A DNA stretch of 64,000 nucleotides from Porphyromonas sp. (GCA_029983505.1 JASBZK010000003.1:18422-82421); one strand, 5' to 3'; shown: positions 1 to 64,000, counted from the first letter of the stretch. Numbers and translations are program-made. Notes: generated from the letters alone by a model not told the origin.

Positions 1-1110
1 ATCATAGACGACTTCAACCCCAACGCACTCCTCGTGGGTTTCGGACGGCGGTTTGCGACCTACAAACGGGCGCACCTCCTCTTCACGGATCTCGAGAAGC
101 TGAGTACCATCGTCAATAATCCCGACTACCCGGTACAGTTTATATTCACCGGCAAAGCACACCCTGCCGATGGCGGCGGACAAGGCCTCATCAAACGCAT
201 CATCGAGATCTCCAAGAGACCGGAGTTCCGCGGGAAGATCCTTTTTATCGAAAACTACGATATCAAGGTAGCTCAGTCCCTTATAGCAGGCGTGGACGTG
301 TGGCTCAATACCCCGACACGCCCCCTCGAAGCATCCGGCACTTCCGGTATGAAGGCGCTGATGAATGGCGTCCTCAATTACTCTGTCCTCGACGGGTGGT
401 GGTATGAAGGCTATGTGGAAGGCGGCGGCTGGGCGATTACGGACAAACGCTCTTTCGACGACCAGAGCCTACAGGATCAGCTCGACGCAGCCACGATCTA
501 CCGCACACTCGAGGACGAAGTCATCCCGCTCTACTACGACCGCAAAGACGGTAAAGCCTACTCTGAGGGGTGGATCAAGGCCATCAAGACCTCTATGAGC
601 AAGATTTTGCCTCACTTCACTATGAGGCGGATGATAGACGACTACATAGTGCGCTTCTACCGACCTATCGCAGCGCACTACAAGATGCTTCACGCTGACG
701 ACGACGCGAAAGTCAAGGAGATCGTGGCGTGGAAGCGCGCAGTGGCTCAGCACTGGCGTTCGCTCGAAGTCCTCGAAGTGGACGTAACGAGCGAGGGGTC
801 TCAGATGACCTATTTCCCGATCGGATATAAGTTCGGGATGAAGGTGGTCTTGGACATGCACGATCTGGACTGTGATCTGAACGTCGACCTTGTTATTGCC
901 GAAGAAGATCCCATGAGACACATTCTCTCTTTTGTGGAGAAGATACCGCTTCACCTCGTAGCCCAAGAAGGCTCGAGACGCACCTACCAGATGGAGCACG
1001 ACGTGGATAACCCCGGCTCCCAAAAAGTGGCCGTACGCATCACGCCCACGCACCCCATCCTCCCCTACGGAACGGACTTCGCATACATCCATTGGGAGCC
1101 TTTATTCTAA
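1..1110 (+). CDS. alpha-glucan (glycogen/maltodextrin) phosphorylase, GT35 family, C-terminal part; 5' end lies outside the window
   Basis: Frame 1 is open from nt 1 (IIDDFNPNALLVGFGRR...). Contains GKAHPADGGGQGLIKRI and the PLP-lysine motif EASGTSGMKALMNG. Confidence 0.85.
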   Translation: MIDDFNPNALLVGFGRRFATYKRAHLLFTDLEKLSTIVNNPDYPVQFIFTGKAHPADGGGQGLIKRIIEISKRPEFRGKILFIENYDIKVAQSLIAGVDVWLNTPTRPLEASGTSGMKALMNGVLNYSVLDGWWYEGYVEGGGWAITDKRSFDDQSLQDQLDAATIYRTLEDEVIPLYYDRKDGKAYSEGWIKAIKTSMSKILPHFTMRRMIDDYIVRFYRPIAAHYKMLHADDDAKVKEIVAWKRAVAQHWRSLEVLEVDVTSEGSQMTYFPIGYKFGMKVVLDMHDLDCDLNVDLVIAEEDPMRHILSFVEKIPLHLVAQEGSRRTYQMEHDVDNPGSQKVAVRITPTHPILPYGTDFAYIHWEPLF

Positions 1111-1173
1111 GCGGGGAGCGGTTCGAATCCGAATTTTATTCATTTACAGCTTATCCTAAGACATCATACTCAC

Positions 1174-3159
1174 ATGAGACTAAATCTTAGCTCGCAGATC
1201 GTTTTGGATCAGGTTGAGGAGCGTCTTTATCGTCCGGGCAATGCCTACGAAAAGACGATGCTTACCGCCTACGAAAAGATCAACACCAACATCTATCCTT
1301 CCGATGAGGAAGTCGCCTCTGTCGTCGCTCAGAGCATAGCCGACGACATCAACGAGTACGCAAAGCCGGATCGACCTTTCACGCTTGTGGTCTCAGGCGG
1401 AGAGAGCCCCGATCCCGTACTCAAAGCTCTCGTTACGCTTCATAAGGAGGGAAAGGTCTCGTTTCGCAACGTCCACGTCTTCCCGATGTACGAGTTTTTC
1501 CCCCTTCGCAACCCCAATGACGGGGTTCTCGGACACCTCCGCGAAGAGTTGCTCGACCGGGTCGACATTCCGGAAGCGAACGTCCACGCTTTCGACGTGG
1601 ATGTGCCTAAGGACGAAATCGAGAGGAGCTGGGAAGCGTACTACGACAGTTTACAAAAGTTGGGTGGCATAGATACCATCATCCTCGGAGTAGGGCGTCG
1701 CGCTTCGGTGGGGCTGAATGCCCCCGGGTCGGTGGCCGTCCGCGGTCTTCGTCTGACCGCCCTTGATGCGACTTCCATAGCAGAGTCTGTCAAGCACTTC
1801 AATACGAAAGAAAACGTGCCGAGGACGGCCGTAAATCTCGGTATCGGTGAGGTCTTGAGATCCAAAAAGATCATCCTCCTTGCGTTTGGAGAAGCGAAAG
1901 CAGAGATCATCAAAACCGTCGTCGAGGGACCCGAGTCCAACTCCGTGCCGGCCTCTTTGCTCCGCTCTCACGACCAGATTAAGCTCTATATCGACCTCCA
2001 TGCGGCCGAGGAACTTACCCGCATCAAACACCCCTGGAAGGTCACTTCTCTCGATTGGACCCCGAAACTCATCCGTCGTGCCATCGTTTGGCTGTGCCAC
2101 GAAGTGGGAAAACCGATCCTCAACCTCACCAATCAAGACTACTCCGATCATCAGCTCGGCGAACTTCTTACGAAATACGGCTCCGCCTACGAGGTCAATA
2201 TCAAAGTCTTCAACGACATCCAACACACCATCACCGGCTGGCCCGGCGGCAAACCCAATGCCGACGATTCTCAGAGACCGGAGCGTGCGCTGCCCGAGAA
2301 GAAGCGTGTCCTCATCTTCAGCCCCCATCCCGACGACGACGTAATTTCTATGGGCGGGACTTTTCACCGCCTGGTCGAACAGGGTCACGACGTACACGTA
2401 GCCTACGAGACGAGCGGCAATATCGCCGTGGGGGATGAGGAAGTAATCCGCTACCTTGCTTTCCTGCGCAACGTACTCGAGCACGAAGGTGCCGAAGGCA
2501 GCGAGCTTTACAAGAAAGCGAATGTCCTCAGGGATTATCTCCTTTACGAAAAAGAAGAGGGCGCTCTTGAGACCCCCGAGACGCGGTTCCTCAAGGGGAC
2601 GATACGTAGGGAGGAAGCCCGCACGGCAGACCGTTTCATCGGGGTCAAAAAAGACTACATCCACTTCTTGGATCTGCCGTTTTACGAAACGGGCGCCATC
2701 AAAAAAGGTCCTCTGACCGAAAAGGACGTGGAGCGGGTGATCGAACTGCTTCGTGCAGTAAAGCCTCACCAGATCTTTGTGGCAGGTGACTTGGCAGACC
2801 CGCATGGGACGCACCGTGTGGCGCTCAATGCCGCACTTGCGGCTCTTGATGTGCTGAAAGATGAGGAGTGGATGAAGGACTGCCGGATCTGGATGTACCG
2901 TGGAGCGTGGGCCGAGTGGGACATCGAGGACATCGAAATGGCGGTGCCGATGAGTCCCGAGCAACTGCGTTTTAAGCGCAATTCCATCCTCAAACATCAG
3001 TCTCAGATGGAGGCCGCACCGTTCCTCGGAGACGACGAACGCCTATTCTGGCAACGCTCCGAGGATCGCAACCGTGCTACGGCGGAACTTTACCGCAAGT
3101 TGGGTCTGGCTTCTTACGAGGCGATCGAGGCGTTTGTCCGCTACCACCCGATCCCCTGA
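1174..3159 (+). CDS. nagB: long-form glucosamine-6-phosphate deaminase: NagB/sugar-isomerase N-domain fused to a LmbE/PIG-L-type deacetylase-like C-domain
   Basis: 661 aa. The N-terminal half is NagB-like (LVVSGGESP, ILGVG). The C-terminal half carries the LmbE motif SPHPDDDVISMGG and a later HxxH-type region (DPHGTHRV). Confidence 0.8.
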   Translation: MRLNLSSQIVLDQVEERLYRPGNAYEKTMLTAYEKINTNIYPSDEEVASVVAQSIADDINEYAKPDRPFTLVVSGGESPDPVLKALVTLHKEGKVSFRNVHVFPMYEFFPLRNPNDGVLGHLREELLDRVDIPEANVHAFDVDVPKDEIERSWEAYYDSLQKLGGIDTIILGVGRRASVGLNAPGSVAVRGLRLTALDATSIAESVKHFNTKENVPRTAVNLGIGEVLRSKKIILLAFGEAKAEIIKTVVEGPESNSVPASLLRSHDQIKLYIDLHAAEELTRIKHPWKVTSLDWTPKLIRRAIVWLCHEVGKPILNLTNQDYSDHQLGELLTKYGSAYEVNIKVFNDIQHTITGWPGGKPNADDSQRPERALPEKKRVLIFSPHPDDDVISMGGTFHRLVEQGHDVHVAYETSGNIAVGDEEVIRYLAFLRNVLEHEGAEGSELYKKANVLRDYLLYEKEEGALETPETRFLKGTIRREEARTADRFIGVKKDYIHFLDLPFYETGAIKKGPLTEKDVERVIELLRAVKPHQIFVAGDLADPHGTHRVALNAALAALDVLKDEEWMKDCRIWMYRGAWAEWDIEDIEMAVPMSPEQLRFKRNSILKHQSQMEAAPFLGDDERLFWQRSEDRNRATAELYRKLGLASYEAIEAFVRYHPIP

Positions 3160-3187
3160 CGTTTGGCACCCCAACGATAGACCAAAC

Positions 3188-3268
3188 GAGACACGTACCA
3201 AGGAGAAATCTTTGGTACGTGTCTCCTTTTCTTCCGGGTCCGTACCACGTGGTGCGCTATGTCCGTAC
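3188..3268. repeat. 23-nt-period module element; its first hairpin plus T-run is the likely nagB terminator
   Basis: GAGACACGTACCAA (3188-3201), a 10-nt loop, TTGGTACGTGTCTC (3212-3225), followed by CTTTTCTT. Degenerate GTCCGTAC modules at 3238 and 3261 (23 nt apart). Confidence 0.85.
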
Positions 3269-3343
3269 AAAATTCTTTGGCAGCTCGAAGCTTGCAGAAG
3301 AAGGGAGACGGGAGACGGGAGGGGAAAGGTGGGGCTATGGGGC

Positions 3344-4390
3344 TTATTCTATTCCTCGCTCATTCAGCGCCTGCCTGTACCGGCTTGCCTTAAGGGCGTG
3401 CTCAGAGAGGGTTTCGGAGAAATCGTGGTAGCCGCTGAAATCGGGCTTGGCGACCATATAGAGGAACTTGTGTTTTTGTGCGCCAAGTACCCCCTCTATT
3501 GCCTGCAAAGAGGGAATGCGTATGGGACCGGGTGGCAGCCCCCTATACTTGTAAGTGTTGTAGGGACTGTCCACGGAGAGATGACCTTGGAGTATTCGCT
3601 TGAGACCAAAGTCTCGTAGGGCAAATTTGACCGTAGGGTCGGCTTGCAAGGGTATGCCGAGACGAAGACGGTTGAGGTAGAGTCCTGCAATCAGCGGGTA
3701 TTCGTCTGTCATCGTGCTCTCCTCCTCCTCCACGATGGAAGCCAAAATAGATACTTCGTAAGGCGTGAGACCGAGTCCCTTTGCTTTTTCCTTTCGCCTT
3801 TCAGTCCAAAACGCCCGGTACTCTTCTTCCAGCTTTTTTACCAAATCTTCGGGTGCAATAGTCCAGTAGACTTCGTATGTGTTAGGGATGAGACGATAGG
3901 CCATAGTGGTGTCCGGGACGCCGATTTCTTCCAAAAGAGACCGATTCGTCATCGCTTTTGCGACAGAGACGCTGTCGGCCATAATGCGCCTCGAGAGCTG
4001 TTCCCACATCTCTTCGGGCAATCTTCGAGACGTGAATGTGAGCCTTACGGGAGTTTGGTGACCGCTTGCCACCCGCTTGAATAGCGAAAAGACGGTCGTA
4101 TTCGGCTCTATGCGGTAGGCCCCCGCTTTCGGATTCAGACCGGGATTAAGCCCCTCTATGGCTCCGAAGATCCAGTAGCTTCTCGAGTTCGTCATCCTTG
4201 CATCCAGCGAATCGAGCACCGTGGTCCACTCGCTATCGGGGTAGACGTAGACCCACTCGGCTTTGTCGGACTTGAGGTTAAAGGTCGCTTTCCCGAAAAG
4301 CAGATAGCTCAGCCATAAGCCGACCAAAATGACGAGTACGACGAAGGCAGTGAGGATATAGGCAGGGGATGTGTCGGGGCGTTTGGGCAT
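3344..4390 (-). CDS. mltG: endolytic murein transglycosylase MltG (YceG family)
   Basis: N-terminal TM helix, then YceG-type motifs (ASIVEEE, YNTYKYRGLPPGPIRIPS). ATG at 4390 is preferred over the TTG-initiated ORF-track start at 4459, which lies about 17 nt from a -7 box. Confidence 0.85.
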   Translation of the reverse strand: MPKRPDTSPAYILTAFVVLVILVGLWLSYLLFGKATFNLKSDKAEWVYVYPDSEWTTVLDSLDARMTNSRSYWIFGAIEGLNPGLNPKAGAYRIEPNTTVFSLFKRVASGHQTPVRLTFTSRRLPEEMWEQLSRRIMADSVSVAKAMTNRSLLEEIGVPDTTMAYRLIPNTYEVYWTIAPEDLVKKLEEEYRAFWTERRKEKAKGLGLTPYEVSILASIVEEEESTMTDEYPLIAGLYLNRLRLGIPLQADPTVKFALRDFGLKRILQGHLSVDSPYNTYKYRGLPPGPIRIPSLQAIEGVLGAQKHKFLYMVAKPDFSGYHDFSETLSEHALKASRYRQALNERGIE

Positions 4391-4475
4391 AAACGGTCGG
4401 AGCTTATTCGTGAAAAAGTGCGGGGCAGAGGAGGGTACGTGGCGTGAAAGACCCGCCAAGAACCATTTCCGCTTA

Positions 4476-4483
4476 CAAAGATA
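4476..4483 (-). promoter_or_regulatory. candidate Bacteroidota sigma-A -7 box (TATCTTTG on the minus strand) for mltG
   Basis: Plus strand reads caaagata, whose reverse complement TATCTTTG matches TAnnTTTG. Located upstream of mltG. Confidence 0.4.
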
Positions 4484-4496
4484 AGTCTTTTAGAGG

Positions 4497-4504
4497 TATC
4501 TTTG
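4497..4504 (+). promoter_or_regulatory. candidate -7 box TATCTTTG for ispG
   Basis: Exact TAnnTTTG match about 95 nt upstream of the ispG ATG at 4598. It overlaps the TTG codon that opens the ORF-track version of the ORF. Confidence 0.4.
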
Positions 4505-4597
4505 GAAAGCAAAAAAATAGATGGATCGGGAGTAGAGCGGAAAAGGGTCTCAGTCCTTTTTTGGTACGACACCCGGTCAAAAAAGACGGTAACCGAT

Positions 4598-6268
4598 ATG
4601 AGATTTGAATACAGAAGGCGACGGACGAACCCTGTCCGTGTCGCCAACCTGACGATAGGGGGCGAAGCGCCCATCGTGGTGCAGTCTATGGCGAACGTCA
4701 ATACGAACGACATAGAGGGCGGCACCGAGCAGGCGGCACGCATCATTGATGCGGGGGGCAAGATGGTACGCTTTACCACTCAAGGGACGAGGGAGGCTGA
4801 GGCTCTGGGGCGGATTCGCTCGGGGTTGCGCGCGAGTGGGTATGAGGCACCCCTTGTGGCGGATGTCCATTTCCGAAAAGAGGTCGCCTTTGTCGCTGCG
4901 GAGCATGCAGATAAGGTCAGAATCAATCCCGGTAACTTTTACGATTCGGTCATTAAGAGGGGACAGAGCTTCACTCCGGAGGAGTTTGAGGCGGATCTCA
5001 AAGGCCTTCGGGAAGAATTTGGCCGCTTCGTCGACCTGTGCAAAGAGAAAGGCGTCGCCATCCGCATCGGGGTGAACCATGGCTCGCTCTCCGGACGCAT
5101 AATGGACCGGTACGGGGATACGCCGCTCGGGATGGTTTCCGGATGTATGGAGTATCTCGAAGTCTGTGCCGAAAAGGGCTTCGAGGACGTGGTCATTTCC
5201 ATCAAGTCCTCAAATACAAAGGTGATGGCAGAGACGGTGATCCTTCTCTCGAAGACGATGGAAGAGAGAGGAATGCACTATCCGCTCCACCTCGGAGTGA
5301 CGGAAGCCGGAGATGGTGAAGACGGACGTCTGAAGAGTGCCGTCGGCATCGGAGCTCTTCTCAGTCTCGGTCTCGGGGACACCATCAGGGTGTCTCTTAC
5401 GGAGGCACCGGAGGCAGAGATCCCTGTGGCGGGTCTTCTCGTCCGACTGACAGAGGAATTGGCGCTCAATCCTGTGGTGGAGACTTCGGGCGAAGCTCCT
5501 ACACTGCAAGTCCCCCGAAGCAATACCGGGGAGCTGCCCAAGTACCCTGAGGTGATCGCGGACTATGACGAGGCATTTTTGTCTGTGTCGGAGTGTGAGC
5601 GTCCCGATGTGCTTTTTGGACCAAAAGGGTCAATGGCAGAAGAGGATATAGAAGTGCTCACCGACGAAGAGATTTTGGGCGGGTATGGGTTCTCCGGCGG
5701 CAAAAGACGCGTAATAGAAATCACCCGTCCGAATGTCCCCCTTGTGCTGCGCGCGATGGATGAGCTTATCGAGCCGGGGTACATTATCCGGATGAAAGCG
5801 GACTATACGCCTGAAGAGATGCCCACGAGACTTGGTTTCATGCTCGGAGCCAAACTGCTCTTCGGGTCACCCTTGGGCGGACTTTGGCTGAGGAGCGGGT
5901 CGGTTACCCCGCAGGAATTGGCTCGACTTTCATACGGACTACTGCAGGCGTCGCGTTTGCGCTTCACGAAGACGGAGTACATTGCTTGCCCGAGTTGCGG
6001 GCGGACGCTCTTTGATTTGCCCACCACTTTGCAGCGCATACGAGAGGCGACGAAGCACCTCAAAGGGCTCAAAATCGGGGTGATGGGTTGTGTGGTCAAC
6101 GGTCCCGGAGAGATGGCGGATGCCGACTACGGCTATGTGGGCTCCGGTGTAGGCTTGGTGGATCTGTACAAGGGAAAAGAAAAAGTGGAGCGAGCGATCC
6201 CCTCGGGAGATGCCGTCACTCACCTGATCGACCTCATCAAGGCCAATGGTGACTGGCAGGAACCTTAA
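4598..6268 (+). CDS. ispG: 4-hydroxy-3-methylbut-2-en-1-yl diphosphate synthase IspG/GcpE, long form with inserted domain
   Basis: TIM-barrel N-domain (VVQSMANVNT, RINPGN). C-terminal 4Fe-4S motifs CPSCGRT and GCVVNGPGE. A roughly 250-aa insert typical of the Bacteroidota/plant type. Start moved to ATG 4598 (MRFEYRRRRTNPVRV). Confidence 0.9.
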   Translation: MRFEYRRRRTNPVRVANLTIGGEAPIVVQSMANVNTNDIEGGTEQAARIIDAGGKMVRFTTQGTREAEALGRIRSGLRASGYEAPLVADVHFRKEVAFVAAEHADKVRINPGNFYDSVIKRGQSFTPEEFEADLKGLREEFGRFVDLCKEKGVAIRIGVNHGSLSGRIMDRYGDTPLGMVSGCMEYLEVCAEKGFEDVVISIKSSNTKVMAETVILLSKTMEERGMHYPLHLGVTEAGDGEDGRLKSAVGIGALLSLGLGDTIRVSLTEAPEAEIPVAGLLVRLTEELALNPVVETSGEAPTLQVPRSNTGELPKYPEVIADYDEAFLSVSECERPDVLFGPKGSMAEEDIEVLTDEEILGGYGFSGGKRRVIEITRPNVPLVLRAMDELIEPGYIIRMKADYTPEEMPTRLGFMLGAKLLFGSPLGGLWLRSGSVTPQELARLSYGLLQASRLRFTKTEYIACPSCGRTLFDLPTTLQRIREATKHLKGLKIGVMGCVVNGPGEMADADYGYVGSGVGLVDLYKGKEKVERAIPSGDAVTHLIDLIKANGDWQEP

Positions 6269-6334
6269 TCCGGGAGACACGCATTAAGAGATGACTTCTG
6301 CACGTAAAGCAGTGTAAAAGTCTGAACTTGATGG

Positions 6335-6428
6335 GGTACGTACCGAGAAGATCTCCTTGGTACGTATGACAATGAGACGAGATACGGACCGGGAAGATCG
6401 CGAGATACGGGTCAAAAACAGCCGGGTA
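6335..6428. repeat. 23-nt-period GAGAYACRKACC module element, copy A of the roughly 95-nt subfamily (inverted relative to copies B and C)
   Basis: Contains GGTACGTACC at 6335, a hairpin at about 6337-6367, and GAGATACGGACC at 6379 and GAGATACGGGTC at 6402 (23 nt apart). Its reverse complement aligns to 21305-21401 with about nine in ten identities by eye. Confidence 0.85.
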
Positions 6429-6515
6429 TATCCTGTGATTCTTTGTTGGCAAAGTTTCTGATGCACGCGTCCCGGTACGCCTCCGTGCTTTAGCGGAGCA
6501 TACCCACTTTTTCGG

Positions 6516-6523
6516 TATCTTTG
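6516..6523 (+). promoter_or_regulatory. candidate -7 box TATCTTTG for lysS
   Basis: Exact TAnnTTTG match about 120 nt upstream of the lysS ATG at 6645. Confidence 0.4.
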
Positions 6524-6644
6524 TAGAAAATAGGGAGGGTAATACGATTCGGAGCGTGGCTGAGAGAGAAAGAACGAAAACGACCACGCTCGGAGATTTT
6601 TGTACAAGACAGACACATATCGTTTTCTTACACAATTGCCATTC

Positions 6645-8207
6645 ATGAGCAACAATAGAGTATTTAGCGAACAGGAGCTATTGAGACGGCAGAGTCTCGA
6701 GGCACTCAGAAAACTCGGAATTGACCCCTATCCCGCAGAGGCTTTCGATGTCACGGCCACTGCCCAAAGCATAAAAGATACATTTGATCCCGAAGCTCCG
6801 GAGAAGGAGATTACATTGGCAGGGCGCTTGATGACACGGCGCATAATGGGCAAAGCGTCCTTTGCCGAACTGATGGACTCCACCGGAAGGATCCAACTCT
6901 ACATCACACGCGACGACATCGCCCATGATGAGGAGAAAACGATGTACAACACGGTTTTCAAGAAACTGCTCGACATAGGGGACTTCATAGGCGTACGCGG
7001 GTTTGCTTTTGTGACCAAGACAGGCGAGCTCACGGTTCACGTCAAGGAGCTGAAAGTTCTCTCCAAGGCGCTTAGACCGCTCCCCGTCGTCAAGCAAAAG
7101 GATGGCGAGACTTTCGACGCGTTCACGGATCCCGAGCTCCGCTATCGGATGCGCTACGTGGATCTTGTGGTTAATCCTGAGGTGAGGGAACGTTTTGTGA
7201 AGCGTACCCGTACTTTTGACGCCTTTCGCTCTTTTTTCAACGAGAGAGGGTATCTGGAAGTAGAAACACCGGTACTTCAGAGCATCCCGGGTGGTGCGGC
7301 CGCACGACCTTTCATCACCCACCTCAATGCCCTCGATATTCCCCTCTACCTCCGCATCGCCGATGAACTTTACCTCAAAAGGCTGATCGTGGGCGGCTTT
7401 AACGGCGTGTACGAGTTCTCCCGAAACTTCAGAAACGAGGGGATGGATCGCACCCACAACCCCGAGTTTACTGCTATGGAAGTCTATGTCCCCTACAAGG
7501 ACTACGACTGGATGATGGAGATGACCGAGCAGCTCCTCGAGTACACTGCCCGAAAAGTCAACGGGACGACAAAAGTAACCGTCCGAGGCCAGGAGATAGA
7601 CTTCAAGGCTCCGTATCCCCGCATCACGATGACGGACGCGATAAAGGAGCATGCCAACTACGACATCACCGGCAAAAGCGAAGAAGAGATCCGCGCGGCC
7701 TGCAAGGATCGCGGTATGGAAGTGGATGAGACGATGGGCAAAGGTAAGCTCATCGATGAGCTCTTTGGTACGTTTTGCGAACCGAAGTACATCCAGCCTA
7801 CCTACATTATAGACTACCCGATAGAGATGTCTCCGCTTACGAAGAAGCACCGCTCCAAAGAGGGACTTACGGAGCGCTTTGAGCTGATGGTCGCCGGCAA
7901 GGAGCTTGCGAACGCGTACTCCGAGCTTAACGACCCGATCGATCAGTACGAGCGCTTCCAGGAGCAATTGAGGCTCTCGGAGAAGGGCGATGATGAGGCG
8001 ATGTTTATCGACCAAGACTTTATACGCGCGCTTGAATACGGGATGCCGCCTACGAGCGGGATGGGTATCGGGATGGATCGTCTCGTGATGTACCTTACGG
8101 GACAGGACACGATCCAGGAGGTGCTTTTCTTCCCTCAGATGAAACCGGAGCGGCAGAACCCCAACAGCATTTCCGGAGATGCCGAAGAGGAGGCCGGGGA
8201 AAAGTAA
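6645..8207 (+). CDS. lysS: lysine--tRNA ligase, class II
   Basis: OB-fold N-domain and class II core motifs ([41 protein letters not shown]). Start set at ATG 6645 (MSNNRVF...). Confidence 0.95.
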
Positions 8208-8256
8208 GCCCGAAATCCTCTCCTGCAATTTGATCTAACTGTTTTTAGCTTGAGTT

Positions 8257-9294
8257 ATGGCTGAACCACAGAGTCAGCATCTATCCGTTGAGGGGTGGAC
8301 GCCCGGAAAAATTGTCGTCATAGGGGGAGGAAGCTGGGCTACGGCTTTGGCGAAAATCCTCCTTGACTCCGGCGTCGGGCGCATAGGCTGGTACTTCCGC
8401 TTTCACGACACCGTCAAGAAGTTTAAGCAGGGCCGGCATAATCCGTCGTACCTCACCACCGTTACTTTCGACACGGATCGGATAGACTTTTATTCGGACA
8501 TCCACTTGGCGGTGAAGGAGGCGGATACCATCCTTCTTGTCACACCTTCGCCGTACATCCTCGGCACTTTTGAGAAGATCAAAAAAGAGGAGATGAGGGG
8601 AAAGTTTGTCCTCAATGCGACCAAAGGGATCATCCCGGACAAGTACCGGACGATTTCTTCGTACTTGAGCGAAGACTTCGACCTGCCTCTGGATATGATC
8701 GGAGTCATCAGCGGACCGACTCATGCCGAAGAGGTGGCGCTCGAGAAGACTTCTTACCTCACTGTGGCGTGCAGTGACGTCAAAAAAGCCGAGACACTCG
8801 ATAAGGTGCTTACGGCTCCCTATGTGCGTACTTACGTCAGCCTTGACGTCAACGGTATCGAATACGGTACTGTGCTGAAAAATATCTACGCCGTCGCCGC
8901 CGGCATCTGTCAGGGACTAAAGCTGGGGGACAACTTCCAAGCCGTCCTTATCGCCAACGCTGCCGCGGAAATGGATCGCTTTACTAAAGCACTCTCCACT
9001 ACGAGGTGTCCGATTACGGACTCCGTATACCTTGGCGACCTGCTCGTCACCTGCTACTCCAAGTACAGTCGCAATCGCACGCTCGGTACCTTGCTCGGTC
9101 GGGGCTACTCCGTGATGCAGGCGCAGCTTGAGATGGAGATGGTGGCAGAAGGGTACTATGGCGCCAAGTGCATCCATATCCTGAATAAACAGGTGAAGGC
9201 TTTTTTGCCCATAGCAGAAACAGTCTATCAGATCCTGTATCACAAAGAAAATGCCCAAAAAGCCATCGACAGACTTGCCGGGCTTATTCACTAA
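8257..9294 (+). CDS. gpsA: NAD(P)H-dependent glycerol-3-phosphate dehydrogenase
   Basis: Rossmann motif IGGGSWATALA, GPTHAEEV and a GpsA-like C-terminal domain. Confidence 0.9.
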   Translation: MAEPQSQHLSVEGWTPGKIVVIGGGSWATALAKILLDSGVGRIGWYFRFHDTVKKFKQGRHNPSYLTTVTFDTDRIDFYSDIHLAVKEADTILLVTPSPYILGTFEKIKKEEMRGKFVLNATKGIIPDKYRTISSYLSEDFDLPLDMIGVISGPTHAEEVALEKTSYLTVACSDVKKAETLDKVLTAPYVRTYVSLDVNGIEYGTVLKNIYAVAAGICQGLKLGDNFQAVLIANAAAEMDRFTKALSTTRCPITDSVYLGDLLVTCYSKYSRNRTLGTLLGRGYSVMQAQLEMEMVAEGYYGAKCIHILNKQVKAFLPIAETVYQILYHKENAQKAIDRLAGLIH

Positions 9295-9343
9295 CGAAGC
9301 ATAGAGCTCCACATTATCATAGCATAGAAAATAACTGATTACT

Positions 9344-10702
9344 ATGGCAGAACTAATCAAACTCGACTTATCCAACGCACTCGACACCCCGGAGCGTAAA
9401 GCCTCTTTTGAGGCTATGATTCCCGAAGCCGGGAAAGCACTCCAATCGCTTTTCGACGGTACGGGCGAAGGCAACGACTTCCTTGGATGGCTTGACCTTC
9501 CCACTTCAATCACGTACAGTTTTCTTGACGACATCAGGGCGACTGCCGAAGTCCTTAGAAAAGACTGCGAATTTGTCGTCTCTGTCGGCATCGGAGGCTC
9601 TTATCTCGGCATTAAATCGACCATAGAAGCGCTTCGGGACAGTTTCGACGCTTACAAAGGTCTCGATACGTCCAAGCTCCTCTATGCGGGTAACCAGATC
9701 TCCGAAGATTACCTCTATGAGTTGCTCGACCTGCTCCGAGGCAAAAAGTTCGGCATCATCAATATCAGCAAAAGTGGTACGACGACTGAGCCGGCCATCG
9801 CTTTCCGTCTCCTCAAAAATCTCCTCGAGGAGCAAGAGGGTAGGGAGTTTGCGAAGGAACACATCGTCGCCATCACTGATGAGAAAAAAGGCGCCCTCCG
9901 TACACTTGCCGACAAGGAAGGATATAAGACATTCGTCATCCCCGATAATGTGGGGGGACGCTTCACCGTGCTTACGCCCGTGGGTCTTCTACCCATCGCG
10001 GTAGCCGGGTTGGACATCAAACAGCTTGTCCAAGGTGCCCAAGATATGGAAGAGGCCACTTCTCTGAAAGTCTCTCCCGACACCAATCCCTCCCTTCGGT
10101 ATGCAGCCGCACGCAATGTGCTTTACAGAGAAGGTAAAAAGATAGAGATTTTGGCCAACTTTTCGCCCAAACTCCAATACGTCGGCGAGTGGTTTAAGCA
10201 GCTTTTTGCGGAGAGTGAAGGCAAAGACGGCTTGGCCATCTTCCCCGCGTCTGCAAACTTCACCACCGATTTGCATTCCATCGGTCAGCTTATCCAACAG
10301 GGTGAGCGCAACCTCTTCGAGACAGTCCTTAGCGTGGGAAAAACTTGGCACCAAGTCCTTTTGCCCGAAGACAAAGAGAACCTCGACGGTCTGAACTATC
10401 TCTCGGCTAAGAGAATCGACTTCGTCAATAAGCAGGCTGAGACCGGTACGCTTTTGGCTCACGTGGACGGCGGAGTGCCCAATATCCGCATCTCTCTTCC
10501 CGAGCTCAACGCCTATTACCTCGGACAGCTTTATTATTTCTTCGAAAAAGCTGTAGGCATCAGTGGTTATCTGCTTGGGGTCAATCCCTTCAATCAGCCC
10601 GGTGTGGAGGATTACAAAGGCAATATGTTTGCCCTCCTCGGCAAACCCGGCTACGAAGAAGCGAGCAAGGCGATCCAAAAGCGACTCGGTAAGGGTCTTT
10701 AA
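9344..10702 (+). CDS. pgi: glucose-6-phosphate isomerase
   Basis: PGI signatures [32 protein letters not shown]. Confidence 0.95.
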
Positions 10703-10723
10703 TCCTCAAAAAGTCCGATTTGA

Positions 10724-11356
10724 ATGGCTTTAGACAACACTACCTCTCACGGTGACCGCCTGATATTCCCCATTTATGGTAGAAATATCCAGGAAATGGT
10801 CGAATATTGTGTCTCGATTGAAGACCGGGAAGAGCGACAAAGATGCGCGGAGACGATTGTCCGCAAGATGGAAAACTTCTCCCCTCTGAATAAAGACCGG
10901 GAGGATTACCGCCAAGTGCTCTGGGATCATCTCTTTATCATGAGCGGATTCAGGCTCGACGTGGATTTCCCTTATCCGGTCATCAAGGAAGAAGAGTACG
11001 GTAAAAAACACTCCGGTCATCTCGATAACGACCACCAATACCGCCCTCAGTTCAGACACTACGGAAGGGCTGTGGAGCGTATGGTCGCCATCGCTGCTGC
11101 CCTCCCGGAGGGTGAAGAGCGCTTGGAGCTCTCCAAAAAAATCGCGATTCAGATGAAAAAGGACTACCTCAATTGGAACAGCCGGGGTGTCTCCGACTCC
11201 AAGATCTTCACCGAGCTCTATGACCTCTCGAAAGGCAAACTGTATCTCGACGAATTGATGTTCCACCTCCCGGAGGCTTCGATGCTGATAGAAGGCACTG
11301 CGGCCGCCAAGGGGAAAAAGAACACCAATAACAGAGGTAGAAACAAGAGAAAATAA
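10724..11356 (+). CDS. DUF4290-like protein, the conserved Bacteroidota partner found upstream of murA
   Basis: 210 aa with a basic C-terminal tail. Its position immediately upstream of murA-rimM matches the usual Bacteroidota synteny. The family assignment is from memory, not from a search. Confidence 0.6.
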   Translation: MALDNTTSHGDRLIFPIYGRNIQEMVEYCVSIEDREERQRCAETIVRKMENFSPLNKDREDYRQVLWDHLFIMSGFRLDVDFPYPVIKEEEYGKKHSGHLDNDHQYRPQFRHYGRAVERMVAIAAALPEGEERLELSKKIAIQMKKDYLNWNSRGVSDSKIFTELYDLSKGKLYLDELMFHLPEASMLIEGTAAAKGKKNTNNRGRNKRK

Positions 11357-11368
11357 GTACTGCACGCT

Positions 11369-12679
11369 ATGGCTTCCTTTATCATCGAAGGCGGACGGCA
11401 CCTCAAGGGGGACATCATCCCGCAGGGTGCGAAAAACGAGGCACTCCAAGTAATTTCGGCGGTTCTTTTGACTTCCGAAAGGGTCACCATCCACAATATT
11501 CCGGACATCCTTGACGTCAAAAACCTCATTTCGCTCCTGATGGATCTCGGTGTAAAGGTGACCAAGGAAAACGAGGACACGTACACGTTTCAGGCCGATG
11601 ATGTGAACCTCGATTTTGCCTATTCGCCCTCTTTTTTGGAAAAGAGCCGCAAGCTCCGGGGGTCTGTCCTCCTCATAGGTCCCTTGCTCGGTCGTTTCGG
11701 AAAAGCCTCCATCACCAAGCCGGGAGGAGACAAGATCGGTCGTAGGAGGCTCGACACCCATTTTATAGGGTTTATGGATCTCGGAGCGCGGTTCCACAAT
11801 GACCCCGAGAGGGAACTCTTCACCATCGAGTCTCCCGGCGGACTGAGAGGGTGCTATATGCTTCTCGGTGAAGCCTCTGTGACCGGTACCGCAAATATCA
11901 TTATGGCGGCAGTCCTTGCCTCCGGCACCACGACCATATACAATGCCGCGTGCGAGCCCTATATCCAGCAACTCTGCAAGCTCCTGGTGAAAATGGGTGC
12001 GAAGATTAGCGGTATCGGCAGTAATCTGCTTACGATCGAAGGGGTGGACAGTCTCGGTTCTGCCGAGCATACGATCCTTCCGGATATGATCGAAGTAGGG
12101 AGCTTCATCGGTATGGCAGCCGTGACGCAGTCCGAGATGACCATCAAAAACGCCTTTGTCAAAGAGCTCGGCATCATCCCGTCCACTTTCCGAAAGCTCG
12201 GTATCGTGCTCGAAGAGAGGGGCGAGGATCTCTATATCCCTGCGCAGGAGCATTACGAGATCGAGAACTTTATGGACGGCTCCATACTCACCATCGCCGA
12301 CGCCCCTTGGCCGGGACTTACTCCTGACCTCATCAGTGTCCTGCTCGTGACGGCAACCCAAGCCGAGGGCAGTGTACTCATCCATCAGAAGATGTTTGAG
12401 TCCCGCCTCTTTTTCGTGGACAAACTTATCGACATCGGTGCCCAAATCATTCTCTGCGATCCTCACCGCGCTACCGTAATCGGACTTAACCATAGGTTTA
12501 AGTTCCGCCCTGCCGTGATGGAGTCGCCCGATATCCGTGCCGGCATCGCGCTCCTTATCGCTGCTATGTCTGCCGGTGGGACTTCCCGCATCAATAACAT
12601 CGAACAGATAGACCGCGGTTACCAAAACATCGAAGGACGGCTCAATGCCATAGGCGCGTCCATCTCCAGAGTAGACTAA
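11369..12679 (+). CDS. murA: UDP-N-acetylglucosamine 1-carboxyvinyltransferase
   Basis: Alignable to MurA over full length (GAKNEAL, KLRGS, PGGDKIGRRRLDTH, IDRGY). Asp occupies the position of the E. coli Cys115. Confidence 0.95.
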   Translation: MASFIIEGGRHLKGDIIPQGAKNEALQVISAVLLTSERVTIHNIPDILDVKNLISLLMDLGVKVTKENEDTYTFQADDVNLDFAYSPSFLEKSRKLRGSVLLIGPLLGRFGKASITKPGGDKIGRRRLDTHFIGFMDLGARFHNDPERELFTIESPGGLRGCYMLLGEASVTGTANIIMAAVLASGTTTIYNAACEPYIQQLCKLLVKMGAKISGIGSNLLTIEGVDSLGSAEHTILPDMIEVGSFIGMAAVTQSEMTIKNAFVKELGIIPSTFRKLGIVLEERGEDLYIPAQEHYEIENFMDGSILTIADAPWPGLTPDLISVLLVTATQAEGSVLIHQKMFESRLFFVDKLIDIGAQIILCDPHRATVIGLNHRFKFRPAVMESPDIRAGIALLIAAMSAGGTSRINNIEQIDRGYQNIEGRLNAIGASISRVD

Positions 12680-12683
12680 AGGA

Positions 12684-13208
12684 ATGTACGACATCCCTAA
12701 ACTATTCCCGTATGGGTTCATCCGCAAGACGCACGGACACAAAGGTGAAGTCATCATAGAGCTTGAGGACGAGAATCTCTTCGACCTCGACCCCGATTTC
12801 CTGTTCGTCGAAATCGAGGGTATCCGGATTCCGTTTGCCGTGGACTCCCTCAGGGGCGTTCCTGAGAGGCTGATCTGCAAGTTTGAGCAAGTCTCAACGG
12901 AAGAGGAGGGCGAACGGTTCAGGGGTGCGCGGCTCTTCATTCCCGAGGAAAGTCTTTCGGAAGCGGAAGATGCGGACGACGGGGAGGATATGGACATCAT
13001 AGGCCTCAAGGTAGTTCATCCCAAGGGCGGTCTCCTTGGCGAGATCGTAGATATTGACGACTCCACAGAGAACGAACTTTTGCTCGTCAAGAGGGATTCC
13101 GATGGTCGTGAGGTGCTTCTGCCTTTTGTCTCCGAGTGGGTTCAATTTGTGGACGAGAAAAAAGGGGAACTCTTCTACGACTATCCCGAAGAGCTCACGG
13201 AGATGTGA
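12684..13208 (+). CDS. rimM: 16S rRNA processing protein RimM
   Basis: 174 aa with an RimM N-domain (GFIRKTHGHKGEV) and a PRC-barrel C-domain. Confidence 0.85.
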   Translation: MYDIPKLFPYGFIRKTHGHKGEVIIELEDENLFDLDPDFLFVEIEGIRIPFAVDSLRGVPERLICKFEQVSTEEEGERFRGARLFIPEESLSEAEDADDGEDMDIIGLKVVHPKGGLLGEIVDIDDSTENELLLVKRDSDGREVLLPFVSEWVQFVDEKKGELFYDYPEELTEM

Positions 13209-13235
13209 CCGGGGGTAGGAGGGGGTAAAAAGTCC

Positions 13236-13322
13236 GGTACGTACCGAGCGTTTCTTTTCGGCCGTACCGACGTGTGAAGATAGGTCTGTATCTCGCTTCC
13301 TTGAGATACAGGCCTATTTTTG
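13236..13322. repeat. 23-nt-period module element whose terminal hairpin plus T-run is the likely rimM terminator
   Basis: GGTACGTACC at 13236, GGCCGTACC at 13260, GGTCTGTATCTC at 13283. Hairpin AGGTCTGTATCTC (13282-13294) pairs with GAGATACAGGCCT (13303-13315), followed by ATTTTT. Confidence 0.8.
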
Positions 13323-13406
13323 TGCGCCCTCCTGTGTAAAGGTTGTGAAAATAAGAATTGACCGGAATTAAGCCGGACATATTTTGTGGAATTGAAATTT
13401 TTGTGG

Positions 13407-13414
13407 TAACTTTG
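13407..13414 (+). promoter_or_regulatory. candidate -7 box TAACTTTG for the tRNA-Gly/tRNA-Leu pair
   Basis: TAnnTTTG match 35 nt upstream of tRNA-Gly. A TTTG at 13383-13386 is at about the spacing expected for a -33 element. Confidence 0.45.
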
Positions 13415-13448
13415 CACCACGTCAGAAGAGAAATAGGCGTGATTGTTT

Positions 13449-13521
13449 GCGGAAGTAGCTCAGTTGGTAGAGCACAACCTTGCCAAGGTTGGGGTCGCGG
13501 GTTCGAGTCCCGTCTTCCGCT
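13449..13521 (+). tRNA. tRNA-Gly (anticodon GCC)
   Basis: Cloverleaf readable by eye: acceptor GCGGAAG/CTTCCGC, anticodon stem CAACC/GGTTG, loop TTGCCAA, T-arm GGTTCGAGTCC. Confidence 0.95.
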
Positions 13522-13555
13522 CTTTTTTGTATCCATACGCTAAAGAGATAATGAA

Positions 13556-13641
13556 GCCCGGATGGTGGAATGGTAGACACGAAGGACTTAAACTCCTTTG
13601 ACCCGAATACGGTCGTGCGGGTTCAAGTCCCGCTCCGGGTA
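13556..13641 (+). tRNA. tRNA-Leu (anticodon UAA), long variable arm
   Basis: Acceptor GCCCGGA/TCCGGGT, anticodon stem AAGGA/TCCTT, loop CTTAAAC, long variable arm, T-arm GGTTCAAGTCC. Confidence 0.9.
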
Positions 13642-13643
13642 CG

Positions 13644-13691
13644 AAAAAATAGAAGACCGGTAGTCGATGGGCTACCGGTCTTCTATTTTTT
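13644..13691. terminator. bidirectional intrinsic terminator between tRNA-Leu (+) and recR (-)
   Basis: A-run, then TAGAAGACCGGTAG (13650-13663), an 8-nt loop, CTACCGGTCTTCTA (13672-13685), then T-run. Confidence 0.8.
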
Positions 13692-13707
13692 CGTAATGAG
13701 TAAGGGC

Positions 13708-14328
13708 TCAGCCGCGGAGCGTGGAGGAGAAATCGATACGGTTCTCTATGGAGCGCCCAAGCGTGACCTCATCCGCGTACTCGAGGTCGTCCCCCATCGG
13801 TACTCCGCGGGCTATGACCGTGATTTTGACATCCAAGTCCCGCAGCAGTCTGTAGATGTAAAAGTTTGTCGTGTCGCCTTCCATCGTCGTACTGAGTGCA
13901 AGAAGTACCTCAGTAATACCTTCGTCTCGGACACGATCAGGCAGATCGCTTAGAAAGAGGTCATTCGGTCCCAGTCCGTCAATGGGCGAGATGAGCCCGC
14001 CAAGGACGTGGTAGCGCCCGTGGAAATGCCCTGTGCGCTCTATGGCCATCACATCGCGGATATTCTCCACGACGCAAATAATGGCATCATCGCGCCTCGT
14101 ATCTCGGCAGATGGGGCATACCGGATCATCACTGATGTTGTGGCAACGCTCGCAGAAGTGGATCTGATCGACGAAGCTATTAAGGTCATCGGTGAGGCTG
14201 TGGGTAAAGCTCTTTTCCTGCTTCAGTAGAAAAAGGGCGAGTCTGAGGGCCGTCTTCCTGCCGACGCCGGGTAGCCCCGCAAAGGCATCAACGGCCTTTT
14301 GCAAAAGAAGAGAGTAACCTTCGTTCAT
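13708..14328 (-). CDS. recR: recombination protein RecR
   Basis: HhH N-terminus ([11 protein letters not shown]), Cys4 zinc finger ([16 protein letters not shown]) and a Toprim domain. Confidence 0.95.
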
Positions 14329-15077
14329 TTGCCCTCGGCTACATCAAAAGTCTTACGTCGAAGCACGAAATCGCGACCGAGGTATTTCTCCCGTACGATT
14401 TCATTATTCGCAAGGTCCTCGGCAGTTCCTTCAAAAAGCACTTTCCCCTCAAAAAGGAGGTATGCACGGTCGGTGATGGAGAGGGTTTCGTTCACGTTAT
14501 GGTCCGTGATGAGAATGCCGATGTTTTGGGTCTTCAGCTTCGCCACGATCGATTGGATGTCTTGGACAGCGATGGGGTCCACACCCGCAAACGGCTCATC
14601 GAGCATAATGAATTTTGGGTCAATCGCGAGGCAGCGTGCGATTTCGGCGCGTCTTCGCTCTCCACCGGAGAGGCGTTCGCCCTCATTCTTGCGCACCTTA
14701 TGGAGACCAAATTCGTCGATAAGCGACTCGAGCTTGGCGTGCTGCTCATCCTTAGAGAGTCCCGTCATTTCGAGGACGGAGAGGATATTGTCTTCTACCG
14801 TCATCTTTCGGAATATGGACTCCTCTTGCGCCAGGTACCCGATCCCCAGACGCGCCCGCTTGTATATAGGCTCGTCCGTGATCTCCCTGTCATCGATGAA
14901 GATACGTCCGTGATTAGGCATTACAAGCCCCACCGTCATATAGAATGTGGTGGTCTTCCCCGCTCCGTTGGGACCGAGCAGTCCCACGATTTCTCCCTGA
15001 GAGACATCTATGGAGACGTGGTTGACGACGGTACGGCTCTTATATTTCTTCACCAAGTCTTCGGTACGCAACTTCAT
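14325..15077 (-). CDS. lptB: LPS export ABC transporter ATP-binding protein LptB
   Basis: Walker [10 protein letters not shown], signature LSGGERRR, Walker B FIMLDEP. 4-nt overlap with recR. Confidence 0.9.
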
Positions 15078-15101
15078 ATCTTTCCTTTCGCACTCATATT
15101 T

Positions 15102-15896
15102 TCAATACATAGGAGACACCTCATCCTCCTCAAACTGATTGAGGACAAAAGTCTCTCCATCCCATTCCCCATAGCTGTAATAGTGAAGCCAATCGCCGAG
15201 AATCACGACGCGCGTCTGCCGCGTGATCATCAAGTCGAGAAGCAAATGACGATGCCCGAAGATGAAAAAATCCGGTGCATCATTTCCCAGCTTCTTTGTC
15301 TCGCTCTTGGCAAAAAGAGTGAGGTACTCCTCATTCTCGCCCCGATACGGCATAATGGGATAGCGCTCCGTGCCTTTCTTCCTACTGTGTCTGCTCCAAG
15401 ACTGTGCGAAGCGCACAGTAAGGTCGGGATGCAGGAGACTGTACAGTTTCTGCGCCCACCGCGCGTGAAACACTTTTCGGAGAAAAAGGTAACGCTTATT
15501 CTCTGTCTCAAACTCGTCCCCATGGGCGATAAAAAAGCTTTTGCCCAAAATCTCCATCCGGGCAGCTTCCCGATGAAGCGTAAAGCCTATCTCCCGCTCG
15601 AGGTACCCGAAGAGCCAGATATCGTGATTGCCGGTGAAGTAATGGATCTCAACGCCCGCATCCGAGAGCTCGGCGAGGGCGCCTAAGAGACGAATAAAGC
15701 CCTGAGGCGCTACCGTCTTGTACTCAAACCAGTAATCAAAAATATCACCAACGAGGATGAGCATGGCGGCGTCTTCCCTGATCGACTTCAGCCACCGCAC
15801 CACTCGGCGTTCCCGCTCCCCGGGGTCCCCTTGTGACGGCGACCCGAGGTGCATATCCGAAGCGAAATAGACCTTGCGGCGTGGCGTGTCCGACAT
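15102..15896 (-). CDS. lpxH: UDP-2,3-diacylglucosamine diphosphatase (LpxH-type calcineurin-like metallophosphoesterase)
   Basis: Metallophosphoesterase motifs DMHLG, GDIFD, GNHD, GHRH. Size and position next to lptB fit LpxH. Confidence 0.7.
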   Translation of the reverse strand: MSDTPRRKVYFASDMHLGSPSQGDPGERERRVVRWLKSIREDAAMLILVGDIFDYWFEYKTVAPQGFIRLLGALAELSDAGVEIHYFTGNHDIWLFGYLEREIGFTLHREAARMEILGKSFFIAHGDEFETENKRYLFLRKVFHARWAQKLYSLLHPDLTVRFAQSWSRHSRKKGTERYPIMPYRGENEEYLTLFAKSETKKLGNDAPDFFIFGHRHLLLDLMITRQTRVVILGDWLHYYSYGEWDGETFVLNQFEEDEVSPMY

Positions 15897-15913
15897 CGTG
15901 TGAAGGGCGTATA

Positions 15914-16267
15914 TTAGAGGAATCCGAGCTCGAGCTTGGCTTCTTCGCTCATCATCTCCTTATTCCACATCGGTTCGAAAGTGAGGTTGACGCGGACGTC
16001 ACTCACGCCTTTGACGCTCTCCACCTTCATCTGGGTGTCTTCGAGGATAAAGTCCGCCATCGGGCAGTGGGGGGCGGTGAGGGTCATCGTAATCTCTACG
16101 TGTCCCGTGTCGTGATCTACGTCCACGTCGTAGACGAGTCCCAGGTCGTAGATATTGACGGGTATCTCCGGGTCGTAGACGGTGCGGAGCATCGCCACTA
16201 TGTTCTCTTCTATCTCAAGGGGGTTGGAGACCCCTGTATTTGTATCTTGATCGCTCATAAAAGTCAA
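15914..16267 (-). CDS. DUF59/SufT-like Fe-S cluster assembly protein
   Basis: 117 aa with a DUF59 core (VYDPEIPVNIYDLGLVY ... TLTAPHCPMA). Confidence 0.75.
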   Translation of the reverse strand: MTFMSDQDTNTGVSNPLEIEENIVAMLRTVYDPEIPVNIYDLGLVYDVDVDHDTGHVEITMTLTAPHCPMADFILEDTQMKVESVKGVSDVRVNLTFEPMWNKEMMSEEAKLELGFL

Positions 16268-16268
16268 G

Positions 16269-17351
16269 TTATTTGGAGGCTTTATCCGGCAAGTTGCTTT
16301 CCGGATGAAACATTTTGAAAAAGTGGGCTATCGCCCCTCTTAGGATGAGGTCGGGTGCCTTCGGATCCTCATAATAGGAGACACCGGAAATCTCTATATC
16401 GGGTTCGATGCCGCTCTCTACGCTTTTCTTTTCCGCATTGTAATTACGTACGGAAGAGTATCGGACGATCCAACCGTTGGGAAGCTCCTGGGATGCGGGG
16501 ATGCCCCCTCCGCCTCCGCTCCTGAGCCCGATGCGGGTCACATTCGGAGCCAAATCTATCTTGGTGAGGAAGTCGTTCGTGGCACTGTAGCAGCTGCGGT
16601 CTTGCAATACGATCACAGGCTTATCCGTCCACCTCTTGTCCTGGTTCTCGTAGGGCGTGACATAGAGCGGGGAGAGGTCGGAGAAGTCGTCATGCCCGGT
16701 ACCGGTCTTATGGCTCAGGTAGCCGACGAGCGTCTTTTCCTTAAAGAATCTGCTCAGCAGGCCGGTACTGTTGCTGAGTGCACCGCCTCCGTTGCCCCTG
16801 AGGTCAAGGATGAGACCATCCACATCCGACATATAGCCGAATATCGTGGAGAGGTCTCCGAGTGAGCTTGAGAAACTGCCGTACCTCACATAGCCGAAAG
16901 AAAGATCCGGATCTGCCTCAAATCTGTATTTCTGATAGGACATCCCTCCGGAGTAACGGCGTACTCCCGGTAGCTCCAGCTCTCTGGCGTAGATATTCAG
17001 TCCCACGGTGGGGTCACCCCGCCAGCCGTTGTACTGAGAGATGTCGAAACTGCTGATGAGGTTGACGTGACCGTCTTTCAGCTCGTTGAGCATTTGCCCC
17101 ATCAAGTCGAAGAACTCTATATCGGAGTGCTTTTTCTCCTTCAGTTTGGACAGATAGACCTCGTGTACGGCATCCCAATCCACCCCCTTCTCGCCGAAAT
17201 AACAGTACCGCTCGTCCATAATTTTCCAGAGCGCTTCGAAGTTGGCCACTTGATCCGTAACCGCCGGCTCGTTGGGTACGCAGCCGGAGGTAAAAAGCGT
17301 CCCAAAGAGCGCAAAGACAGGCACGATGGCGCGTATGAAAAAGCTTCTCAT
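16269..17351 (-). CDS. S41 family (tail-specific-type) peptidase, secreted
   Basis: Signal peptide/lipobox-like N-terminus (LFTSGC) and the S41 motif LILDLRGNGGG. Confidence 0.75.
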   Translation of the reverse strand: MRSFFIRAIVPVFALFGTLFTSGCVPNEPAVTDQVANFEALWKIMDERYCYFGEKGVDWDAVHEVYLSKLKEKKHSDIEFFDLMGQMLNELKDGHVNLISSFDISQYNGWRGDPTVGLNIYARELELPGVRRYSGGMSYQKYRFEADPDLSFGYVRYGSFSSSLGDLSTIFGYMSDVDGLILDLRGNGGGALSNSTGLLSRFFKEKTLVGYLSHKTGTGHDDFSDLSPLYVTPYENQDKRWTDKPVIVLQDRSCYSATNDFLTKIDLAPNVTRIGLRSGGGGGIPASQELPNGWIVRYSSVRNYNAEKKSVESGIEPDIEISGVSYYEDPKAPDLILRGAIAHFFKMFHPESNLPDKASK

Positions 17352-17354
17352 AGG

Positions 17355-18287
17355 TCAGTCGATGGCGTTTCGGATGAAAGATGAGCGAAGAGCGCGGTTC
17401 CCGGAGAGTCTGAAGAGGTCAAAAGAGACACCGACGATACCGAGTAAAGAGCCCTGCCTGTAGGATAGACTATTCACCTGCGATGTCCGATACCGGTGCC
17501 CCATCCCCACGGTAAGTGTCACGTGACGGATGGGCAAATCCAAGAGCAGATGCTGCTCGATCTCGAACCCGTTATGGAAAGACGAGGGATAAAAGGTTAC
17601 CCCCGTCACCTTGTCGCTCCCTGCCACAAACTCGTAGTAACTCTGTCCGAAAGCGGGGGCAAAGGCGGCATAAATCACCGGTACCCTCATCGCATACTGC
17701 ACCCTCATCGGGAAGCGCTCCACAGGCAGACGGTACCGGAGGCGTGTCCAAGCATCCAGCCCGAAGCCGGCTTTGATATTGGTGACGTTATTCGTGTTAT
17801 TGAGCTTGAGATTGCCTTGCACTCCAATCGTCACAAGCGGAGCAAGGTCGAGGGAAATCCCATGCCACACGAAAGCCCGCCAAGAGGGACCCAAACTGAA
17901 ACGCCCTCCCGTGACGTACATCACGGAGCGGTTGGCCGGATTCTTTGGAAAGCCGCCATAGCCTTCCACCTCTTGATAAATATGCCACTTGTCCGATTCC
18001 TCATGGAGGGCATAATCGGTTTGCGCCAGGATGCTGAGCATCAAACCCGTGTGAGTCGTCTCGCTCAAATAGGCGTCTGCGACACCGACAGTGCCGGCAC
18101 CAAAGAGAAGTTTGGTGTGCGTCGACCGAAGGGGCAATTCACCGTCATAGGGCTCTCCTCCGAACCAATCCCCCACCTTTTGCCAAAAAGAGCTTGGTTC
18201 GGGAGATTGAGCAAAAAGTACCTGAGGGATGAACGCAAGAAGTACTGCGGTGCATCCGGCAAATAAATCCACTCTGTAATCTTTCAC
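17355..18287 (-). CDS. hypothetical outer-membrane beta-barrel-like protein with signal peptide
   Basis: N-terminal signal sequence ending FAQ and alternating-hydrophobicity strands. Tightly packed between parC and the S41 peptidase. No family recognised with confidence. Confidence 0.6.
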   Translation of the reverse strand: MKDYRVDLFAGCTAVLLAFIPQVLFAQSPEPSSFWQKVGDWFGGEPYDGELPLRSTHTKLLFGAGTVGVADAYLSETTHTGLMLSILAQTDYALHEESDKWHIYQEVEGYGGFPKNPANRSVMYVTGGRFSLGPSWRAFVWHGISLDLAPLVTIGVQGNLKLNNTNNVTNIKAGFGLDAWTRLRYRLPVERFPMRVQYAMRVPVIYAAFAPAFGQSYYEFVAGSDKVTGVTFYPSSFHNGFEIEQHLLLDLPIRHVTLTVGMGHRYRTSQVNSLSYRQGSLLGIVGVSFDLFRLSGNRALRSSFIRNAID

Positions 18288-21106
18288 TTGTCTCTGTCGT
18301 TTGTCGTGTCCTCCGTGTCGTCGAAAGCAAAACTCTTCCGCCCCGTAGCTTCCTCTATGAGTTTGCGGTTCTCCGCTTCTTCTTTCACCTTATTGTCGGT
18401 CGATTTTTCGGTCAGACCGAAGTTATCTTCCGCGTCCGTTCCGACCGGCTCCGCGGTACGTCCGGCGTTATCTTCTACGTCCGTATCTCCCGAACCGCCC
18501 TCTTCGGACGCCTCTTCCCCCGGGTCGAGCTCCTCGATGTCGCCCACTTCGTAGTTGCTGAGTCGCTTGCCTTTGGCCCGGATGCTTTTCACTCCTATGA
18601 ACTCCTCTGCTAAAACAATCTGCGGCTCTCTCTGTTCATCGTTGCCCTTGAAGTGTACTTCGAGTCTCGGGCGTGCTTCGTCAGAGAGGAGGATAAGTTC
18701 GTTTTTCTCGGAGAGTGTGAGGTCCTCGCGCTTGCCGTCCTCATCCGGAGTAAAACGCTTGATGTAGGTGTACCCGGACTCTTTGTCGAAGTAAACCGCG
18801 GTCCACACTTTCTCCGGCTCAAACTTCTCGATGAGGTAAATGTTGCGCTCGAAGTGGTTCGTGTCGCTGTATGACGTGGCATACATCTCCCCATTGTCGA
18901 GGACGACCAGTACCCGGTCTTCGCCCTTGAACTCTCCGATGTATTCGCCCCGAGCGTCGTAGTTGAGGCGGAAGACGTCCCAGTCGAACCACACTTTTCG
19001 CCCTCCGAGGGTGCTTCCGCCTTGCTCCTTGAGCGTCACCTTGAAGACGCTGCCTTTGGTCAGGATGTTCCCCTTGGAGGCACGTCCCTTGATGAGTATG
19101 TCGGCAAAGTCTTTTTCAAAAACAAGCCTCTTCTGGCTCCTGCCACTGAGCGTCTTTGTGGGTCGGAGGACGATTTTTACGGTTTCGGCTTCTCCATTGG
19201 GGTTCGCCGAGAAGTACAGGACTTTGGAGCCCTCTTTGCCCTGTGTGAGGTCATAGACCCGGTCGCGCTGGGCGGTCTTGAAGTCGAAGCGCTTTATGAA
19301 CGTGTGCCCATTCTTGCCGTCCCGATAGATGGCATTGTATATGGTGCGGGCATCGTTTTTGATCCACCTCTGGACGTGAATGATGTTTTTGCCGACGAAC
19401 GCCTTCTCGGAGACCTTGACGATCTGGTAGGAGCCGTCCTCCAAAAAGACGATGATGTCGTCTATGGAAGAAATATCGCTGACGAACTCGTCTTTCTTCA
19501 GACCCGTACCGATGAACCCGTCTTTGCGGTTGACGAAGAGTTTCTCGTTCTTCATCACCACCTTGGCGGCCTGAATCACGTCGAAGCTCTGTATCTCTGT
19601 TCGGCGTGGGAAGCGGTCGCCGTAATCTTCGAGGAGGGTACGGTACCAGTCGATGGCCACACCGCGCACATCCGCAAGTTTCTTGCGGATTCCGTCCATC
19701 CGATCCTCAAGCTGCGCAATGTAGAGCTTACTTTTCTCCTCATTGAACCGCAGGATACGGGCCATCTTAATCTCAAGAAGCACCTTGAGGTCGTCGTCGG
19801 TGACGGGACGAATAAGGGTGCTGCTCTCAAGGACGTCGGAGAGCCGGTGACGGATATGGGCGATGGCATCGGGAAGTGTGCGGGCGTCCTCAAACTCTTT
19901 GTCTTTGTAGATACGGCGGGTGATGAAGAGCTGCTCAAGTGAGGAGGAGAGGTGTCTCTCCTGAAGTTCCCTCAGCTCCAGCTCCAGCTCCTCTCTCAGG
20001 TACACCATCGTCCGCTCACACCCGTCGCGGAGTACGTCCGAAACGGTGAGGAACTCCGGTCTCTCGTCCCGTATGACGCAGCAGTTAGGCGAGATGCTTA
20101 CTTCGCAATCCGTGACTGCGTACAGTGCGTCGATCATCTTATCGGACGAGGTGCCGGGGACGAGGTGTACTTCGATATTCGCGGTAGCGGCGGTCTTGTC
20201 CTCTATCTTCTTGATCTTTATCTTCCCGAGGTCGTTGGCTTTGAGGATGGACTCGATGACGGAAGTCGTCGTTCTACCGAAAGGCACTTCCGTGATAACG
20301 AGTATTTTGGAGTCCTTCTTCTCGATCTTTGCCCTGACTTTTACCTGACCGCCCCGCTCACCGTCGTTGTAACGCTCCACGTCTATGAGACCGCCGGTGG
20401 GAAAGTCGGGGTAGAGCTCGAACTCCTCCCCCTGTAGATATTTGATGCACGCCTCCAGGAGCTCGGAGACATTATGCGGGAGGATCTTGCTCGACAGCCC
20501 TACCGCAATCCCCTCGGCGCCTTGAGCGAGGAGCAGCGGAAACTTGACCGGAAGATTGACCGGCTCCTCCGTCGCCCCGTCATAGGAGGGCATATACTCC
20601 GTGATTTTGGGACTGAAGAGTACTCTTTTGGCCAAAGGCGTGAGCCGGGCTTCGATGTAACGCGGAGCGGCGGCACCGTCACCTGTGAGGATGTTGCCCC
20701 AGTTTCCCTGAGTGTCGATCATCAGTTCCTTTTGCCCCAATTGGACAAGCGCGTCACCGATAGACGCATCGCCGTGCGGGTGAAGCTGCATCACCTGACC
20801 CACAATGTTGGCCACCTTGATGAGGCGGTCGTCCATACGGGACATCGTATAGAGAATGCGGCGCTGCACAGGCTTGAGACCGTCGGAAATATAAGGGACG
20901 GCTCTCTCGAGTATCACGTAAGAGGCGTACGACAGAAACCATGAGCGATACATCCCGCTGAGGATATACCCGCCACCCGCATCCCTATTCATAGGGTGCG
21001 GAGGACGGAGGGAATCCTCCGACTCTTCTTCCTCGTATTCCTCCTCAAAGTCCGAGGGGGCTGCAGTGTCGTCTCTTATTTCGTCCTCTTCTTCGTTGTA
21101 AGCCAT
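18284..21106 (-). CDS. parC: DNA topoisomerase IV subunit A (GyrA/ParC family) with acidic N- and C-terminal tails
   Basis: LERAVPYISDGLKPVQRRILY, HPHGD, and the active-site region AAPRYIEARL. Roughly 100-aa Asp/Glu-rich C-terminal extension. Confidence 0.85.
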   Translation of the reverse strand: MAYNEEEDEIRDDTAAPSDFEEEYEEEESEDSLRPPHPMNRDAGGGYILSGMYRSWFLSYASYVILERAVPYISDGLKPVQRRILYTMSRMDDRLIKVANIVGQVMQLHPHGDASIGDALVQLGQKELMIDTQGNWGNILTGDGAAAPRYIEARLTPLAKRVLFSPKITEYMPSYDGATEEPVNLPVKFPLLLAQGAEGIAVGLSSKILPHNVSELLEACIKYLQGEEFELYPDFPTGGLIDVERYNDGERGGQVKVRAKIEKKDSKILVITEVPFGRTTTSVIESILKANDLGKIKIKKIEDKTAATANIEVHLVPGTSSDKMIDALYAVTDCEVSISPNCCVIRDERPEFLTVSDVLRDGCERTMVYLREELELELRELQERHLSSSLEQLFITRRIYKDKEFEDARTLPDAIAHIRHRLSDVLESSTLIRPVTDDDLKVLLEIKMARILRFNEEKSKLYIAQLEDRMDGIRKKLADVRGVAIDWYRTLLEDYGDRFPRRTEIQSFDVIQAAKVVMKNEKLFVNRKDGFIGTGLKKDEFVSDISSIDDIIVFLEDGSYQIVKVSEKAFVGKNIIHVQRWIKNDARTIYNAIYRDGKNGHTFIKRFDFKTAQRDRVYDLTQGKEGSKVLYFSANPNGEAETVKIVLRPTKTLSGRSQKRLVFEKDFADILIKGRASKGNILTKGSVFKVTLKEQGGSTLGGRKVWFDWDVFRLNYDARGEYIGEFKGEDRVLVVLDNGEMYATSYSDTNHFERNIYLIEKFEPEKVWTAVYFDKESGYTYIKRFTPDEDGKREDLTLSEKNELILLSDEARPRLEVHFKGNDEQREPQIVLAEEFIGVKSIRAKGKRLSNYEVGDIEELDPGEEASEEGGSGDTDVEDNAGRTAEPVGTDAEDNFGLTEKSTDNKVKEEAENRKLIEEATGRKSFAFDDTEDTTNDRDK

Positions 21107-21185
21107 TTCTTGCGGGAAAGGTGGTTGGCACCCCGGAAGTGGATCTGACGTCCTGTATCGAACTTCCGGAAGATGCTTATTAGCG

Positions 21186-21193
21186 CAAATTTA
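21186..21193 (-). promoter_or_regulatory. candidate -7 box (TAAATTTG on the minus strand) for parC
   Basis: Plus strand reads caaattta, about 80 nt upstream of the parC ATG at 21106. Confidence 0.4.
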
Positions 21194-21304
21194 CCCAGAT
21201 TTTGGCTCTTTCCCCATACCGTCCCTGTCGCAAAGGAACTTACTTGAGACGGCAACTCTGTTCTTCTCTTCCACCGAGACCAAGGGAGGGAAAATACCCA
21301 AACA

Positions 21305-21403
21305 AACTGCCCGGCTGTTTTTGGCCCGTATCTCGCAATCTTCCCGGTACGTGTCTCGTCTCATTGTCATACAGACCAAGAAAATCTTCTCGGTACGTAC
21401 CTC
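21305..21403. repeat. 23-nt-period module element, copy B of the roughly 95-nt subfamily
   Basis: GGCCCGTATCTC at 21323, GGTACGTGTCTC at 21346, inverted module ATACAGACC at about 21369, GGTACGTACC at 21392. All are in 23-nt phase. Confidence 0.85.
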
Positions 21404-21485
21404 GTTAAGTGTGGACTCTTGACACAGCTTTACCTGCAGAGAGACCTTTTACGGGGTTAAGCGGGAATTTTAGAGCGGGAAAAGG

Positions 21486-21493
21486 TATATTTG
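21486..21493 (+). promoter_or_regulatory. candidate -7 box TATATTTG for psd-pssA-crp
   Basis: TAnnTTTG match 64 nt upstream of the psd ATG. Confidence 0.45.
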
Positions 21494-21556
21494 CGGTTGG
21501 ATTTTTCACACAGCGCAAACTCATAGAAACGTTACAAGGAAAAATAAATAGGCTGA

Positions 21557-22291
21557 ATGGCTTTCCAATACAGACAAAGTCCCCAAAATACAACAGAGAA
21601 GAGACCGAGAGTAGGATTTGGTGTCATCACGGGCGCCTTCGTGCTCTTCGGGTTCACCCTTCTGTACCTCTATTTTGCATTAGACAGCAAATGGGCTTTT
21701 TGGATCATCCTGCCCCCGTGCGTGGTGCTCACAGCCATCACGATCAACTTCTTTCGGATACCGAAGCGTGAGTACACCGGACCCAGGTTTGGCGGTCGGG
21801 AGGTCTTGGCCTCTGCAGACGGTCGAATCGTGGTTATCGAAGAAGTTTATGAGCCGGAGTGTCTGAAGCGGAACTGCATCATGGTCTCCACGTTTATGAG
21901 TGTCACGAACGTGCACGCCAATTGGATCCCCATAGAAGGGGAAGTCCTCGGAGTGGCACACCACGACGGTAATTTCCTAAAGGCCTACCTGCCCAAGGCG
22001 AGCATCGAAAACGAACACGCCACAGTGCACATCCGTACACTCACGGGCGACGAAATCGTGGTTCGCCAAGTGGCGGGTGCCTTGGCGCAAAGGATCATCA
22101 CGTGGGTAAAAGCGGGCGAAAAGGTCTCCTTTGATACGCTTATGGGCTTCATCCTCTTCGGCTCGAGGGTAGACCTCTTCCTGCCTCTGGGGTCGGAGAT
22201 AAAGGTCTCGCTGGATGAGCCGGTGCGCGCCAATCAGACACTGATGGCGGTGCTTCCGGGAGAGAAGAAAGGAAAGGAGGAAGAGGTATGA
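21557..22291 (+). CDS. psd: phosphatidylserine decarboxylase proenzyme (short Bacteroidota type)
   Basis: N-terminal TM helices, then the PSD fold with the self-cleavage region FILFGSRVDLFLP. Confidence 0.85.
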   Translation: MAFQYRQSPQNTTEKRPRVGFGVITGAFVLFGFTLLYLYFALDSKWAFWIILPPCVVLTAITINFFRIPKREYTGPRFGGREVLASADGRIVVIEEVYEPECLKRNCIMVSTFMSVTNVHANWIPIEGEVLGVAHHDGNFLKAYLPKASIENEHATVHIRTLTGDEIVVRQVAGALAQRIITWVKAGEKVSFDTLMGFILFGSRVDLFLPLGSEIKVSLDEPVRANQTLMAVLPGEKKGKEEEV

Positions 22292-22995
22292 TACGTGCGT
22301 TCGTGAAGTTTATCCCGAATCTGCTCAGCCTGATGAACGCCACTTTTGGCGTACTCGCCATTATGCTGGTCTTAGGCGGTGTTGGCACCATTCTTCTCCC
22401 AATAAGCGTCCTCCTTTTGGGCAGCATCCCCTGCGATATGCTTGACGGCTTTGCCGCCCGAAAGCTCGACGCCAAGTCTCCGATAGGGGTGGACTTGGAT
22501 TCACTCGCCGACGTGATCTCCTTTGGCGTGGCGCCTTCGGTCATACTCGCGACAGCTCTGCAGAGCGCCGGTGCTTCTTTTCCGATGATGGCTCTAATGA
22601 TTGTGCCCTTCTCGGTGTATCGCTTGGCCAAGTTCAATCACGACACGCGCCAGACGAAGTCTTTTCTCGGGCTCCCTACGCCTGCCAATGCGGTCTATAT
22701 TTTCGGCTGGTCCGTCTTTTTGACCGAGAATGGCGTGGTATCGGACCCAGTGGCGTTTGTGAATATACTCGTCCTCTGTTTCCTCCTCGTAAGCGAAGTG
22801 CCGATGTTCGGCATCAAGAGCTTCGGCAGCTGGAAGCCGGTCTATAAAGTCCTTTTGGGCATCAGCCTCGCCTTATCCGGTCTGCTTCTCGCTTTATGGG
22901 GGTACAAGGCGTTTATGATTATCGTAGGGGCGTACATCCTCTTCAATCTCTTGGGGACGACGCTTGGCGGACCTCGGAAAGGGGCAGCGGTATGA
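22288..22995 (+). CDS. pssA: CDP-diacylglycerol--serine O-phosphatidyltransferase
   Basis: CDP-alcohol phosphatidyltransferase motif DMLDGFAARKLDAKSPIGVDLDSLAD and a polytopic membrane profile. 4-nt overlap with psd. Confidence 0.9.
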   Translation: MIRAFVKFIPNLLSLMNATFGVLAIMLVLGGVGTILLPISVLLLGSIPCDMLDGFAARKLDAKSPIGVDLDSLADVISFGVAPSVILATALQSAGASFPMMALMIVPFSVYRLAKFNHDTRQTKSFLGLPTPANAVYIFGWSVFLTENGVVSDPVAFVNILVLCFLLVSEVPMFGIKSFGSWKPVYKVLLGISLALSGLLLALWGYKAFMIIVGAYILFNLLGTTLGGPRKGAAV

Positions 22996-23699
22996 GAGAG
23001 GCCAAACGGATCCCGATAGAGCAAGCACCGCATCCGTCGTCCTTCATCGGAGACTTTTACAATCTCCTGAGCATCGACGAGCGGGAGAGGCTTCTGATGG
23101 GGCTTACGTTTTACGACGTGCCGAGAGGCGGTGTCATCTATAATAAAGACGAGGGCATCGACTCTATCTACATATTGGTGAAAGGACAAGGAAAGATTGT
23201 CCAAAACAGAGAGCGCCCTCAAGTGATGCAGCTGCTGAAAAACGGGGACATCTTCGGCTTCGTCCCCTACTTCACGCACAACAAATACGAGACCGAAGCG
23301 ACCTGCATCACCGACAGCATCGTGGGGACCTATCCCGTGGCGGACTTCGAGAGACTCCTTCTGCATAATGCCGAAGCCTCGCTTTATTTTCTCAGGGATG
23401 TGTCCGACCAGTTCTGGTCACACCATACTCTGCTCATCTCTTTGACTCAGAAACACCTGAGAGGGCGTCTGGCAGACGCGATTAAGTTCATCGAAGCAGA
23501 GTACGGGATAGAAGCGGACGGGATGACGCTGAAAGGCAAGTTTTCCCGCAACGACTACTCGGAGCTCTGCGCCATGACCAGCAGTAACGTGACGCGCACT
23601 CTCAGAGACCTCGAGTCCGAGGGCATTATAGCCCTGAGGGGGAAGGATATCGCACTCCTGAATCGGGATAAGCTCGATCGCGTCAGCAGGATAGGCTGA
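22992..23699 (+). CDS. Crp/Fnr family transcriptional regulator
   Basis: cNMP-binding-like barrel followed by a C-terminal HTH (SELCAMTSSNVTRTLRDLESEG). ATG 22992 overlaps the pssA stop (ATGA) and is preferred over the longer ORF-track start at 22896. Confidence 0.8.
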   Translation: MREAKRIPIEQAPHPSSFIGDFYNLLSIDERERLLMGLTFYDVPRGGVIYNKDEGIDSIYILVKGQGKIVQNRERPQVMQLLKNGDIFGFVPYFTHNKYETEATCITDSIVGTYPVADFERLLLHNAEASLYFLRDVSDQFWSHHTLLISLTQKHLRGRLADAIKFIEAEYGIEADGMTLKGKFSRNDYSELCAMTSSNVTRTLRDLESEGIIALRGKDIALLNRDKLDRVSRIG

Positions 23700-23758
23700 A
23701 AGGAGAGAAAGACGGGGGAAAGGGACGGGGGAGTACATACGACACACACACTTTTTAT

Positions 23759-25189
23759 ATGACAAACGAATCAGAACATACTTTGACTCGTGGGGGTGGA
23801 GAGGTTATGTCCCAAAAAGACCTCGGCACCGCCCCGATCGGGAAGTTACTCAAATACTACGCACTGCCGTCCATCATCGGTACCACGGTGAACGTTCTCT
23901 ATAACGTCGTCGACCGAATCTTCATAGCCCAAGGCGTGGGGAGTATCGCACTCTCGGGCCTTGCTGCCACGCTGCCCATCATGACCATCTTACAGTCCAT
24001 GGGCGTCCTCATAGGCGCAGGGGCGGCGGCGCGCATCTCCATATTGATGGGACAAAAGAAGAATGCGGATGCGGAGGAGCTCCTCGGTAATGCCTTCTTT
24101 CTCTCCCTCATCCTCAACGTCGTCTTCATCACTTCGGCGATGATCTTTATGAAGCCCCTGCTCCTCAACTTTGGAGCGAGTGCGGCATCGCTGCCCTACG
24201 CTATGGAGTACCTCTCCGTGGTCGTCCCGGGGAACGTCTTTGCCAATCTCACTTTTTCTTACAACGCCGTGATGCGTGCCACGGGCTATCCGCGGAAGGC
24301 GATGTATACGATGCTGATAGGCGCCATCCTCAACCTCATCCTCGACCCGCTTTTCATCTACGTCTTCCGCCTCGGCATTAAGGGCGTGGGGATTGCGACG
24401 GTGATCAGTATGTTCGTCGGTATGATTTGGGTGCTGAACCACTTTTTGTCCAAAGGGGCTTATCTCCGCATCCGGCTCAAGAACTTCAAGATTAAGAAAC
24501 GCCACGTCCTCGGCATTCTCTCCATCGGCGTGGCGCCTTTCCTCGTGCAGATCTTGGCCTCTATGACCACTTTCATCAAGAATACCGCACTCCAAAACTA
24601 CGGTGCACTCTCCGAAATTACGCTCCATAACGGGGACCTCGCCGTGGCCTCCTACGGCATCGTCTCTGCCATCGCCATGATGATTCTGATGGTGAGCTTT
24701 GGGCTTTCGCACGGGATGCAGCCTATCGTGGGATACAATTACGGTGCGGGGAATATGGACCGGGTAAAGAAAGCTTTCGGTCTCGCCGCCAAGATTAATG
24801 TCACTGTCGGCATCATCGGCGCATTGATCGCTGTCCTTGCCCCCGATGTCCTGACGCGCATATTCACAAGCGATCCGGAGCTGATCCACGTGAGCCGTAT
24901 GGCTATGGGCATAGAGCTCTTGGCGACTTGGAGTGCTTGTTTCCAAGTGACGAGTGTACAATTCTTCCAGAGTATCGGTTTCGCGGGTAAGTCGATTATG
25001 ATCAGCCTCTCCCGCCAGCTCGTTTTCCTCATCCCCCTGCTTCTCATCCTGCCGTTCTTCTTCGGGGTCAAAGGGGTCTGGTACTCCACGCCCATTTCCG
25101 ACTTCCTCTCCGCCATCCTCAGTGTAATCTTTGTGTGGAACTATTTCAAAGGTGTGGACAAAAAGACCCAAACCGCTCCAGCCGCCTAA
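23759..25189 (+). CDS. MATE family efflux transporter
   Basis: 476 aa, 12-TM profile, and a MatE-like N-terminus (GKLLKYYALPSIIGTTVNVLYNVVDRIFI). The start could instead be ATG 23807. Confidence 0.85.
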   Translation: MTNESEHTLTRGGGEVMSQKDLGTAPIGKLLKYYALPSIIGTTVNVLYNVVDRIFIAQGVGSIALSGLAATLPIMTILQSMGVLIGAGAAARISILMGQKKNADAEELLGNAFFLSLILNVVFITSAMIFMKPLLLNFGASAASLPYAMEYLSVVVPGNVFANLTFSYNAVMRATGYPRKAMYTMLIGAILNLILDPLFIYVFRLGIKGVGIATVISMFVGMIWVLNHFLSKGAYLRIRLKNFKIKKRHVLGILSIGVAPFLVQILASMTTFIKNTALQNYGALSEITLHNGDLAVASYGIVSAIAMMILMVSFGLSHGMQPIVGYNYGAGNMDRVKKAFGLAAKINVTVGIIGALIAVLAPDVLTRIFTSDPELIHVSRMAMGIELLATWSACFQVTSVQFFQSIGFAGKSIMISLSRQLVFLIPLLLILPFFFGVKGVWYSTPISDFLSAILSVIFVWNYFKGVDKKTQTAPAA

Positions 25190-25201
25190 GCAGCCCCTGT
25201 C

Positions 25202-26284
25202 GTGAGTATCTTCAAGTTCACTGCCCACCTCATCTTTTCGCTCCTTGCTCTTTGGATCACGCGGCGGACGTTTAAGTACGATCCCAAACTGAGGCGTGTC
25301 CTCTCCGGAGTCCTCGTCCTGGAGTTCGTCCTCTTTTTGGTCTGGATGCTTTTGGGTGCGGGTGACAATCTCTACCTCGCGTTCAATAACTTCTGGGTCG
25401 CCACAGCGACTTTCGACGCTCTTTTTGGCGTCCTCGCCTTCGGTCTCCTGCTCTTTTACCGAAAAGGGTGGCACGAATACGCCAAATGGGCTTACGCCGA
25501 GGCGCTCATCTTGACGGTCATATGCGCGGGTATCGGGCACCAAAACACCGTGAATCCCCGGCTCACAGTCTATGAGAAAAAGCTCACGGAAGGAACGCCC
25601 AAAGACTCCCTGAAGATTCTGCTCGTCACAGACCTCCATATCGGCAAAATCATAGGAACGGAGCATATCGCCCGTCTCCGGAAGATGGCGGTGAAAGAAA
25701 AGCCCGATTACCTCATTTTCGCCGGAGATATGATCGACCGCGAAGTTTCCTACGCCCTTCGCCCGGAGGTATTCGCGGAGATGAAGCGTCTTGTCACGGA
25801 AGCCGTCCCCGCAGGGCACGCCTTTTTCGTCCTCGGTAATCACGAGTACTACGCGGATACGGCGGAAAAATTGCTTTGGATCAACAGCCTCGGAACGCTC
25901 CTTCGGGACAGCGTGGTCAAACTGCCCGAAGGGGTCTACCTCATCGGCAGGGACAGCGGTATCGGCAACCCACGGCGTGCAGAGATGAGTGCGCTCCTCT
26001 CCCAAGTACCCGCCGGTGCGCCCGCCGTCCTCGTTGCTCACGAGCCCGAAGAGTATGGAGAGCCGGAAGTCACCGACCGCCCGCTCCTCGTCCTCCACGG
26101 CCACACCCATGCGGGGCAGCACATCCTCTTCAGACCTTTCCTCTACATCAAAGCGCCCCACGCCTACGGCAGAATACAGAAAGACCAGGCCACGCACATC
26201 ATTAGTTCCGGCTACGGGGTCTCAAGCTCCACGCTCCGCATCGGTACGCAGTCGGAAGCCGTCCTCATACGCCTCACCTACTGA
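25202..26284 (+). CDS. membrane-anchored calcineurin-like metallophosphoesterase
   Basis: Four N-terminal TM helices, then DLHIG, GDMID, GNHEY, GHTH. GTG start. Confidence 0.8.
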   Translation: MSIFKFTAHLIFSLLALWITRRTFKYDPKLRRVLSGVLVLEFVLFLVWMLLGAGDNLYLAFNNFWVATATFDALFGVLAFGLLLFYRKGWHEYAKWAYAEALILTVICAGIGHQNTVNPRLTVYEKKLTEGTPKDSLKILLVTDLHIGKIIGTEHIARLRKMAVKEKPDYLIFAGDMIDREVSYALRPEVFAEMKRLVTEAVPAGHAFFVLGNHEYYADTAEKLLWINSLGTLLRDSVVKLPEGVYLIGRDSGIGNPRRAEMSALLSQVPAGAPAVLVAHEPEEYGEPEVTDRPLLVLHGHTHAGQHILFRPFLYIKAPHAYGRIQKDQATHIISSGYGVSSSTLRIGTQSEAVLIRLTY

Positions 26285-26307
26285 CCTCGCCTCTGTACGC
26301 GCCGTGC

Positions 26308-26363
26308 AAAAGCTATATGACTTTCTCCATAAAGTTATATGACTTCTCCATAAAGCTATAGGG
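26308..26363. repeat. tandem direct repeat, about 2.5 copies of a 21-23-nt unit
   Basis: AAAGCTATATGACTTTCTCCAT (26308-26330), AAAGTTATATGACTTCTCCAT (26331-26351), and a partial AAAGCTATAGGG (26352-26363). Confidence 0.85.
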
Positions 26364-26416
26364 CATACGGGGCACACTGCCGCAAGGCGCATAAATCGGT
26401 CTGCTTAGTCCTTTTG

Positions 26417-26503
26417 GGAAAAAAGTACGGACCGGGGCAATGCCCCCGGTCCGTATCTCGTTCCCGCGTCGGTACGTGCAAGCCTTTCGTCTCGGTACGT
26501 ACC
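26417..26503. repeat. 23-nt-period module element; its first hairpin preceded by an A-run is a possible minus-strand terminator
   Basis: Hairpin TACGGACCGGGG/CCCCGGTCCGTA (about 26426-26455) preceded by GGGAAAAAA. GGTCCGTATCTC at 26448, GGTACGTGC at 26471, GGTACGTACC at 26494 (23-nt steps). Confidence 0.8.
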
Positions 26504-26518
26504 GGAGAATGTCCCCCA

Positions 26519-26703
26519 CTCTTGAGACCTTTGAAAAAGGGTTCGGGATACGAAAAACGTCAGTTTTTCGTATGAGACTTTGCAGAATGCCTCAGATGCA
26601 AGGCACTGAGGCTGAGGGCAACGGGAGTGTACTAAGGTACACGACCAAGCCCGAATGCCGATAGTAACGCAGCAGATGAGGTATTATGCAAAGGTCTCCT
26701 CTT
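26519..26703. mobile_element. MITE-like or structured-RNA element: 175 bp, 10-bp terminal inverted repeats, flanking 5-bp direct repeat
   Basis: CTCTT (26519-26523), GAGACCTTTG (26524-26533), the interior, CAAAGGTCTC (26689-26698), CTCTT (26699-26703). The interior holds three hairpins and a second nested long-range pairing. Confidence 0.45.
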
Positions 26704-26757
26704 ACAGAGGTCACGGACTTTTGTCTAAAGCCCACGACAGGGGACGCTGTGTGTCTT

Positions 26758-27465
26758 CTATGGGAGGTCGAAGAGGTGGAAGTCGTAGGTGCGGAGGTCT
26801 GCGGTGAGGAGGCGACCGGAGAGATTGCCTTCGAGACCGAGGATTTGCTTGAGCACTTCAGTGGCCTCAATGGAGCCGATGGTCTGTGCCGTGACGCCCA
26901 AGACTTGGGGTAGAGCCTTTTCGCTGTCGTCATCCGGAGCCCCAAAGAGGTCTCGGTAGCGGCTCCTTCCGGGAACGAACGTGGCCACGTTACCGATCAG
27001 TCCGGAGACGGAACCGTGAACCATCGGAATGCCGGCTCTTTCTGTAAGGTCGTCGAGCAAAAGCCTTGTGCGGTAGTTGTCCACCGCATCCACCGCGATG
27101 TCGATGCCCGTGAGGTGTTTCTCTTCCAAAAATTCCGGACAGGCTTCGACCCGGCACTCGGGATAAAAGGCATTCACCCACGCACCGGCTTTTTCGGCCT
27201 TTGACTGACCGATGTCGGTGACTTGGTAGAGGGTTTGGCGATTAAGGTTCGAGAGGCTCACCGTGTCGCAGTCTACGATCCTTAGGTGTCCCACACCCGC
27301 TGCCGCAAGGGCGTGAATGAGGGGGGAGCCGAGACCGCCGGCTCCGACGACGAGGACGTGCGACTGTAGGAGCCGCCTTTGACCCTCAACGCCCACTTCG
27401 GGCATTGAGAGCTGTCGGGCAAATCTTTCGGTATCGGTCAGAGCCATTGACCCCAGTCTTTCCAA
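26758..27465 (-). CDS. thiF: ThiF/MoeB/HesA family adenylyltransferase (sulfur-carrier activation)
   Basis: Nucleotide-binding motif VVGAGGLGSP. Last gene of the thi cluster. Confidence 0.85.
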   Translation of the reverse strand: MERLGSMALTDTERFARQLSMPEVGVEGQRRLLQSHVLVVGAGGLGSPLIHALAAAGVGHLRIVDCDTVSLSNLNRQTLYQVTDIGQSKAEKAGAWVNAFYPECRVEACPEFLEEKHLTGIDIAVDAVDNYRTRLLLDDLTERAGIPMVHGSVSGLIGNVATFVPGRSRYRDLFGAPDDDSEKALPQVLGVTAQTIGSIEATEVLKQILGLEGNLSGRLLTADLRTYDFHLFDLP

Positions 27466-28544
27466 ACAGGTTCGTAGCCCTGCGCCTTGATAGCGGCGAT
27501 CATCTCTTCGGGAGTGCGGGAGTCGTTTATTTCGAACTGCTCGAGCTCCTTCTGAGGATGGGCGTAGCCTCCGGGCTGGGTGGAGCTGCCGGCGGAGACG
27601 GAGTTGATCCCGAGACGTATCGCCATATCCCGGAAAGGCGCCGCTTCACGCGTGGAGAGCGTGATGTCGGTCGTTTGAGACAGGATGCGGAAGGCGCAGA
27701 TGAGCTGCACCATACTCTTGTCGTCCACGGGTTCTTTTGGCTCAAAGCCGCCTACTTCGGGACGCAATCTGGGCAGAGAAATGGAGTAACGGGTCTCCCA
27801 GAATCGTTTCTCAAGGTACTTGAGGTGCAGTGCCGTGCAGTAGGCATCGGCATACCAGTCGTCCAAGCCGAGAAGGGCACCGATACCGATCTTTTTCATA
27901 CCTGCTTCAGCGGCGCGCTCGGGTGTCTCAAGGCGGAAACGGAAGTCGGACTTCAGACCTCTTGGGTGGTAGGTCTTGTAGTTGGCTTCGTTGTAGGTCT
28001 CTTGGTAGACAGAAAGGGAGCTTACCCCCGCGTCCACGACTTTCTTATAGTCCTCCACGCTCATCGGCTGTACCTCGATGGAGAGCTGGGCGAAGTGGGG
28101 ACGCAGTTTCCGGATCACTTCGGCGTAGTAGTCCGCATCGGCGTGACGGGGCGATTCGCCCGCGACGAGGAGGAGGTGCTGGTACCCGAGCTTTTTGATC
28201 GCTTCTATCTCTTCGTCGATTTCCTCCATCGTAAGCTTCTTGCGGATGATCTTATTGAGGAGACTGAACCCGCAGTAGACACAGCTATTCGTGCAGTAAC
28301 TGGAGAGGTAGAGGGGGATGTAGAGCTGCACTACTTTGCCGAAGCGCTCAATGGAGAGTTTTTGGCAAAGAGTAGCCATCTCGTCGAGGTGGTTGCGCCC
28401 GGCAGGCGAGATGAGTGCCGCGAAGTCTTCGATGCCGGGGTGGGGGTTACGGAGCGCCCGAAGTACGTCTTCGTCCGTTTTGTTGCGGACATTTTGACCT
28501 ATCTCTTTGAAATCGTATTTTTTGAGTTCGTCGTAGAATGTCAT
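27438..28544 (-). CDS. thiH: 2-iminoacetate synthase ThiH (radical SAM)
   Basis: Radical-SAM motif CTNSCVYCGF and ThiH/BioB-like length, within the thi operon. Confidence 0.9.
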   Translation of the reverse strand: MTFYDELKKYDFKEIGQNVRNKTDEDVLRALRNPHPGIEDFAALISPAGRNHLDEMATLCQKLSIERFGKVVQLYIPLYLSSYCTNSCVYCGFSLLNKIIRKKLTMEEIDEEIEAIKKLGYQHLLLVAGESPRHADADYYAEVIRKLRPHFAQLSIEVQPMSVEDYKKVVDAGVSSLSVYQETYNEANYKTYHPRGLKSDFRFRLETPERAAEAGMKKIGIGALLGLDDWYADAYCTALHLKYLEKRFWETRYSISLPRLRPEVGGFEPKEPVDDKSMVQLICAFRILSQTTDITLSTREAAPFRDMAIRLGINSVSAGSSTQPGGYAHPQKELEQFEINDSRTPEEMIAAIKAQGYEPVWKDWGQWL

Positions 28545-28559
28545 GGTGTCTCAGTGTCT

Positions 28560-29336
28560 TTAGTCAAAGAAACCCTGCAGAGGGGAAGTGGCAGAAACGG
28601 TCCTGCCGACTACGGGAAGTCCTGAGAGGTATGCTTTTCGGCCGGCTTCGACGGCGAGACGGAAAGCTTCGGCCATCTTTTCGGGATCGGACGCGGTGGC
28701 GATGGCGGTATTCACGAGGACGGCGTCCGCTCCCATCTCCATGGCTTCTGCGGCCTGTGAGGGCGCTCCGATCCCGGCATCCACGACGACCGGGACGTTG
28801 CTTTGCTCGATGATGATCTTTAGGAGCTCCCGGGTGGAGAGACCGAGGTTCGTGCCGATGGGCGCTCCGAGGGGCATAACGACGGCGGCACCGGCTTCTT
28901 CAAGTCTTTTGCAGAGAATAGGGTCGGCTTGGATATAGGGCATCACGACGAAGCCCTCCTTGACGAGAAGCTCTGTCGCCTTGAGCGTTTCGAAGGGGTC
29001 GGGCAGAAGGTGGCGCTGGTCGGGGTGGATCTCGAGCTTGAGGAGGTTCGTGCCAAGTGCTTCGCGGGCAAGGCGTGCCGCGAAAATCGCTTCCTCAGCG
29101 TCTTGAGCGCCACTCGTATTCGGGAGAATCTGCACGCCCGGAGCCGAGATGGCTTCTATGAGGTGGTCGTGGGCACCGAAAGCCGGATCCACGCGCTTAA
29201 GGGCTACGGTGACGAGCTCTGTCCCGGATGAAACGATGGCTTTTCGGGTGAGGGCATCGGAAGAAAATTTGCCGGTGCCGACAAAAAGGCGGCTGTTAAA
29301 GGTTCTGTCGCCTACCTTTAGAATGTCTTGTGTCAT
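28560..29336 (-). CDS. thiG: thiazole synthase ThiG
   Basis: ThiG motifs ([29 protein letters not shown]). Start set at ATG 29336 ([13 protein letters not shown]), 2 nt after the stop of the upstream gene. Confidence 0.95.
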
Positions 29337-29338
29337 AA

Positions 29339-33295
<3,957 letters not shown>

Positions 33296-33454
33296 AGGAT
33301 GAGAGATGCTCTGCTATGCGTTTCGAGGATTAAACCAAAACTTACTATTTCTGAAACGATAGCTTAGGAGCGCGCCGGGGGAAGCAATGAGAAAACTGCC
33401 AAATAAGCAGCTTGGACCTTCCCGACCTGACCGGAAGCTTTTCTTTTTCGCGTC

Positions 33455-33545
33455 CCGGTTCCATTCTTTTTCTCCGCCGGCATTACCCGGGTCAAATAGA
33501 TAAGGGTATGTTCTCAGCCGCCTTGCAGCACCCCTAAGAATGTTT
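33455..33545 (-). promoter_or_regulatory. TPP (THI-box) riboswitch controlling the thi operon
   Basis: The minus strand reads TTCTTAGGGGTGCTGCAAGGCGGCTGAGAACATACCCTTATCTATTTGACCCGGGTAATGCCGGCGGAGAAAAAGAA. This contains the conserved GGGGUGC, CUGAGA, ACCC and GGUAAUGCCGGCG elements and a closing P1. It starts just downstream of a -7 box. Confidence 0.85.
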
Positions 33546-33551
33546 CAATAG

Positions 33552-33559
33552 CAAATATA
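33552..33559 (-). promoter_or_regulatory. candidate -7 box (TATATTTG on the minus strand) for the riboswitch and thi operon
   Basis: Plus strand reads caaatata, about 7-10 nt upstream of the riboswitch 5' end. Confidence 0.5.
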
Positions 33560-33603
33560 CACTTTTCTCTCAATCTTTGTGTCACAAGACAGGTGATTCA
33601 CAT

Positions 33604-33692
33604 AAAAAAGAGATACAGACCAAAGTAAAATCTTTGGCCTGTATCTCGTCCTTAAAACATACGGGCAGAAAAAAGTTTTTTGGTACGTATCT
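33604..33692. repeat. 23-nt-period module element; its first hairpin plus a minus-strand U-run is the likely ychF terminator
   Basis: A-run 33604-33609. GAGATACAGACCAAAG (33610-33625) pairs with CTTTGGCCTGTATCTC (33632-33647). Further modules at 33656 (AACATACGGGCA) and 33679 (TTTGGTACGTAT), all in 23-nt phase. Confidence 0.8.
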
Positions 33693-33752
33693 CCTTTATC
33701 TTCTGCCCGCGGTCTCTCCTGTGGCGTCTTCGGGACGGGATGCCCCGCGTAG

Positions 33753-34853
33753 TCAGACGTTGAAGCGGAAGTGCATAATGTCGCCGTCTTGGACGATGTA
33801 GTCTTTGCCTTCCACGTTGAGCTTACCCGCCTCTTTCACGGCAAGCTCTGAGCCGTACTTGATATAGTCGTCGTATTTGATGACTTCGGCTCGGATGAAG
33901 CCTTTCTCGAAGTCGGTGTGGATGACGCCGGCGCATTTGGGTGCTTTGCTGCCTTTCTTGTACGTCCAAGCCCGAACTTCCATAGGTCCTGCGGTAAAGA
34001 ACGTTTCGAGATTGAGGAGCCGGTAGGCGTGACGAATGAGCCGGTCGACACCACTCTCTTCGAGTCCCAAGGCTTCGAGGAACTCTTTCCGCTCCTCAAA
34101 AGTGTCAAGTTCCGCGATGTCGGCTTCCGCCTGGGCAGCAAGTACGAGGACTTCGGCATTTTCGTCCTTAACCGCTTCTCGGACGGTCTCCACGTGCTTA
34201 TTGCCGGAGAGTACGGAGGCTTCGTCCACGTTGCAGACGTAGAGTACGGGCTTCGTGGTGAGGAGGAAGAGGTCGCGGGAGAGGCTCTCTTCTTCGTCGC
34301 TCTCGAAGGGGACGGTGCGTGCGCTTTTGCCCTGAATGAGCGCGTCGTGGTACCGCTCGAGGAGCCCGTAGAGTATCTTGGCTTCTTTTTCTCCACCTTT
34401 GGCCTGGCGCTCCACTTTCTTCATACGCGCTTCGACGGTCTCGAGGTCTTTGAGCTGAAGCTCCGTGTCGATGACTTCTTTGTCCCTGACCGGGTCAATG
34501 GAGCCGTCCACGTGGGTCACGTTGGGGTCGTCGAAGCATCGGAGGACGTGAATGATGGCATCTGTCTCGCGGATGTTCGCGAGGAACTTATTGCCCAAGC
34601 CTTCGCCCTTGGATGCGCCTTTCACGAGACCGGCGATGTCGACGATTTCGACCGTCGTGGGGACAATCTTCTCGGGGTGGACGAGCTCGGCGAGCTCACC
34701 GAGCCTTTTGTCGGGGACGGAGATTACGCCGAGGTTGGGCTCGATGGTCGCGAAGGGGAAGTTTGCGGCGTAGGCCTTGGCGTTAGAGAGGGAGTTGAAA
34801 AGCGTGGACTTGCCTACATTGGGCAGTCCCACGATACCGCATTGGAGAGACAT
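33753..34853 (-). CDS. ychF: ribosome-binding ATPase YchF (Obg-family GTPase-like)
   Basis: P-loop GLPNVGKST, DIAGLVKGAS, and a TGS-like C-terminus (FIRAEV). Confidence 0.95.
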   Translation of the reverse strand: MSLQCGIVGLPNVGKSTLFNSLSNAKAYAANFPFATIEPNLGVISVPDKRLGELAELVHPEKIVPTTVEIVDIAGLVKGASKGEGLGNKFLANIRETDAIIHVLRCFDDPNVTHVDGSIDPVRDKEVIDTELQLKDLETVEARMKKVERQAKGGEKEAKILYGLLERYHDALIQGKSARTVPFESDEEESLSRDLFLLTTKPVLYVCNVDEASVLSGNKHVETVREAVKDENAEVLVLAAQAEADIAELDTFEERKEFLEALGLEESGVDRLIRHAYRLLNLETFFTAGPMEVRAWTYKKGSKAPKCAGVIHTDFEKGFIRAEVIKYDDYIKYGSELAVKEAGKLNVEGKDYIVQDGDIMHFRFNV

Positions 34854-34874
34854 ATCGTTTGATTATTGCTGTTT

Positions 34875-37385
34875 TTAGGCGTTAGGGGTTTGGGCGGACT
34901 TCTGAGCTTCTTTGATGCGCGCCATAAGGTCGATCGGGTGTGAGACCGTCTCGTCACTGAGGGCGTAATCGATGACTTCTTTGATGTCGGACACGTAGAT
35001 GAAGTCGAGCCCTTCGAGGTAGACGGGCTTGATCTCCTTGATGTCCCGCTCGTTTTCCTTACAGAGGATAATCGTCGTGATGCCGGCACGCTTGGCGGCG
35101 AGGATCTTCTCCCGGATGCCGCCCACGGGAAGCACTTTGCCCCGAAGCGTTATCTCTCCCGTCATCGCGATATTGGGCTTCACTTTGCGCTGCGTGAAAG
35201 TGCTGACAAGTGAGGTGACGATGGTGATGCCGGCGCTGGGTCCGTCCTTGGGGATGGCACCCTCCGGGACGTGGATGTGGACGTTCCAGTAGTCGAAAAT
35301 CTCCGTGGGTATGTCGTAGAGGTGTGCGTGGCTCTTGAGGTACTCGAGAGCAAGTACGGCAGACTCTTTCATGACGTCTCCGAGATTGCCGGTGATGCTC
35401 ATCTTACCGGACTTGGAGGGAGACGGGGCACTCTCGACGAGCAGGATCTCGCCTCCGACGCTCGTCCACGCCAAGCCGGTGACGACGCCCGCGTACTTAT
35501 TGCCGTCGTAGCGGTCACGGATGTACTTTTTCTGCCCGAGGTAATGCTCGAGGTCCGTCTTACCGACCTTGATGGGGAAATAGTCCTCTACGTTTTCTTT
35601 CTCCATAGCGGCATCTTTGACCGCCTTTCTGATAATCTCATTGATGCGCTTGTCGAGCTCACGCACGCCGCTCTCACGGGTGTAAAACTCGATGATCTCG
35701 TCTATCGTCGGCTTCGCGATCTTAATGGCGTTCGGCTTGAGACCCACCTGCTTGAGCGCTTTGGGCAAAAGATGGCGGGAGGCTATCTCTGTCTTTTCCT
35801 CCTGGATGTACCCCGTCACTTCGATCATCTCCATACGGTCACGGAGGGCGTCTGGTATCTCTCCGGCGTTATTGGCGGTGGCTATAAAGAGCGTCTGCGA
35901 CAGGTCGTAGTCGAGGTCGAGGTAGTTGTCGTGGAATGTGTTGTTCTGCTCGGGGTCAAGGACTTCGAGGAGTGCGGAGGAGGGGTCGCCTTTGTAGTCG
36001 GAGCCGAGTTTGTCGACTTCGTCGAGGACGAAGACGGGGTTGGAGCTTGCGGCTTTGAGGAATCCTTTGATGAGGCGACCGGGCATAGCTCCGATGTAGG
36101 TACGGCGGTGTCCTCTGATCTCGGCTTCGTCGTGGAGTCCGCCGAGAGAGATGCGCACGTACTTGCGCCCCAAGGCCTCTGCTATGCTTCTCCCGAGCGA
36201 GGTCTTACCCACGCCCGGAGGGCCGTAGAGGCAGAGTATGGGCGCGTGCATATTCCCTTTGAGCTTGAGGATGGAGAGGTGTTCGAGGATGCGCTCTTTG
36301 ACCTTCTCGAGTCCGAAGTGGTCTTTGTCCAAGACGGCTTTTGCTCTATTGATATCGAAAGAATCCTCCGTGTACTCGTTCCAAGGCAGATCCAAGAGTG
36401 TCTCGAGGTACTGGATCTGTATGGAGTAGTCGGGGCTCTGGGAGGGCATACGCTGGAGTTTCTTGACCTCTTTCTCAAAGCTGTCCTGTACTTCGGCGCT
36501 CCATTTCTTCTTTGAGGCGCGTTCGAGGAGCTCTGCGGAGTCGTCGTCAGCGGAGTCGTTGATTTCTTTCTTAATCATCCGCATCTGTTGCTGCAGGAAG
36601 TACTCTTTCTGCTGCTTGTCCATCTCGTAGTGGGTCCTCTCGAGGATGTCTTTGCGGAGCTCTTCTTGGCGCTTGATTTTATTGAGCAGCTTATGGACTT
36701 GGAATCCTCTCTGCTTGTAGTTCGTGTTGAGCAAAAGTCCGAGCTTGTCTTCCACCGTGTCGGGGAAATTGTTGGAGGCGAAGTTCACGATCGTCTCCGT
36801 GCTCTTCAGGGACTGAAGCGATTCAATGAAGGGCGTCGGTGCATCTCCGCGCATTCGGAGGATCTCCACCATAGTCTCAAGGATGGAGGAGCCGAGCTCA
36901 CGGTACTCTTCGTCGCTTTTGCGTGGTTTGGTTTCGGGGACTTCCTCGAAATACGCCCGCATAAAGGGGTCGTGCTGTGTGAAGCGTCCGAGTTTGATGA
37001 GCCGTTTGCCTTGGAGAATGATTGTGGTGAGCTCGTCATCGATCTGCATAATGCGGACGACTTCGGCCACCGTACCCGTTTCCACGAGATCTTTTGAGAC
37101 GGGGTCTTCGACATCGGCATCTTTTTGGGCCACCACGAGGACGTGCTTATTTGGGGCATCCTCTATGTAGGAAAGGAGGCGGTGTGTCTTTTCTCTTCCG
37201 ATGAGGACAGGGATTGCCACTCTCGGGAAGAGTACATTGTCCCTAAGAGCGAGGATGGGGAGTGTCTTAGGGAGCGTGCTGAAATTTATCAGCCCGCTCA
37301 TAATCCCCTCGTCGTCCGGTAAGATCATGGGAAGCCGCTTGCGGAGCAAATTATCGTTGTCGGGGAAATCTATTTCGTCGTCCAT
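34875..37385 (-). CDS. lon: ATP-dependent Lon protease (LonA)
   Basis: LON N-domain, AAA+ Walker A GPPGVGKTS, and the protease catalytic motif KDGPSAGITI. Start set at ATG 37385 (MDDEIDFPDN), since the 80-aa ORF-track extension has no Lon similarity. Confidence 0.95.
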   Translation of the reverse strand: MDDEIDFPDNDNLLRKRLPMILPDDEGIMSGLINFSTLPKTLPILALRDNVLFPRVAIPVLIGREKTHRLLSYIEDAPNKHVLVVAQKDADVEDPVSKDLVETGTVAEVVRIMQIDDELTTIILQGKRLIKLGRFTQHDPFMRAYFEEVPETKPRKSDEEYRELGSSILETMVEILRMRGDAPTPFIESLQSLKSTETIVNFASNNFPDTVEDKLGLLLNTNYKQRGFQVHKLLNKIKRQEELRKDILERTHYEMDKQQKEYFLQQQMRMIKKEINDSADDDSAELLERASKKKWSAEVQDSFEKEVKKLQRMPSQSPDYSIQIQYLETLLDLPWNEYTEDSFDINRAKAVLDKDHFGLEKVKERILEHLSILKLKGNMHAPILCLYGPPGVGKTSLGRSIAEALGRKYVRISLGGLHDEAEIRGHRRTYIGAMPGRLIKGFLKAASSNPVFVLDEVDKLGSDYKGDPSSALLEVLDPEQNNTFHDNYLDLDYDLSQTLFIATANNAGEIPDALRDRMEMIEVTGYIQEEKTEIASRHLLPKALKQVGLKPNAIKIAKPTIDEIIEFYTRESGVRELDKRINEIIRKAVKDAAMEKENVEDYFPIKVGKTDLEHYLGQKKYIRDRYDGNKYAGVVTGLAWTSVGGEILLVESAPSPSKSGKMSITGNLGDVMKESAVLALEYLKSHAHLYDIPTEIFDYWNVHIHVPEGAIPKDGPSAGITIVTSLVSTFTQRKVKPNIAMTGEITLRGKVLPVGGIREKILAAKRAGITTIILCKENERDIKEIKPVYLEGLDFIYVSDIKEVIDYALSDETVSHPIDLMARIKEAQKSAQTPNA

Positions 37386-37511
37386 GTATATATCGTTTTT
37401 AGTGCGGGAGCTGAATCCTAAAACGCACAAGTTGAAGTTCAATCCGATTATCTGAGGTCTTTTGTGCAGTACCTCCATCTGGATAGAGCAAAAGATGTGC
37501 CATATCGACTG

Positions 37512-37519
37512 CAAAGGTA
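37512..37519 (-). promoter_or_regulatory. candidate -7 box (TACCTTTG on the minus strand) for lon
   Basis: Plus strand reads caaaggta. It implies a 5' leader of about 120 nt. Confidence 0.35.
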
Positions 37520-37651
37520 CCGCTTTTCGGTTAGAAGTCGGAGGGCGGCAGCAAAACGGCGCTTCGGCAGCGTATACAGATGGGGCCCGGAAAAGTGCGG
37601 TTTCTTTGGCTCCGATCGCGTACACTAAGGTGACTTGGACAAAGGAAAAAG

Positions 37652-37743
37652 GAGATACGGACCAAGAAAGACACGAGACCCGTACCGAGACGGAAACGAG
37701 ATACAGACCTATCCGAAGGCAAGATACGTACCAAAATAGAGGT
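37652..37743. repeat. four head-to-tail 23-nt units of the module family (direct array)
   Basis: GAGATACGGACC at 37652, GAGACCCGTACC at 37675, GAGATACAGACC at 37698, AAGATACGTACC at 37721. Each is followed by an 11-nt spacer. Confidence 0.9.
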
Positions 37744-37892
37744 GTCTATTTGTATATATTTTAGTAATGGGTTAAACCTTTTCCGGGATTGGGTGTCAAA
37801 AGAAAGGTTTCAAGCTCTATGGATAGAGGTTGACCTTTAGACGACCGGTCGAAAAGAAGAAAAGTATTCGGGCAATTTTACCAGAACAAAGC

Positions 37893-40637
37893 ATGATGCA
37901 CTATCGAAGTTTATTTTACAAAAGTTTAATCGGGGCGCTCCTTTTTATCTCAAGCACCATCGGGATTCAAGCACAAACCAACTCCGGTTCCCTGACCGGC
38001 CGGGTCTATGACGAACAGCAAAAGGAGTGGATGATCGCCGCCGGCATCAAGCTCCTTCAGCCCAAAGACTCTGTCCTCGTCAAAGGCGCACTCTCCGACA
38101 CGAACGGCCGCTTCAAGATCTCGGCAGTCAAGCCAGGGACTTACTTGCTCCAAGTCTCTTATGTGGGGTATGCAGATTATTTCACGAAAGTGACCGTCGG
38201 CAGCGAGACCAAAAATTTGGGAACCATTACCCTCAGCCCGTCTGCCACCGCACTCAAAGAGGTGCAGGTCGTGGGTCAGGCGACGCCCGTGGTGATGAAG
38301 ACGGATACGGTGCAGTTTAATGCCGATGCGTTTCGCACCAAGCAAAACGCCAATGTCGAGGACTTGCTCCGCAAAATACCCGGTATGGAGATAGATGACG
38401 ACGGCAACATCACTTACAACGGCGAATCAATCGAAAGGATAGAACTCGACGGAAGGGACTTCTTTTCGAGCAACCCCACGATGGCTACCCGAAATCTGCC
38501 CTCTAATATGATTAAGAACGTCCAAGTGGTGGACAAAAAGTCGGACCAGTCCCGACTGACGGGCGTGGACGACGGCGAGAGGGTGAAAGTCCTTAACCTA
38601 AACGTGAAGGAAGACAAGAAAAAGGGCGTTTTGGCCAACCTCACCGCCGGCTACGGCACTCAGAAGCGGTACAACACCCAAGCCAATGTCAATTACTTCA
38701 ATGGGGATGCAAGGTACACGCTCCTCGGTAACCTCAATAACATCGACGGAGTCAGACGGGGACGCGGAGACCGGACGACGCGGTCGCTGGGCTTCAACTA
38801 TGACAATAAGTTTGGAGACAAAGTGCAGATGACGGCTGAGGCCGAATACCACGACAATGACGCTTCTACCATCGGGTCGAGAAATACCCAGAACTTCCTC
38901 GGAGACCAAAGCTCGACTTACGAAAACCAGAGCTACAACAACTTTTCCAACGACAAGTCCGCCGAAGCAATGACCCGTATCGAGTGGAACCCCTCGGAGC
39001 GCACCAGCATCATAGCCGAGCCCTCTTTTGACTGGCGGAGGACGACGTCGAATAATCAGGATGAGTTCACCACTACAAATGATGCGGGAGAGATCATCAA
39101 CAGAGGCAATAGCCTCCAATCCGGGCAGACAGACGACATAGGCGCAGATATGGAACTGCACTTCAGACACACATTTAATGACCTTGGGCGAAATATATAC
39201 GTGCGTGCAGCGGGAAACTATGGGAAAAGCAACGGTTTCGGTATCAAAAACTCGCTGACGGACTTCCTCTCGAAGGGGACAAAAGAAGTCATAGACCAGC
39301 GCACCACCACCGATGACTCGGACTGGGGCTACGGCGTGCGTGCCTCTTATCTCGAGCCTTTTAATAAGACGTGGGCGCTCCAACTTAATTACCGCCTCGA
39401 TGCCCAGAATAGGTACAACAACCAACTGGCGTACAATAAAGACGCCTCGGGGGCATACACCCTTCTCGACACCGATTACTCAAGGGCCTCCACGAACGAG
39501 AATATGGTACACCGCTTCGGCTTCCAAGTGAGGTATTCTTTTTGGAAGAAGAGTAATATATACGCCGGCTTCGAGGCTTCGCCCACCACGACCCATACGA
39601 CGACGAGCAACGGCATCGAGACGACGTTCGATAAGTCCCGGATAGTCTGGAACTACGCCCCCACGTTCACGGTAGACATCCGACCCACCGACACGCTGAG
39701 GGTGATGGTGCGCTACAACGGCCGGACTACGCAGCCCTCTATGATGCAGCTCAATAACGTCCCGATCATCAATTCACCCCTCTCCACCTCCGTGGGTAAT
39801 CCCGACCTCCTTCCCTCCTTCTCCCACAGTCTTCGCGCGAATATCCAATTTAACCGCCGGACTCAGAGACAGAGCTTCGGTCTCTTCGGTAGCGCAAGTT
39901 TCACAAACGATGCCGTCATCTCGAAGAGGACCATCGACAAGGCGACCGGGGCAAGCGTAAACACTTACGAGAACGTAGACGGACTGAGAAACCTGTGGTT
40001 CGGCTTCAGTGTCAATACCCCTATCGGAGGGGCGAAGAGTAAGTGGACAAGTTTCACGTTCGGTAACCTCTCCTATAATCGCAGTAAGGCGTACGTCAAT
40101 GACGCGCTCAATACCGCCGATACTTTCCGCCCCCGCCTCGCCCAACGCTTTACTTGGAGCGGAGACAACCTCCAAGTTACTACGGGGGGCTTCCTTGCGG
40201 TGCAGAGTGCCAAAAACTCCATCTCTACGGAGCTGGACCGCACGACCTATGACTACAACATCTTTAACGAACTCGTCTGGACGCTTCCTTTGGATCTCTC
40301 CCTTACTTCGCGTCTCTCGTATCAAGACGCCGCGGGCTATAACGACGCCTTTAACCGCCGACTGTGGCTCTGGGACGCCTCTCTGTCGTGGGCTTTCCTC
40401 AGCGATAAGAGCGCTTCCCTCGAGCTTAGTGCCTACGACCTTCTCCGTCAGAGAACCACGTATACGCGTACCATCTCTGCCAATAGCATCGTGGACCAAA
40501 ACGTGAACGGCATTACGAGCTATTTTATGCTCACTTTTACCTACCGCTTCAATAATTTCGGCGGTGGTGCCCCGCAGTCCGAGTCCGGACGTAGAGGTCC
40601 CGGTGGGTACGGAGGTCGTCGTCCTTCAAGATTCTAA
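37893..40637 (+). CDS. outer-membrane beta-barrel receptor-like protein with an N-terminal CarboxypepD_reg-like domain (TonB-dependent-receptor-related)
   Basis: Signal peptide ending IQAQ, a CarboxypepD_reg-like segment (GSLTGRVYDE...GTYLLQVSYVGY), a plug-like region, a long Asn/Tyr/Thr-rich barrel and a C-terminal Phe. Start set at ATG 37893. Confidence 0.8.
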   Translation: MMHYRSLFYKSLIGALLFISSTIGIQAQTNSGSLTGRVYDEQQKEWMIAAGIKLLQPKDSVLVKGALSDTNGRFKISAVKPGTYLLQVSYVGYADYFTKVTVGSETKNLGTITLSPSATALKEVQVVGQATPVVMKTDTVQFNADAFRTKQNANVEDLLRKIPGMEIDDDGNITYNGESIERIELDGRDFFSSNPTMATRNLPSNMIKNVQVVDKKSDQSRLTGVDDGERVKVLNLNVKEDKKKGVLANLTAGYGTQKRYNTQANVNYFNGDARYTLLGNLNNIDGVRRGRGDRTTRSLGFNYDNKFGDKVQMTAEAEYHDNDASTIGSRNTQNFLGDQSSTYENQSYNNFSNDKSAEAMTRIEWNPSERTSIIAEPSFDWRRTTSNNQDEFTTTNDAGEIINRGNSLQSGQTDDIGADMELHFRHTFNDLGRNIYVRAAGNYGKSNGFGIKNSLTDFLSKGTKEVIDQRTTTDDSDWGYGVRASYLEPFNKTWALQLNYRLDAQNRYNNQLAYNKDASGAYTLLDTDYSRASTNENMVHRFGFQVRYSFWKKSNIYAGFEASPTTTHTTTSNGIETTFDKSRIVWNYAPTFTVDIRPTDTLRVMVRYNGRTTQPSMMQLNNVPIINSPLSTSVGNPDLLPSFSHSLRANIQFNRRTQRQSFGLFGSASFTNDAVISKRTIDKATGASVNTYENVDGLRNLWFGFSVNTPIGGAKSKWTSFTFGNLSYNRSKAYVNDALNTADTFRPRLAQRFTWSGDNLQVTTGGFLAVQSAKNSISTELDRTTYDYNIFNELVWTLPLDLSLTSRLSYQDAAGYNDAFNRRLWLWDASLSWAFLSDKSASLELSAYDLLRQRTTYTRTISANSIVDQNVNGITSYFMLTFTYRFNNFGGGAPQSESGRRGPGGYGGRRPSRF

Positions 40638-40663
40638 GGGCGATTCCTATTGATTCAAAAAGA

Positions 40664-40693
40664 GCCGAAGTCCTGCAAGTGCAAGACTTCGGC
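40664..40693. terminator. hairpin terminator between convergent genes (receptor + / fba -)
   Basis: GCCGAAGTC (40664-40672) pairs with GACTTCGGC (40685-40693). Flanked by CAAAAAGA on one side and TTTGATTTT on the other. Confidence 0.7.
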
Positions 40694-40725
40694 TTTGATT
40701 TTATCGAAACGTTTCGGGAAGCAGC

Positions 40726-41721
40726 TTAGAGCTTATTGTCTGACCCGAGGACGTTCTTGATCTTATGTGCGTAGAGGTCTCTCATGTGGTCGCGAGCCGG
40801 TCCGAGGTACTTGCGGGGGTCAAACTCGGCGGGCTTGTCGTGGAAGACTTTGCGGATAGCCGCAGTCATCGCGAGACGGCTGTCGGAGTCGATGTTGATC
40901 TTGCATACCGCCGACTTAGCGGCTTTGCGCAACCATTCTTCGGGAATACCGATGGCATCCTTGAGGGCGCCGCCATAGGTGTTGATGGTTTCGACGTCTT
41001 CCTGGGGTACGGAAGAGGAGCCGTGGAGGACGATGGGGAAGCCGGGGAGCTTCTTTTCCACTTCTTCGAGGATGTCGAAACGGAGCATCGGGGGTACGAG
41101 GTGACCTTCGGCGTCGCGGGTACACTGCTCGGGAGTGAACTTATTGGCGCCGTGAGAAGTGCCGATGGAGATGGCGAGTGAGTCTACGCCGGTCTTGGAG
41201 ACGAAGTCGATGACTTCTTCCGGACGGGTGTAGGTGTGGTGCTCAGCGCTGACTTCGTCTTCCACGCCTGCGAGGACGCCGAGCTCACCTTCCACGGTAA
41301 CGTCATACTGATGAGCGTAGTCCACGACTTTCTTGGTGAGTGCCACGTTTTCGTCGTAGGGGAGGTGGGAGCCGTCGATCATCACGCTGGAGAAGCCCAT
41401 CTCGATACAGCTCTGGACGAGCTCGAAAGAGTCGCCGTGGTCGAGGTGAAGCACAATCTGGGGCTTTTCGAGACCGAGTTCTTTTGCATAAGCCACTGCA
41501 CCCTCAGCCATATAGCGAAGCAGGGTCTGGTTGGCATAGCTCCTCGCGCCTTTGGATACTTGGAGGATGACAGGAGATTTGGTTTCAGCTACGGCTTGGA
41601 TGATTGCCTGGAGCTGTTCCATATTATTGAAGTTAAAGGCCGGGATTGCGTAACCTCCGTCCACGGCTTTCTTGAACATCTCTCTGGTGTTGACCAGTCC
41701 GAGATCTTTATAGTTTACCAT
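40726..41721 (-). CDS. fba: class II fructose-1,6-bisphosphate aldolase
   Basis: MVNYKDLGLVNTREMF..., AIPAFNFNN, the HLDHG metal site and VLHGSS. Start set at ATG 41721. Confidence 0.95.
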   Translation of the reverse strand: MVNYKDLGLVNTREMFKKAVDGGYAIPAFNFNNMEQLQAIIQAVAETKSPVILQVSKGARSYANQTLLRYMAEGAVAYAKELGLEKPQIVLHLDHGDSFELVQSCIEMGFSSVMIDGSHLPYDENVALTKKVVDYAHQYDVTVEGELGVLAGVEDEVSAEHHTYTRPEEVIDFVSKTGVDSLAISIGTSHGANKFTPEQCTRDAEGHLVPPMLRFDILEEVEKKLPGFPIVLHGSSSVPQEDVETINTYGGALKDAIGIPEEWLRKAAKSAVCKINIDSDSRLAMTAAIRKVFHDKPAEFDPRKYLGPARDHMRDLYAHKIKNVLGSDNKL

Positions 41722-41829
41722 AATCAATCTGTGTTTTATTGTTATATTTTTAATGGAAAATCGGTTCTCACGTATCTTCAGAACAATCGAAACGGCGCGC
41801 AAGTTGCGGCACATTACGCTTTCCGAGTA

Positions 41830-41837
41830 CAAATATA
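41830..41837 (-). promoter_or_regulatory. candidate -7 box (TATATTTG on the minus strand) for fba
   Basis: Plus strand reads caaatata, about 110 nt upstream of the fba ATG. Confidence 0.4.
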
Positions 41838-41947
41838 CCACAATATAACCAGTAGTTTGAACAATATTTCGCCGGACTGTTCCGCGGATGGCGTTTTGAA
41901 TCAGATACGGTACAGGAAGAACTTCTCGGTAGGACATAGGCTACGGC

Positions 41948-42014
41948 GAGATACAGACCGAAAATTTCTTTTTGGTCTGACTGAAACGAGCGCGACCTTT
42001 TGGTCTTGTGTCTC
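41948..42014. repeat. degenerate copy of the module family
   Basis: GAGATACAGACCGAAAA / TTTTTGGTCTG hairpin (41948-41981), then GGTCTTGTGTCTC at 42002. The phase is disturbed by an indel. Confidence 0.65.
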
Positions 42015-42051
42015 GGGGTTGTTGGTCGGGTTTTTGGGAAAAGAATAAAGT

Positions 42052-42093
42052 GAAGCCCCGCATCTTATAAATTGTATAAGAACACGGGGCTTC
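42052..42093 (-). terminator. hairpin downstream of tRNA-Phe
   Basis: GAAGCCCCG (42052-42060) pairs with CGGGGCTTC (42085-42093), with an inner CTTATA/TATAAG stem. On the minus strand it is followed by a T-rich tract. Confidence 0.5.
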
Positions 42094-42106
42094 GGGGGGA
42101 GGGAAG

Positions 42107-42178
<72 letters not shown>

Positions 42179-42252
42179 AAGATTAACCTCTTTATTTTAC
42201 GAGGAGCAACGCCGTCCGGACTTTGTGTCGTTTCTGTTTCGGAATTGCTCTA

Positions 42253-42260
42253 CAAAGGTA
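42253..42260 (-). promoter_or_regulatory. candidate -7 box (TACCTTTG on the minus strand) upstream of tRNA-Phe
   Basis: Plus strand reads caaaggta, 75 nt upstream of the tRNA 5' end. That is rather far, hence the low confidence. Confidence 0.3.
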
Positions 42261-42341
42261 CCAAAACTTTTTATGTTACCAAATCTTTGAGCGGATGTTT
42301 GCGAAAAATATTTCCTTGGAGGTTCGGAAGTGTCCGATTCC

Positions 42342-42974
42342 TTACTTCGTTTTGACACCGGAAGTCCCTTCCGTGAGTAGATCTCTTAACTTCCGATACA
42401 GGGGGTGAGAAGCAGGGAGGGTGAGGAAGTAGGGGAGATCGCAGCCTCTTGCGATCATTTCCCGAATTTCCGTGGACGAGATTTCAAAAGTCGGTACGTC
42501 CTCAAGAATTTGGATGTTTTCTCGTCCTCTGAATCCCGCGGGGATCTCGTAGCCGGGGCGTGGGTAGATAAGAAAGGACTGCTTCTCCATAAGCTCTTCC
42601 CCTCTGTACCATTGGGGTAAGTCAATCAGGCTGTCCATCCCTGCAAGTAAAGTAAACCGGTGGTCGGGGTATTTTGCCCTAAGGAAACGGAGCGTATTGT
42701 ACGTATAATTAGGCTCCGGCAGCCCAAACTCATCCGTGCTGAGTCTCAGCTTGGGGTGGAGCTTCAGTACCTCAGCGACCCACTCCGCACGGAACGATTC
42801 GGGAAGAAGGTCTCTGGGGTTTTTGAAGGGATTAGACGGCGTGAGGAGAAACCACAGCTCGTCCGCCTCCACTGTTTCCACGATGTAATTCGCAAGGCAG
42901 AGGTGACCGATATGGAGGGGACTGAAGGAGCCGGGGTAGAGGATGACTTGTTTCAAACGTTTAGTCGAGCTCAA
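42342..42974 (-). CDS. nadD: nicotinate-nucleotide adenylyltransferase
   Basis: HxGH motif GSFSPLHIGH and an ISSTEIR-type motif (ISSTEIREMI). Confidence 0.9.
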   Translation of the reverse strand: MSSTKRLKQVILYPGSFSPLHIGHLCLANYIVETVEADELWFLLTPSNPFKNPRDLLPESFRAEWVAEVLKLHPKLRLSTDEFGLPEPNYTYNTLRFLRAKYPDHRFTLLAGMDSLIDLPQWYRGEELMEKQSFLIYPRPGYEIPAGFRGRENIQILEDVPTFEISSTEIREMIARGCDLPYFLTLPASHPLYRKLRDLLTEGTSGVKTK

Positions 42975-43536
42975 GGTAGGCTTTGATTACCGTGTAGCAG
43001 AGCTTCTTGGCTTCATCAAGGTTGTCATTGACGATGACTTGATCCGCATAGCGGGCATAGGAAAGCTCTTCTTCCGCCCGCGAAAGGCGAAGGTCGATTT
43101 TCTCTGCCGTCTCGGTTCCTCTGCGGATCAGTCTTTCTCGGAGGACTTCGAGGCTCGGCGGCTGGATGAAGATGAAAAGGGCATCGTTGCCAAACTCCTT
43201 TTTGAGTCTCAATGCACCTTTTACATCAATGTCGAGGAACACGTTTTTGCCCTCTGCTCGTGGCGTATCCACTTCACTCCTAAGCGTGCCGTAATAGGTG
43301 CCTGAGTAGACCTCCTCGTACTCGATGAAGGCTCCTTCGGAGATCTTTTGCTCAAAGTCCTCTTTTGTCAGAAAATGGTATTCGCATCCGTGTTTCTCCG
43401 CTCCTCTCGGGGCACGAGAGGTAGCGGAGATGGAGAAATAGGGGTTTAGCTCCGGGCGGGAAAGGATGTAGCTCAAGATGGTACTCTTTCCGGATCCGCT
43501 CGGTGCCGAGACGATGATTATCTTGCCTTTCTTCAT
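42961..43536 (-). CDS. gmk: guanylate kinase
   Basis: P-loop APSGSGKST and TSRAPRGAEKHGCEYHF. Confidence 0.95.
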   Translation of the reverse strand: MKKGKIIIVSAPSGSGKSTILSYILSRPELNPYFSISATSRAPRGAEKHGCEYHFLTKEDFEQKISEGAFIEYEEVYSGTYYGTLRSEVDTPRAEGKNVFLDIDVKGALRLKKEFGNDALFIFIQPPSLEVLRERLIRRGTETAEKIDLRLSRAEEELSYARYADQVIVNDNLDEAKKLCYTVIKAYLELD

Positions 43537-43542
43537 GGCTTA

Positions 43543-44424
43543 TTAGAGGACGTTCAGGACCTGTTCTTTGATCTGCTCGAGGTGGTCCTTCATTTTGACC
43601 ACGATCTTCTGGAGCTCTGCGTGGTTGCTCTTGGAGCCGAGGGTATTGATCTCACGCCCCATTTCCTGGGCGATGAAGCCGAGCTTGCGCCCCTGTCCGG
43701 GATCGGGGAGATCCATTGTCTCTTGGAAATACTTCAGATGGTTCTTGAGCCGGTTTTTCTCTTCGTTGACATCGAGCTTTTCGATGTAGAAAATCATCTC
43801 CTGCTCAAGCCTGCCGGGATCATACTCGTGGTCGATGTACTTTTTGAGGTTGTCTTCGAGCCGCTGTTTGATCTCCGTGATGCGCTCTTCTTCAAAGGGT
43901 TTGGTCAGGGACAGAAGCTCATCAATGGCGCGGTTGTTTGCCTCAAAGACCCGATAAAGCGAAAGACCCTCCTGGGCTCTGAACTCCTGAAGGTGATCGA
44001 GTGCGTCTCCGAGCGCTTTCGTCATCAGTTCCTTTATCGCTTCGATTTCGTCTTCCGACTCTTCGCGACTTTTTTGGACCCCGTTGAGCCCGAGGATGGT
44101 CTTCATCGGGTTGTCGAGCATCGGTATGCCGGTTTCTGCCGCAAAGTCTTGCAACTTCTGCCAGTACTCTCTTGCCAAGGCTGCGTCAAAGGAGACGTTA
44201 GGCTCTTCTCTTAGATGCTCGACGGAGACAAAAACGTCTATTTTCCCTCTGAGCAGACTTTGTGCCACTGTCTTGCGCACCTCGATCTCTTCGCTCCTCA
44301 GGTCAAAAGGCAGTCTCAGGGAGATGTCTGCCTGTTTGCTGTTGAGCGACCGTATCTCTACGGTTACTTTTTGGCTTTCGGATTTGGCCTCGGCCTTACC
44401 GAAGCCGGTCATAGAGTGAATCAT
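43543..44424 (-). CDS. yicC: YicC family stress-induced protein
   Basis: MIHSMTGFGKAE N-terminus, SLNSK, and a C-terminal DUF1732-like region (GRKLGFIAQEMGREINTLGSKS). Start set at ATG 44424. Confidence 0.9.
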   Translation of the reverse strand: MIHSMTGFGKAEAKSESQKVTVEIRSLNSKQADISLRLPFDLRSEEIEVRKTVAQSLLRGKIDVFVSVEHLREEPNVSFDAALAREYWQKLQDFAAETGIPMLDNPMKTILGLNGVQKSREESEDEIEAIKELMTKALGDALDHLQEFRAQEGLSLYRVFEANNRAIDELLSLTKPFEEERITEIKQRLEDNLKKYIDHEYDPGRLEQEMIFYIEKLDVNEEKNRLKNHLKYFQETMDLPDPGQGRKLGFIAQEMGREINTLGSKSNHAELQKIVVKMKDHLEQIKEQVLNVL

Positions 44425-44438
44425 ATCCGATGAGAGGG

Positions 44439-47400
44439 TTAGAGGTTTTTGCCGTGGCAGTTCTTGAACTTTTTGCCGCTTCCGCAAGGACAGGGATCGT
44501 TGCGTCCGATCTTTTGCTGAGCGACGTAAGGCTGGCGCTTCTCGGGCTCTTTGGCAGAGGCATTCTTCCCCGCTTGGTAGCGTGCTTCCTGCTGTGCCTC
44601 ATAGTCGTCTTTTTGCTCTTTGTACTGTTTGCGACCGGCGTTTTCTCTCGGGTCATCGTGCTGCTCGCGTACTTGGAGATTTTGCGCCTGAGTCTGTTGC
44701 TGCGGTGGTGCCACGTTGATGTGACCGCGCATGATGATCTCGGTGGCTTTTTGGTTCATCTCGGCAACCATTTCGGCAAAAAGCTCGTAGGCCTCCACCT
44801 TGAAGATCACGAGGGGATCCTTATTCTCATAAGACGCATTGCGGACTGCGTTCTGGAGTTCGTCCATATTTAGGAGGTGGCGCTCCCACGCGTCGTCTAT
44901 GGTGTAGAGGAGGATGGTCTTTTGGAACGCCTTGCCGATGTTCTTGGAGTGCGTCTCGACTGCCTCTTTGAGATTGACGACCACATTGTACATCAAGCGT
45001 CCGTCCGAGACAGGGACATAAATGTTTTCCACCTTGTCTCCGTGCATTTGGTAGAAGTTCTGGAGAATGGGGTCTGCCAGCTCGGCGATGCGATCCATTC
45101 TTCTCTGAAGCGTCTTTATGGCTTCGTCGACGATGGCATCCGCAATCTGCTCTTTGCTCATCGAACGGAATCTTGATTCCGCGTCATCCGGCAGATCGAG
45201 TGCGAAGATGGTGTAGACCTCTGTCTTGAACTCTTGGAACGTGGCTCCTTCAAACTTTTCTGCCACTTTCTCCGCCGTCTGCTGGAGGGTATTGATGACG
45301 TCCATACCCACACGCTCACCCATAAGGGCGTGGTTTCTGCGGGTGTAGATGACCTTACGCTGAGCGTTCTTTACGTCGTCGTACTCGAGGAGATGCTTAC
45401 GGATGCCGAAGTTGTTTTCTTCGACTTTCTTTTGGGCGTTTTCCACAGCCTTGGAGAGCTGCGAGCTCTCCAGCATATCTTCGTCCTTGAAGCCCATCGT
45501 GCTAAGCCACTTGGCCATACGGTCGGACCCGAATAGGCGCATCAGTTTGTCTTCCATAGAGACGAAGAAGACGGAGGATCCGGGGTCGCCCTGGCGTCCG
45601 GCACGACCGCGGAGCTGACGGTCCACGCGCCGGGACTCGTGCCGCTCTGTACCGATGATGGCGAGACCGCCCTTCGCGCGAACTTCCGGAGACAGTTTGA
45701 TGTCGGTACCGCGGCCGGCCATATTGGTGGCGATGGTCACAGTGCTGCTCTGTCCCGCTTGAGCCACGATCTCGGCCTCCTTCTGGTGCAGCTTGGCGTT
45801 GAGGACTTGGTGCGGAATTTTGCGGAGTGTGAGCATCTTGGAGAGCAACTCCGATATTTCGACGGACGTTGTCCCGACGAGAACCGGTCTGCCGAGTGCC
45901 GTGAGGCGCTCCACTTCGTCGATCACGGCGGCATACTTGACACGTGCAGTCTTGTAGATGCGGTCGTTTTCGTCGATGCGGGCGATGGGCTTATTTGTGG
46001 GGATGACTACGACATCGAGCTTGTAGATGTCCCAAAACTCCTTTGCCTCCGTCTCCGCCGTACCGGTCATGCCGGCCAGTTTGTGGTACATACGGAAGTA
46101 GTTCTGGAGCGTGATTGTGGCTTTGGTCTGAGAGGCCTGCTCGACTTTGACGTGCTCTTTGGCTTCGATGGCTTGGTGGAGACCGTCGGAGTACCTCCGC
46201 CCGTCCATAATACGTCCTGTCTGCTCGTCTACGATGAGGACTTTATTGTCCATCACCACGTACTGGTCGTCTCTCTCGAAGAGCGTGTAGGCTCTAAGGA
46301 GCTGGTTTATGGTGTGGACGCGCTCGCTTTTGATGGCGTAGGCGGTCAGCATTTCATCTTTTTTCGTCGCCTTCTCTTCCGGGGTGAGGTCTTGGTTCTC
46401 AAGGTCGCTCATCTCGGTGGCGATGTCCGGGAGGATGAAGAACTCGGGGTCGTCACTCTTACCCGTGAGGAGGTCGATACCTTTGTCCGTGAGCTCAATG
46501 CGGTTCGTCTTTTCGTCGATCACGAAGTAGAGCACGTCGGTGGCTGTGTGCATCTCCCGGTTATTGTCCGCCATAAAGTAGGCTTCCGTCTCAAGCAGGT
46601 GCTTCTTGACGCCCTCTTCGCTTAAATACTTGATAAGGGCTTTGTTTTTGGGTAGCCCCTTGTAGCTTCTGAAAAGCTGGACATAGCCGTCCTCTTGGAC
46701 TTTTTTGTCCTCGCTTGCGATCTTTTGCTTCGCTTCTGTGAGAAGTTTCGTGGCCAGTGTCTTCTGGGCGTTCACCACAAGCTCCACATTCGAGCGAAAC
46801 TCTTCGAACATCTGGTCGCCCTTCGTCTCCACGGGACCCGAGATAATCAGCGGCGTACGGGCATCGTCAATAAGGACGGAGTCCACTTCGTCGACGATGG
46901 CGTAGTTGTGTTTCCGTTGAACCAGATCGTCCGGCTTGCGTGCCATATTGTCGCGGAGGTAGTCGAAGCCGAACTCGTTATTGGTGCCGAAAGTGATGTC
47001 GCAGTTGTAGGCGGCACGACGCTCGGGGGAGTTGGGCTCGGTTTTGTCGATACATGCGACAGAGAGTCCATGGAACATATACAGCGGTCCCATCCACTCG
47101 GAGTCACGCTTGGCGAGGTAGTCGTTGACGGTGACGACGTGCACACCGCTGCCGGTGAGTGCGTTCAGGAATACGGGCAAAGTAGCCACGAGCGTTTTAC
47201 CTTCCCCGGTGGCCATTTCCGCTATTTTCCCTTGGTGCAGGACGACGCCGCCGATGAGCTGGACGTCGTAGTGAACCATATCCCAGGTGACGGGATTACC
47301 CCCCGCCATCCAGGTGTGTTTGTACACGGCTTTGTCCCCCTCTATGGTGACGAAGTCTTTCGTGACGGCTAAGTCGCGGTCGAAGTCCGAAGCCGTGACT

Positions 47401-47852
47401 TCGATGGTCTCGTTTTCCATAAAACGACGAGCCGTGTCTTTCATTATCGCAAAAGCTTCGGGCAAAAGCTCCGTGAGCTTTTCCTCTTTCATATCGAGGA
47501 TATGTTCCTCAATCTTGTCTACTTCTGCCCAGATTGCCTCTCTCTCGGAGAGCTCTTTGCCTTCCACGGAGGCTTTCAGCTCCGAGATACGGTCGTTTTC
47601 GGCGCGGACGTAGTCTTGGATCTCTTGGCGCATGGCAGATGAGCGAGCCCGGAGCTCGTCATTAGACCACGTTTTTACTTTTTCGAACTGTTCGTTGATT
47701 TTGGCTACGTAGGGTCTCAGCTCTTTGAGGTCCTTATCCGATTTATTGCCAAAAATCTTGGCCAGTAAATTATTTAATCCCATAGGTGTATCGTGTCTCA
47801 GTGACGCTTGTTCTGATTTTTTACTTGTTTCGGTATCTTCTTTCTCTCCCAT
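44439..47852 (-). CDS. secA: preprotein translocase ATPase SecA
   Basis: DEAD-like motor ([33 protein letters not shown]), the PPXD and HWD domains, and a C-terminal zinc-binding tail [14 protein letters not shown]. Confidence 0.97.
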
Positions 47853-47865
47853 CTCTTCGCAATCA

Positions 47866-49476
47866 CTACCTCGATGGCGGTCGTATGCGCAGAGTCTCGC
47901 AGATCACTTCGGAGACGTTTCTGAGGTCGAGAGGTGTCTCGATGCGCCCCGGAGTGATGCCCGGACCGAGTATCAGGAGGGGAGAAGTGATGCTTGCGAA
48001 GAAGTGTGCCGCAGGATGTGCGGATGAGCCTACGGGACTATTCCCGAACGTGAAGCCCGTCTGAAGTCCGAATACGACGTCACCACGGTCTTTGGCGGGG
48101 ACGCTGTGCATCGCCGTGAGGAGCTTGGCGTTACCGTCATTCGTCAGGAGGCTTCGGCGCAGCTCCCACTCGGGGAATGCGTATGCTACTCCGGCAAACT
48201 CTTGGAGAAAATCGGCGACCAGACGGCGGACTTCTTCGCTGTCGAGTTTGGAAGCCTTCAGACGTTCGTTGTCCAAGTAAAGTTGCCCCTCCTCCGTGAT
48301 CTCTTTTACCAAACCTTTGACCCCGTATCGGGTGTCCAGGTACATATTGGTGAGTGCCTTGCACTTGTCCGCGTGAAAAGTGCGGTTTTCCGCATCGGCG
48401 CGCACTTCTGCGGGGGCCATTCCGTCACCGGAGATGATAAGGACGGTCTCTTTTGGCAGCTGCTTCCTCAGTCTCCTGATCTCTTCTTCGAGACGATAGT
48501 ACCCGTCCATTATCTCGGGGGAGAGGAGCGCGGGCGAAAATTCCCCCGGCACCGCCAGGCTGTAAGTCAGGGCAAGGACGTCGGTGTTGCCATCAGTGCC
48601 GAGACCTCCGTTTTCGATCAAAGAGAGTGCGGTCTCGGTGACTTCTTCATTGGCAAGAGGGGTATTGAGGTACGACTCCGCCCGAGTCAGTGTGTGCGAA
48701 AAAGGAACCTCTTCGTGTCTGAAAGTCCACTTACCGTACTTCTCGAAAAAGTCGGAGTGATAATAGGGTGTCCAAGAGATTCCTTTGGAGAGCTTGACCC
48801 GTGGCGCGGGGAGCTTGGATACATACCAAGGCAGCTTCGTAGGGTAATAGTTGCTTGATGCCCTCTCGCCCCTTGTCTCGTTTGTCCAGAAAACCCCGTC
48901 GGCACCGGTTCCTCCGCCGATAATGGCCTCTTCCGGTCGTGTCGCCACGCTGTAAACCACCCCAAGCCCCCCGGATGCCCTTTTGACGGCATCCGAAATG
49001 GTGGCAGACAGAAGCGTCTCCGGCGCCAATCTCTCGGAAGTCCCTATCCCGGAATACTTGTCCGAAAAAAAGACCGAAAGAGATCTGTCGAGGGTGCCGT
49101 TCTTGAGCTTGCGGAGCGGTCTGCGCGCAGTCACTCCGTTTTCCAGTCCCAAGACTCCGGTGTGTAGGATGGCTGCGGAAACTGCGGCATCGGCAGTGAT
49201 GAGCGGGTGGCGGACTTGAGGGTAGAGTAGGGCGCTTTTGAGCAGGTCGATCTGCCCGCTCTCCTCTAATGTGAGTTCCAAAAGATTCGTCTCAAGACCC
49301 GATACGGTGATGAGGACGACGAGGCGCGGCGCACCCTCTTTCCGGCTCGTTTGCTCCTCTGCATCCGTGGGCTCAAAGTCCTCTCTCATAGAGATCATAG
49401 CCTCTGCCGAGAGCAGGTTCAACTGAACCGCCCCCGCCAAAAGTGCGAGCAAAGGATATACGAACTTATTTCTCAA
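47866..49476 (-). CDS. secreted protein, weakly alkaline-phosphatase/nucleotide-pyrophosphatase-superfamily-like
   Basis: Signal peptide; LVVLITVSG and [11 protein letters not shown] segments resemble AlkP-core strands, but the metal and nucleophile residues are not clearly conserved. The CDS itself is solid (536 aa, 13 nt after secA). Confidence 0.45.
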
Positions 49477-49529
49477 TCAATGGTGATGCCTATGGACGAA
49501 TCCGCGTTTGTTTCTACTTAATCAGCTTA

Positions 49530-49537
49530 CAAATTTA
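49530..49537 (-). promoter_or_regulatory. candidate -7 box (TAAATTTG on the minus strand) for the 47866-49476 gene and secA
   Basis: Plus strand reads caaattta, about 55 nt upstream of the ATG at 49476. Confidence 0.4.
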
Positions 49538-49602
49538 CCACTTTCTTCCTTATCTATACCCCGCCCTGTCTCGAAGCACTGAAGTGCCGCCGAATGGGCT
49601 CA

Positions 49603-49698
49603 AACAGCCCGATGGTTCTTGATCCGTATCTCGCAATCTTCCCGGTACGTGTCTCGTTTCATCGTGATACAGACCAAAGAGATCTTCTCGGTACGTCC
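49603..49698. repeat. 23-nt-period module element, copy C of the roughly 95-nt subfamily
   Basis: GATCCGTATCTC at 49621, GGTACGTGTCTC at 49644, GGTACGTCC at 49690 (steps of 23 and 46 nt). Collinear with 21305-21401. Confidence 0.85.
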
Positions 49699-49820
49699 AA
49701 GGTATAGGTCGGAGTTTGGAGGACACCTCCTTTTCTTGCTGAAGTTAATCTTGACGGGTTCTAATGCGTATGCTCGTATGCACGTCGCTTCCACTTATGG
49801 GTTTCGATACAATTATGTGG

Positions 49821-49828
49821 TATCTTTG
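49821..49828 (+). promoter_or_regulatory. candidate -7 box TATCTTTG for the UPF0597 gene
   Basis: TAnnTTTG match 47 nt upstream of the ATG at 49875. Confidence 0.45.
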
Positions 49829-49874
49829 TTATAGTTTGAACGAAACCATTCACTCCCTTACATACCAAGTATAA

Positions 49875-51197
49875 ATGATGAACAGACAGACCCAACTGGA
49901 TATCATCAAGATGATACACCGCGAAGTGGTTCCCGCCACCGGCTGTACCGAACCCGTAGCCGTAGCCCTCACCGTGGCACACGCTTCCGAAGTATTGCCC
50001 GGAAAAGTGACCTCCATCCGTCTCGACTTGAGCGCCAACATCCTCAAAAATGCTATGGGGGTAGGTATCCCCGGCACCGGTATGATCGGTCTTCCCATCG
50101 CTGTGGCTCTGGGTGCCGTAGTCGCCGACCCCTCCAAGCAACTGACCATCTTGGACGATTTCTCCAAGGAGCAGTTTGAGGAGGCCAAGCAAATGATGGA
50201 TGCCAAAATGATTGACATCAACCTCAAACAGGGAGACGTCGACAAGCTCTATATCGAAGCGACGCTTAAGGACGACAGTGGTCACGAGGCGGTAGCCATC
50301 ATCGAGCACGTCCATACCGCTCTCAAGTCGCTCACTTTGGACGGGAAAGCAGTAGAGCGGAAAGAATCCGTAGCAGAGACCGAAGACAGCGCCTGTAACT
50401 GCGTCCCGTCGGAGAATTACGATGGTCCCGATGTGCCCCTGACTTTCGATATGGTCTATGACTTCGCCACAGAAATGCCTTTGGACGAAATAGACTTCAT
50501 CCTCGAAGCGGCCCGGCTCAATAAGAATGCCGCCGAATATTCGCTCCGCGGGGAGTATGGTCACGCCGTGGGCAAGATGATCAAGGGCGAGCTTGGGAAA
50601 AAGTTCCTCGGCGATACCCCCTATACCCATCTTTTGACCTACACCTCTGCGGCATGTGATGCCCGTATGGACGGGGCACCCGTCACGGTGATGAGCAACT
50701 CCGGATCCGGAAACCAAGGCATCACGGCTACTCTGCCGGTGCTCACTTTCGCAGAAGACCAAGGTGTCAGCGAAGAGCGGAAGATTCGGGCGCTGATGCT
50801 GAGCAATCTGATGGTCGTCTACATCAAACAGAAACTGGGTCGTCTCTCTGCTCTCTGCGGTTGCGTGGTTGCATCCACGGGATCTGCCTGCGGGATAACT
50901 TACCTCCTTGGCGGCACGCGCGAGCAGATCGGGTACTCAGTAAAGAATATGGTCGGCAACCTCACGGGGATGATTTGCGACGGAGCCAAACCGAGCTGTA
51001 GTCTCAAAGTGACGAGCGGTGCAAGCTCCGCGATGCTTTCCTCTCTCCTTGCCATTGAGCGCAAAGTGGTGACGAGCAGCGAAGGGGTCGTAGACGACGA
51101 TATCGATAAGTCGATCGATAACCTGACAAGCATAGGACGAGACGCGATGACGGCTACCGACAAGCACATCCTCCACATTATGACCCACAAAGACTAA
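49875..51197 (+). CDS. UPF0597/YhaM family protein (serine dehydratase alpha-like; L-cysteine desulfidase family)
   Basis: Characteristic N-terminus EVVPATGCTEPVAVALTVAHA and later GNLTGMICDGAKPSCSLK. Confidence 0.8.
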   Translation: MMNRQTQLDIIKMIHREVVPATGCTEPVAVALTVAHASEVLPGKVTSIRLDLSANILKNAMGVGIPGTGMIGLPIAVALGAVVADPSKQLTILDDFSKEQFEEAKQMMDAKMIDINLKQGDVDKLYIEATLKDDSGHEAVAIIEHVHTALKSLTLDGKAVERKESVAETEDSACNCVPSENYDGPDVPLTFDMVYDFATEMPLDEIDFILEAARLNKNAAEYSLRGEYGHAVGKMIKGELGKKFLGDTPYTHLLTYTSAACDARMDGAPVTVMSNSGSGNQGITATLPVLTFAEDQGVSEERKIRALMLSNLMVVYIKQKLGRLSALCGCVVASTGSACGITYLLGGTREQIGYSVKNMVGNLTGMICDGAKPSCSLKVTSGASSAMLSSLLAIERKVVTSSEGVVDDDIDKSIDNLTSIGRDAMTATDKHILHIMTHKD

Positions 51198-51217
51198 GAG
51201 ATCCTTAAGCAAGTTAC

Positions 51218-51261
51218 AAAAAGTCCCCAAGACGGAACCGATGCCGTCTCGGGGACTTTTT
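51218..51261. terminator. bidirectional intrinsic terminator
   Basis: AAAAAGTCCCCAAGACGG, an 8-nt loop, then CCGTCTCGGGGACTTTTT. Confidence 0.8.
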
Positions 51262-51282
51262 GTGTGTTCTGTGGGCGTCTGC

Positions 51283-51540
51283 TCAGTCATTACGACGGCT
51301 CCTCTTCATGATGTTTTCCTCAGCAAAAGCGTCCCAACGGCTCCTGAGCTCCTTTCGCCGAATATAGTTCCATCTGATGAGTAGGACGAAGAAGAGGATG
51401 GGCAGGATTGTAACCAATGGTGTCGTGAATTCCGTTAGAGACACATAGGTAACTGCCACAAGAAAGAGGACTGCGGTAAGTATGAGCGCAATGAGGTATA
51501 GCTTCTTTTTCTTTTTTAGCTCGATATTCGTAGCTTTCAT
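51283..51540 (-). CDS. small hypothetical membrane protein (two TM helices)
   Basis: 85 aa with a Lys-rich N-terminus, two hydrophobic spans and a basic C-terminus. No family recognised. Confidence 0.5.
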   Translation of the reverse strand: MKATNIELKKKKKLYLIALILTAVLFLVAVTYVSLTEFTTPLVTILPILFFVLLIRWNYIRRKELRSRWDAFAEENIMKRSRRND

Positions 51541-51588
51541 AGTACTGAGGAATGGTTTCTAACAGGGTCTCCAAGTTATGAGTGAAAG

Positions 51589-52794
51589 TTATGACTCAGA
51601 GGTGCGAAAATTTGGTTTACCGATCCGCTTGGGATCCGGGTAAAAGGTGTAAATCACAAGGAGGATAGCCGAGAGCCACAATAGAAGTTCGCCGCGCGGC
51701 AAGACTTGTCCACCCGGGATGATGACGAGAACCGCAAGAAGCCCGAGCGAAGCAGTAAAGAGCCAAAAGAGCAAGTCTTGGTAAAGCGTCCTTCCGGTCG
51801 TGTCTTTGCGGTAAAGCAAGGGAATGAGGAGAACCCAGAACGGGTGGTACAGGAGGAGGTTTTCGTTCGGGAACGTATGCGGGTGAGCGCTCAGGAAAGC
51901 AAGAAACCAGAGCGTGATGCCGAGGATGCCCATAACGGAGAAAAAGAGCGTCGCAATGAGGTTAAGAGTGAGCCTGTTGCTTTTCACAAAGAAGTAGATG
52001 ACGAAAAGTGCTGCAACCAAGACCGAGAAGAAGAACCCCGGCCAGTAGAAACCACTCTGCGTTATGGTGTGCGTCTGCGGCAGCAGCTCCGTTTTGGATA
52101 GGACGATGGGGGCGCCGTCACTGTTGCGGGTGGCAGAGTCCATCTCTTTCATCAAAAGATCGGGGAGGTAGGCCGCATCTTTGGCGGTCATCTTTTCGTC
52201 TGACTGCGATCCGAGGCAGATGTCTGCCCCAAACGTGTACCACTGGGCGGACTCGCTTTTTTCTCTTGCCGCTTCGCGAAAGGTCGGGAAATCGGTCTCG
52301 TCGATGTGGTAGGTGAGACCGCCCGAAAACTTCTCGATGAGGTCTCTCGGACGGGTGGCACAGTTGTCGAAGAAAAAGTTGTACCGATACTGCGCATTTT
52401 CCGGACGGGCATTCCATTCGAGAAAAGCGAGGAAGTCTTCTGCTTCTTTTTCCGAGAGATTAAGTACCTGCTCCGTGACCGATCTTCCGCCCGATCTGTA
52501 GTCTTCGAGGAACGCCTCCATCGGTGTGACCCCAAGCATATACAAGGGCTTACCGAGGATGAAGTTGAGGTAGAAGTTGGGCTGCTGCAGGGAGAAGTAG
52601 CCGTAGTTGAATACGTAGTCGTACCCCTCCTCTGGGATGCGGACACGGATGCCTGTATGACCGTAGAGGAAAAAGACCTCCTCATCAGTCGGTCCCGCAG
52701 TCAGAAGGCTGATCGTCGGCGAAGCCACTACGGAAACAGCGGCAGACAGAGAGAAGAGTACGAAAAGCAGGAGTCGGAGTATGGTCGATTTCAT
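51589..52794 (-). CDS. DUF4105 (Lnb N-terminal periplasmic domain)-type membrane protein, candidate Bacteroidota lipoprotein N-acyltransferase
   Basis: Signal peptide and a periplasmic domain with YGHTGIRV...FNYG and FFDNCATRPRD, followed by a C-terminal block of about 5 TM helices. The family call is from memory of DUF4105 features. Confidence 0.6.
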   Translation of the reverse strand: MKSTILRLLLFVLFSLSAAVSVVASPTISLLTAGPTDEEVFFLYGHTGIRVRIPEEGYDYVFNYGYFSLQQPNFYLNFILGKPLYMLGVTPMEAFLEDYRSGGRSVTEQVLNLSEKEAEDFLAFLEWNARPENAQYRYNFFFDNCATRPRDLIEKFSGGLTYHIDETDFPTFREAAREKSESAQWYTFGADICLGSQSDEKMTAKDAAYLPDLLMKEMDSATRNSDGAPIVLSKTELLPQTHTITQSGFYWPGFFFSVLVAALFVIYFFVKSNRLTLNLIATLFFSVMGILGITLWFLAFLSAHPHTFPNENLLLYHPFWVLLIPLLYRKDTTGRTLYQDLLFWLFTASLGLLAVLVIIPGGQVLPRGELLLWLSAILLVIYTFYPDPKRIGKPNFRTSES

Positions 52795-54191
52795 TTCAAA
52801 CCTGAGATTCGGATGGGAAGGTGCGGGATGTCCTCACTCGTGAGCCGGGCGTTACGGACAGCCCACTCTTTTGGGTAGAGGTTATTGATGCGGGTGCCGA
52901 GATGCTTGACGAGCGAGAGTGGCAGGCTCGAGTATGTAAGGAGGTAAAAACCCCTCTCCGGTGCATCGATGACCGGAGTCCCTTTTTTAAGTATGGAGAG
53001 GGCTGTGTCTTCGTTTACCGCTATACGGGGGTAGGGAAGATCTTGGGAGAAAACGCCGCTTGTGACCCATCCCTGAGACGGGATGAAGTCCTTTCCTTTC
53101 ATCTCGCCAAGCGGGAGCCCGGCGGATCGTATGCGGATGCCTTTAGTGGCAGAGAGTAGGCTGAGGGTCTCCTGTCCTTTTGGGCTTAGGAGATTATAGA
53201 CCCCGTTTGTGACAAGAAAAGAGTGGGGCAAGCCTTTGATCTCGTCCGGGGTGTGGAGCTTTTGCGGCTTCACCGGCTTAGAGGGCTTGGCGGACGCAGT
53301 TCGGGCGCACTTCCGGACCGCGAAGACAGAGAGCCCCTCAGAGCGCGTGAAGCCGGGCATAAAGCGGTAAACGCCTTTCCTTAGGAGGCAGAGGTCGTCG
53401 TAATCGGGGGTAAGAGTGACGAGCTCGAGGTCATAGTGCCCTTCGAGCCACGAGAGCTGCTCCTCGTTTTCTTTGGGGTTGAGCGTGCAAGTGCTATAGA
53501 TCAGAAGCCCCCCTTCGGTAAGCATCTCCCAAGCGGAGGAGAGGATGTCCCTCTGGCGTGAGACACAGAGCGAGACATTTGCTTGACTCCATTCGTCGAT
53601 ACTTGCGGGATCCTTTCGGAACATCCCTTCCCCCGAACACGGCGCGTCTACGAGTATGAGGTCGGCACGCAGTCCGGATGCAGCCAAGGCTTCGGGCAGC
53701 GCCGATGTGACGATTGTCTCGTCACCGCCCCAGCGAAGGACGTTTTCCTGTAGTATCTTGGCTCTTTCGCTTATGGGTTCGTTGCAGATCAGTAGGGGTT
53801 CGGAGAGCGTCTCCCGTGGTGTGAAAAAATCCCTTAGGAGGGTGCTTTTGCCCCCCGGTGCCGCACACAGATCCAGAATGACTTCGGGCTTTTCTCCCTC
53901 GAGAAACTTGGCGATGAACATACTGCCGGCCTCCTGGACGTAGTAGGCCCCGACGTGCCAAAAAGGATCGACTCCGAATACCGGTCTTTCGTCCGAGACG
54001 TACATTCCTTGTCCCGGGAGCCAGCTTACGCTTGTGCTTTCGTTTGAGAGAGGAGCTGCTTTGAGCCTGTTCGTCCTCACCGAAAGTACGGGCGCTTCGT
54101 CCTTTATGGTTCCGATGACGCGTGAAAAGAGTTCCGTGCCGAAAACGGCTCGAAACTCTCTCTCAAAATCTTCCGGCAACCGGTTAATCAC
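52791..54191 (-). CDS. NOL1/NOP2/Sun-family rRNA cytosine-C5 methyltransferase (RsmB/RsmF-like)
   Basis: SAM-binding motif DLCAAPGGKS and catalytic motifs DAPCSGEGMFRK and YSTCT. Confidence 0.85.
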   Translation of the reverse strand: MINRLPEDFEREFRAVFGTELFSRVIGTIKDEAPVLSVRTNRLKAAPLSNESTSVSWLPGQGMYVSDERPVFGVDPFWHVGAYYVQEAGSMFIAKFLEGEKPEVILDLCAAPGGKSTLLRDFFTPRETLSEPLLICNEPISERAKILQENVLRWGGDETIVTSALPEALAASGLRADLILVDAPCSGEGMFRKDPASIDEWSQANVSLCVSRQRDILSSAWEMLTEGGLLIYSTCTLNPKENEEQLSWLEGHYDLELVTLTPDYDDLCLLRKGVYRFMPGFTRSEGLSVFAVRKCARTASAKPSKPVKPQKLHTPDEIKGLPHSFLVTNGVYNLLSPKGQETLSLLSATKGIRIRSAGLPLGEMKGKDFIPSQGWVTSGVFSQDLPYPRIAVNEDTALSILKKGTPVIDAPERGFYLLTYSSLPLSLVKHLGTRINNLYPKEWAVRNARLTSEDIPHLPIRISGLK

Positions 54192-55630
54192 AATTTGAAA
54201 GTAAATCCAAGACTGAAAATCTGGTTATACTGGAGCAGATTCTTGATCGTCTTAGGCTCATCCAAGATTACACTGTCGTCAAAGCGGAGGTTCACTCCGA
54301 GCTTGACGCTGAAGAAGCGCGTGAGGGCGTAGTAGACGTTATTCTCAAACTCCGTCTCTATGTGCTTGTAGGAGGTGTTGTATAGGAGGCGGGACTCCCA
54401 ATAGAGGTAGCTCGTGAAGTTCCAGATCAAGTTCGTGCGCAGAGTGGAGCCAATCCTGAAAAGATGGTTTTGCTCGGGCAGAAGCCCCACGCGTGCCTTG
54501 TCTATGTCATTTGCCCAAGTGTAGATCATCTGGGCGGACAGGGGCGAAAGGTTGGCCGTGAAGCGGAATCTGGCGAAAGGATCGCCCCTAAACTCCTTGA
54601 GGTCTATGTCGTACTTCATACCAATCCCGAGATCGACTTTCAATGGTGCGAAAGTCCGTGTCACGAGTACGTTGTCTGTGGAGTAATTATTGAGCAGCTG
54701 CGTACGCAACATCCCGTCTATGGTGTAAAACCAGTGGTCCGATGCCCGGAGCCCGAGGTTGCTGATGATGGAGAAAATATCCTCTCCTATTTGGAGTTTC
54801 CTCTGCTCGGGATTCGTCTGCGTGAAGACGCCTACTTTGTACTCAAATTGATTGACCCACTTGACGCGATCTTTGGCATAGGTCGCGTCGAAAAACAGCC
54901 GTCCGTTGAGGTTGAGGTTGCTTTGCCCCCCCTTGTACCAGTTTGCCGAGATCTCGTTTTGCGCAAAATGCAGATCCATAAGGAAAGAGTGCTTCCAGTA
55001 CTTTGGCGCGATCTCCTCGCCCTGTATTGCCGCCCCCTGCACCATAGCCGTTTTGTCCGTCCGGACCTTGAAAGCCCCGTCATACGCTTTGCCGCTGATC
55101 CTCGAGTCGGACAGCTTGTCCTGCGGAAGTCCTTCGGTCGTGGCGATGACCATATCCGGATTCATACGGAAAATATATTCCCGCAGACCCATTGCTTCTC
55201 TCCACATCTTTTGACTCTTCCCGAACTGCGTCTCCCCGATCCAATCTTTGGACGCCGCACTGAGGATGTTCAGAGGCTCTGCTTGCGGGAAGAGTGTGCG
55301 GTTTGTCATCGAGGCTATGCTCCTGATTTGAGCTTCATTTTCTTTGAGGCTCAAAAGTTTGTCCACATCGAAAATCAGCGGAGCAAAGGACGTGACCCTG
55401 AATGTGTCGTACGTGCTATCTGAAGCGGGTCTTGTGAAAGGTGCCGTATAGATGGCTCTCGTGCCGGGCGAGAGATGGGTCAGGATATCGCTGCCCTGAA
55501 ACATCCGCCACGCGAAGTTATTGTCCACATCCGTGCTTTGTGCCGATGCCGAACCCACTCCTGCCATCGAGAGCAAGAGTGCTGCGGCAGTGCCGCTTAT
55601 GGCGTTGCGCATATATTTTCTTTGTGTCAT
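54188..55630 (-). CDS. hypothetical outer-membrane beta-barrel protein (DUF3078-like)
   Basis: Signal peptide ending ASAQ and aromatic-rich alternating strands to the C-terminus. 4-nt overlap with the methyltransferase gene. The family guess is tentative. Confidence 0.5.
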   Translation of the reverse strand: MTQRKYMRNAISGTAAALLLSMAGVGSASAQSTDVDNNFAWRMFQGSDILTHLSPGTRAIYTAPFTRPASDSTYDTFRVTSFAPLIFDVDKLLSLKENEAQIRSIASMTNRTLFPQAEPLNILSAASKDWIGETQFGKSQKMWREAMGLREYIFRMNPDMVIATTEGLPQDKLSDSRISGKAYDGAFKVRTDKTAMVQGAAIQGEEIAPKYWKHSFLMDLHFAQNEISANWYKGGQSNLNLNGRLFFDATYAKDRVKWVNQFEYKVGVFTQTNPEQRKLQIGEDIFSIISNLGLRASDHWFYTIDGMLRTQLLNNYSTDNVLVTRTFAPLKVDLGIGMKYDIDLKEFRGDPFARFRFTANLSPLSAQMIYTWANDIDKARVGLLPEQNHLFRIGSTLRTNLIWNFTSYLYWESRLLYNTSYKHIETEFENNVYYALTRFFSVKLGVNLRFDDSVILDEPKTIKNLLQYNQIFSLGFTFKL

Positions 55631-55703
55631 ATCTTCTTGTGTCTATTCCCCGAAACTTGCAGGGGAGGGCATTTGTCTATTGGATAGTGCAAAGATAGCC
55701 CTT

Positions 55704-56474
55704 TTATCCAAATTTTTGGGATTGCTCCCCGCCTCTTGCTTCTTCTGCCTTTAGGATACCGTCGACCGTCCTAAGCATAGAGGTGACGTCGACAGTGCCG
55801 TCGTCGTCTCTAAAGTCGTCCGGGTGAAGTTCGGGGAAAAAATGGAGTTCAAGCCTTCCCGGTCTCGGCCAAAAACCGCGCTTAGGCAGCACGTCGTGCG
55901 CTCCACGGATATAGGCCGGAAGTATCGGGGCGCCTGTGTCCCCCGCTATCCGAAAGGCCCCTTTCTTCAGCCGTCCCACTCTCCCGTCTTCGCTTCGGGT
56001 CCCTTCGGGGAAAATCATGATGCTGTATCGGTCTTTAATGGCAGCCTCGGCGTAGTAGACTACTTCCATCGGCTTGGCGAGATTTACGAAAATAAATCCC
56101 GCCTTTTCGCAAGCCCAACCCACCACGGGGATTCGCCTCAAAGCTCCTTTCATCACCCACTTAAACGGTCGGTCGAAGTAGCCGTACAGCAGGTAGATGT
56201 CGATTGCACTGGAGTGGTTGGGCGTGACGACGTACGATTTCCCGGGTTTGACGTGCTCTTTCCCGGAGACGCTCACGGGACAGAGTAGGAGGTACAGGGT
56301 CACCCTGCTCCAAATCCACCCCGGGTAGTAGGAGAAAATACGATCCCTCCCCAAGACAGATCCCGCCGCGGTTGTCACGGATGCAAGAATAGTCACCACT
56401 ACGAGAATGGGTAAGACTATAATCACCAGATATAATCGATAGAGGTACTTCATAGTAAAAGGCGATTGTGTCAA
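55704..56474 (-). CDS. 1-acyl-sn-glycerol-3-phosphate acyltransferase family (PlsC/LPLAT)
   Basis: N-terminal TM, HX4D motif NHSSAIDI, and FPEGTRS. Confidence 0.85.
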   Translation of the reverse strand: MTQSPFTMKYLYRLYLVIIVLPILVVVTILASVTTAAGSVLGRDRIFSYYPGWIWSRVTLYLLLCPVSVSGKEHVKPGKSYVVTPNHSSAIDIYLLYGYFDRPFKWVMKGALRRIPVVGWACEKAGFIFVNLAKPMEVVYYAEAAIKDRYSIMIFPEGTRSEDGRVGRLKKGAFRIAGDTGAPILPAYIRGAHDVLPKRGFWPRPGRLELHFFPELHPDDFRDDDGTVDVTSMLRTVDGILKAEEARGGEQSQKFG

Positions 56475-56526
56475 AGGAGGTTTCAGGAAGTGCTAAGACA
56501 GACTCTCAGCCGAGTGTGACCTGTGG

Positions 56527-58197
56527 TTACTTGACGAGGTAGCGCTTAATGCTCTGCTTCGGGGTCTTCTCGAAAGGCTCCTTGCGGTACTCAAACTCGT
56601 GAATCTTGGCATACGCCGGGAGCATTTGGTTCACCGTCTGCCTTGTCTTTTCGAGAAAAGCTTTGATGGCGTCGTCGCCCACGATACCCTGTTTCTCGAG
56701 CCCTTCCACGTCGGGAATTACGACAGCCACGAAGCGGTGGTTGTCGCGCTGCACCATGATGCTCTCCATGATGCCGTCCTGCAAGTCGATTTTTTGCTCT
56801 ATCTCTTCGGGGTAAACGTTCTGACCGTTGGAAGCGAGGAGCATGGTCTTCAGCCGTCCTTTGATGGTGAGCGTACCGTCTGCTTCCATTGTGCCGAGGT
56901 CACCTGTGTGCATCCAGCCATCGGCGGTAAATAAGTCCGAAGTGGCTTTCTCCAACTTATAATACCCGCGGCAGACATTCTCACCCCTTACCTGTATCTC
57001 TCCGACCTCTTCTCCGTCTATGACGCGTGTGTCGGCAATTCGAGCTTCGCACATCGAGTCGATATAAGCGCCCACGGAGCCCGGCTTGTAGTGCTTGTAG
57101 TAGGTGTAGCTGATGAGCGGTGCACACTCCGTCATACCATATCCTATGGTGTAGGGGAATCCGATTTTGGTGTAGAACTGTGCCACTTCGGGGTTCATGG
57201 CGGCTCCTCCGATCACGACCTGTTCGAGCCTTCCGCCCATCGTCTGCATCAGGGCGTCGTACACCTTTTTGTAGACCACTTTATTCAGCAGGGGGACGTT
57301 TTTGAGTACTTTGGCACTTCCCTTGGAGAGCTTGGGCAGAATGACGTTTTTGTAGATCTTCTCGAAAACGAGAGGGACGGAGAGCAGAAGGCGGGGTTTG
57401 ACGCTCTTAAAGGCCTTGACGAGATTGGACGGGGTAGGCGGCACACCGAGGATGAAAGTGTGGGTTCCTACGGCCAAGGGCAGTAGGAAACTGAAGGCGC
57501 ACCCAAACGCATGTGCATTCGGCAAAAATGCCAGCGTCGTGTCTCCTGCCGTAAGAACATTCATAGAGATGGCGTAGACGATATTGGCTACCATATTATT
57601 GGCCGAGAGGATCACGCCCTTGCTGAAGCCTGTCGTCCCTGAGGTATAGTTGATGACCATCGTGTCCTCATTGGAGAGGTCTGTGGGGTAGACGATGTCC
57701 TCCGGTGTGAACCCCTGCGGATAGCGCTCCGCAAAGAGCCTCTTCGCATCAAGAGCCTTTGCTTTCTCGTCCATAGTGAGGTCTCCGAGGACTTCGAGAG
57801 TCTTGATCCTGAGGGTGGCACGCACGAGGGGCATCTGCTCCGGGTGCAACATCTTGGCGTGTGCCGCGCCGGCAAAGGCCACCACGGAGTCGCTGTGGTT
57901 GATGATGTTATTGATGTCGTCCTCATGGAAGTCGGGGAGTATGGGGACGATGACGGCGCCATAAGTCACGACACCGATCCAGACCATACACCACTCGGCG
58001 CAATCTCGTCCGATGAGCGAGACTTTGTCGCCGCGTCCGACACCGAGTTGCTCAAGAAGCAGATGCACTTTTGCCACTCCTTTGGCAAAGTCTGCGTAGC
58101 TGAAAGTTTCAGCGGTACCGTAATTCGTAAACGCCGGAGTGGCCCAGTATTCACGAAACGCCTCCCTGTAAATATCGTTGAATTTCTCCTTCTTCAT
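56527..58197 (-). CDS. long-chain-fatty-acid--CoA ligase (AMP-binding/ANL superfamily)
   Basis: AMP-binding motif YTSGTTGFSKG, GYGMTE, and TGDLG...GRLK. Confidence 0.85.
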   Translation of the reverse strand: MKKEKFNDIYREAFREYWATPAFTNYGTAETFSYADFAKGVAKVHLLLEQLGVGRGDKVSLIGRDCAEWCMVWIGVVTYGAVIVPILPDFHEDDINNIINHSDSVVAFAGAAHAKMLHPEQMPLVRATLRIKTLEVLGDLTMDEKAKALDAKRLFAERYPQGFTPEDIVYPTDLSNEDTMVINYTSGTTGFSKGVILSANNMVANIVYAISMNVLTAGDTTLAFLPNAHAFGCAFSFLLPLAVGTHTFILGVPPTPSNLVKAFKSVKPRLLLSVPLVFEKIYKNVILPKLSKGSAKVLKNVPLLNKVVYKKVYDALMQTMGGRLEQVVIGGAAMNPEVAQFYTKIGFPYTIGYGMTECAPLISYTYYKHYKPGSVGAYIDSMCEARIADTRVIDGEEVGEIQVRGENVCRGYYKLEKATSDLFTADGWMHTGDLGTMEADGTLTIKGRLKTMLLASNGQNVYPEEIEQKIDLQDGIMESIMVQRDNHRFVAVVIPDVEGLEKQGIVGDDAIKAFLEKTRQTVNQMLPAYAKIHEFEYRKEPFEKTPKQSIKRYLVK

Positions 58198-58333
58198 GAT
58201 GGTAATTTGTCGCTATGTCTTGTTTTGGTGGGGTCAGATGTCTTAATTAACTCTCGGAGCTGTCGGCAGTCCTTTTTATACGAAAGATGCTGTTGAGTAC
58301 AGTCTCATTAATAATAGTGCTTGACTTCAAGGA

Positions 58334-58341
58334 CAAAAGTA
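58334..58341 (-). promoter_or_regulatory. candidate -7 box (TACTTTTG on the minus strand) for the acyl-CoA ligase gene
   Basis: Plus strand reads caaaagta, about 140 nt upstream of the ATG at 58197. Confidence 0.35.
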
Positions 58342-58466
58342 GCAAAAAATAGTGTATATCGGACTGTTTTTTGCTCACTTTGTGCTTAAATGAGCGTTTT
58401 TGTCCGTTTCTTCCGTCTTTTGCCTTTGACGCCCGAGCAAAAGTTGTCCTCTTTTCCGGTGGGAAC

Positions 58467-58547
58467 GGGGTACGGACCAAGAATATATTTTTGGTCTGTG
58501 TCTTTTAATGGCGTCGGTCTGTACCTTTTTCCGCTCTATGTCCGTAT
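58467..58547. repeat. 23-nt-period module element
   Basis: GGGGTACGGACC at 58467, TTTGGTCTGTGT at 58490, GTCGGTCTGTAC at 58513, CTATGTCCGTAT at 58536. The first two form a hairpin followed by CTTTT. Confidence 0.8.
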
Positions 58548-58686
58548 GAAATTGATTCGCCGTCAGGGATGCAATTTATGCTTTTGAACAAAATCGGAAG
58601 TTACGGGTATTTATAATACAACGGAGACACATCGGTGTTCCTTCATTATCCCGATACCGTATTTATAAATAAATAAGTCCTATTTT

Positions 58687-59559
58687 ATGAGCAAGCGTAA
58701 AGCGACAAAGATTGTAAGAGGTTCTCACGCCATAGACGGAGCCGGTGTTCACCTAACCCGCGTCCTCGGCAACCATACGATGTATGATTTTGACCCGTTC
58801 CTGATGCTCGACGGGTTCGACTCCACGAACCCCGAAGACTACATCAAAGGGTTCCCTTTTCATCCGCACCGCGGGATTGAGACGGTCACCTACCTCGTGA
58901 GCGGCACTATGGAGCACCAAGACTCTATGGGCAACAAAGGCGTCATCTCCGATGGCGACTGCCAGTGGATGACAGCCGGTAGCGGCATCATACACCAGGA
59001 GATGCCGAGCGCCTCTGAGCGGATGCTCGGGGCTCAGCTTTGGGTCAATCTGCCTAAGAAAGACAAGATGGCGGACCCCGCCTACGGAGACCTTCATGCG
59101 AAGGACATCCCCGTGGTCCAGGAAGACGGAGCAGTCGTGCGTGTCCTCTCCGGCAGCTACAAAGAGACCAAAGGGTACTTCGTCCCCAAGTATGTGGACG
59201 TGACGTACATCGATTTCGAACTTGCGCCGGGCAAGGAGTTCACGTTTGAGGGCACGCCCAATGACGAAACCCTCTTCGTCTACCTCCTCGATGGCACGCT
59301 TGCCGTGAACGAAACCCTGGACGATTTTGAGAAGAAAGGTGCTGCCGTACTCTTCAAACCGTCGACAGAGTCAGCAGGAGACAGGGACGAAGTCGTGTTT
59401 AAGGCAGGGGAAGACGGCGCACGACTGATCTTGCTCTCCGGCAAGCCCCTCAAAGAACCGATTGCGTGGGGCGGCCCCATCGTGATGAATACCCGGGAAG
59501 AGCTGATGAAAGCTTTCGATGAACTCAACGACGGGACTTTCATCAAGCACGCCCGCTGA
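58687..59559 (+). CDS. pirin family protein
   Basis: Bicupin with the metal-site motif FPFHPHRGIETVTY. Confidence 0.9.
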   Translation: MSKRKATKIVRGSHAIDGAGVHLTRVLGNHTMYDFDPFLMLDGFDSTNPEDYIKGFPFHPHRGIETVTYLVSGTMEHQDSMGNKGVISDGDCQWMTAGSGIIHQEMPSASERMLGAQLWVNLPKKDKMADPAYGDLHAKDIPVVQEDGAVVRVLSGSYKETKGYFVPKYVDVTYIDFELAPGKEFTFEGTPNDETLFVYLLDGTLAVNETLDDFEKKGAAVLFKPSTESAGDRDEVVFKAGEDGARLILLSGKPLKEPIAWGGPIVMNTREELMKAFDELNDGTFIKHAR

Positions 59560-59583
59560 TTACGCTCCGAGTGCCTACTAAAA

Positions 59584-59617
59584 AGCGACGAACCCTTCTC
59601 GTGTGGGGTTCGTCGCT
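59584..59617. terminator. bidirectional intrinsic terminator between pirin (+) and the lipoprotein gene (-)
   Basis: AGCGACGAACCC, a 10-nt loop, GGGTTCGTCGCT, flanked by AAAA on one side and TTCGGTTTTT on the other. Confidence 0.8.
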
Positions 59618-59625
59618 TTCGGTTT

Positions 59626-60483
59626 TTATTTCTCCGTGCGGAGATGACTGCGGTAAAGTGCGTGGCGCTGCATGCGCTCCTCGAGGGTCTTTAGCTCCAC
59701 ATACGCGGCATAAAAGCGGTAGGTCTCGGTGACAGTCTCAGCCTCCGACGGGGTGAGGGCAAACTTTTGGACCTCCCTTCCGTCCCGCATCAGCGATAAA
59801 GTCAGGGGCTTTTTGTCGGAGGCGTTCAGCGCGATGAAGGAAGCAATGCGCTCGGAGCCTCTGAGGGAAAGGGTGAGACGCAGGCGTGTCTGACCGCCGG
59901 ATGAGAAGAGGTAGTTGCGTCCTTTGTCGCTAATGGGTATCGTGTCGCTCACTTCGTATGCTCCGGTCTCCGGGACTTCCGCTCTCACGCTCGTGAAACG
60001 CACCGGACGGTCGCCGGTAGTGCCTACCACGATCTGCAGGCTTGCGTCGTGCCTGAGGAGCACATCCAGGAAGAGTTTGCCACGGGCGTCCCGAGGTTCA
60101 TATCCCCGGTACCGCATTACCGTCTCGTCGTCGGGCAGTGTCGGGTGCTTGGAGCGGACGAAAAGGGGATCCATCCGAACTAAGAGCGCGGAGTCTGCCG
60201 CATATCGCTCGGCAAAGTCTGCGGAGTCCGCTTCACTCATCTTCAGACGTAATTGACGCGAGAGATAAATGGCCTCCTTTCGGAGCGAGACCTCGGTGGG
60301 GTAGGCTTTATGCAGGCTGTCGAAGAGAAGGACGGCTCTCTCCTGATCCGCCCGTTCGTCGGAAGAGGAGAGTGTCCGGGCTTCAGAGAGGAGCGCTTCG
60401 GCCTCTTTATTGGAGCCGTCGCCCGAGCAGGAGCCGAGGAGGAAAGCGGCTGAGAGTACGAGGGAAAGGGTGCGGAGTGTCAT
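59626..60483 (-). CDS. hypothetical lipoprotein
   Basis: Signal peptide with a lipobox-like FLLGSCSG. 4-nt overlap with the upstream GT2 gene. Confidence 0.6.
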   Translation of the reverse strand: MTLRTLSLVLSAAFLLGSCSGDGSNKEAEALLSEARTLSSSDERADQERAVLLFDSLHKAYPTEVSLRKEAIYLSRQLRLKMSEADSADFAERYAADSALLVRMDPLFVRSKHPTLPDDETVMRYRGYEPRDARGKLFLDVLLRHDASLQIVVGTTGDRPVRFTSVRAEVPETGAYEVSDTIPISDKGRNYLFSSGGQTRLRLTLSLRGSERIASFIALNASDKKPLTLSLMRDGREVQKFALTPSEAETVTETYRFYAAYVELKTLEERMQRHALYRSHLRTEK

Positions 60484-61529
60484 AGTTTGAGTCGGGAATA
60501 GGTCTTTTCTCCAAAGAGATGATAACGGACTAAGAGCGAATGCGGGTACAGTTTGCCGTAGGCCTGACGTTTGCCCGCTTCCTCTTCTTTGCTGCGGGGG
60601 ACGCGTGTCTTGAGGTTCGCCCGCCAGGCCTTTGCCACTGCCAGCGCTTCTTTCAGCCCGTTCCTATGGGGGATAAAAGACAGCGCGGCCACAAAGTCGA
60701 GGAAGAACCGTACAATGAGCGTAAGACTCCTTATGCCGTAAGCCGACGGGAGATTCTTCCGGAGCATAAGGAGGTTATTGCGGAAGTTGAGGAAGGTCTT
60801 ATGCGGATTGCTGCTGCTGAGCGTACCGCCGCCAAGGTGATAGACGACACTCGAGGGGACGACTGCCATACTGAACCCTTTGCGGTGCAGGCGCCAAGCG
60901 AGGTCGATCTCCTCCTGATACGCAAAGAAAGAGGCGTCAAACCCGCCTGCGTCGATGTAGGCTTCCGTGCGGATAAGCATACAGGCGCCTGTCGCCCAAA
61001 AGACAGGAGTAGGATAAACGCGGTAAGTGGGTTTGCCGTCGGTCTGAAAGGGCTCGATTGTCCCAAAGATACGCCCCCGGCAGAAGGGATACCCCAGTAG
61101 GTCCAAATAGCCGCCCATCGCTCCGGCGTACTCGAAGAGATTGTGGTCGCGGTCGGAGAGAATCGTAGGTTGGACAGCGACGGTTGCGGGGTTTCGGTCG
61201 AGTTGCCACACGAGCGGTTCGAGCCAGCGTCCTTGGACGCGCACGTCGTTATTGAGGAGCAATGTGTAGGGGTATCTTCGACCACTGTCCCAAAGCCCCT
61301 TAATCGCGCGATTGTACCCCTCTGCGAATCCGAAGTTTCGCTCCAGCGGGATGACCTCCACGCCGAGGCTTCTGGCAAAGTCTGCCGAGCCATCGGTGCT
61401 GCCGTTATCGGCGAGCAGGATGTCGGCTTCTTCCGAAGGGATACTCTGCACCACGGTCGGCAGGTACTCTTTGAGAAGCGGGAGAGCATTCCAAGAGAGG
61501 ATGATGACGACGGTTTTCTTGGTCTCCAT
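60480..61529 (-). CDS. family 2 glycosyltransferase
   Basis: GT-A N-domain (VVIILSWN, LADNGSTDGS, NNDV) and a C-terminal membrane-associated region. Confidence 0.85.
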   Translation of the reverse strand: METKKTVVIILSWNALPLLKEYLPTVVQSIPSEEADILLADNGSTDGSADFARSLGVEVIPLERNFGFAEGYNRAIKGLWDSGRRYPYTLLLNNDVRVQGRWLEPLVWQLDRNPATVAVQPTILSDRDHNLFEYAGAMGGYLDLLGYPFCRGRIFGTIEPFQTDGKPTYRVYPTPVFWATGACMLIRTEAYIDAGGFDASFFAYQEEIDLAWRLHRKGFSMAVVPSSVVYHLGGGTLSSSNPHKTFLNFRNNLLMLRKNLPSAYGIRSLTLIVRFFLDFVAALSFIPHRNGLKEALAVAKAWRANLKTRVPRSKEEEAGKRQAYGKLYPHSLLVRYHLFGEKTYSRLKL

Positions 61530-61532
61530 AGG

Positions 61533-62456
61533 TCAGAGGTTTATGCGGATGTTTTGGCGGTCAAAGTTCGGGTCGTTGGCTTTGCGCCACTCGAGGGTGT
61601 GTTTCCAGCGTTTGTGGCTCCAGAGCCACTGTTCCGGCGCCATAAGGATGTCTTTTTCGAGCAGTTCCATATACTTAATGGACAGATCCCCTTTGGCGAG
61701 GGAGGAGGCGTCTTTGGTGATGAGCTCGAGCGTGACCTCGTAGTGTCCGCGTTTTGTTTGGCGTGAATGGGTGTAGATGACGGGAGCGCTTAGTGCGGAT
61801 GCCAGTCTTTCGGCTCCCGTGAACGTCGCCGTGGGCTGTCCCAAAAAGCGGGTGTAGAGATTGATGCTGCCATACGGAGGCTCTTGGTCGGCTGCGAAGA
61901 TGTAGGTGCGGTTTATGGGGTCTCTTCTGTGAGAGACGATGTACGACCCCGCTTCGTTTTTGTCCAAAAGGCGGCTTCCGAACTTGCTTCTCAGTCGAGA
62001 GAAGACCTCATTACTTACTCCGTGCTGGCGCTTGTAGAGGACGTTGAACTCGGTGTCGCAAAAGAGATTGAAGCCCGTGTAGTACTCCCAGTTGCCTAAG
62101 TGTCCGATTAGGAGAAAGAGATTATGGTGTCCCTCGCGGTGCAATTCCTCGAAGATCTCGGGATTGGTCACCACGGCGTGTCCGGCAAAACGCTTTTCGT
62201 CAAACCCCGCGAGCATGAAGTACTCCACCGCCAAGTCGGCAAGATGTCGGTAAAAGGGCTTGATGTATTTTTTGCCCTCTTTGCCGAACACCCTTGTCAG
62301 CTGACCGCGCACCGTGCCAAGACGGTAGCGGAATACTCTCCGGAGCAGAAAAGCCGCCACATCTGCCCACAGATAGTGCCACCACGCGGGGAGCAGACCG
62401 ATGAGGTGCATCAAGCCGTAAAGCAGATTGCCGGTAAACGTGCGCTTGTCGCTCAT
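61533..62456 (-). CDS. LpxL/HtrB-family (lipid A biosynthesis-type) lysophospholipid acyltransferase
   Basis: N-terminal TM helix and the catalytic HX4E/D-type motif GHLGNWE. Length and fold pattern match Lip_A_acyltrans. Confidence 0.8.
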   Translation of the reverse strand: MSDKRTFTGNLLYGLMHLIGLLPAWWHYLWADVAAFLLRRVFRYRLGTVRGQLTRVFGKEGKKYIKPFYRHLADLAVEYFMLAGFDEKRFAGHAVVTNPEIFEELHREGHHNLFLLIGHLGNWEYYTGFNLFCDTEFNVLYKRQHGVSNEVFSRLRSKFGSRLLDKNEAGSYIVSHRRDPINRTYIFAADQEPPYGSINLYTRFLGQPTATFTGAERLASALSAPVIYTHSRQTKRGHYEVTLELITKDASSLAKGDLSIKYMELLEKDILMAPEQWLWSHKRWKHTLEWRKANDPNFDRQNIRINL

Positions 62457-62470
62457 TTTAGGGAAGAGTC

Positions 62471-62592
62471 AAAAAAAGAGATACAGACCGAGAGGGAATC
62501 CTCGTACGTGCCGAGATGCCGTCGTGGTACAGACTGGGGAGATCTTGAGATACAGACCAAGATTTTGGCGCTCTCGGTATCGCGGTTCGCAT
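62471..62592. repeat. five consecutive 23-nt units of the module family
   Basis: GAGATACAGACC at 62478, CTCGTACGTGCC at 62501, GTGGTACAGACT at 62524, GAGATACAGACC at 62547, GCTCTCGGTATC at 62570. Preceded by an A-run at 62471-62477. Confidence 0.85.
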
Positions 62593-62620
62593 AGGAGATA
62601 GGTCTCGCACAGAGTGCACT

Positions 62621-63955
62621 TTAGAAGGGTAGAATTTCGGCAGCGGCGACTTCGGCTTCTTCTGTCATCCCTGTAAGCCGAACCGGCGTGACGATTCCGA
62701 GATGGTCGGCCACCTCAGAGTGGCGGACTCGGACGTAGTTTTCCGTAAAGCCGTACATCTGTCCGTCTTTTACCGCATGCTCCCACAGCACTTTGTGTGC
62801 GGAGCCTATTTGACTAACGATGAAGTCGAGATGTTTCTTCTCGCTGATCTCTAAGAGAACGTGACTGCGCCTGTGCTTCTCTTCTTGAGAAACGGAGTAG
62901 GGGATGGCGAGCGCATCGGTGCCGGGGCGCTCGGAGTAGGGGAAGACGTGCAGTTTGGTGACGGGAAGCGAGTCGATGAACGCCCGACCGTCTTCGAAGC
63001 AGTCCGCCGTCTCTCCTCTTGCTCCCACTATGACATCCACACCGATGAAAGCCTCAGGCATAGCGTCTTTGATGAGGCGGATTTTTTCCTCGAAGACCTC
63101 TCTGCGGTACCTCCGGCGCATCAAGCCGAGTACTTCATTTGACCCCGATTGCAGGGGAATGTGGAAGTGAGGGGCAAAACGGCGGGAAGCGGAGACGAAA
63201 TCGATGATTTCCGGTGTCAAGAGGTTCGGCTCTATGGAAGAGATCCGGTAGCGCTCTATGCCCTCCACTTCGTCGAGGGCGCGGATGAGGTCGAGGAAAG
63301 TGTCGCCCGTGGACTTGCCGAAGTCCCCTACGTTTACGCCCGTGAGGACGATCTCCTTACCGCCCTCTTCCGCTACCCCTCGCGCTTGAGTTATGAGGTC
63401 GGCGATAGAGCCGTTACGGCTCTTGCCTCTCGCTTTGGGTATGGTGCAGTAGCTGCACCTGTAGTCGCACCCGTCCTGCACTTTCAGGAAATGGCGCGTG
63501 CGTCCCTCCGCAGAAACGGAGGGGACGAAAGTGTCCGCTTCCCCTATCGGTGTGGTAAGGACGTGCTGGTCAAACGGAAGCTCGCCTTTCTCGATCATCA
63601 AGAGATACTTGACGAGGTCTCCTTTCTGCGCCGCTCCGAGTACGAGATCCACGCCGTCGATTTTGGAGATCTCCCCGGGTTTCAACTGGGCGTAGCACCC
63701 GGTGACGATGATGTGCGCCCGAGGGTTCTCCCTGTGCAGGCGGTGAATGAGCTGGCGGCTCTTTTTATCCGCCATCTCGGTCACGGAGCACGTGTTGACG
63801 AGGCAGAAATCCGCTTCTTCGCCCTTTTCTGCCACTTCCATACCCAAGTCGCGGGTAAGAAGCCTCCCGAGGTGAGAGGTTTCGGCGAAATTGAGTTTGC
63901 ACCCCAAGGTACTGAAGTGTACTTTTTTGCCTTCAAAGGCTTCTGTTCCTGTCAT
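62621..63955 (-). CDS. mtaB: tRNA t6A37 methylthiotransferase MtaB (MiaB-like radical SAM)
   Basis: UPF0004 N-domain (TLGCKLNFAE), radical-SAM motif CDYRCSYCTIP, and a TRAM-like C-terminus. Confidence 0.85.
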   Translation of the reverse strand: MTGTEAFEGKKVHFSTLGCKLNFAETSHLGRLLTRDLGMEVAEKGEEADFCLVNTCSVTEMADKKSRQLIHRLHRENPRAHIIVTGCYAQLKPGEISKIDGVDLVLGAAQKGDLVKYLLMIEKGELPFDQHVLTTPIGEADTFVPSVSAEGRTRHFLKVQDGCDYRCSYCTIPKARGKSRNGSIADLITQARGVAEEGGKEIVLTGVNVGDFGKSTGDTFLDLIRALDEVEGIERYRISSIEPNLLTPEIIDFVSASRRFAPHFHIPLQSGSNEVLGLMRRRYRREVFEEKIRLIKDAMPEAFIGVDVIVGARGETADCFEDGRAFIDSLPVTKLHVFPYSERPGTDALAIPYSVSQEEKHRRSHVLLEISEKKHLDFIVSQIGSAHKVLWEHAVKDGQMYGFTENYVRVRHSEVADHLGIVTPVRLTGMTEEAEVAAAEILPF

Positions 63956-64000
63956 ATTGCGGGAATACTCATTCCGGTAAACTTACGGTAAAGGTCAAGT

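Follow-up and report, generated by a model that had tools for sequence, protein, structure and literature searches.

Which process has placed copies of one 12-nt module, GAGAYACRKACC, in nearly all the long intergenic spacers of a 64,000-nt stretch of DNA (hereafter the window, meaning the whole stretch that was analysed), and is the resulting repeat a mobile element, an RNA element, or a site that a protein reads? The original prediction described the module as a strictly intergenic tandem unit with a 23-nt period and compared it with the BrickBuilt element of Porphyromonas gingivalis.

Distribution and anatomy of the arrays

Fourteen exact matches of GAGAYACRKACC occur on the two strands of the window, where shuffled sequences predict 0.08, and 60 matches are found against 26.6 expected when up to two mismatches are allowed. 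The claim that the full module lies only outside coding sequence is borne out by the exact matches, all of which are intergenic, and a position weight matrix (score of at least 12) recovers 28 matches in 5,520 intergenic nt and only four, all of them weak, in 58,480 genic nt, which amounts to an intergenic density about 70-fold higher. When spacers are defined by a Pfam-checked gene map, 11 of the 12–13 spacers of at least 150 nt hold an array. The predicted occupancy of almost all long spacers therefore stands, and every one of the 11 loci originally listed is real, while spacer 42179–42341, given as the sole exception, is indeed empty but shares this condition with the doubtful spacer 18042–18283; the seeming spacer 51198–51588 contains a conserved small ORF. 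Arrays occur at about one locus per 6 kb and make up approximately 1.6% of the window. Within nearly every long spacer they take up the free part, regardless of the orientation of the flanking genes, and are present in every spacer class, including between divergent promoters, where they are as frequent as in other spacers (four of five divergent spacers).

The repeat unit is a 23-nt brick with the consensus aaacGAGAYACRKACCRRGaaga, and each of the 11 window loci consists of one array of four contiguous bricks, about 92 nt long (Table 1), rather than of the open-ended tandem repeat first supposed; the four-brick size is found in 36 of 54 arrays overall. The lattice of bricks is exact at 23 nt, and both orientations are allowed for each brick. 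In the window and in 18 sister-genome loci, start-to-start distances between modules are exclusively 23, 46 or 69 nt on the same strand, 26, 49 or 72 nt for +/- pairs, and 20 or 43 (or 44) nt for -/+ pairs, and a constant 23-nt lattice results when the site centre is set at module position 8. The periodicity is even stricter than predicted, provided that orientation is considered: the 23-nt steps originally listed are lattice positions and not always module starts, which are shifted by +3 or -3 nt where the orientation flips, and units in both direct and inverted arrangement are seen on the lattice, as had been reported. Several lattice positions are occupied by degenerate modules. The dominant orientation patterns (++++, +++-, +-++ and +-+-) can be read as two 46-nt units, in each of which the two bricks are arranged either inversely (+-, forming a near-perfect palindrome) or directly (++). 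These four of the 10 possible orientation classes contain 33 of the 36 four-brick arrays and, in the unselected window set, 10 of 11 arrays, where random orientation predicts 44%.

Paralogous arrays have only bricks in common, those of the same pattern averaging 56% identity, and the comparison of array flanks with one another showed no conserved flank, leader or tail. One subfamily of arrays is 79–88% identical and includes a 149-nt copy with a non-brick flank, a composite subfamily is marked by a AAAAACAGCCGGG extension, and window positions 6279–6426 are an 85–86% copy of a segment of the parC–psd spacer. Among 33 arrays tested, neither a target-site duplication above the permutation null nor a conserved insertion target was found.

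Table 1. The eleven brick arrays of the window, with their setting, RNA fold z and counterpart in the sister species
Array	Strand	Brick orientation	Setting	Fold z	Sister species	Remarks
3184..3275	.	+ - - (-)	convergent spacer, nagB/PIG-L(+) and yceG(-)	-6.6	ortholog present	
6329..6420	+	+ - + +	3' of ispG, ~90 nt upstream of aaRS promoter		missing, inside 213-nt indel	composite subfamily with AAAAACAGCCGGG
13230..13321	.	(+)(+) - +	22 nt 3' of rimM, upstream of tRNA-Gly	-7.1	ortholog present	
21316..21407	-	- - + - (canonical + - + + on minus strand)	between divergent parC and psd promoters	-0.2	ortholog	
26418..26509	-	+ - - -	convergent spacer, metallophosphatase(+) and thiF(-)	-5.4	ortholog, hairpin degraded there	
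33606..33697	.	+ - (+) -	56 nt 3' of ychF(-); also upstream of thi operon promoter and TPP riboswitch	-5.3	ortholog present	
37648..37739	+	+ + + +	divergent spacer, lon(-) and OMP(+)	-0.6	strain-variable 22-nt GTCGAC minisatellite instead of array	all direct, no hairpin
41944..42036	.	+ (-) (+) -	3' of tRNA-Phe(-), upstream of fba(-)		ortholog present, last brick interrupted by 90-nt IS5-type MITE	1-nt insertion in last brick
49614..49705	-	- - + (-)	divergent spacer upstream of sdaA	-1.5	ortholog	composite subfamily
58463..58554	-	+ - - (-)	divergent spacer, AMP-binding(-) and pirin(+)	-2.1	ortholog present	
62474..62565	+	+ (+) + +	between two minus-strand genes	-1.4	ortholog, copies nearer consensus than window copies	

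Persistence in strains, sister species and more distant relatives

A sister species, with a DNA identity of about 91%, has orthologs of nine of the 11 arrays, with unchanged layout and point substitutions only; of the other two, one is absent and one is replaced. Since the same layout is retained in the same places, these arrays are old and not recently mobile, and they were in place before the two species, about 9% diverged in DNA, separated. The outcome that the original prediction had set against itself, namely conserved orthologous sites with no presence/absence variation, largely describes what was found, the absent and the replaced array being the exceptions. No sister-only array was found in the approximately 63 kb compared. 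The number of bricks is the same in strains at least 99.8% identical and in the sister species, and variation at the strain level was rejected, a 7-nt microsatellite being the sole difference among these strains. Brick identity between the two species is 90.5%, versus 79.5% for four-fold sites, and that of modules is 92.3%, versus 88.5% for linkers; bricks are not better conserved than other alignable intergenic DNA (0.905 versus 0.889, p = 0.22). Decay in one lineage is observed at locus 62478 in the window species and at locus 26422 in the sister species.

A more distant relative (L041/L023) carries a different module, AGTCCSGGAC, whose core GTCC-S-GGAC is a perfect odd palindrome, in sets of four with 23-nt steps and partly in the same spacers; two of these sets are located just 3' of rimM and upstream of an aaRS promoter, as in the window. 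The four × 23 layout persists in this further relative despite the different module sequence. The 23-nt period does not extend to every tandem repeat of the clade, since the sister GTCGAC repeats have a period of 22 nt (TRF), and it is claimed for the brick families only. A P. somerae-like locus (L040, a single locus of 21 kb) has no arrays in its five longest spacers. Among 185,579 species, each represented by one genome, the hairpin pattern was found in only one other species, the sister species (MAG W0P9.035), and in one more contig, from an Actinomycetes MAG bin, which is probably misbinned (its repeat sequence is that of locus L006 of MAG W0P9.035). Searches of viral contigs and of JGI metagenome contigs gave no matches, and a phage or mobile-element origin was rejected on account of the absence of the pattern from viral contigs.

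Folding and resemblance to known repeat systems

A single brick is not palindromic, whereas +- pairs (38–46 nt) are, with z down to -7. These +/- pairs form long hairpins with stems of 12–20 bp, and ++++ arrays form none. The first pair of array 3184..3275 forms a 17-bp hairpin at 3188–3225, and the -/+ pair of array 13230..13321 forms one of 20 bp. Strong hairpins (z of -5 or below) are confined to arrays shortly downstream of a gene. The layout of an intrinsic terminator, namely a GC-rich hairpin with a U-tract after it at a gene 3' end, is seen at 3188–3225, is plausible for three other arrays, and is absent in seven.

The arrays resemble the RAYT-associated REP/BIME sequences of Enterobacteria and Pseudomonas, including REPIN doublets, in that they are short, extragenic and high-copy repeats whose sequence is specific to the species and shifts in concert from one relative to another, and are clustered in units of alternating orientation and fixed spacing whose inverted pairs form long hairpins. 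They also have in common the lack of target-site duplication, the many copies at orthologous positions, and possible side roles as terminators or in mRNA stabilization. A REP unit is a 20–40-bp imperfect palindrome (stem-loop); among the bricks, +- pairs are palindromic, and single bricks and ++++ arrays are not. One end of a canonical REP bears a conserved tetranucleotide, GTAG or CGTC (PMC3733652), while the brick consensus lacks GTAG and TCTCGTC is present in a minority of bricks only. Moreover, head-to-tail dimers are rare among REPs (PMC3733652) and direct pairs are common among bricks, which form arrays of exactly four units without gaps in the 23-nt lattice and show no preference for convergent or co-directional spacers. 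A tblastn search with E. coli RayT gave no match in the 534 kb of sequence examined, and no transposase domain or gene is located within the 64,000 nt of the window, the Pfam-checked gene map agreeing with the original prediction in this respect. In the case of neisserial NIME (dRS3/RS repeats) and Correia elements, intergenic regions are likewise mosaics of short repeats, as are the spacers studied here, which are shared by 22-nt minisatellites, IS5-type MITEs and bricks; NIME differ in that 20-bp dRS3 inverted repeats flank RS blocks of 50–150 bp and in lacking a fixed lattice of four units. Arrays of iterons or at transposon ends, such as the four contiguous 22-bp sites in the oriV of pPS10 or in the right end of Tn7, are present once per replicon or element beside the gene of their binding protein. 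The layout is similar, with four contiguous repeats of about 22–23 bp (about 90 bp in total) that in the iteron and Tn7-end case bind protein, whereas the brick arrays recur about once per 6 kb of core chromosome and in mixed orientation.

Origin and possible function

BrickBuilt consists of a 23-nt unit, AGAYCATARTATCCTCTCRTRTG (taken from the supplement of PMC4596501), repeated without spacers and as direct repeats only, in 1–22.8 copies that vary between loci and strains, with a leader and a tail bounded by IS5-like terminal repeats (GAGACCTTYGCA), at 19 loci per genome (Klein et al. 2015, PMC4596501). The unit length, the head-to-tail repetition without spacers, the invariably intergenic setting in a related host, the confinement to one small Porphyromonas-like clade and the lack of an Rfam match are all shared by the bricks. 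In addition, an IS5-type MITE with BrickBuilt-like terminal repeats (GAGACCTTTGAA / TGCAAAGGTCTC) is located at 26524–26698, 15 nt from array 26418..26509. This MITE is absent in the sister species, where the neighbouring array is present; it inserted independently and was rejected as the array carrier. Terminal repeats of this type, a leader or a tail are missing from all other arrays, the terminal-repeat motif being confined to this MITE. The BrickBuilt unit has no match at up to three mismatches, and, aligned cyclically, it agrees with the brick at no more than 10/23 positions (shuffle mean 11.6). Furthermore, units are fixed at four, invariant between strains and found in both orientations, the density is far above that of BrickBuilt, as predicted, and the traits of DDE-type MITEs are missing, since no target-site duplication is detected and ++++ arrays lack inverted termini. 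A BrickBuilt-type minisatellite inside an IS5-mobilized MITE, the comparison originally drawn, is already contradicted on four defining features and is highly improbable. A role mainly at the RNA level, in which bidirectional intrinsic terminators or 3'-end stabilizing hairpins were multiplied genome-wide, would agree with the A-tract on the 5' side and the T-tract on the 3' side of the +- stems, with the position of the four strongly folding arrays 22–60 nt past a stop codon, and with the species differences in the hairpins of loci 3188 and 13236, which consist of transitions and leave the sense transcript with G-U-compatible pairing. Nevertheless, folding in seven of the 11 arrays is at best marginally stronger than that of shuffled sequence, ++++ arrays have no structure, and four arrays lie between divergent promoters with nothing there to terminate. 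The T-tracts are short (3–4 nt), the 26422 hairpin is broken in the sister species, and no Rfam 15 family overlaps any array at the gathering score or even at a relaxed E-value of at most 1. This explanation is quite improbable.

The arrays could also be functional sites for a host DNA-binding protein, with four phased 23-bp sites (92 bp) bound by an oligomer of a nucleoid-associated, insulating or domain-organizing factor, and kept by selection in most long spacers without being mobile. Several observations suit this possible, albeit doubtful, explanation: the number of sites and their spacing are retained across species though the module sequence differs, the palindromic core in the distant relative is appropriate for dimer binding, conservation is somewhat higher in modules than in linkers, the evolutionary rate of bricks is half that of four-fold sites, and arrays are present in all spacer classes, persist at orthologous positions and show no traces of transposition. 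However, if the sites are functional, a switch of module sequence between close relatives at a large number of scattered positions is difficult to achieve, since their protein would need to change in step. Moreover, there is clear decay of certain arrays in one of the two lineages, two of the 11 have been lost or replaced with no visible consequence, conservation is not above that of other alignable intergenic DNA, and the single 21-kb P. somerae-like locus has no arrays in its five longest spacers. It is unlikely that the four × 23-bp array constitutes a functional chromosomal device in which a species-specific module 'word' is set in a fixed 'grammar', reader and module co-evolve, and BrickBuilt and the 22-nt minisatellites are runaway derivatives; its recognizer would be either an oligomeric DNA-binding protein dedicated to it or an HUH-type enzyme that has been domesticated, reading four phased sites in nearly every long intergenic spacer.

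The explanation preferred here, to which we give a probability of about one half, is that the arrays constitute a lineage-specific, REP/BIME-like family of dispersed repeats of a Porphyromonas-like genus, which evolves in concert and is recognized by a putative factor. Hundreds of dispersed sites cannot change together by point mutation and, therefore, the family must evolve in concert, by copying and overwriting between arrays. This might proceed either through gene conversion or through a sequence-specific enzyme that would mobilize the hairpin-forming +- units in a manner analogous to the action of RAYT on REP/REPIN elements. The 12-nt module would be the recognition site of the putative trans-acting factor, and the absence of any slippage in the 23-nt lattice would be accounted for by homology-driven exchange between bricks. 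Arrays with strong hairpins just 3' of genes probably act secondarily as terminators or stabilizers of transcript 3' ends, and those between divergent promoters are probably passengers. The arrays carry no transposon hallmarks and, since neither recent insertion nor strain polymorphism is seen, only the between-species replacement of the module points to mobility. Against the REP/BIME-like explanation, no mobilizing gene was found in the window gene map or with RayT in the 534 kb, and four sites at fixed phasing fit a protein complex at least as well as a mobile element.

Small dispersed repeats are poorly described in Bacteroidota, and BrickBuilt is the only comparable element that our literature searches found for Porphyromonas. 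The grammar of the brick family is unusually rigid (four bricks, a gap-free lattice, and two 46-nt units as inverted or direct pairs) and is retained between species while the module is replaced, which makes the family a clean system for the concerted evolution of dispersed repeats and, likewise, for asking which protein reads the arrays. In MAGs of this clade, the arrays will seed assembly and alignment problems, and they are usable as species-specific markers. As for the host, an uncultured Porphyromonas-like bacterium, the closest named homologues of the window proteins belong to Porphyromonas spp.; the two top YchF matches (P0001 and P0005) are internally duplicated, probably misassembled sequences and not close relatives.

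Setting of the motif in the window

The module word GAGAYACRKACC has 14 exact matches on both strands of the window, against 0.08 expected from dinucleotide-preserving shuffles, and with up to two mismatches allowed 60 matches are found against 26.6 expected. A position weight matrix of the module, refined over successive rounds on the window and related loci, recovers at scores of at least 12 a total of 28 modules in 5,520 intergenic nt and only 4 weak modules in 58,480 genic nt of the window. The gene map, redrawn from the called genes of near-identical contigs and Pfam, contains ordinary housekeeping genes, namely glgP, nagB, yceG, ispG, an aaRS gene, gpsA, pgi, murA, rimM, recR, parC, psd, pssA, the thi operon, ychF, lon, fba, gmk, yicC, secA, sdaA, rsmF, and others, along with three tRNAs and one TPP riboswitch. 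On this map the motif is present in 11 of the 12–13 spacers of at least 150 nt, which upholds the near-total occupancy of long spacers proposed from the sequence. Among spacers of at least 60 nt in the window, arrays occupy two of six convergent, five of nine co-directional, and four of five divergent ones. The longest ORFs of lon and fba (see table) extend too far at their 5' ends, and thus the true spacers holding the arrays at 37648 and 41944 are wider than these ORFs imply.

Lattice and orientation of the bricks

Across the window and 18 sister-genome loci, neighbouring modules lie 23, 46, or 69 nt apart on the same strand, 26, 49, or 72 nt apart in +/- order, and 20 or 43 nt apart in -/+ order. 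All these spacings reduce to one 23-nt period with the site centre at module position 8, so the repeating object is a 23-nt brick (consensus aaacGAGAYACRKACCRRGaaga) that can take either orientation while keeping register. When array length was traced along this lattice with the relaxed core YACRKACC (up to two mismatches), four bricks were found in 36 of 54 arrays and in all 11 window loci, the four-brick reading of the array at 41944 relying on sister sequence. A palindromic hybrid form, ttCTCGGTACGTACCGAGaa, is taken by many of the degenerate bricks. In the array at 13230 the opening brick, itself degenerate, reads AAGTCCGGTACGTACC, its left half resembling the AGTCCSGGAC module of a relative described below (locus L041) and its right half the window's own module; this mixed brick may be due to chance or may be a relic of module replacement.

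Orientation follows a restricted grammar: ten classes are possible, and four of them (++++, +++-, +-++, and +-+-) account for 33 of the 36 four-brick arrays. An array can thus be described as two 46-nt units, each of them an inverted (+-) or a direct (++) pair. The MAG loci in this set had been selected for a +- hairpin; since only 5 of the 11 patterns containing +- obey the grammar, such selection alone is not the source of the classes, and the unselected window set agrees, with the rule kept in 10 of 11 arrays against 44% expected under random orientation.

The +- pairs form hairpins of 12–20 bp. RNA folding far exceeds that of shuffled sequence (z -5.3 to -7.1) in four arrays only (3188, 13236, 26422, and 33610), all of them 22–60 nt past a stop codon, and neither the ++++ arrays nor those between divergent promoters fold significantly relative to shuffles. 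Terminator-like activity is likely a secondary role of hairpin-bearing copies near gene ends.

Selected features (window positions unless a related locus is named)
Feature	Position	Strand	Remarks
7-nt microsatellite AGACGGG	3299-3321		3.3 copies; one unit fewer in L001 and L003 (at least 99.8% identical to the window)
Array missing from sister species	6329-6420
Array with mixed brick	13230-13321		mixed brick at 13230-13252
22-nt tandem repeat AAAGCTATATGACTTTCTCCAT	26309-26360		2.4 copies
IS5-type MITE, 175 nt	26524-26698		terminal repeats GAGACCTTTGAAAAA / TTATGCAAAGGTCTC; second internal left end near 26573; possible CTCTT target duplication
Sister copy of this MITE	L018 2129-2307		~80% identical
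TPP riboswitch	33452-33545	-	upstream of operon thiS-thiC-thiDE-thiG-thiH-thiF
Array	33606-33697		just beyond promoter of the TPP-riboswitch thi operon
lon, longest ORF	34875-37625		916 aa; orthologues called at 840 aa
lon/OMP spacer	37398-37829		orthologous spacer in sister loci L026-L031 holds the GTCGAC minisatellite
Array ++++	37648-37739
fba, longest ORF	40726-41937		403 aa; orthologues called at 331 aa
Array	41944-42036		1-nt insertion
AGTCCSGGAC sets of four	L041 4885-4962; L041 19662-19740; L023 7129-7207		exact 23-nt steps
AGTCCSGGAC run	L041 11929 to ~12007		three well-formed modules, the fourth degenerate
Palindromic 21-nt tandem units, ATTTCATTAAATGAAAT core	L024 4131-4212; L024 15431-15512		~4 copies, flanked by 22-nt repeats; L024 is from a more distant relative, YchF 86% identical

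Arrays in the sister species and in other relatives

The window comes from an uncultured Porphyromonas-like bacterium. The members of its cluster are MAGs named Porphyromonas sp., and for its proteins the next named homologues are those of P. somerae, P. levii, and P. cangingivalis. When one genome per species (185,579 species) was scanned for the motif in its hairpin form, 17 loci were returned, all in the single MAG Bacteroidales W0P9.035, together with one extra match with the same repeat sequence as the W0P9.035 locus L006; the pattern had no matches among viral contigs or JGI metagenome contigs. The extra match is a 3-kb contig carrying the brick hairpin (JAFADF010000041.1) in an 'Actinomycetes bacterium' MAG, and it was probably misbinned, stemming from the Porphyromonas-like organism. 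W0P9.035 and several other MAGs form a sister species with full synteny to the window and ~91% DNA identity.

Nine of the 11 window arrays (3188, 13236, 21305, 26422, 33610, 41948, 49603, 58467, and 62478) keep both their place and their four-brick layout in the sister species, differing by point substitutions only. The array at 6329 is missing there, within a 213-nt indel bounded by CTTAATCGG and CTTTAGCGG, of which 149 nt are an 85% copy of the parC/psd spacer including its non-brick flank, and in place of the array at 37648 lies a 22-nt GTCGAC minisatellite that varies between strains. The compared sister sequence contained no array that the window lacks, and no array differs among strains at least 99.8% identical to the window.

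The GTCGAC minisatellite is hypervariable, with roughly 10–20 units, GTCGACCTATTTGCCCGAATAT and TTAGTCGACTAATTTCCAAGAA among them, and a different number in every strain examined. In the sister loci L026–L030 a 90-nt MITE (GAGACCTTCGCA...TGCAAAGGTCT) lies within the last brick of the orthologue of the array at 41944, at a point corresponding to window 41999/42000, where the window has one extra T. The AGACGGG microsatellite is the sole spacer length change among strains at least 99.8% identical.

Between the window and the sister species, identity is 90.5% over all brick positions (modules 92.3%, linkers 88.5%, p = 0.07 for the difference), 88.9% in other well-aligned intergenic DNA, and 79.5% at four-fold degenerate sites. 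Paralogous arrays are much more diverged than orthologues (same-pattern mean 56%, maximum 67%), except for the subfamily 6340, 21327, and 49625, with 79–88% mutual identity. Array flanks are unrelated to one another and show neither target-site duplication nor a conserved target.

Relatives with YchF 93, 89, and 86% identical do not contain GAGAYACRKACC. The relative represented by loci L023 and L041 carries instead the module AGTCCSGGAC, with 24 occurrences in L041 against 2 expected and 17 in L023 against 1.3, and two of its sets are placed as in the window, immediately 3' of rimM and ahead of the aaRS promoter. Locus L022 holds a 23-nt direct array of GAGGTTCCGTACCTCTTAGCTTC, and GAGGTTCCGTACC is listed as a module beside GAGAYACRKACC and AGTCCSGGAC; in the P. 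somerae-like locus L040 the spacers are compact and hold no arrays. Since the layout of four 23-nt bricks is shared with a relative whose module differs, it is older than the module sequence, which appears to have been replaced in concert between relatives.

Nature of the brick family

We file the bricks as a variety of dispersed extragenic repeat, for which REP/BIME elements offer the closest working analogy. Both are extragenic, high-copy, and species-specific, cluster at fixed spacing in alternating orientation, lack target duplications, are often found at orthologous positions, and show concerted change among relatives. However, unlike REPs (Di Nocera et al., PMC3733652), a single brick is not a stem-loop and carries no GTAG or CGTC tag, and the arrays show no bias to gene 3' ends; moreover, no RAYT was found in the limited sequence examined (534 kb). 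Concerted evolution would be the engine of this family, by gene conversion between arrays or through a candidate sequence-specific enzyme. The main rival regards the arrays as phased binding sites for a putative host protein, a view favoured by the conserved number and spacing of bricks, although the wholesale replacement of modules between species, together with arrays that are visibly decayed or lost, argues against it.

Kinship with BrickBuilt, the 23-nt minisatellite-MITE of P. gingivalis (PMC4596501) with which the arrays had been compared, does not hold, as the units show no similarity, leader and tail segments and IS5-type terminal repeats are missing, and copy number does not vary. Reading the arrays as MITEs was likewise rejected, the expected transposon signatures being missing. 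The 175-nt MITE at 26524, considered as an array carrier, proved to be an independent element that is not in the sister species at this place and bears the window's single BrickBuilt-like terminal-repeat pair; its terminal repeats are the same motif as those of BrickBuilt and ISPg1. The nearby AAAGCTATATGACTTTCTCCAT repeat has an orthologue in the sister species with ~4.5–5.5 copies (TRF), the number of which differs between strains.
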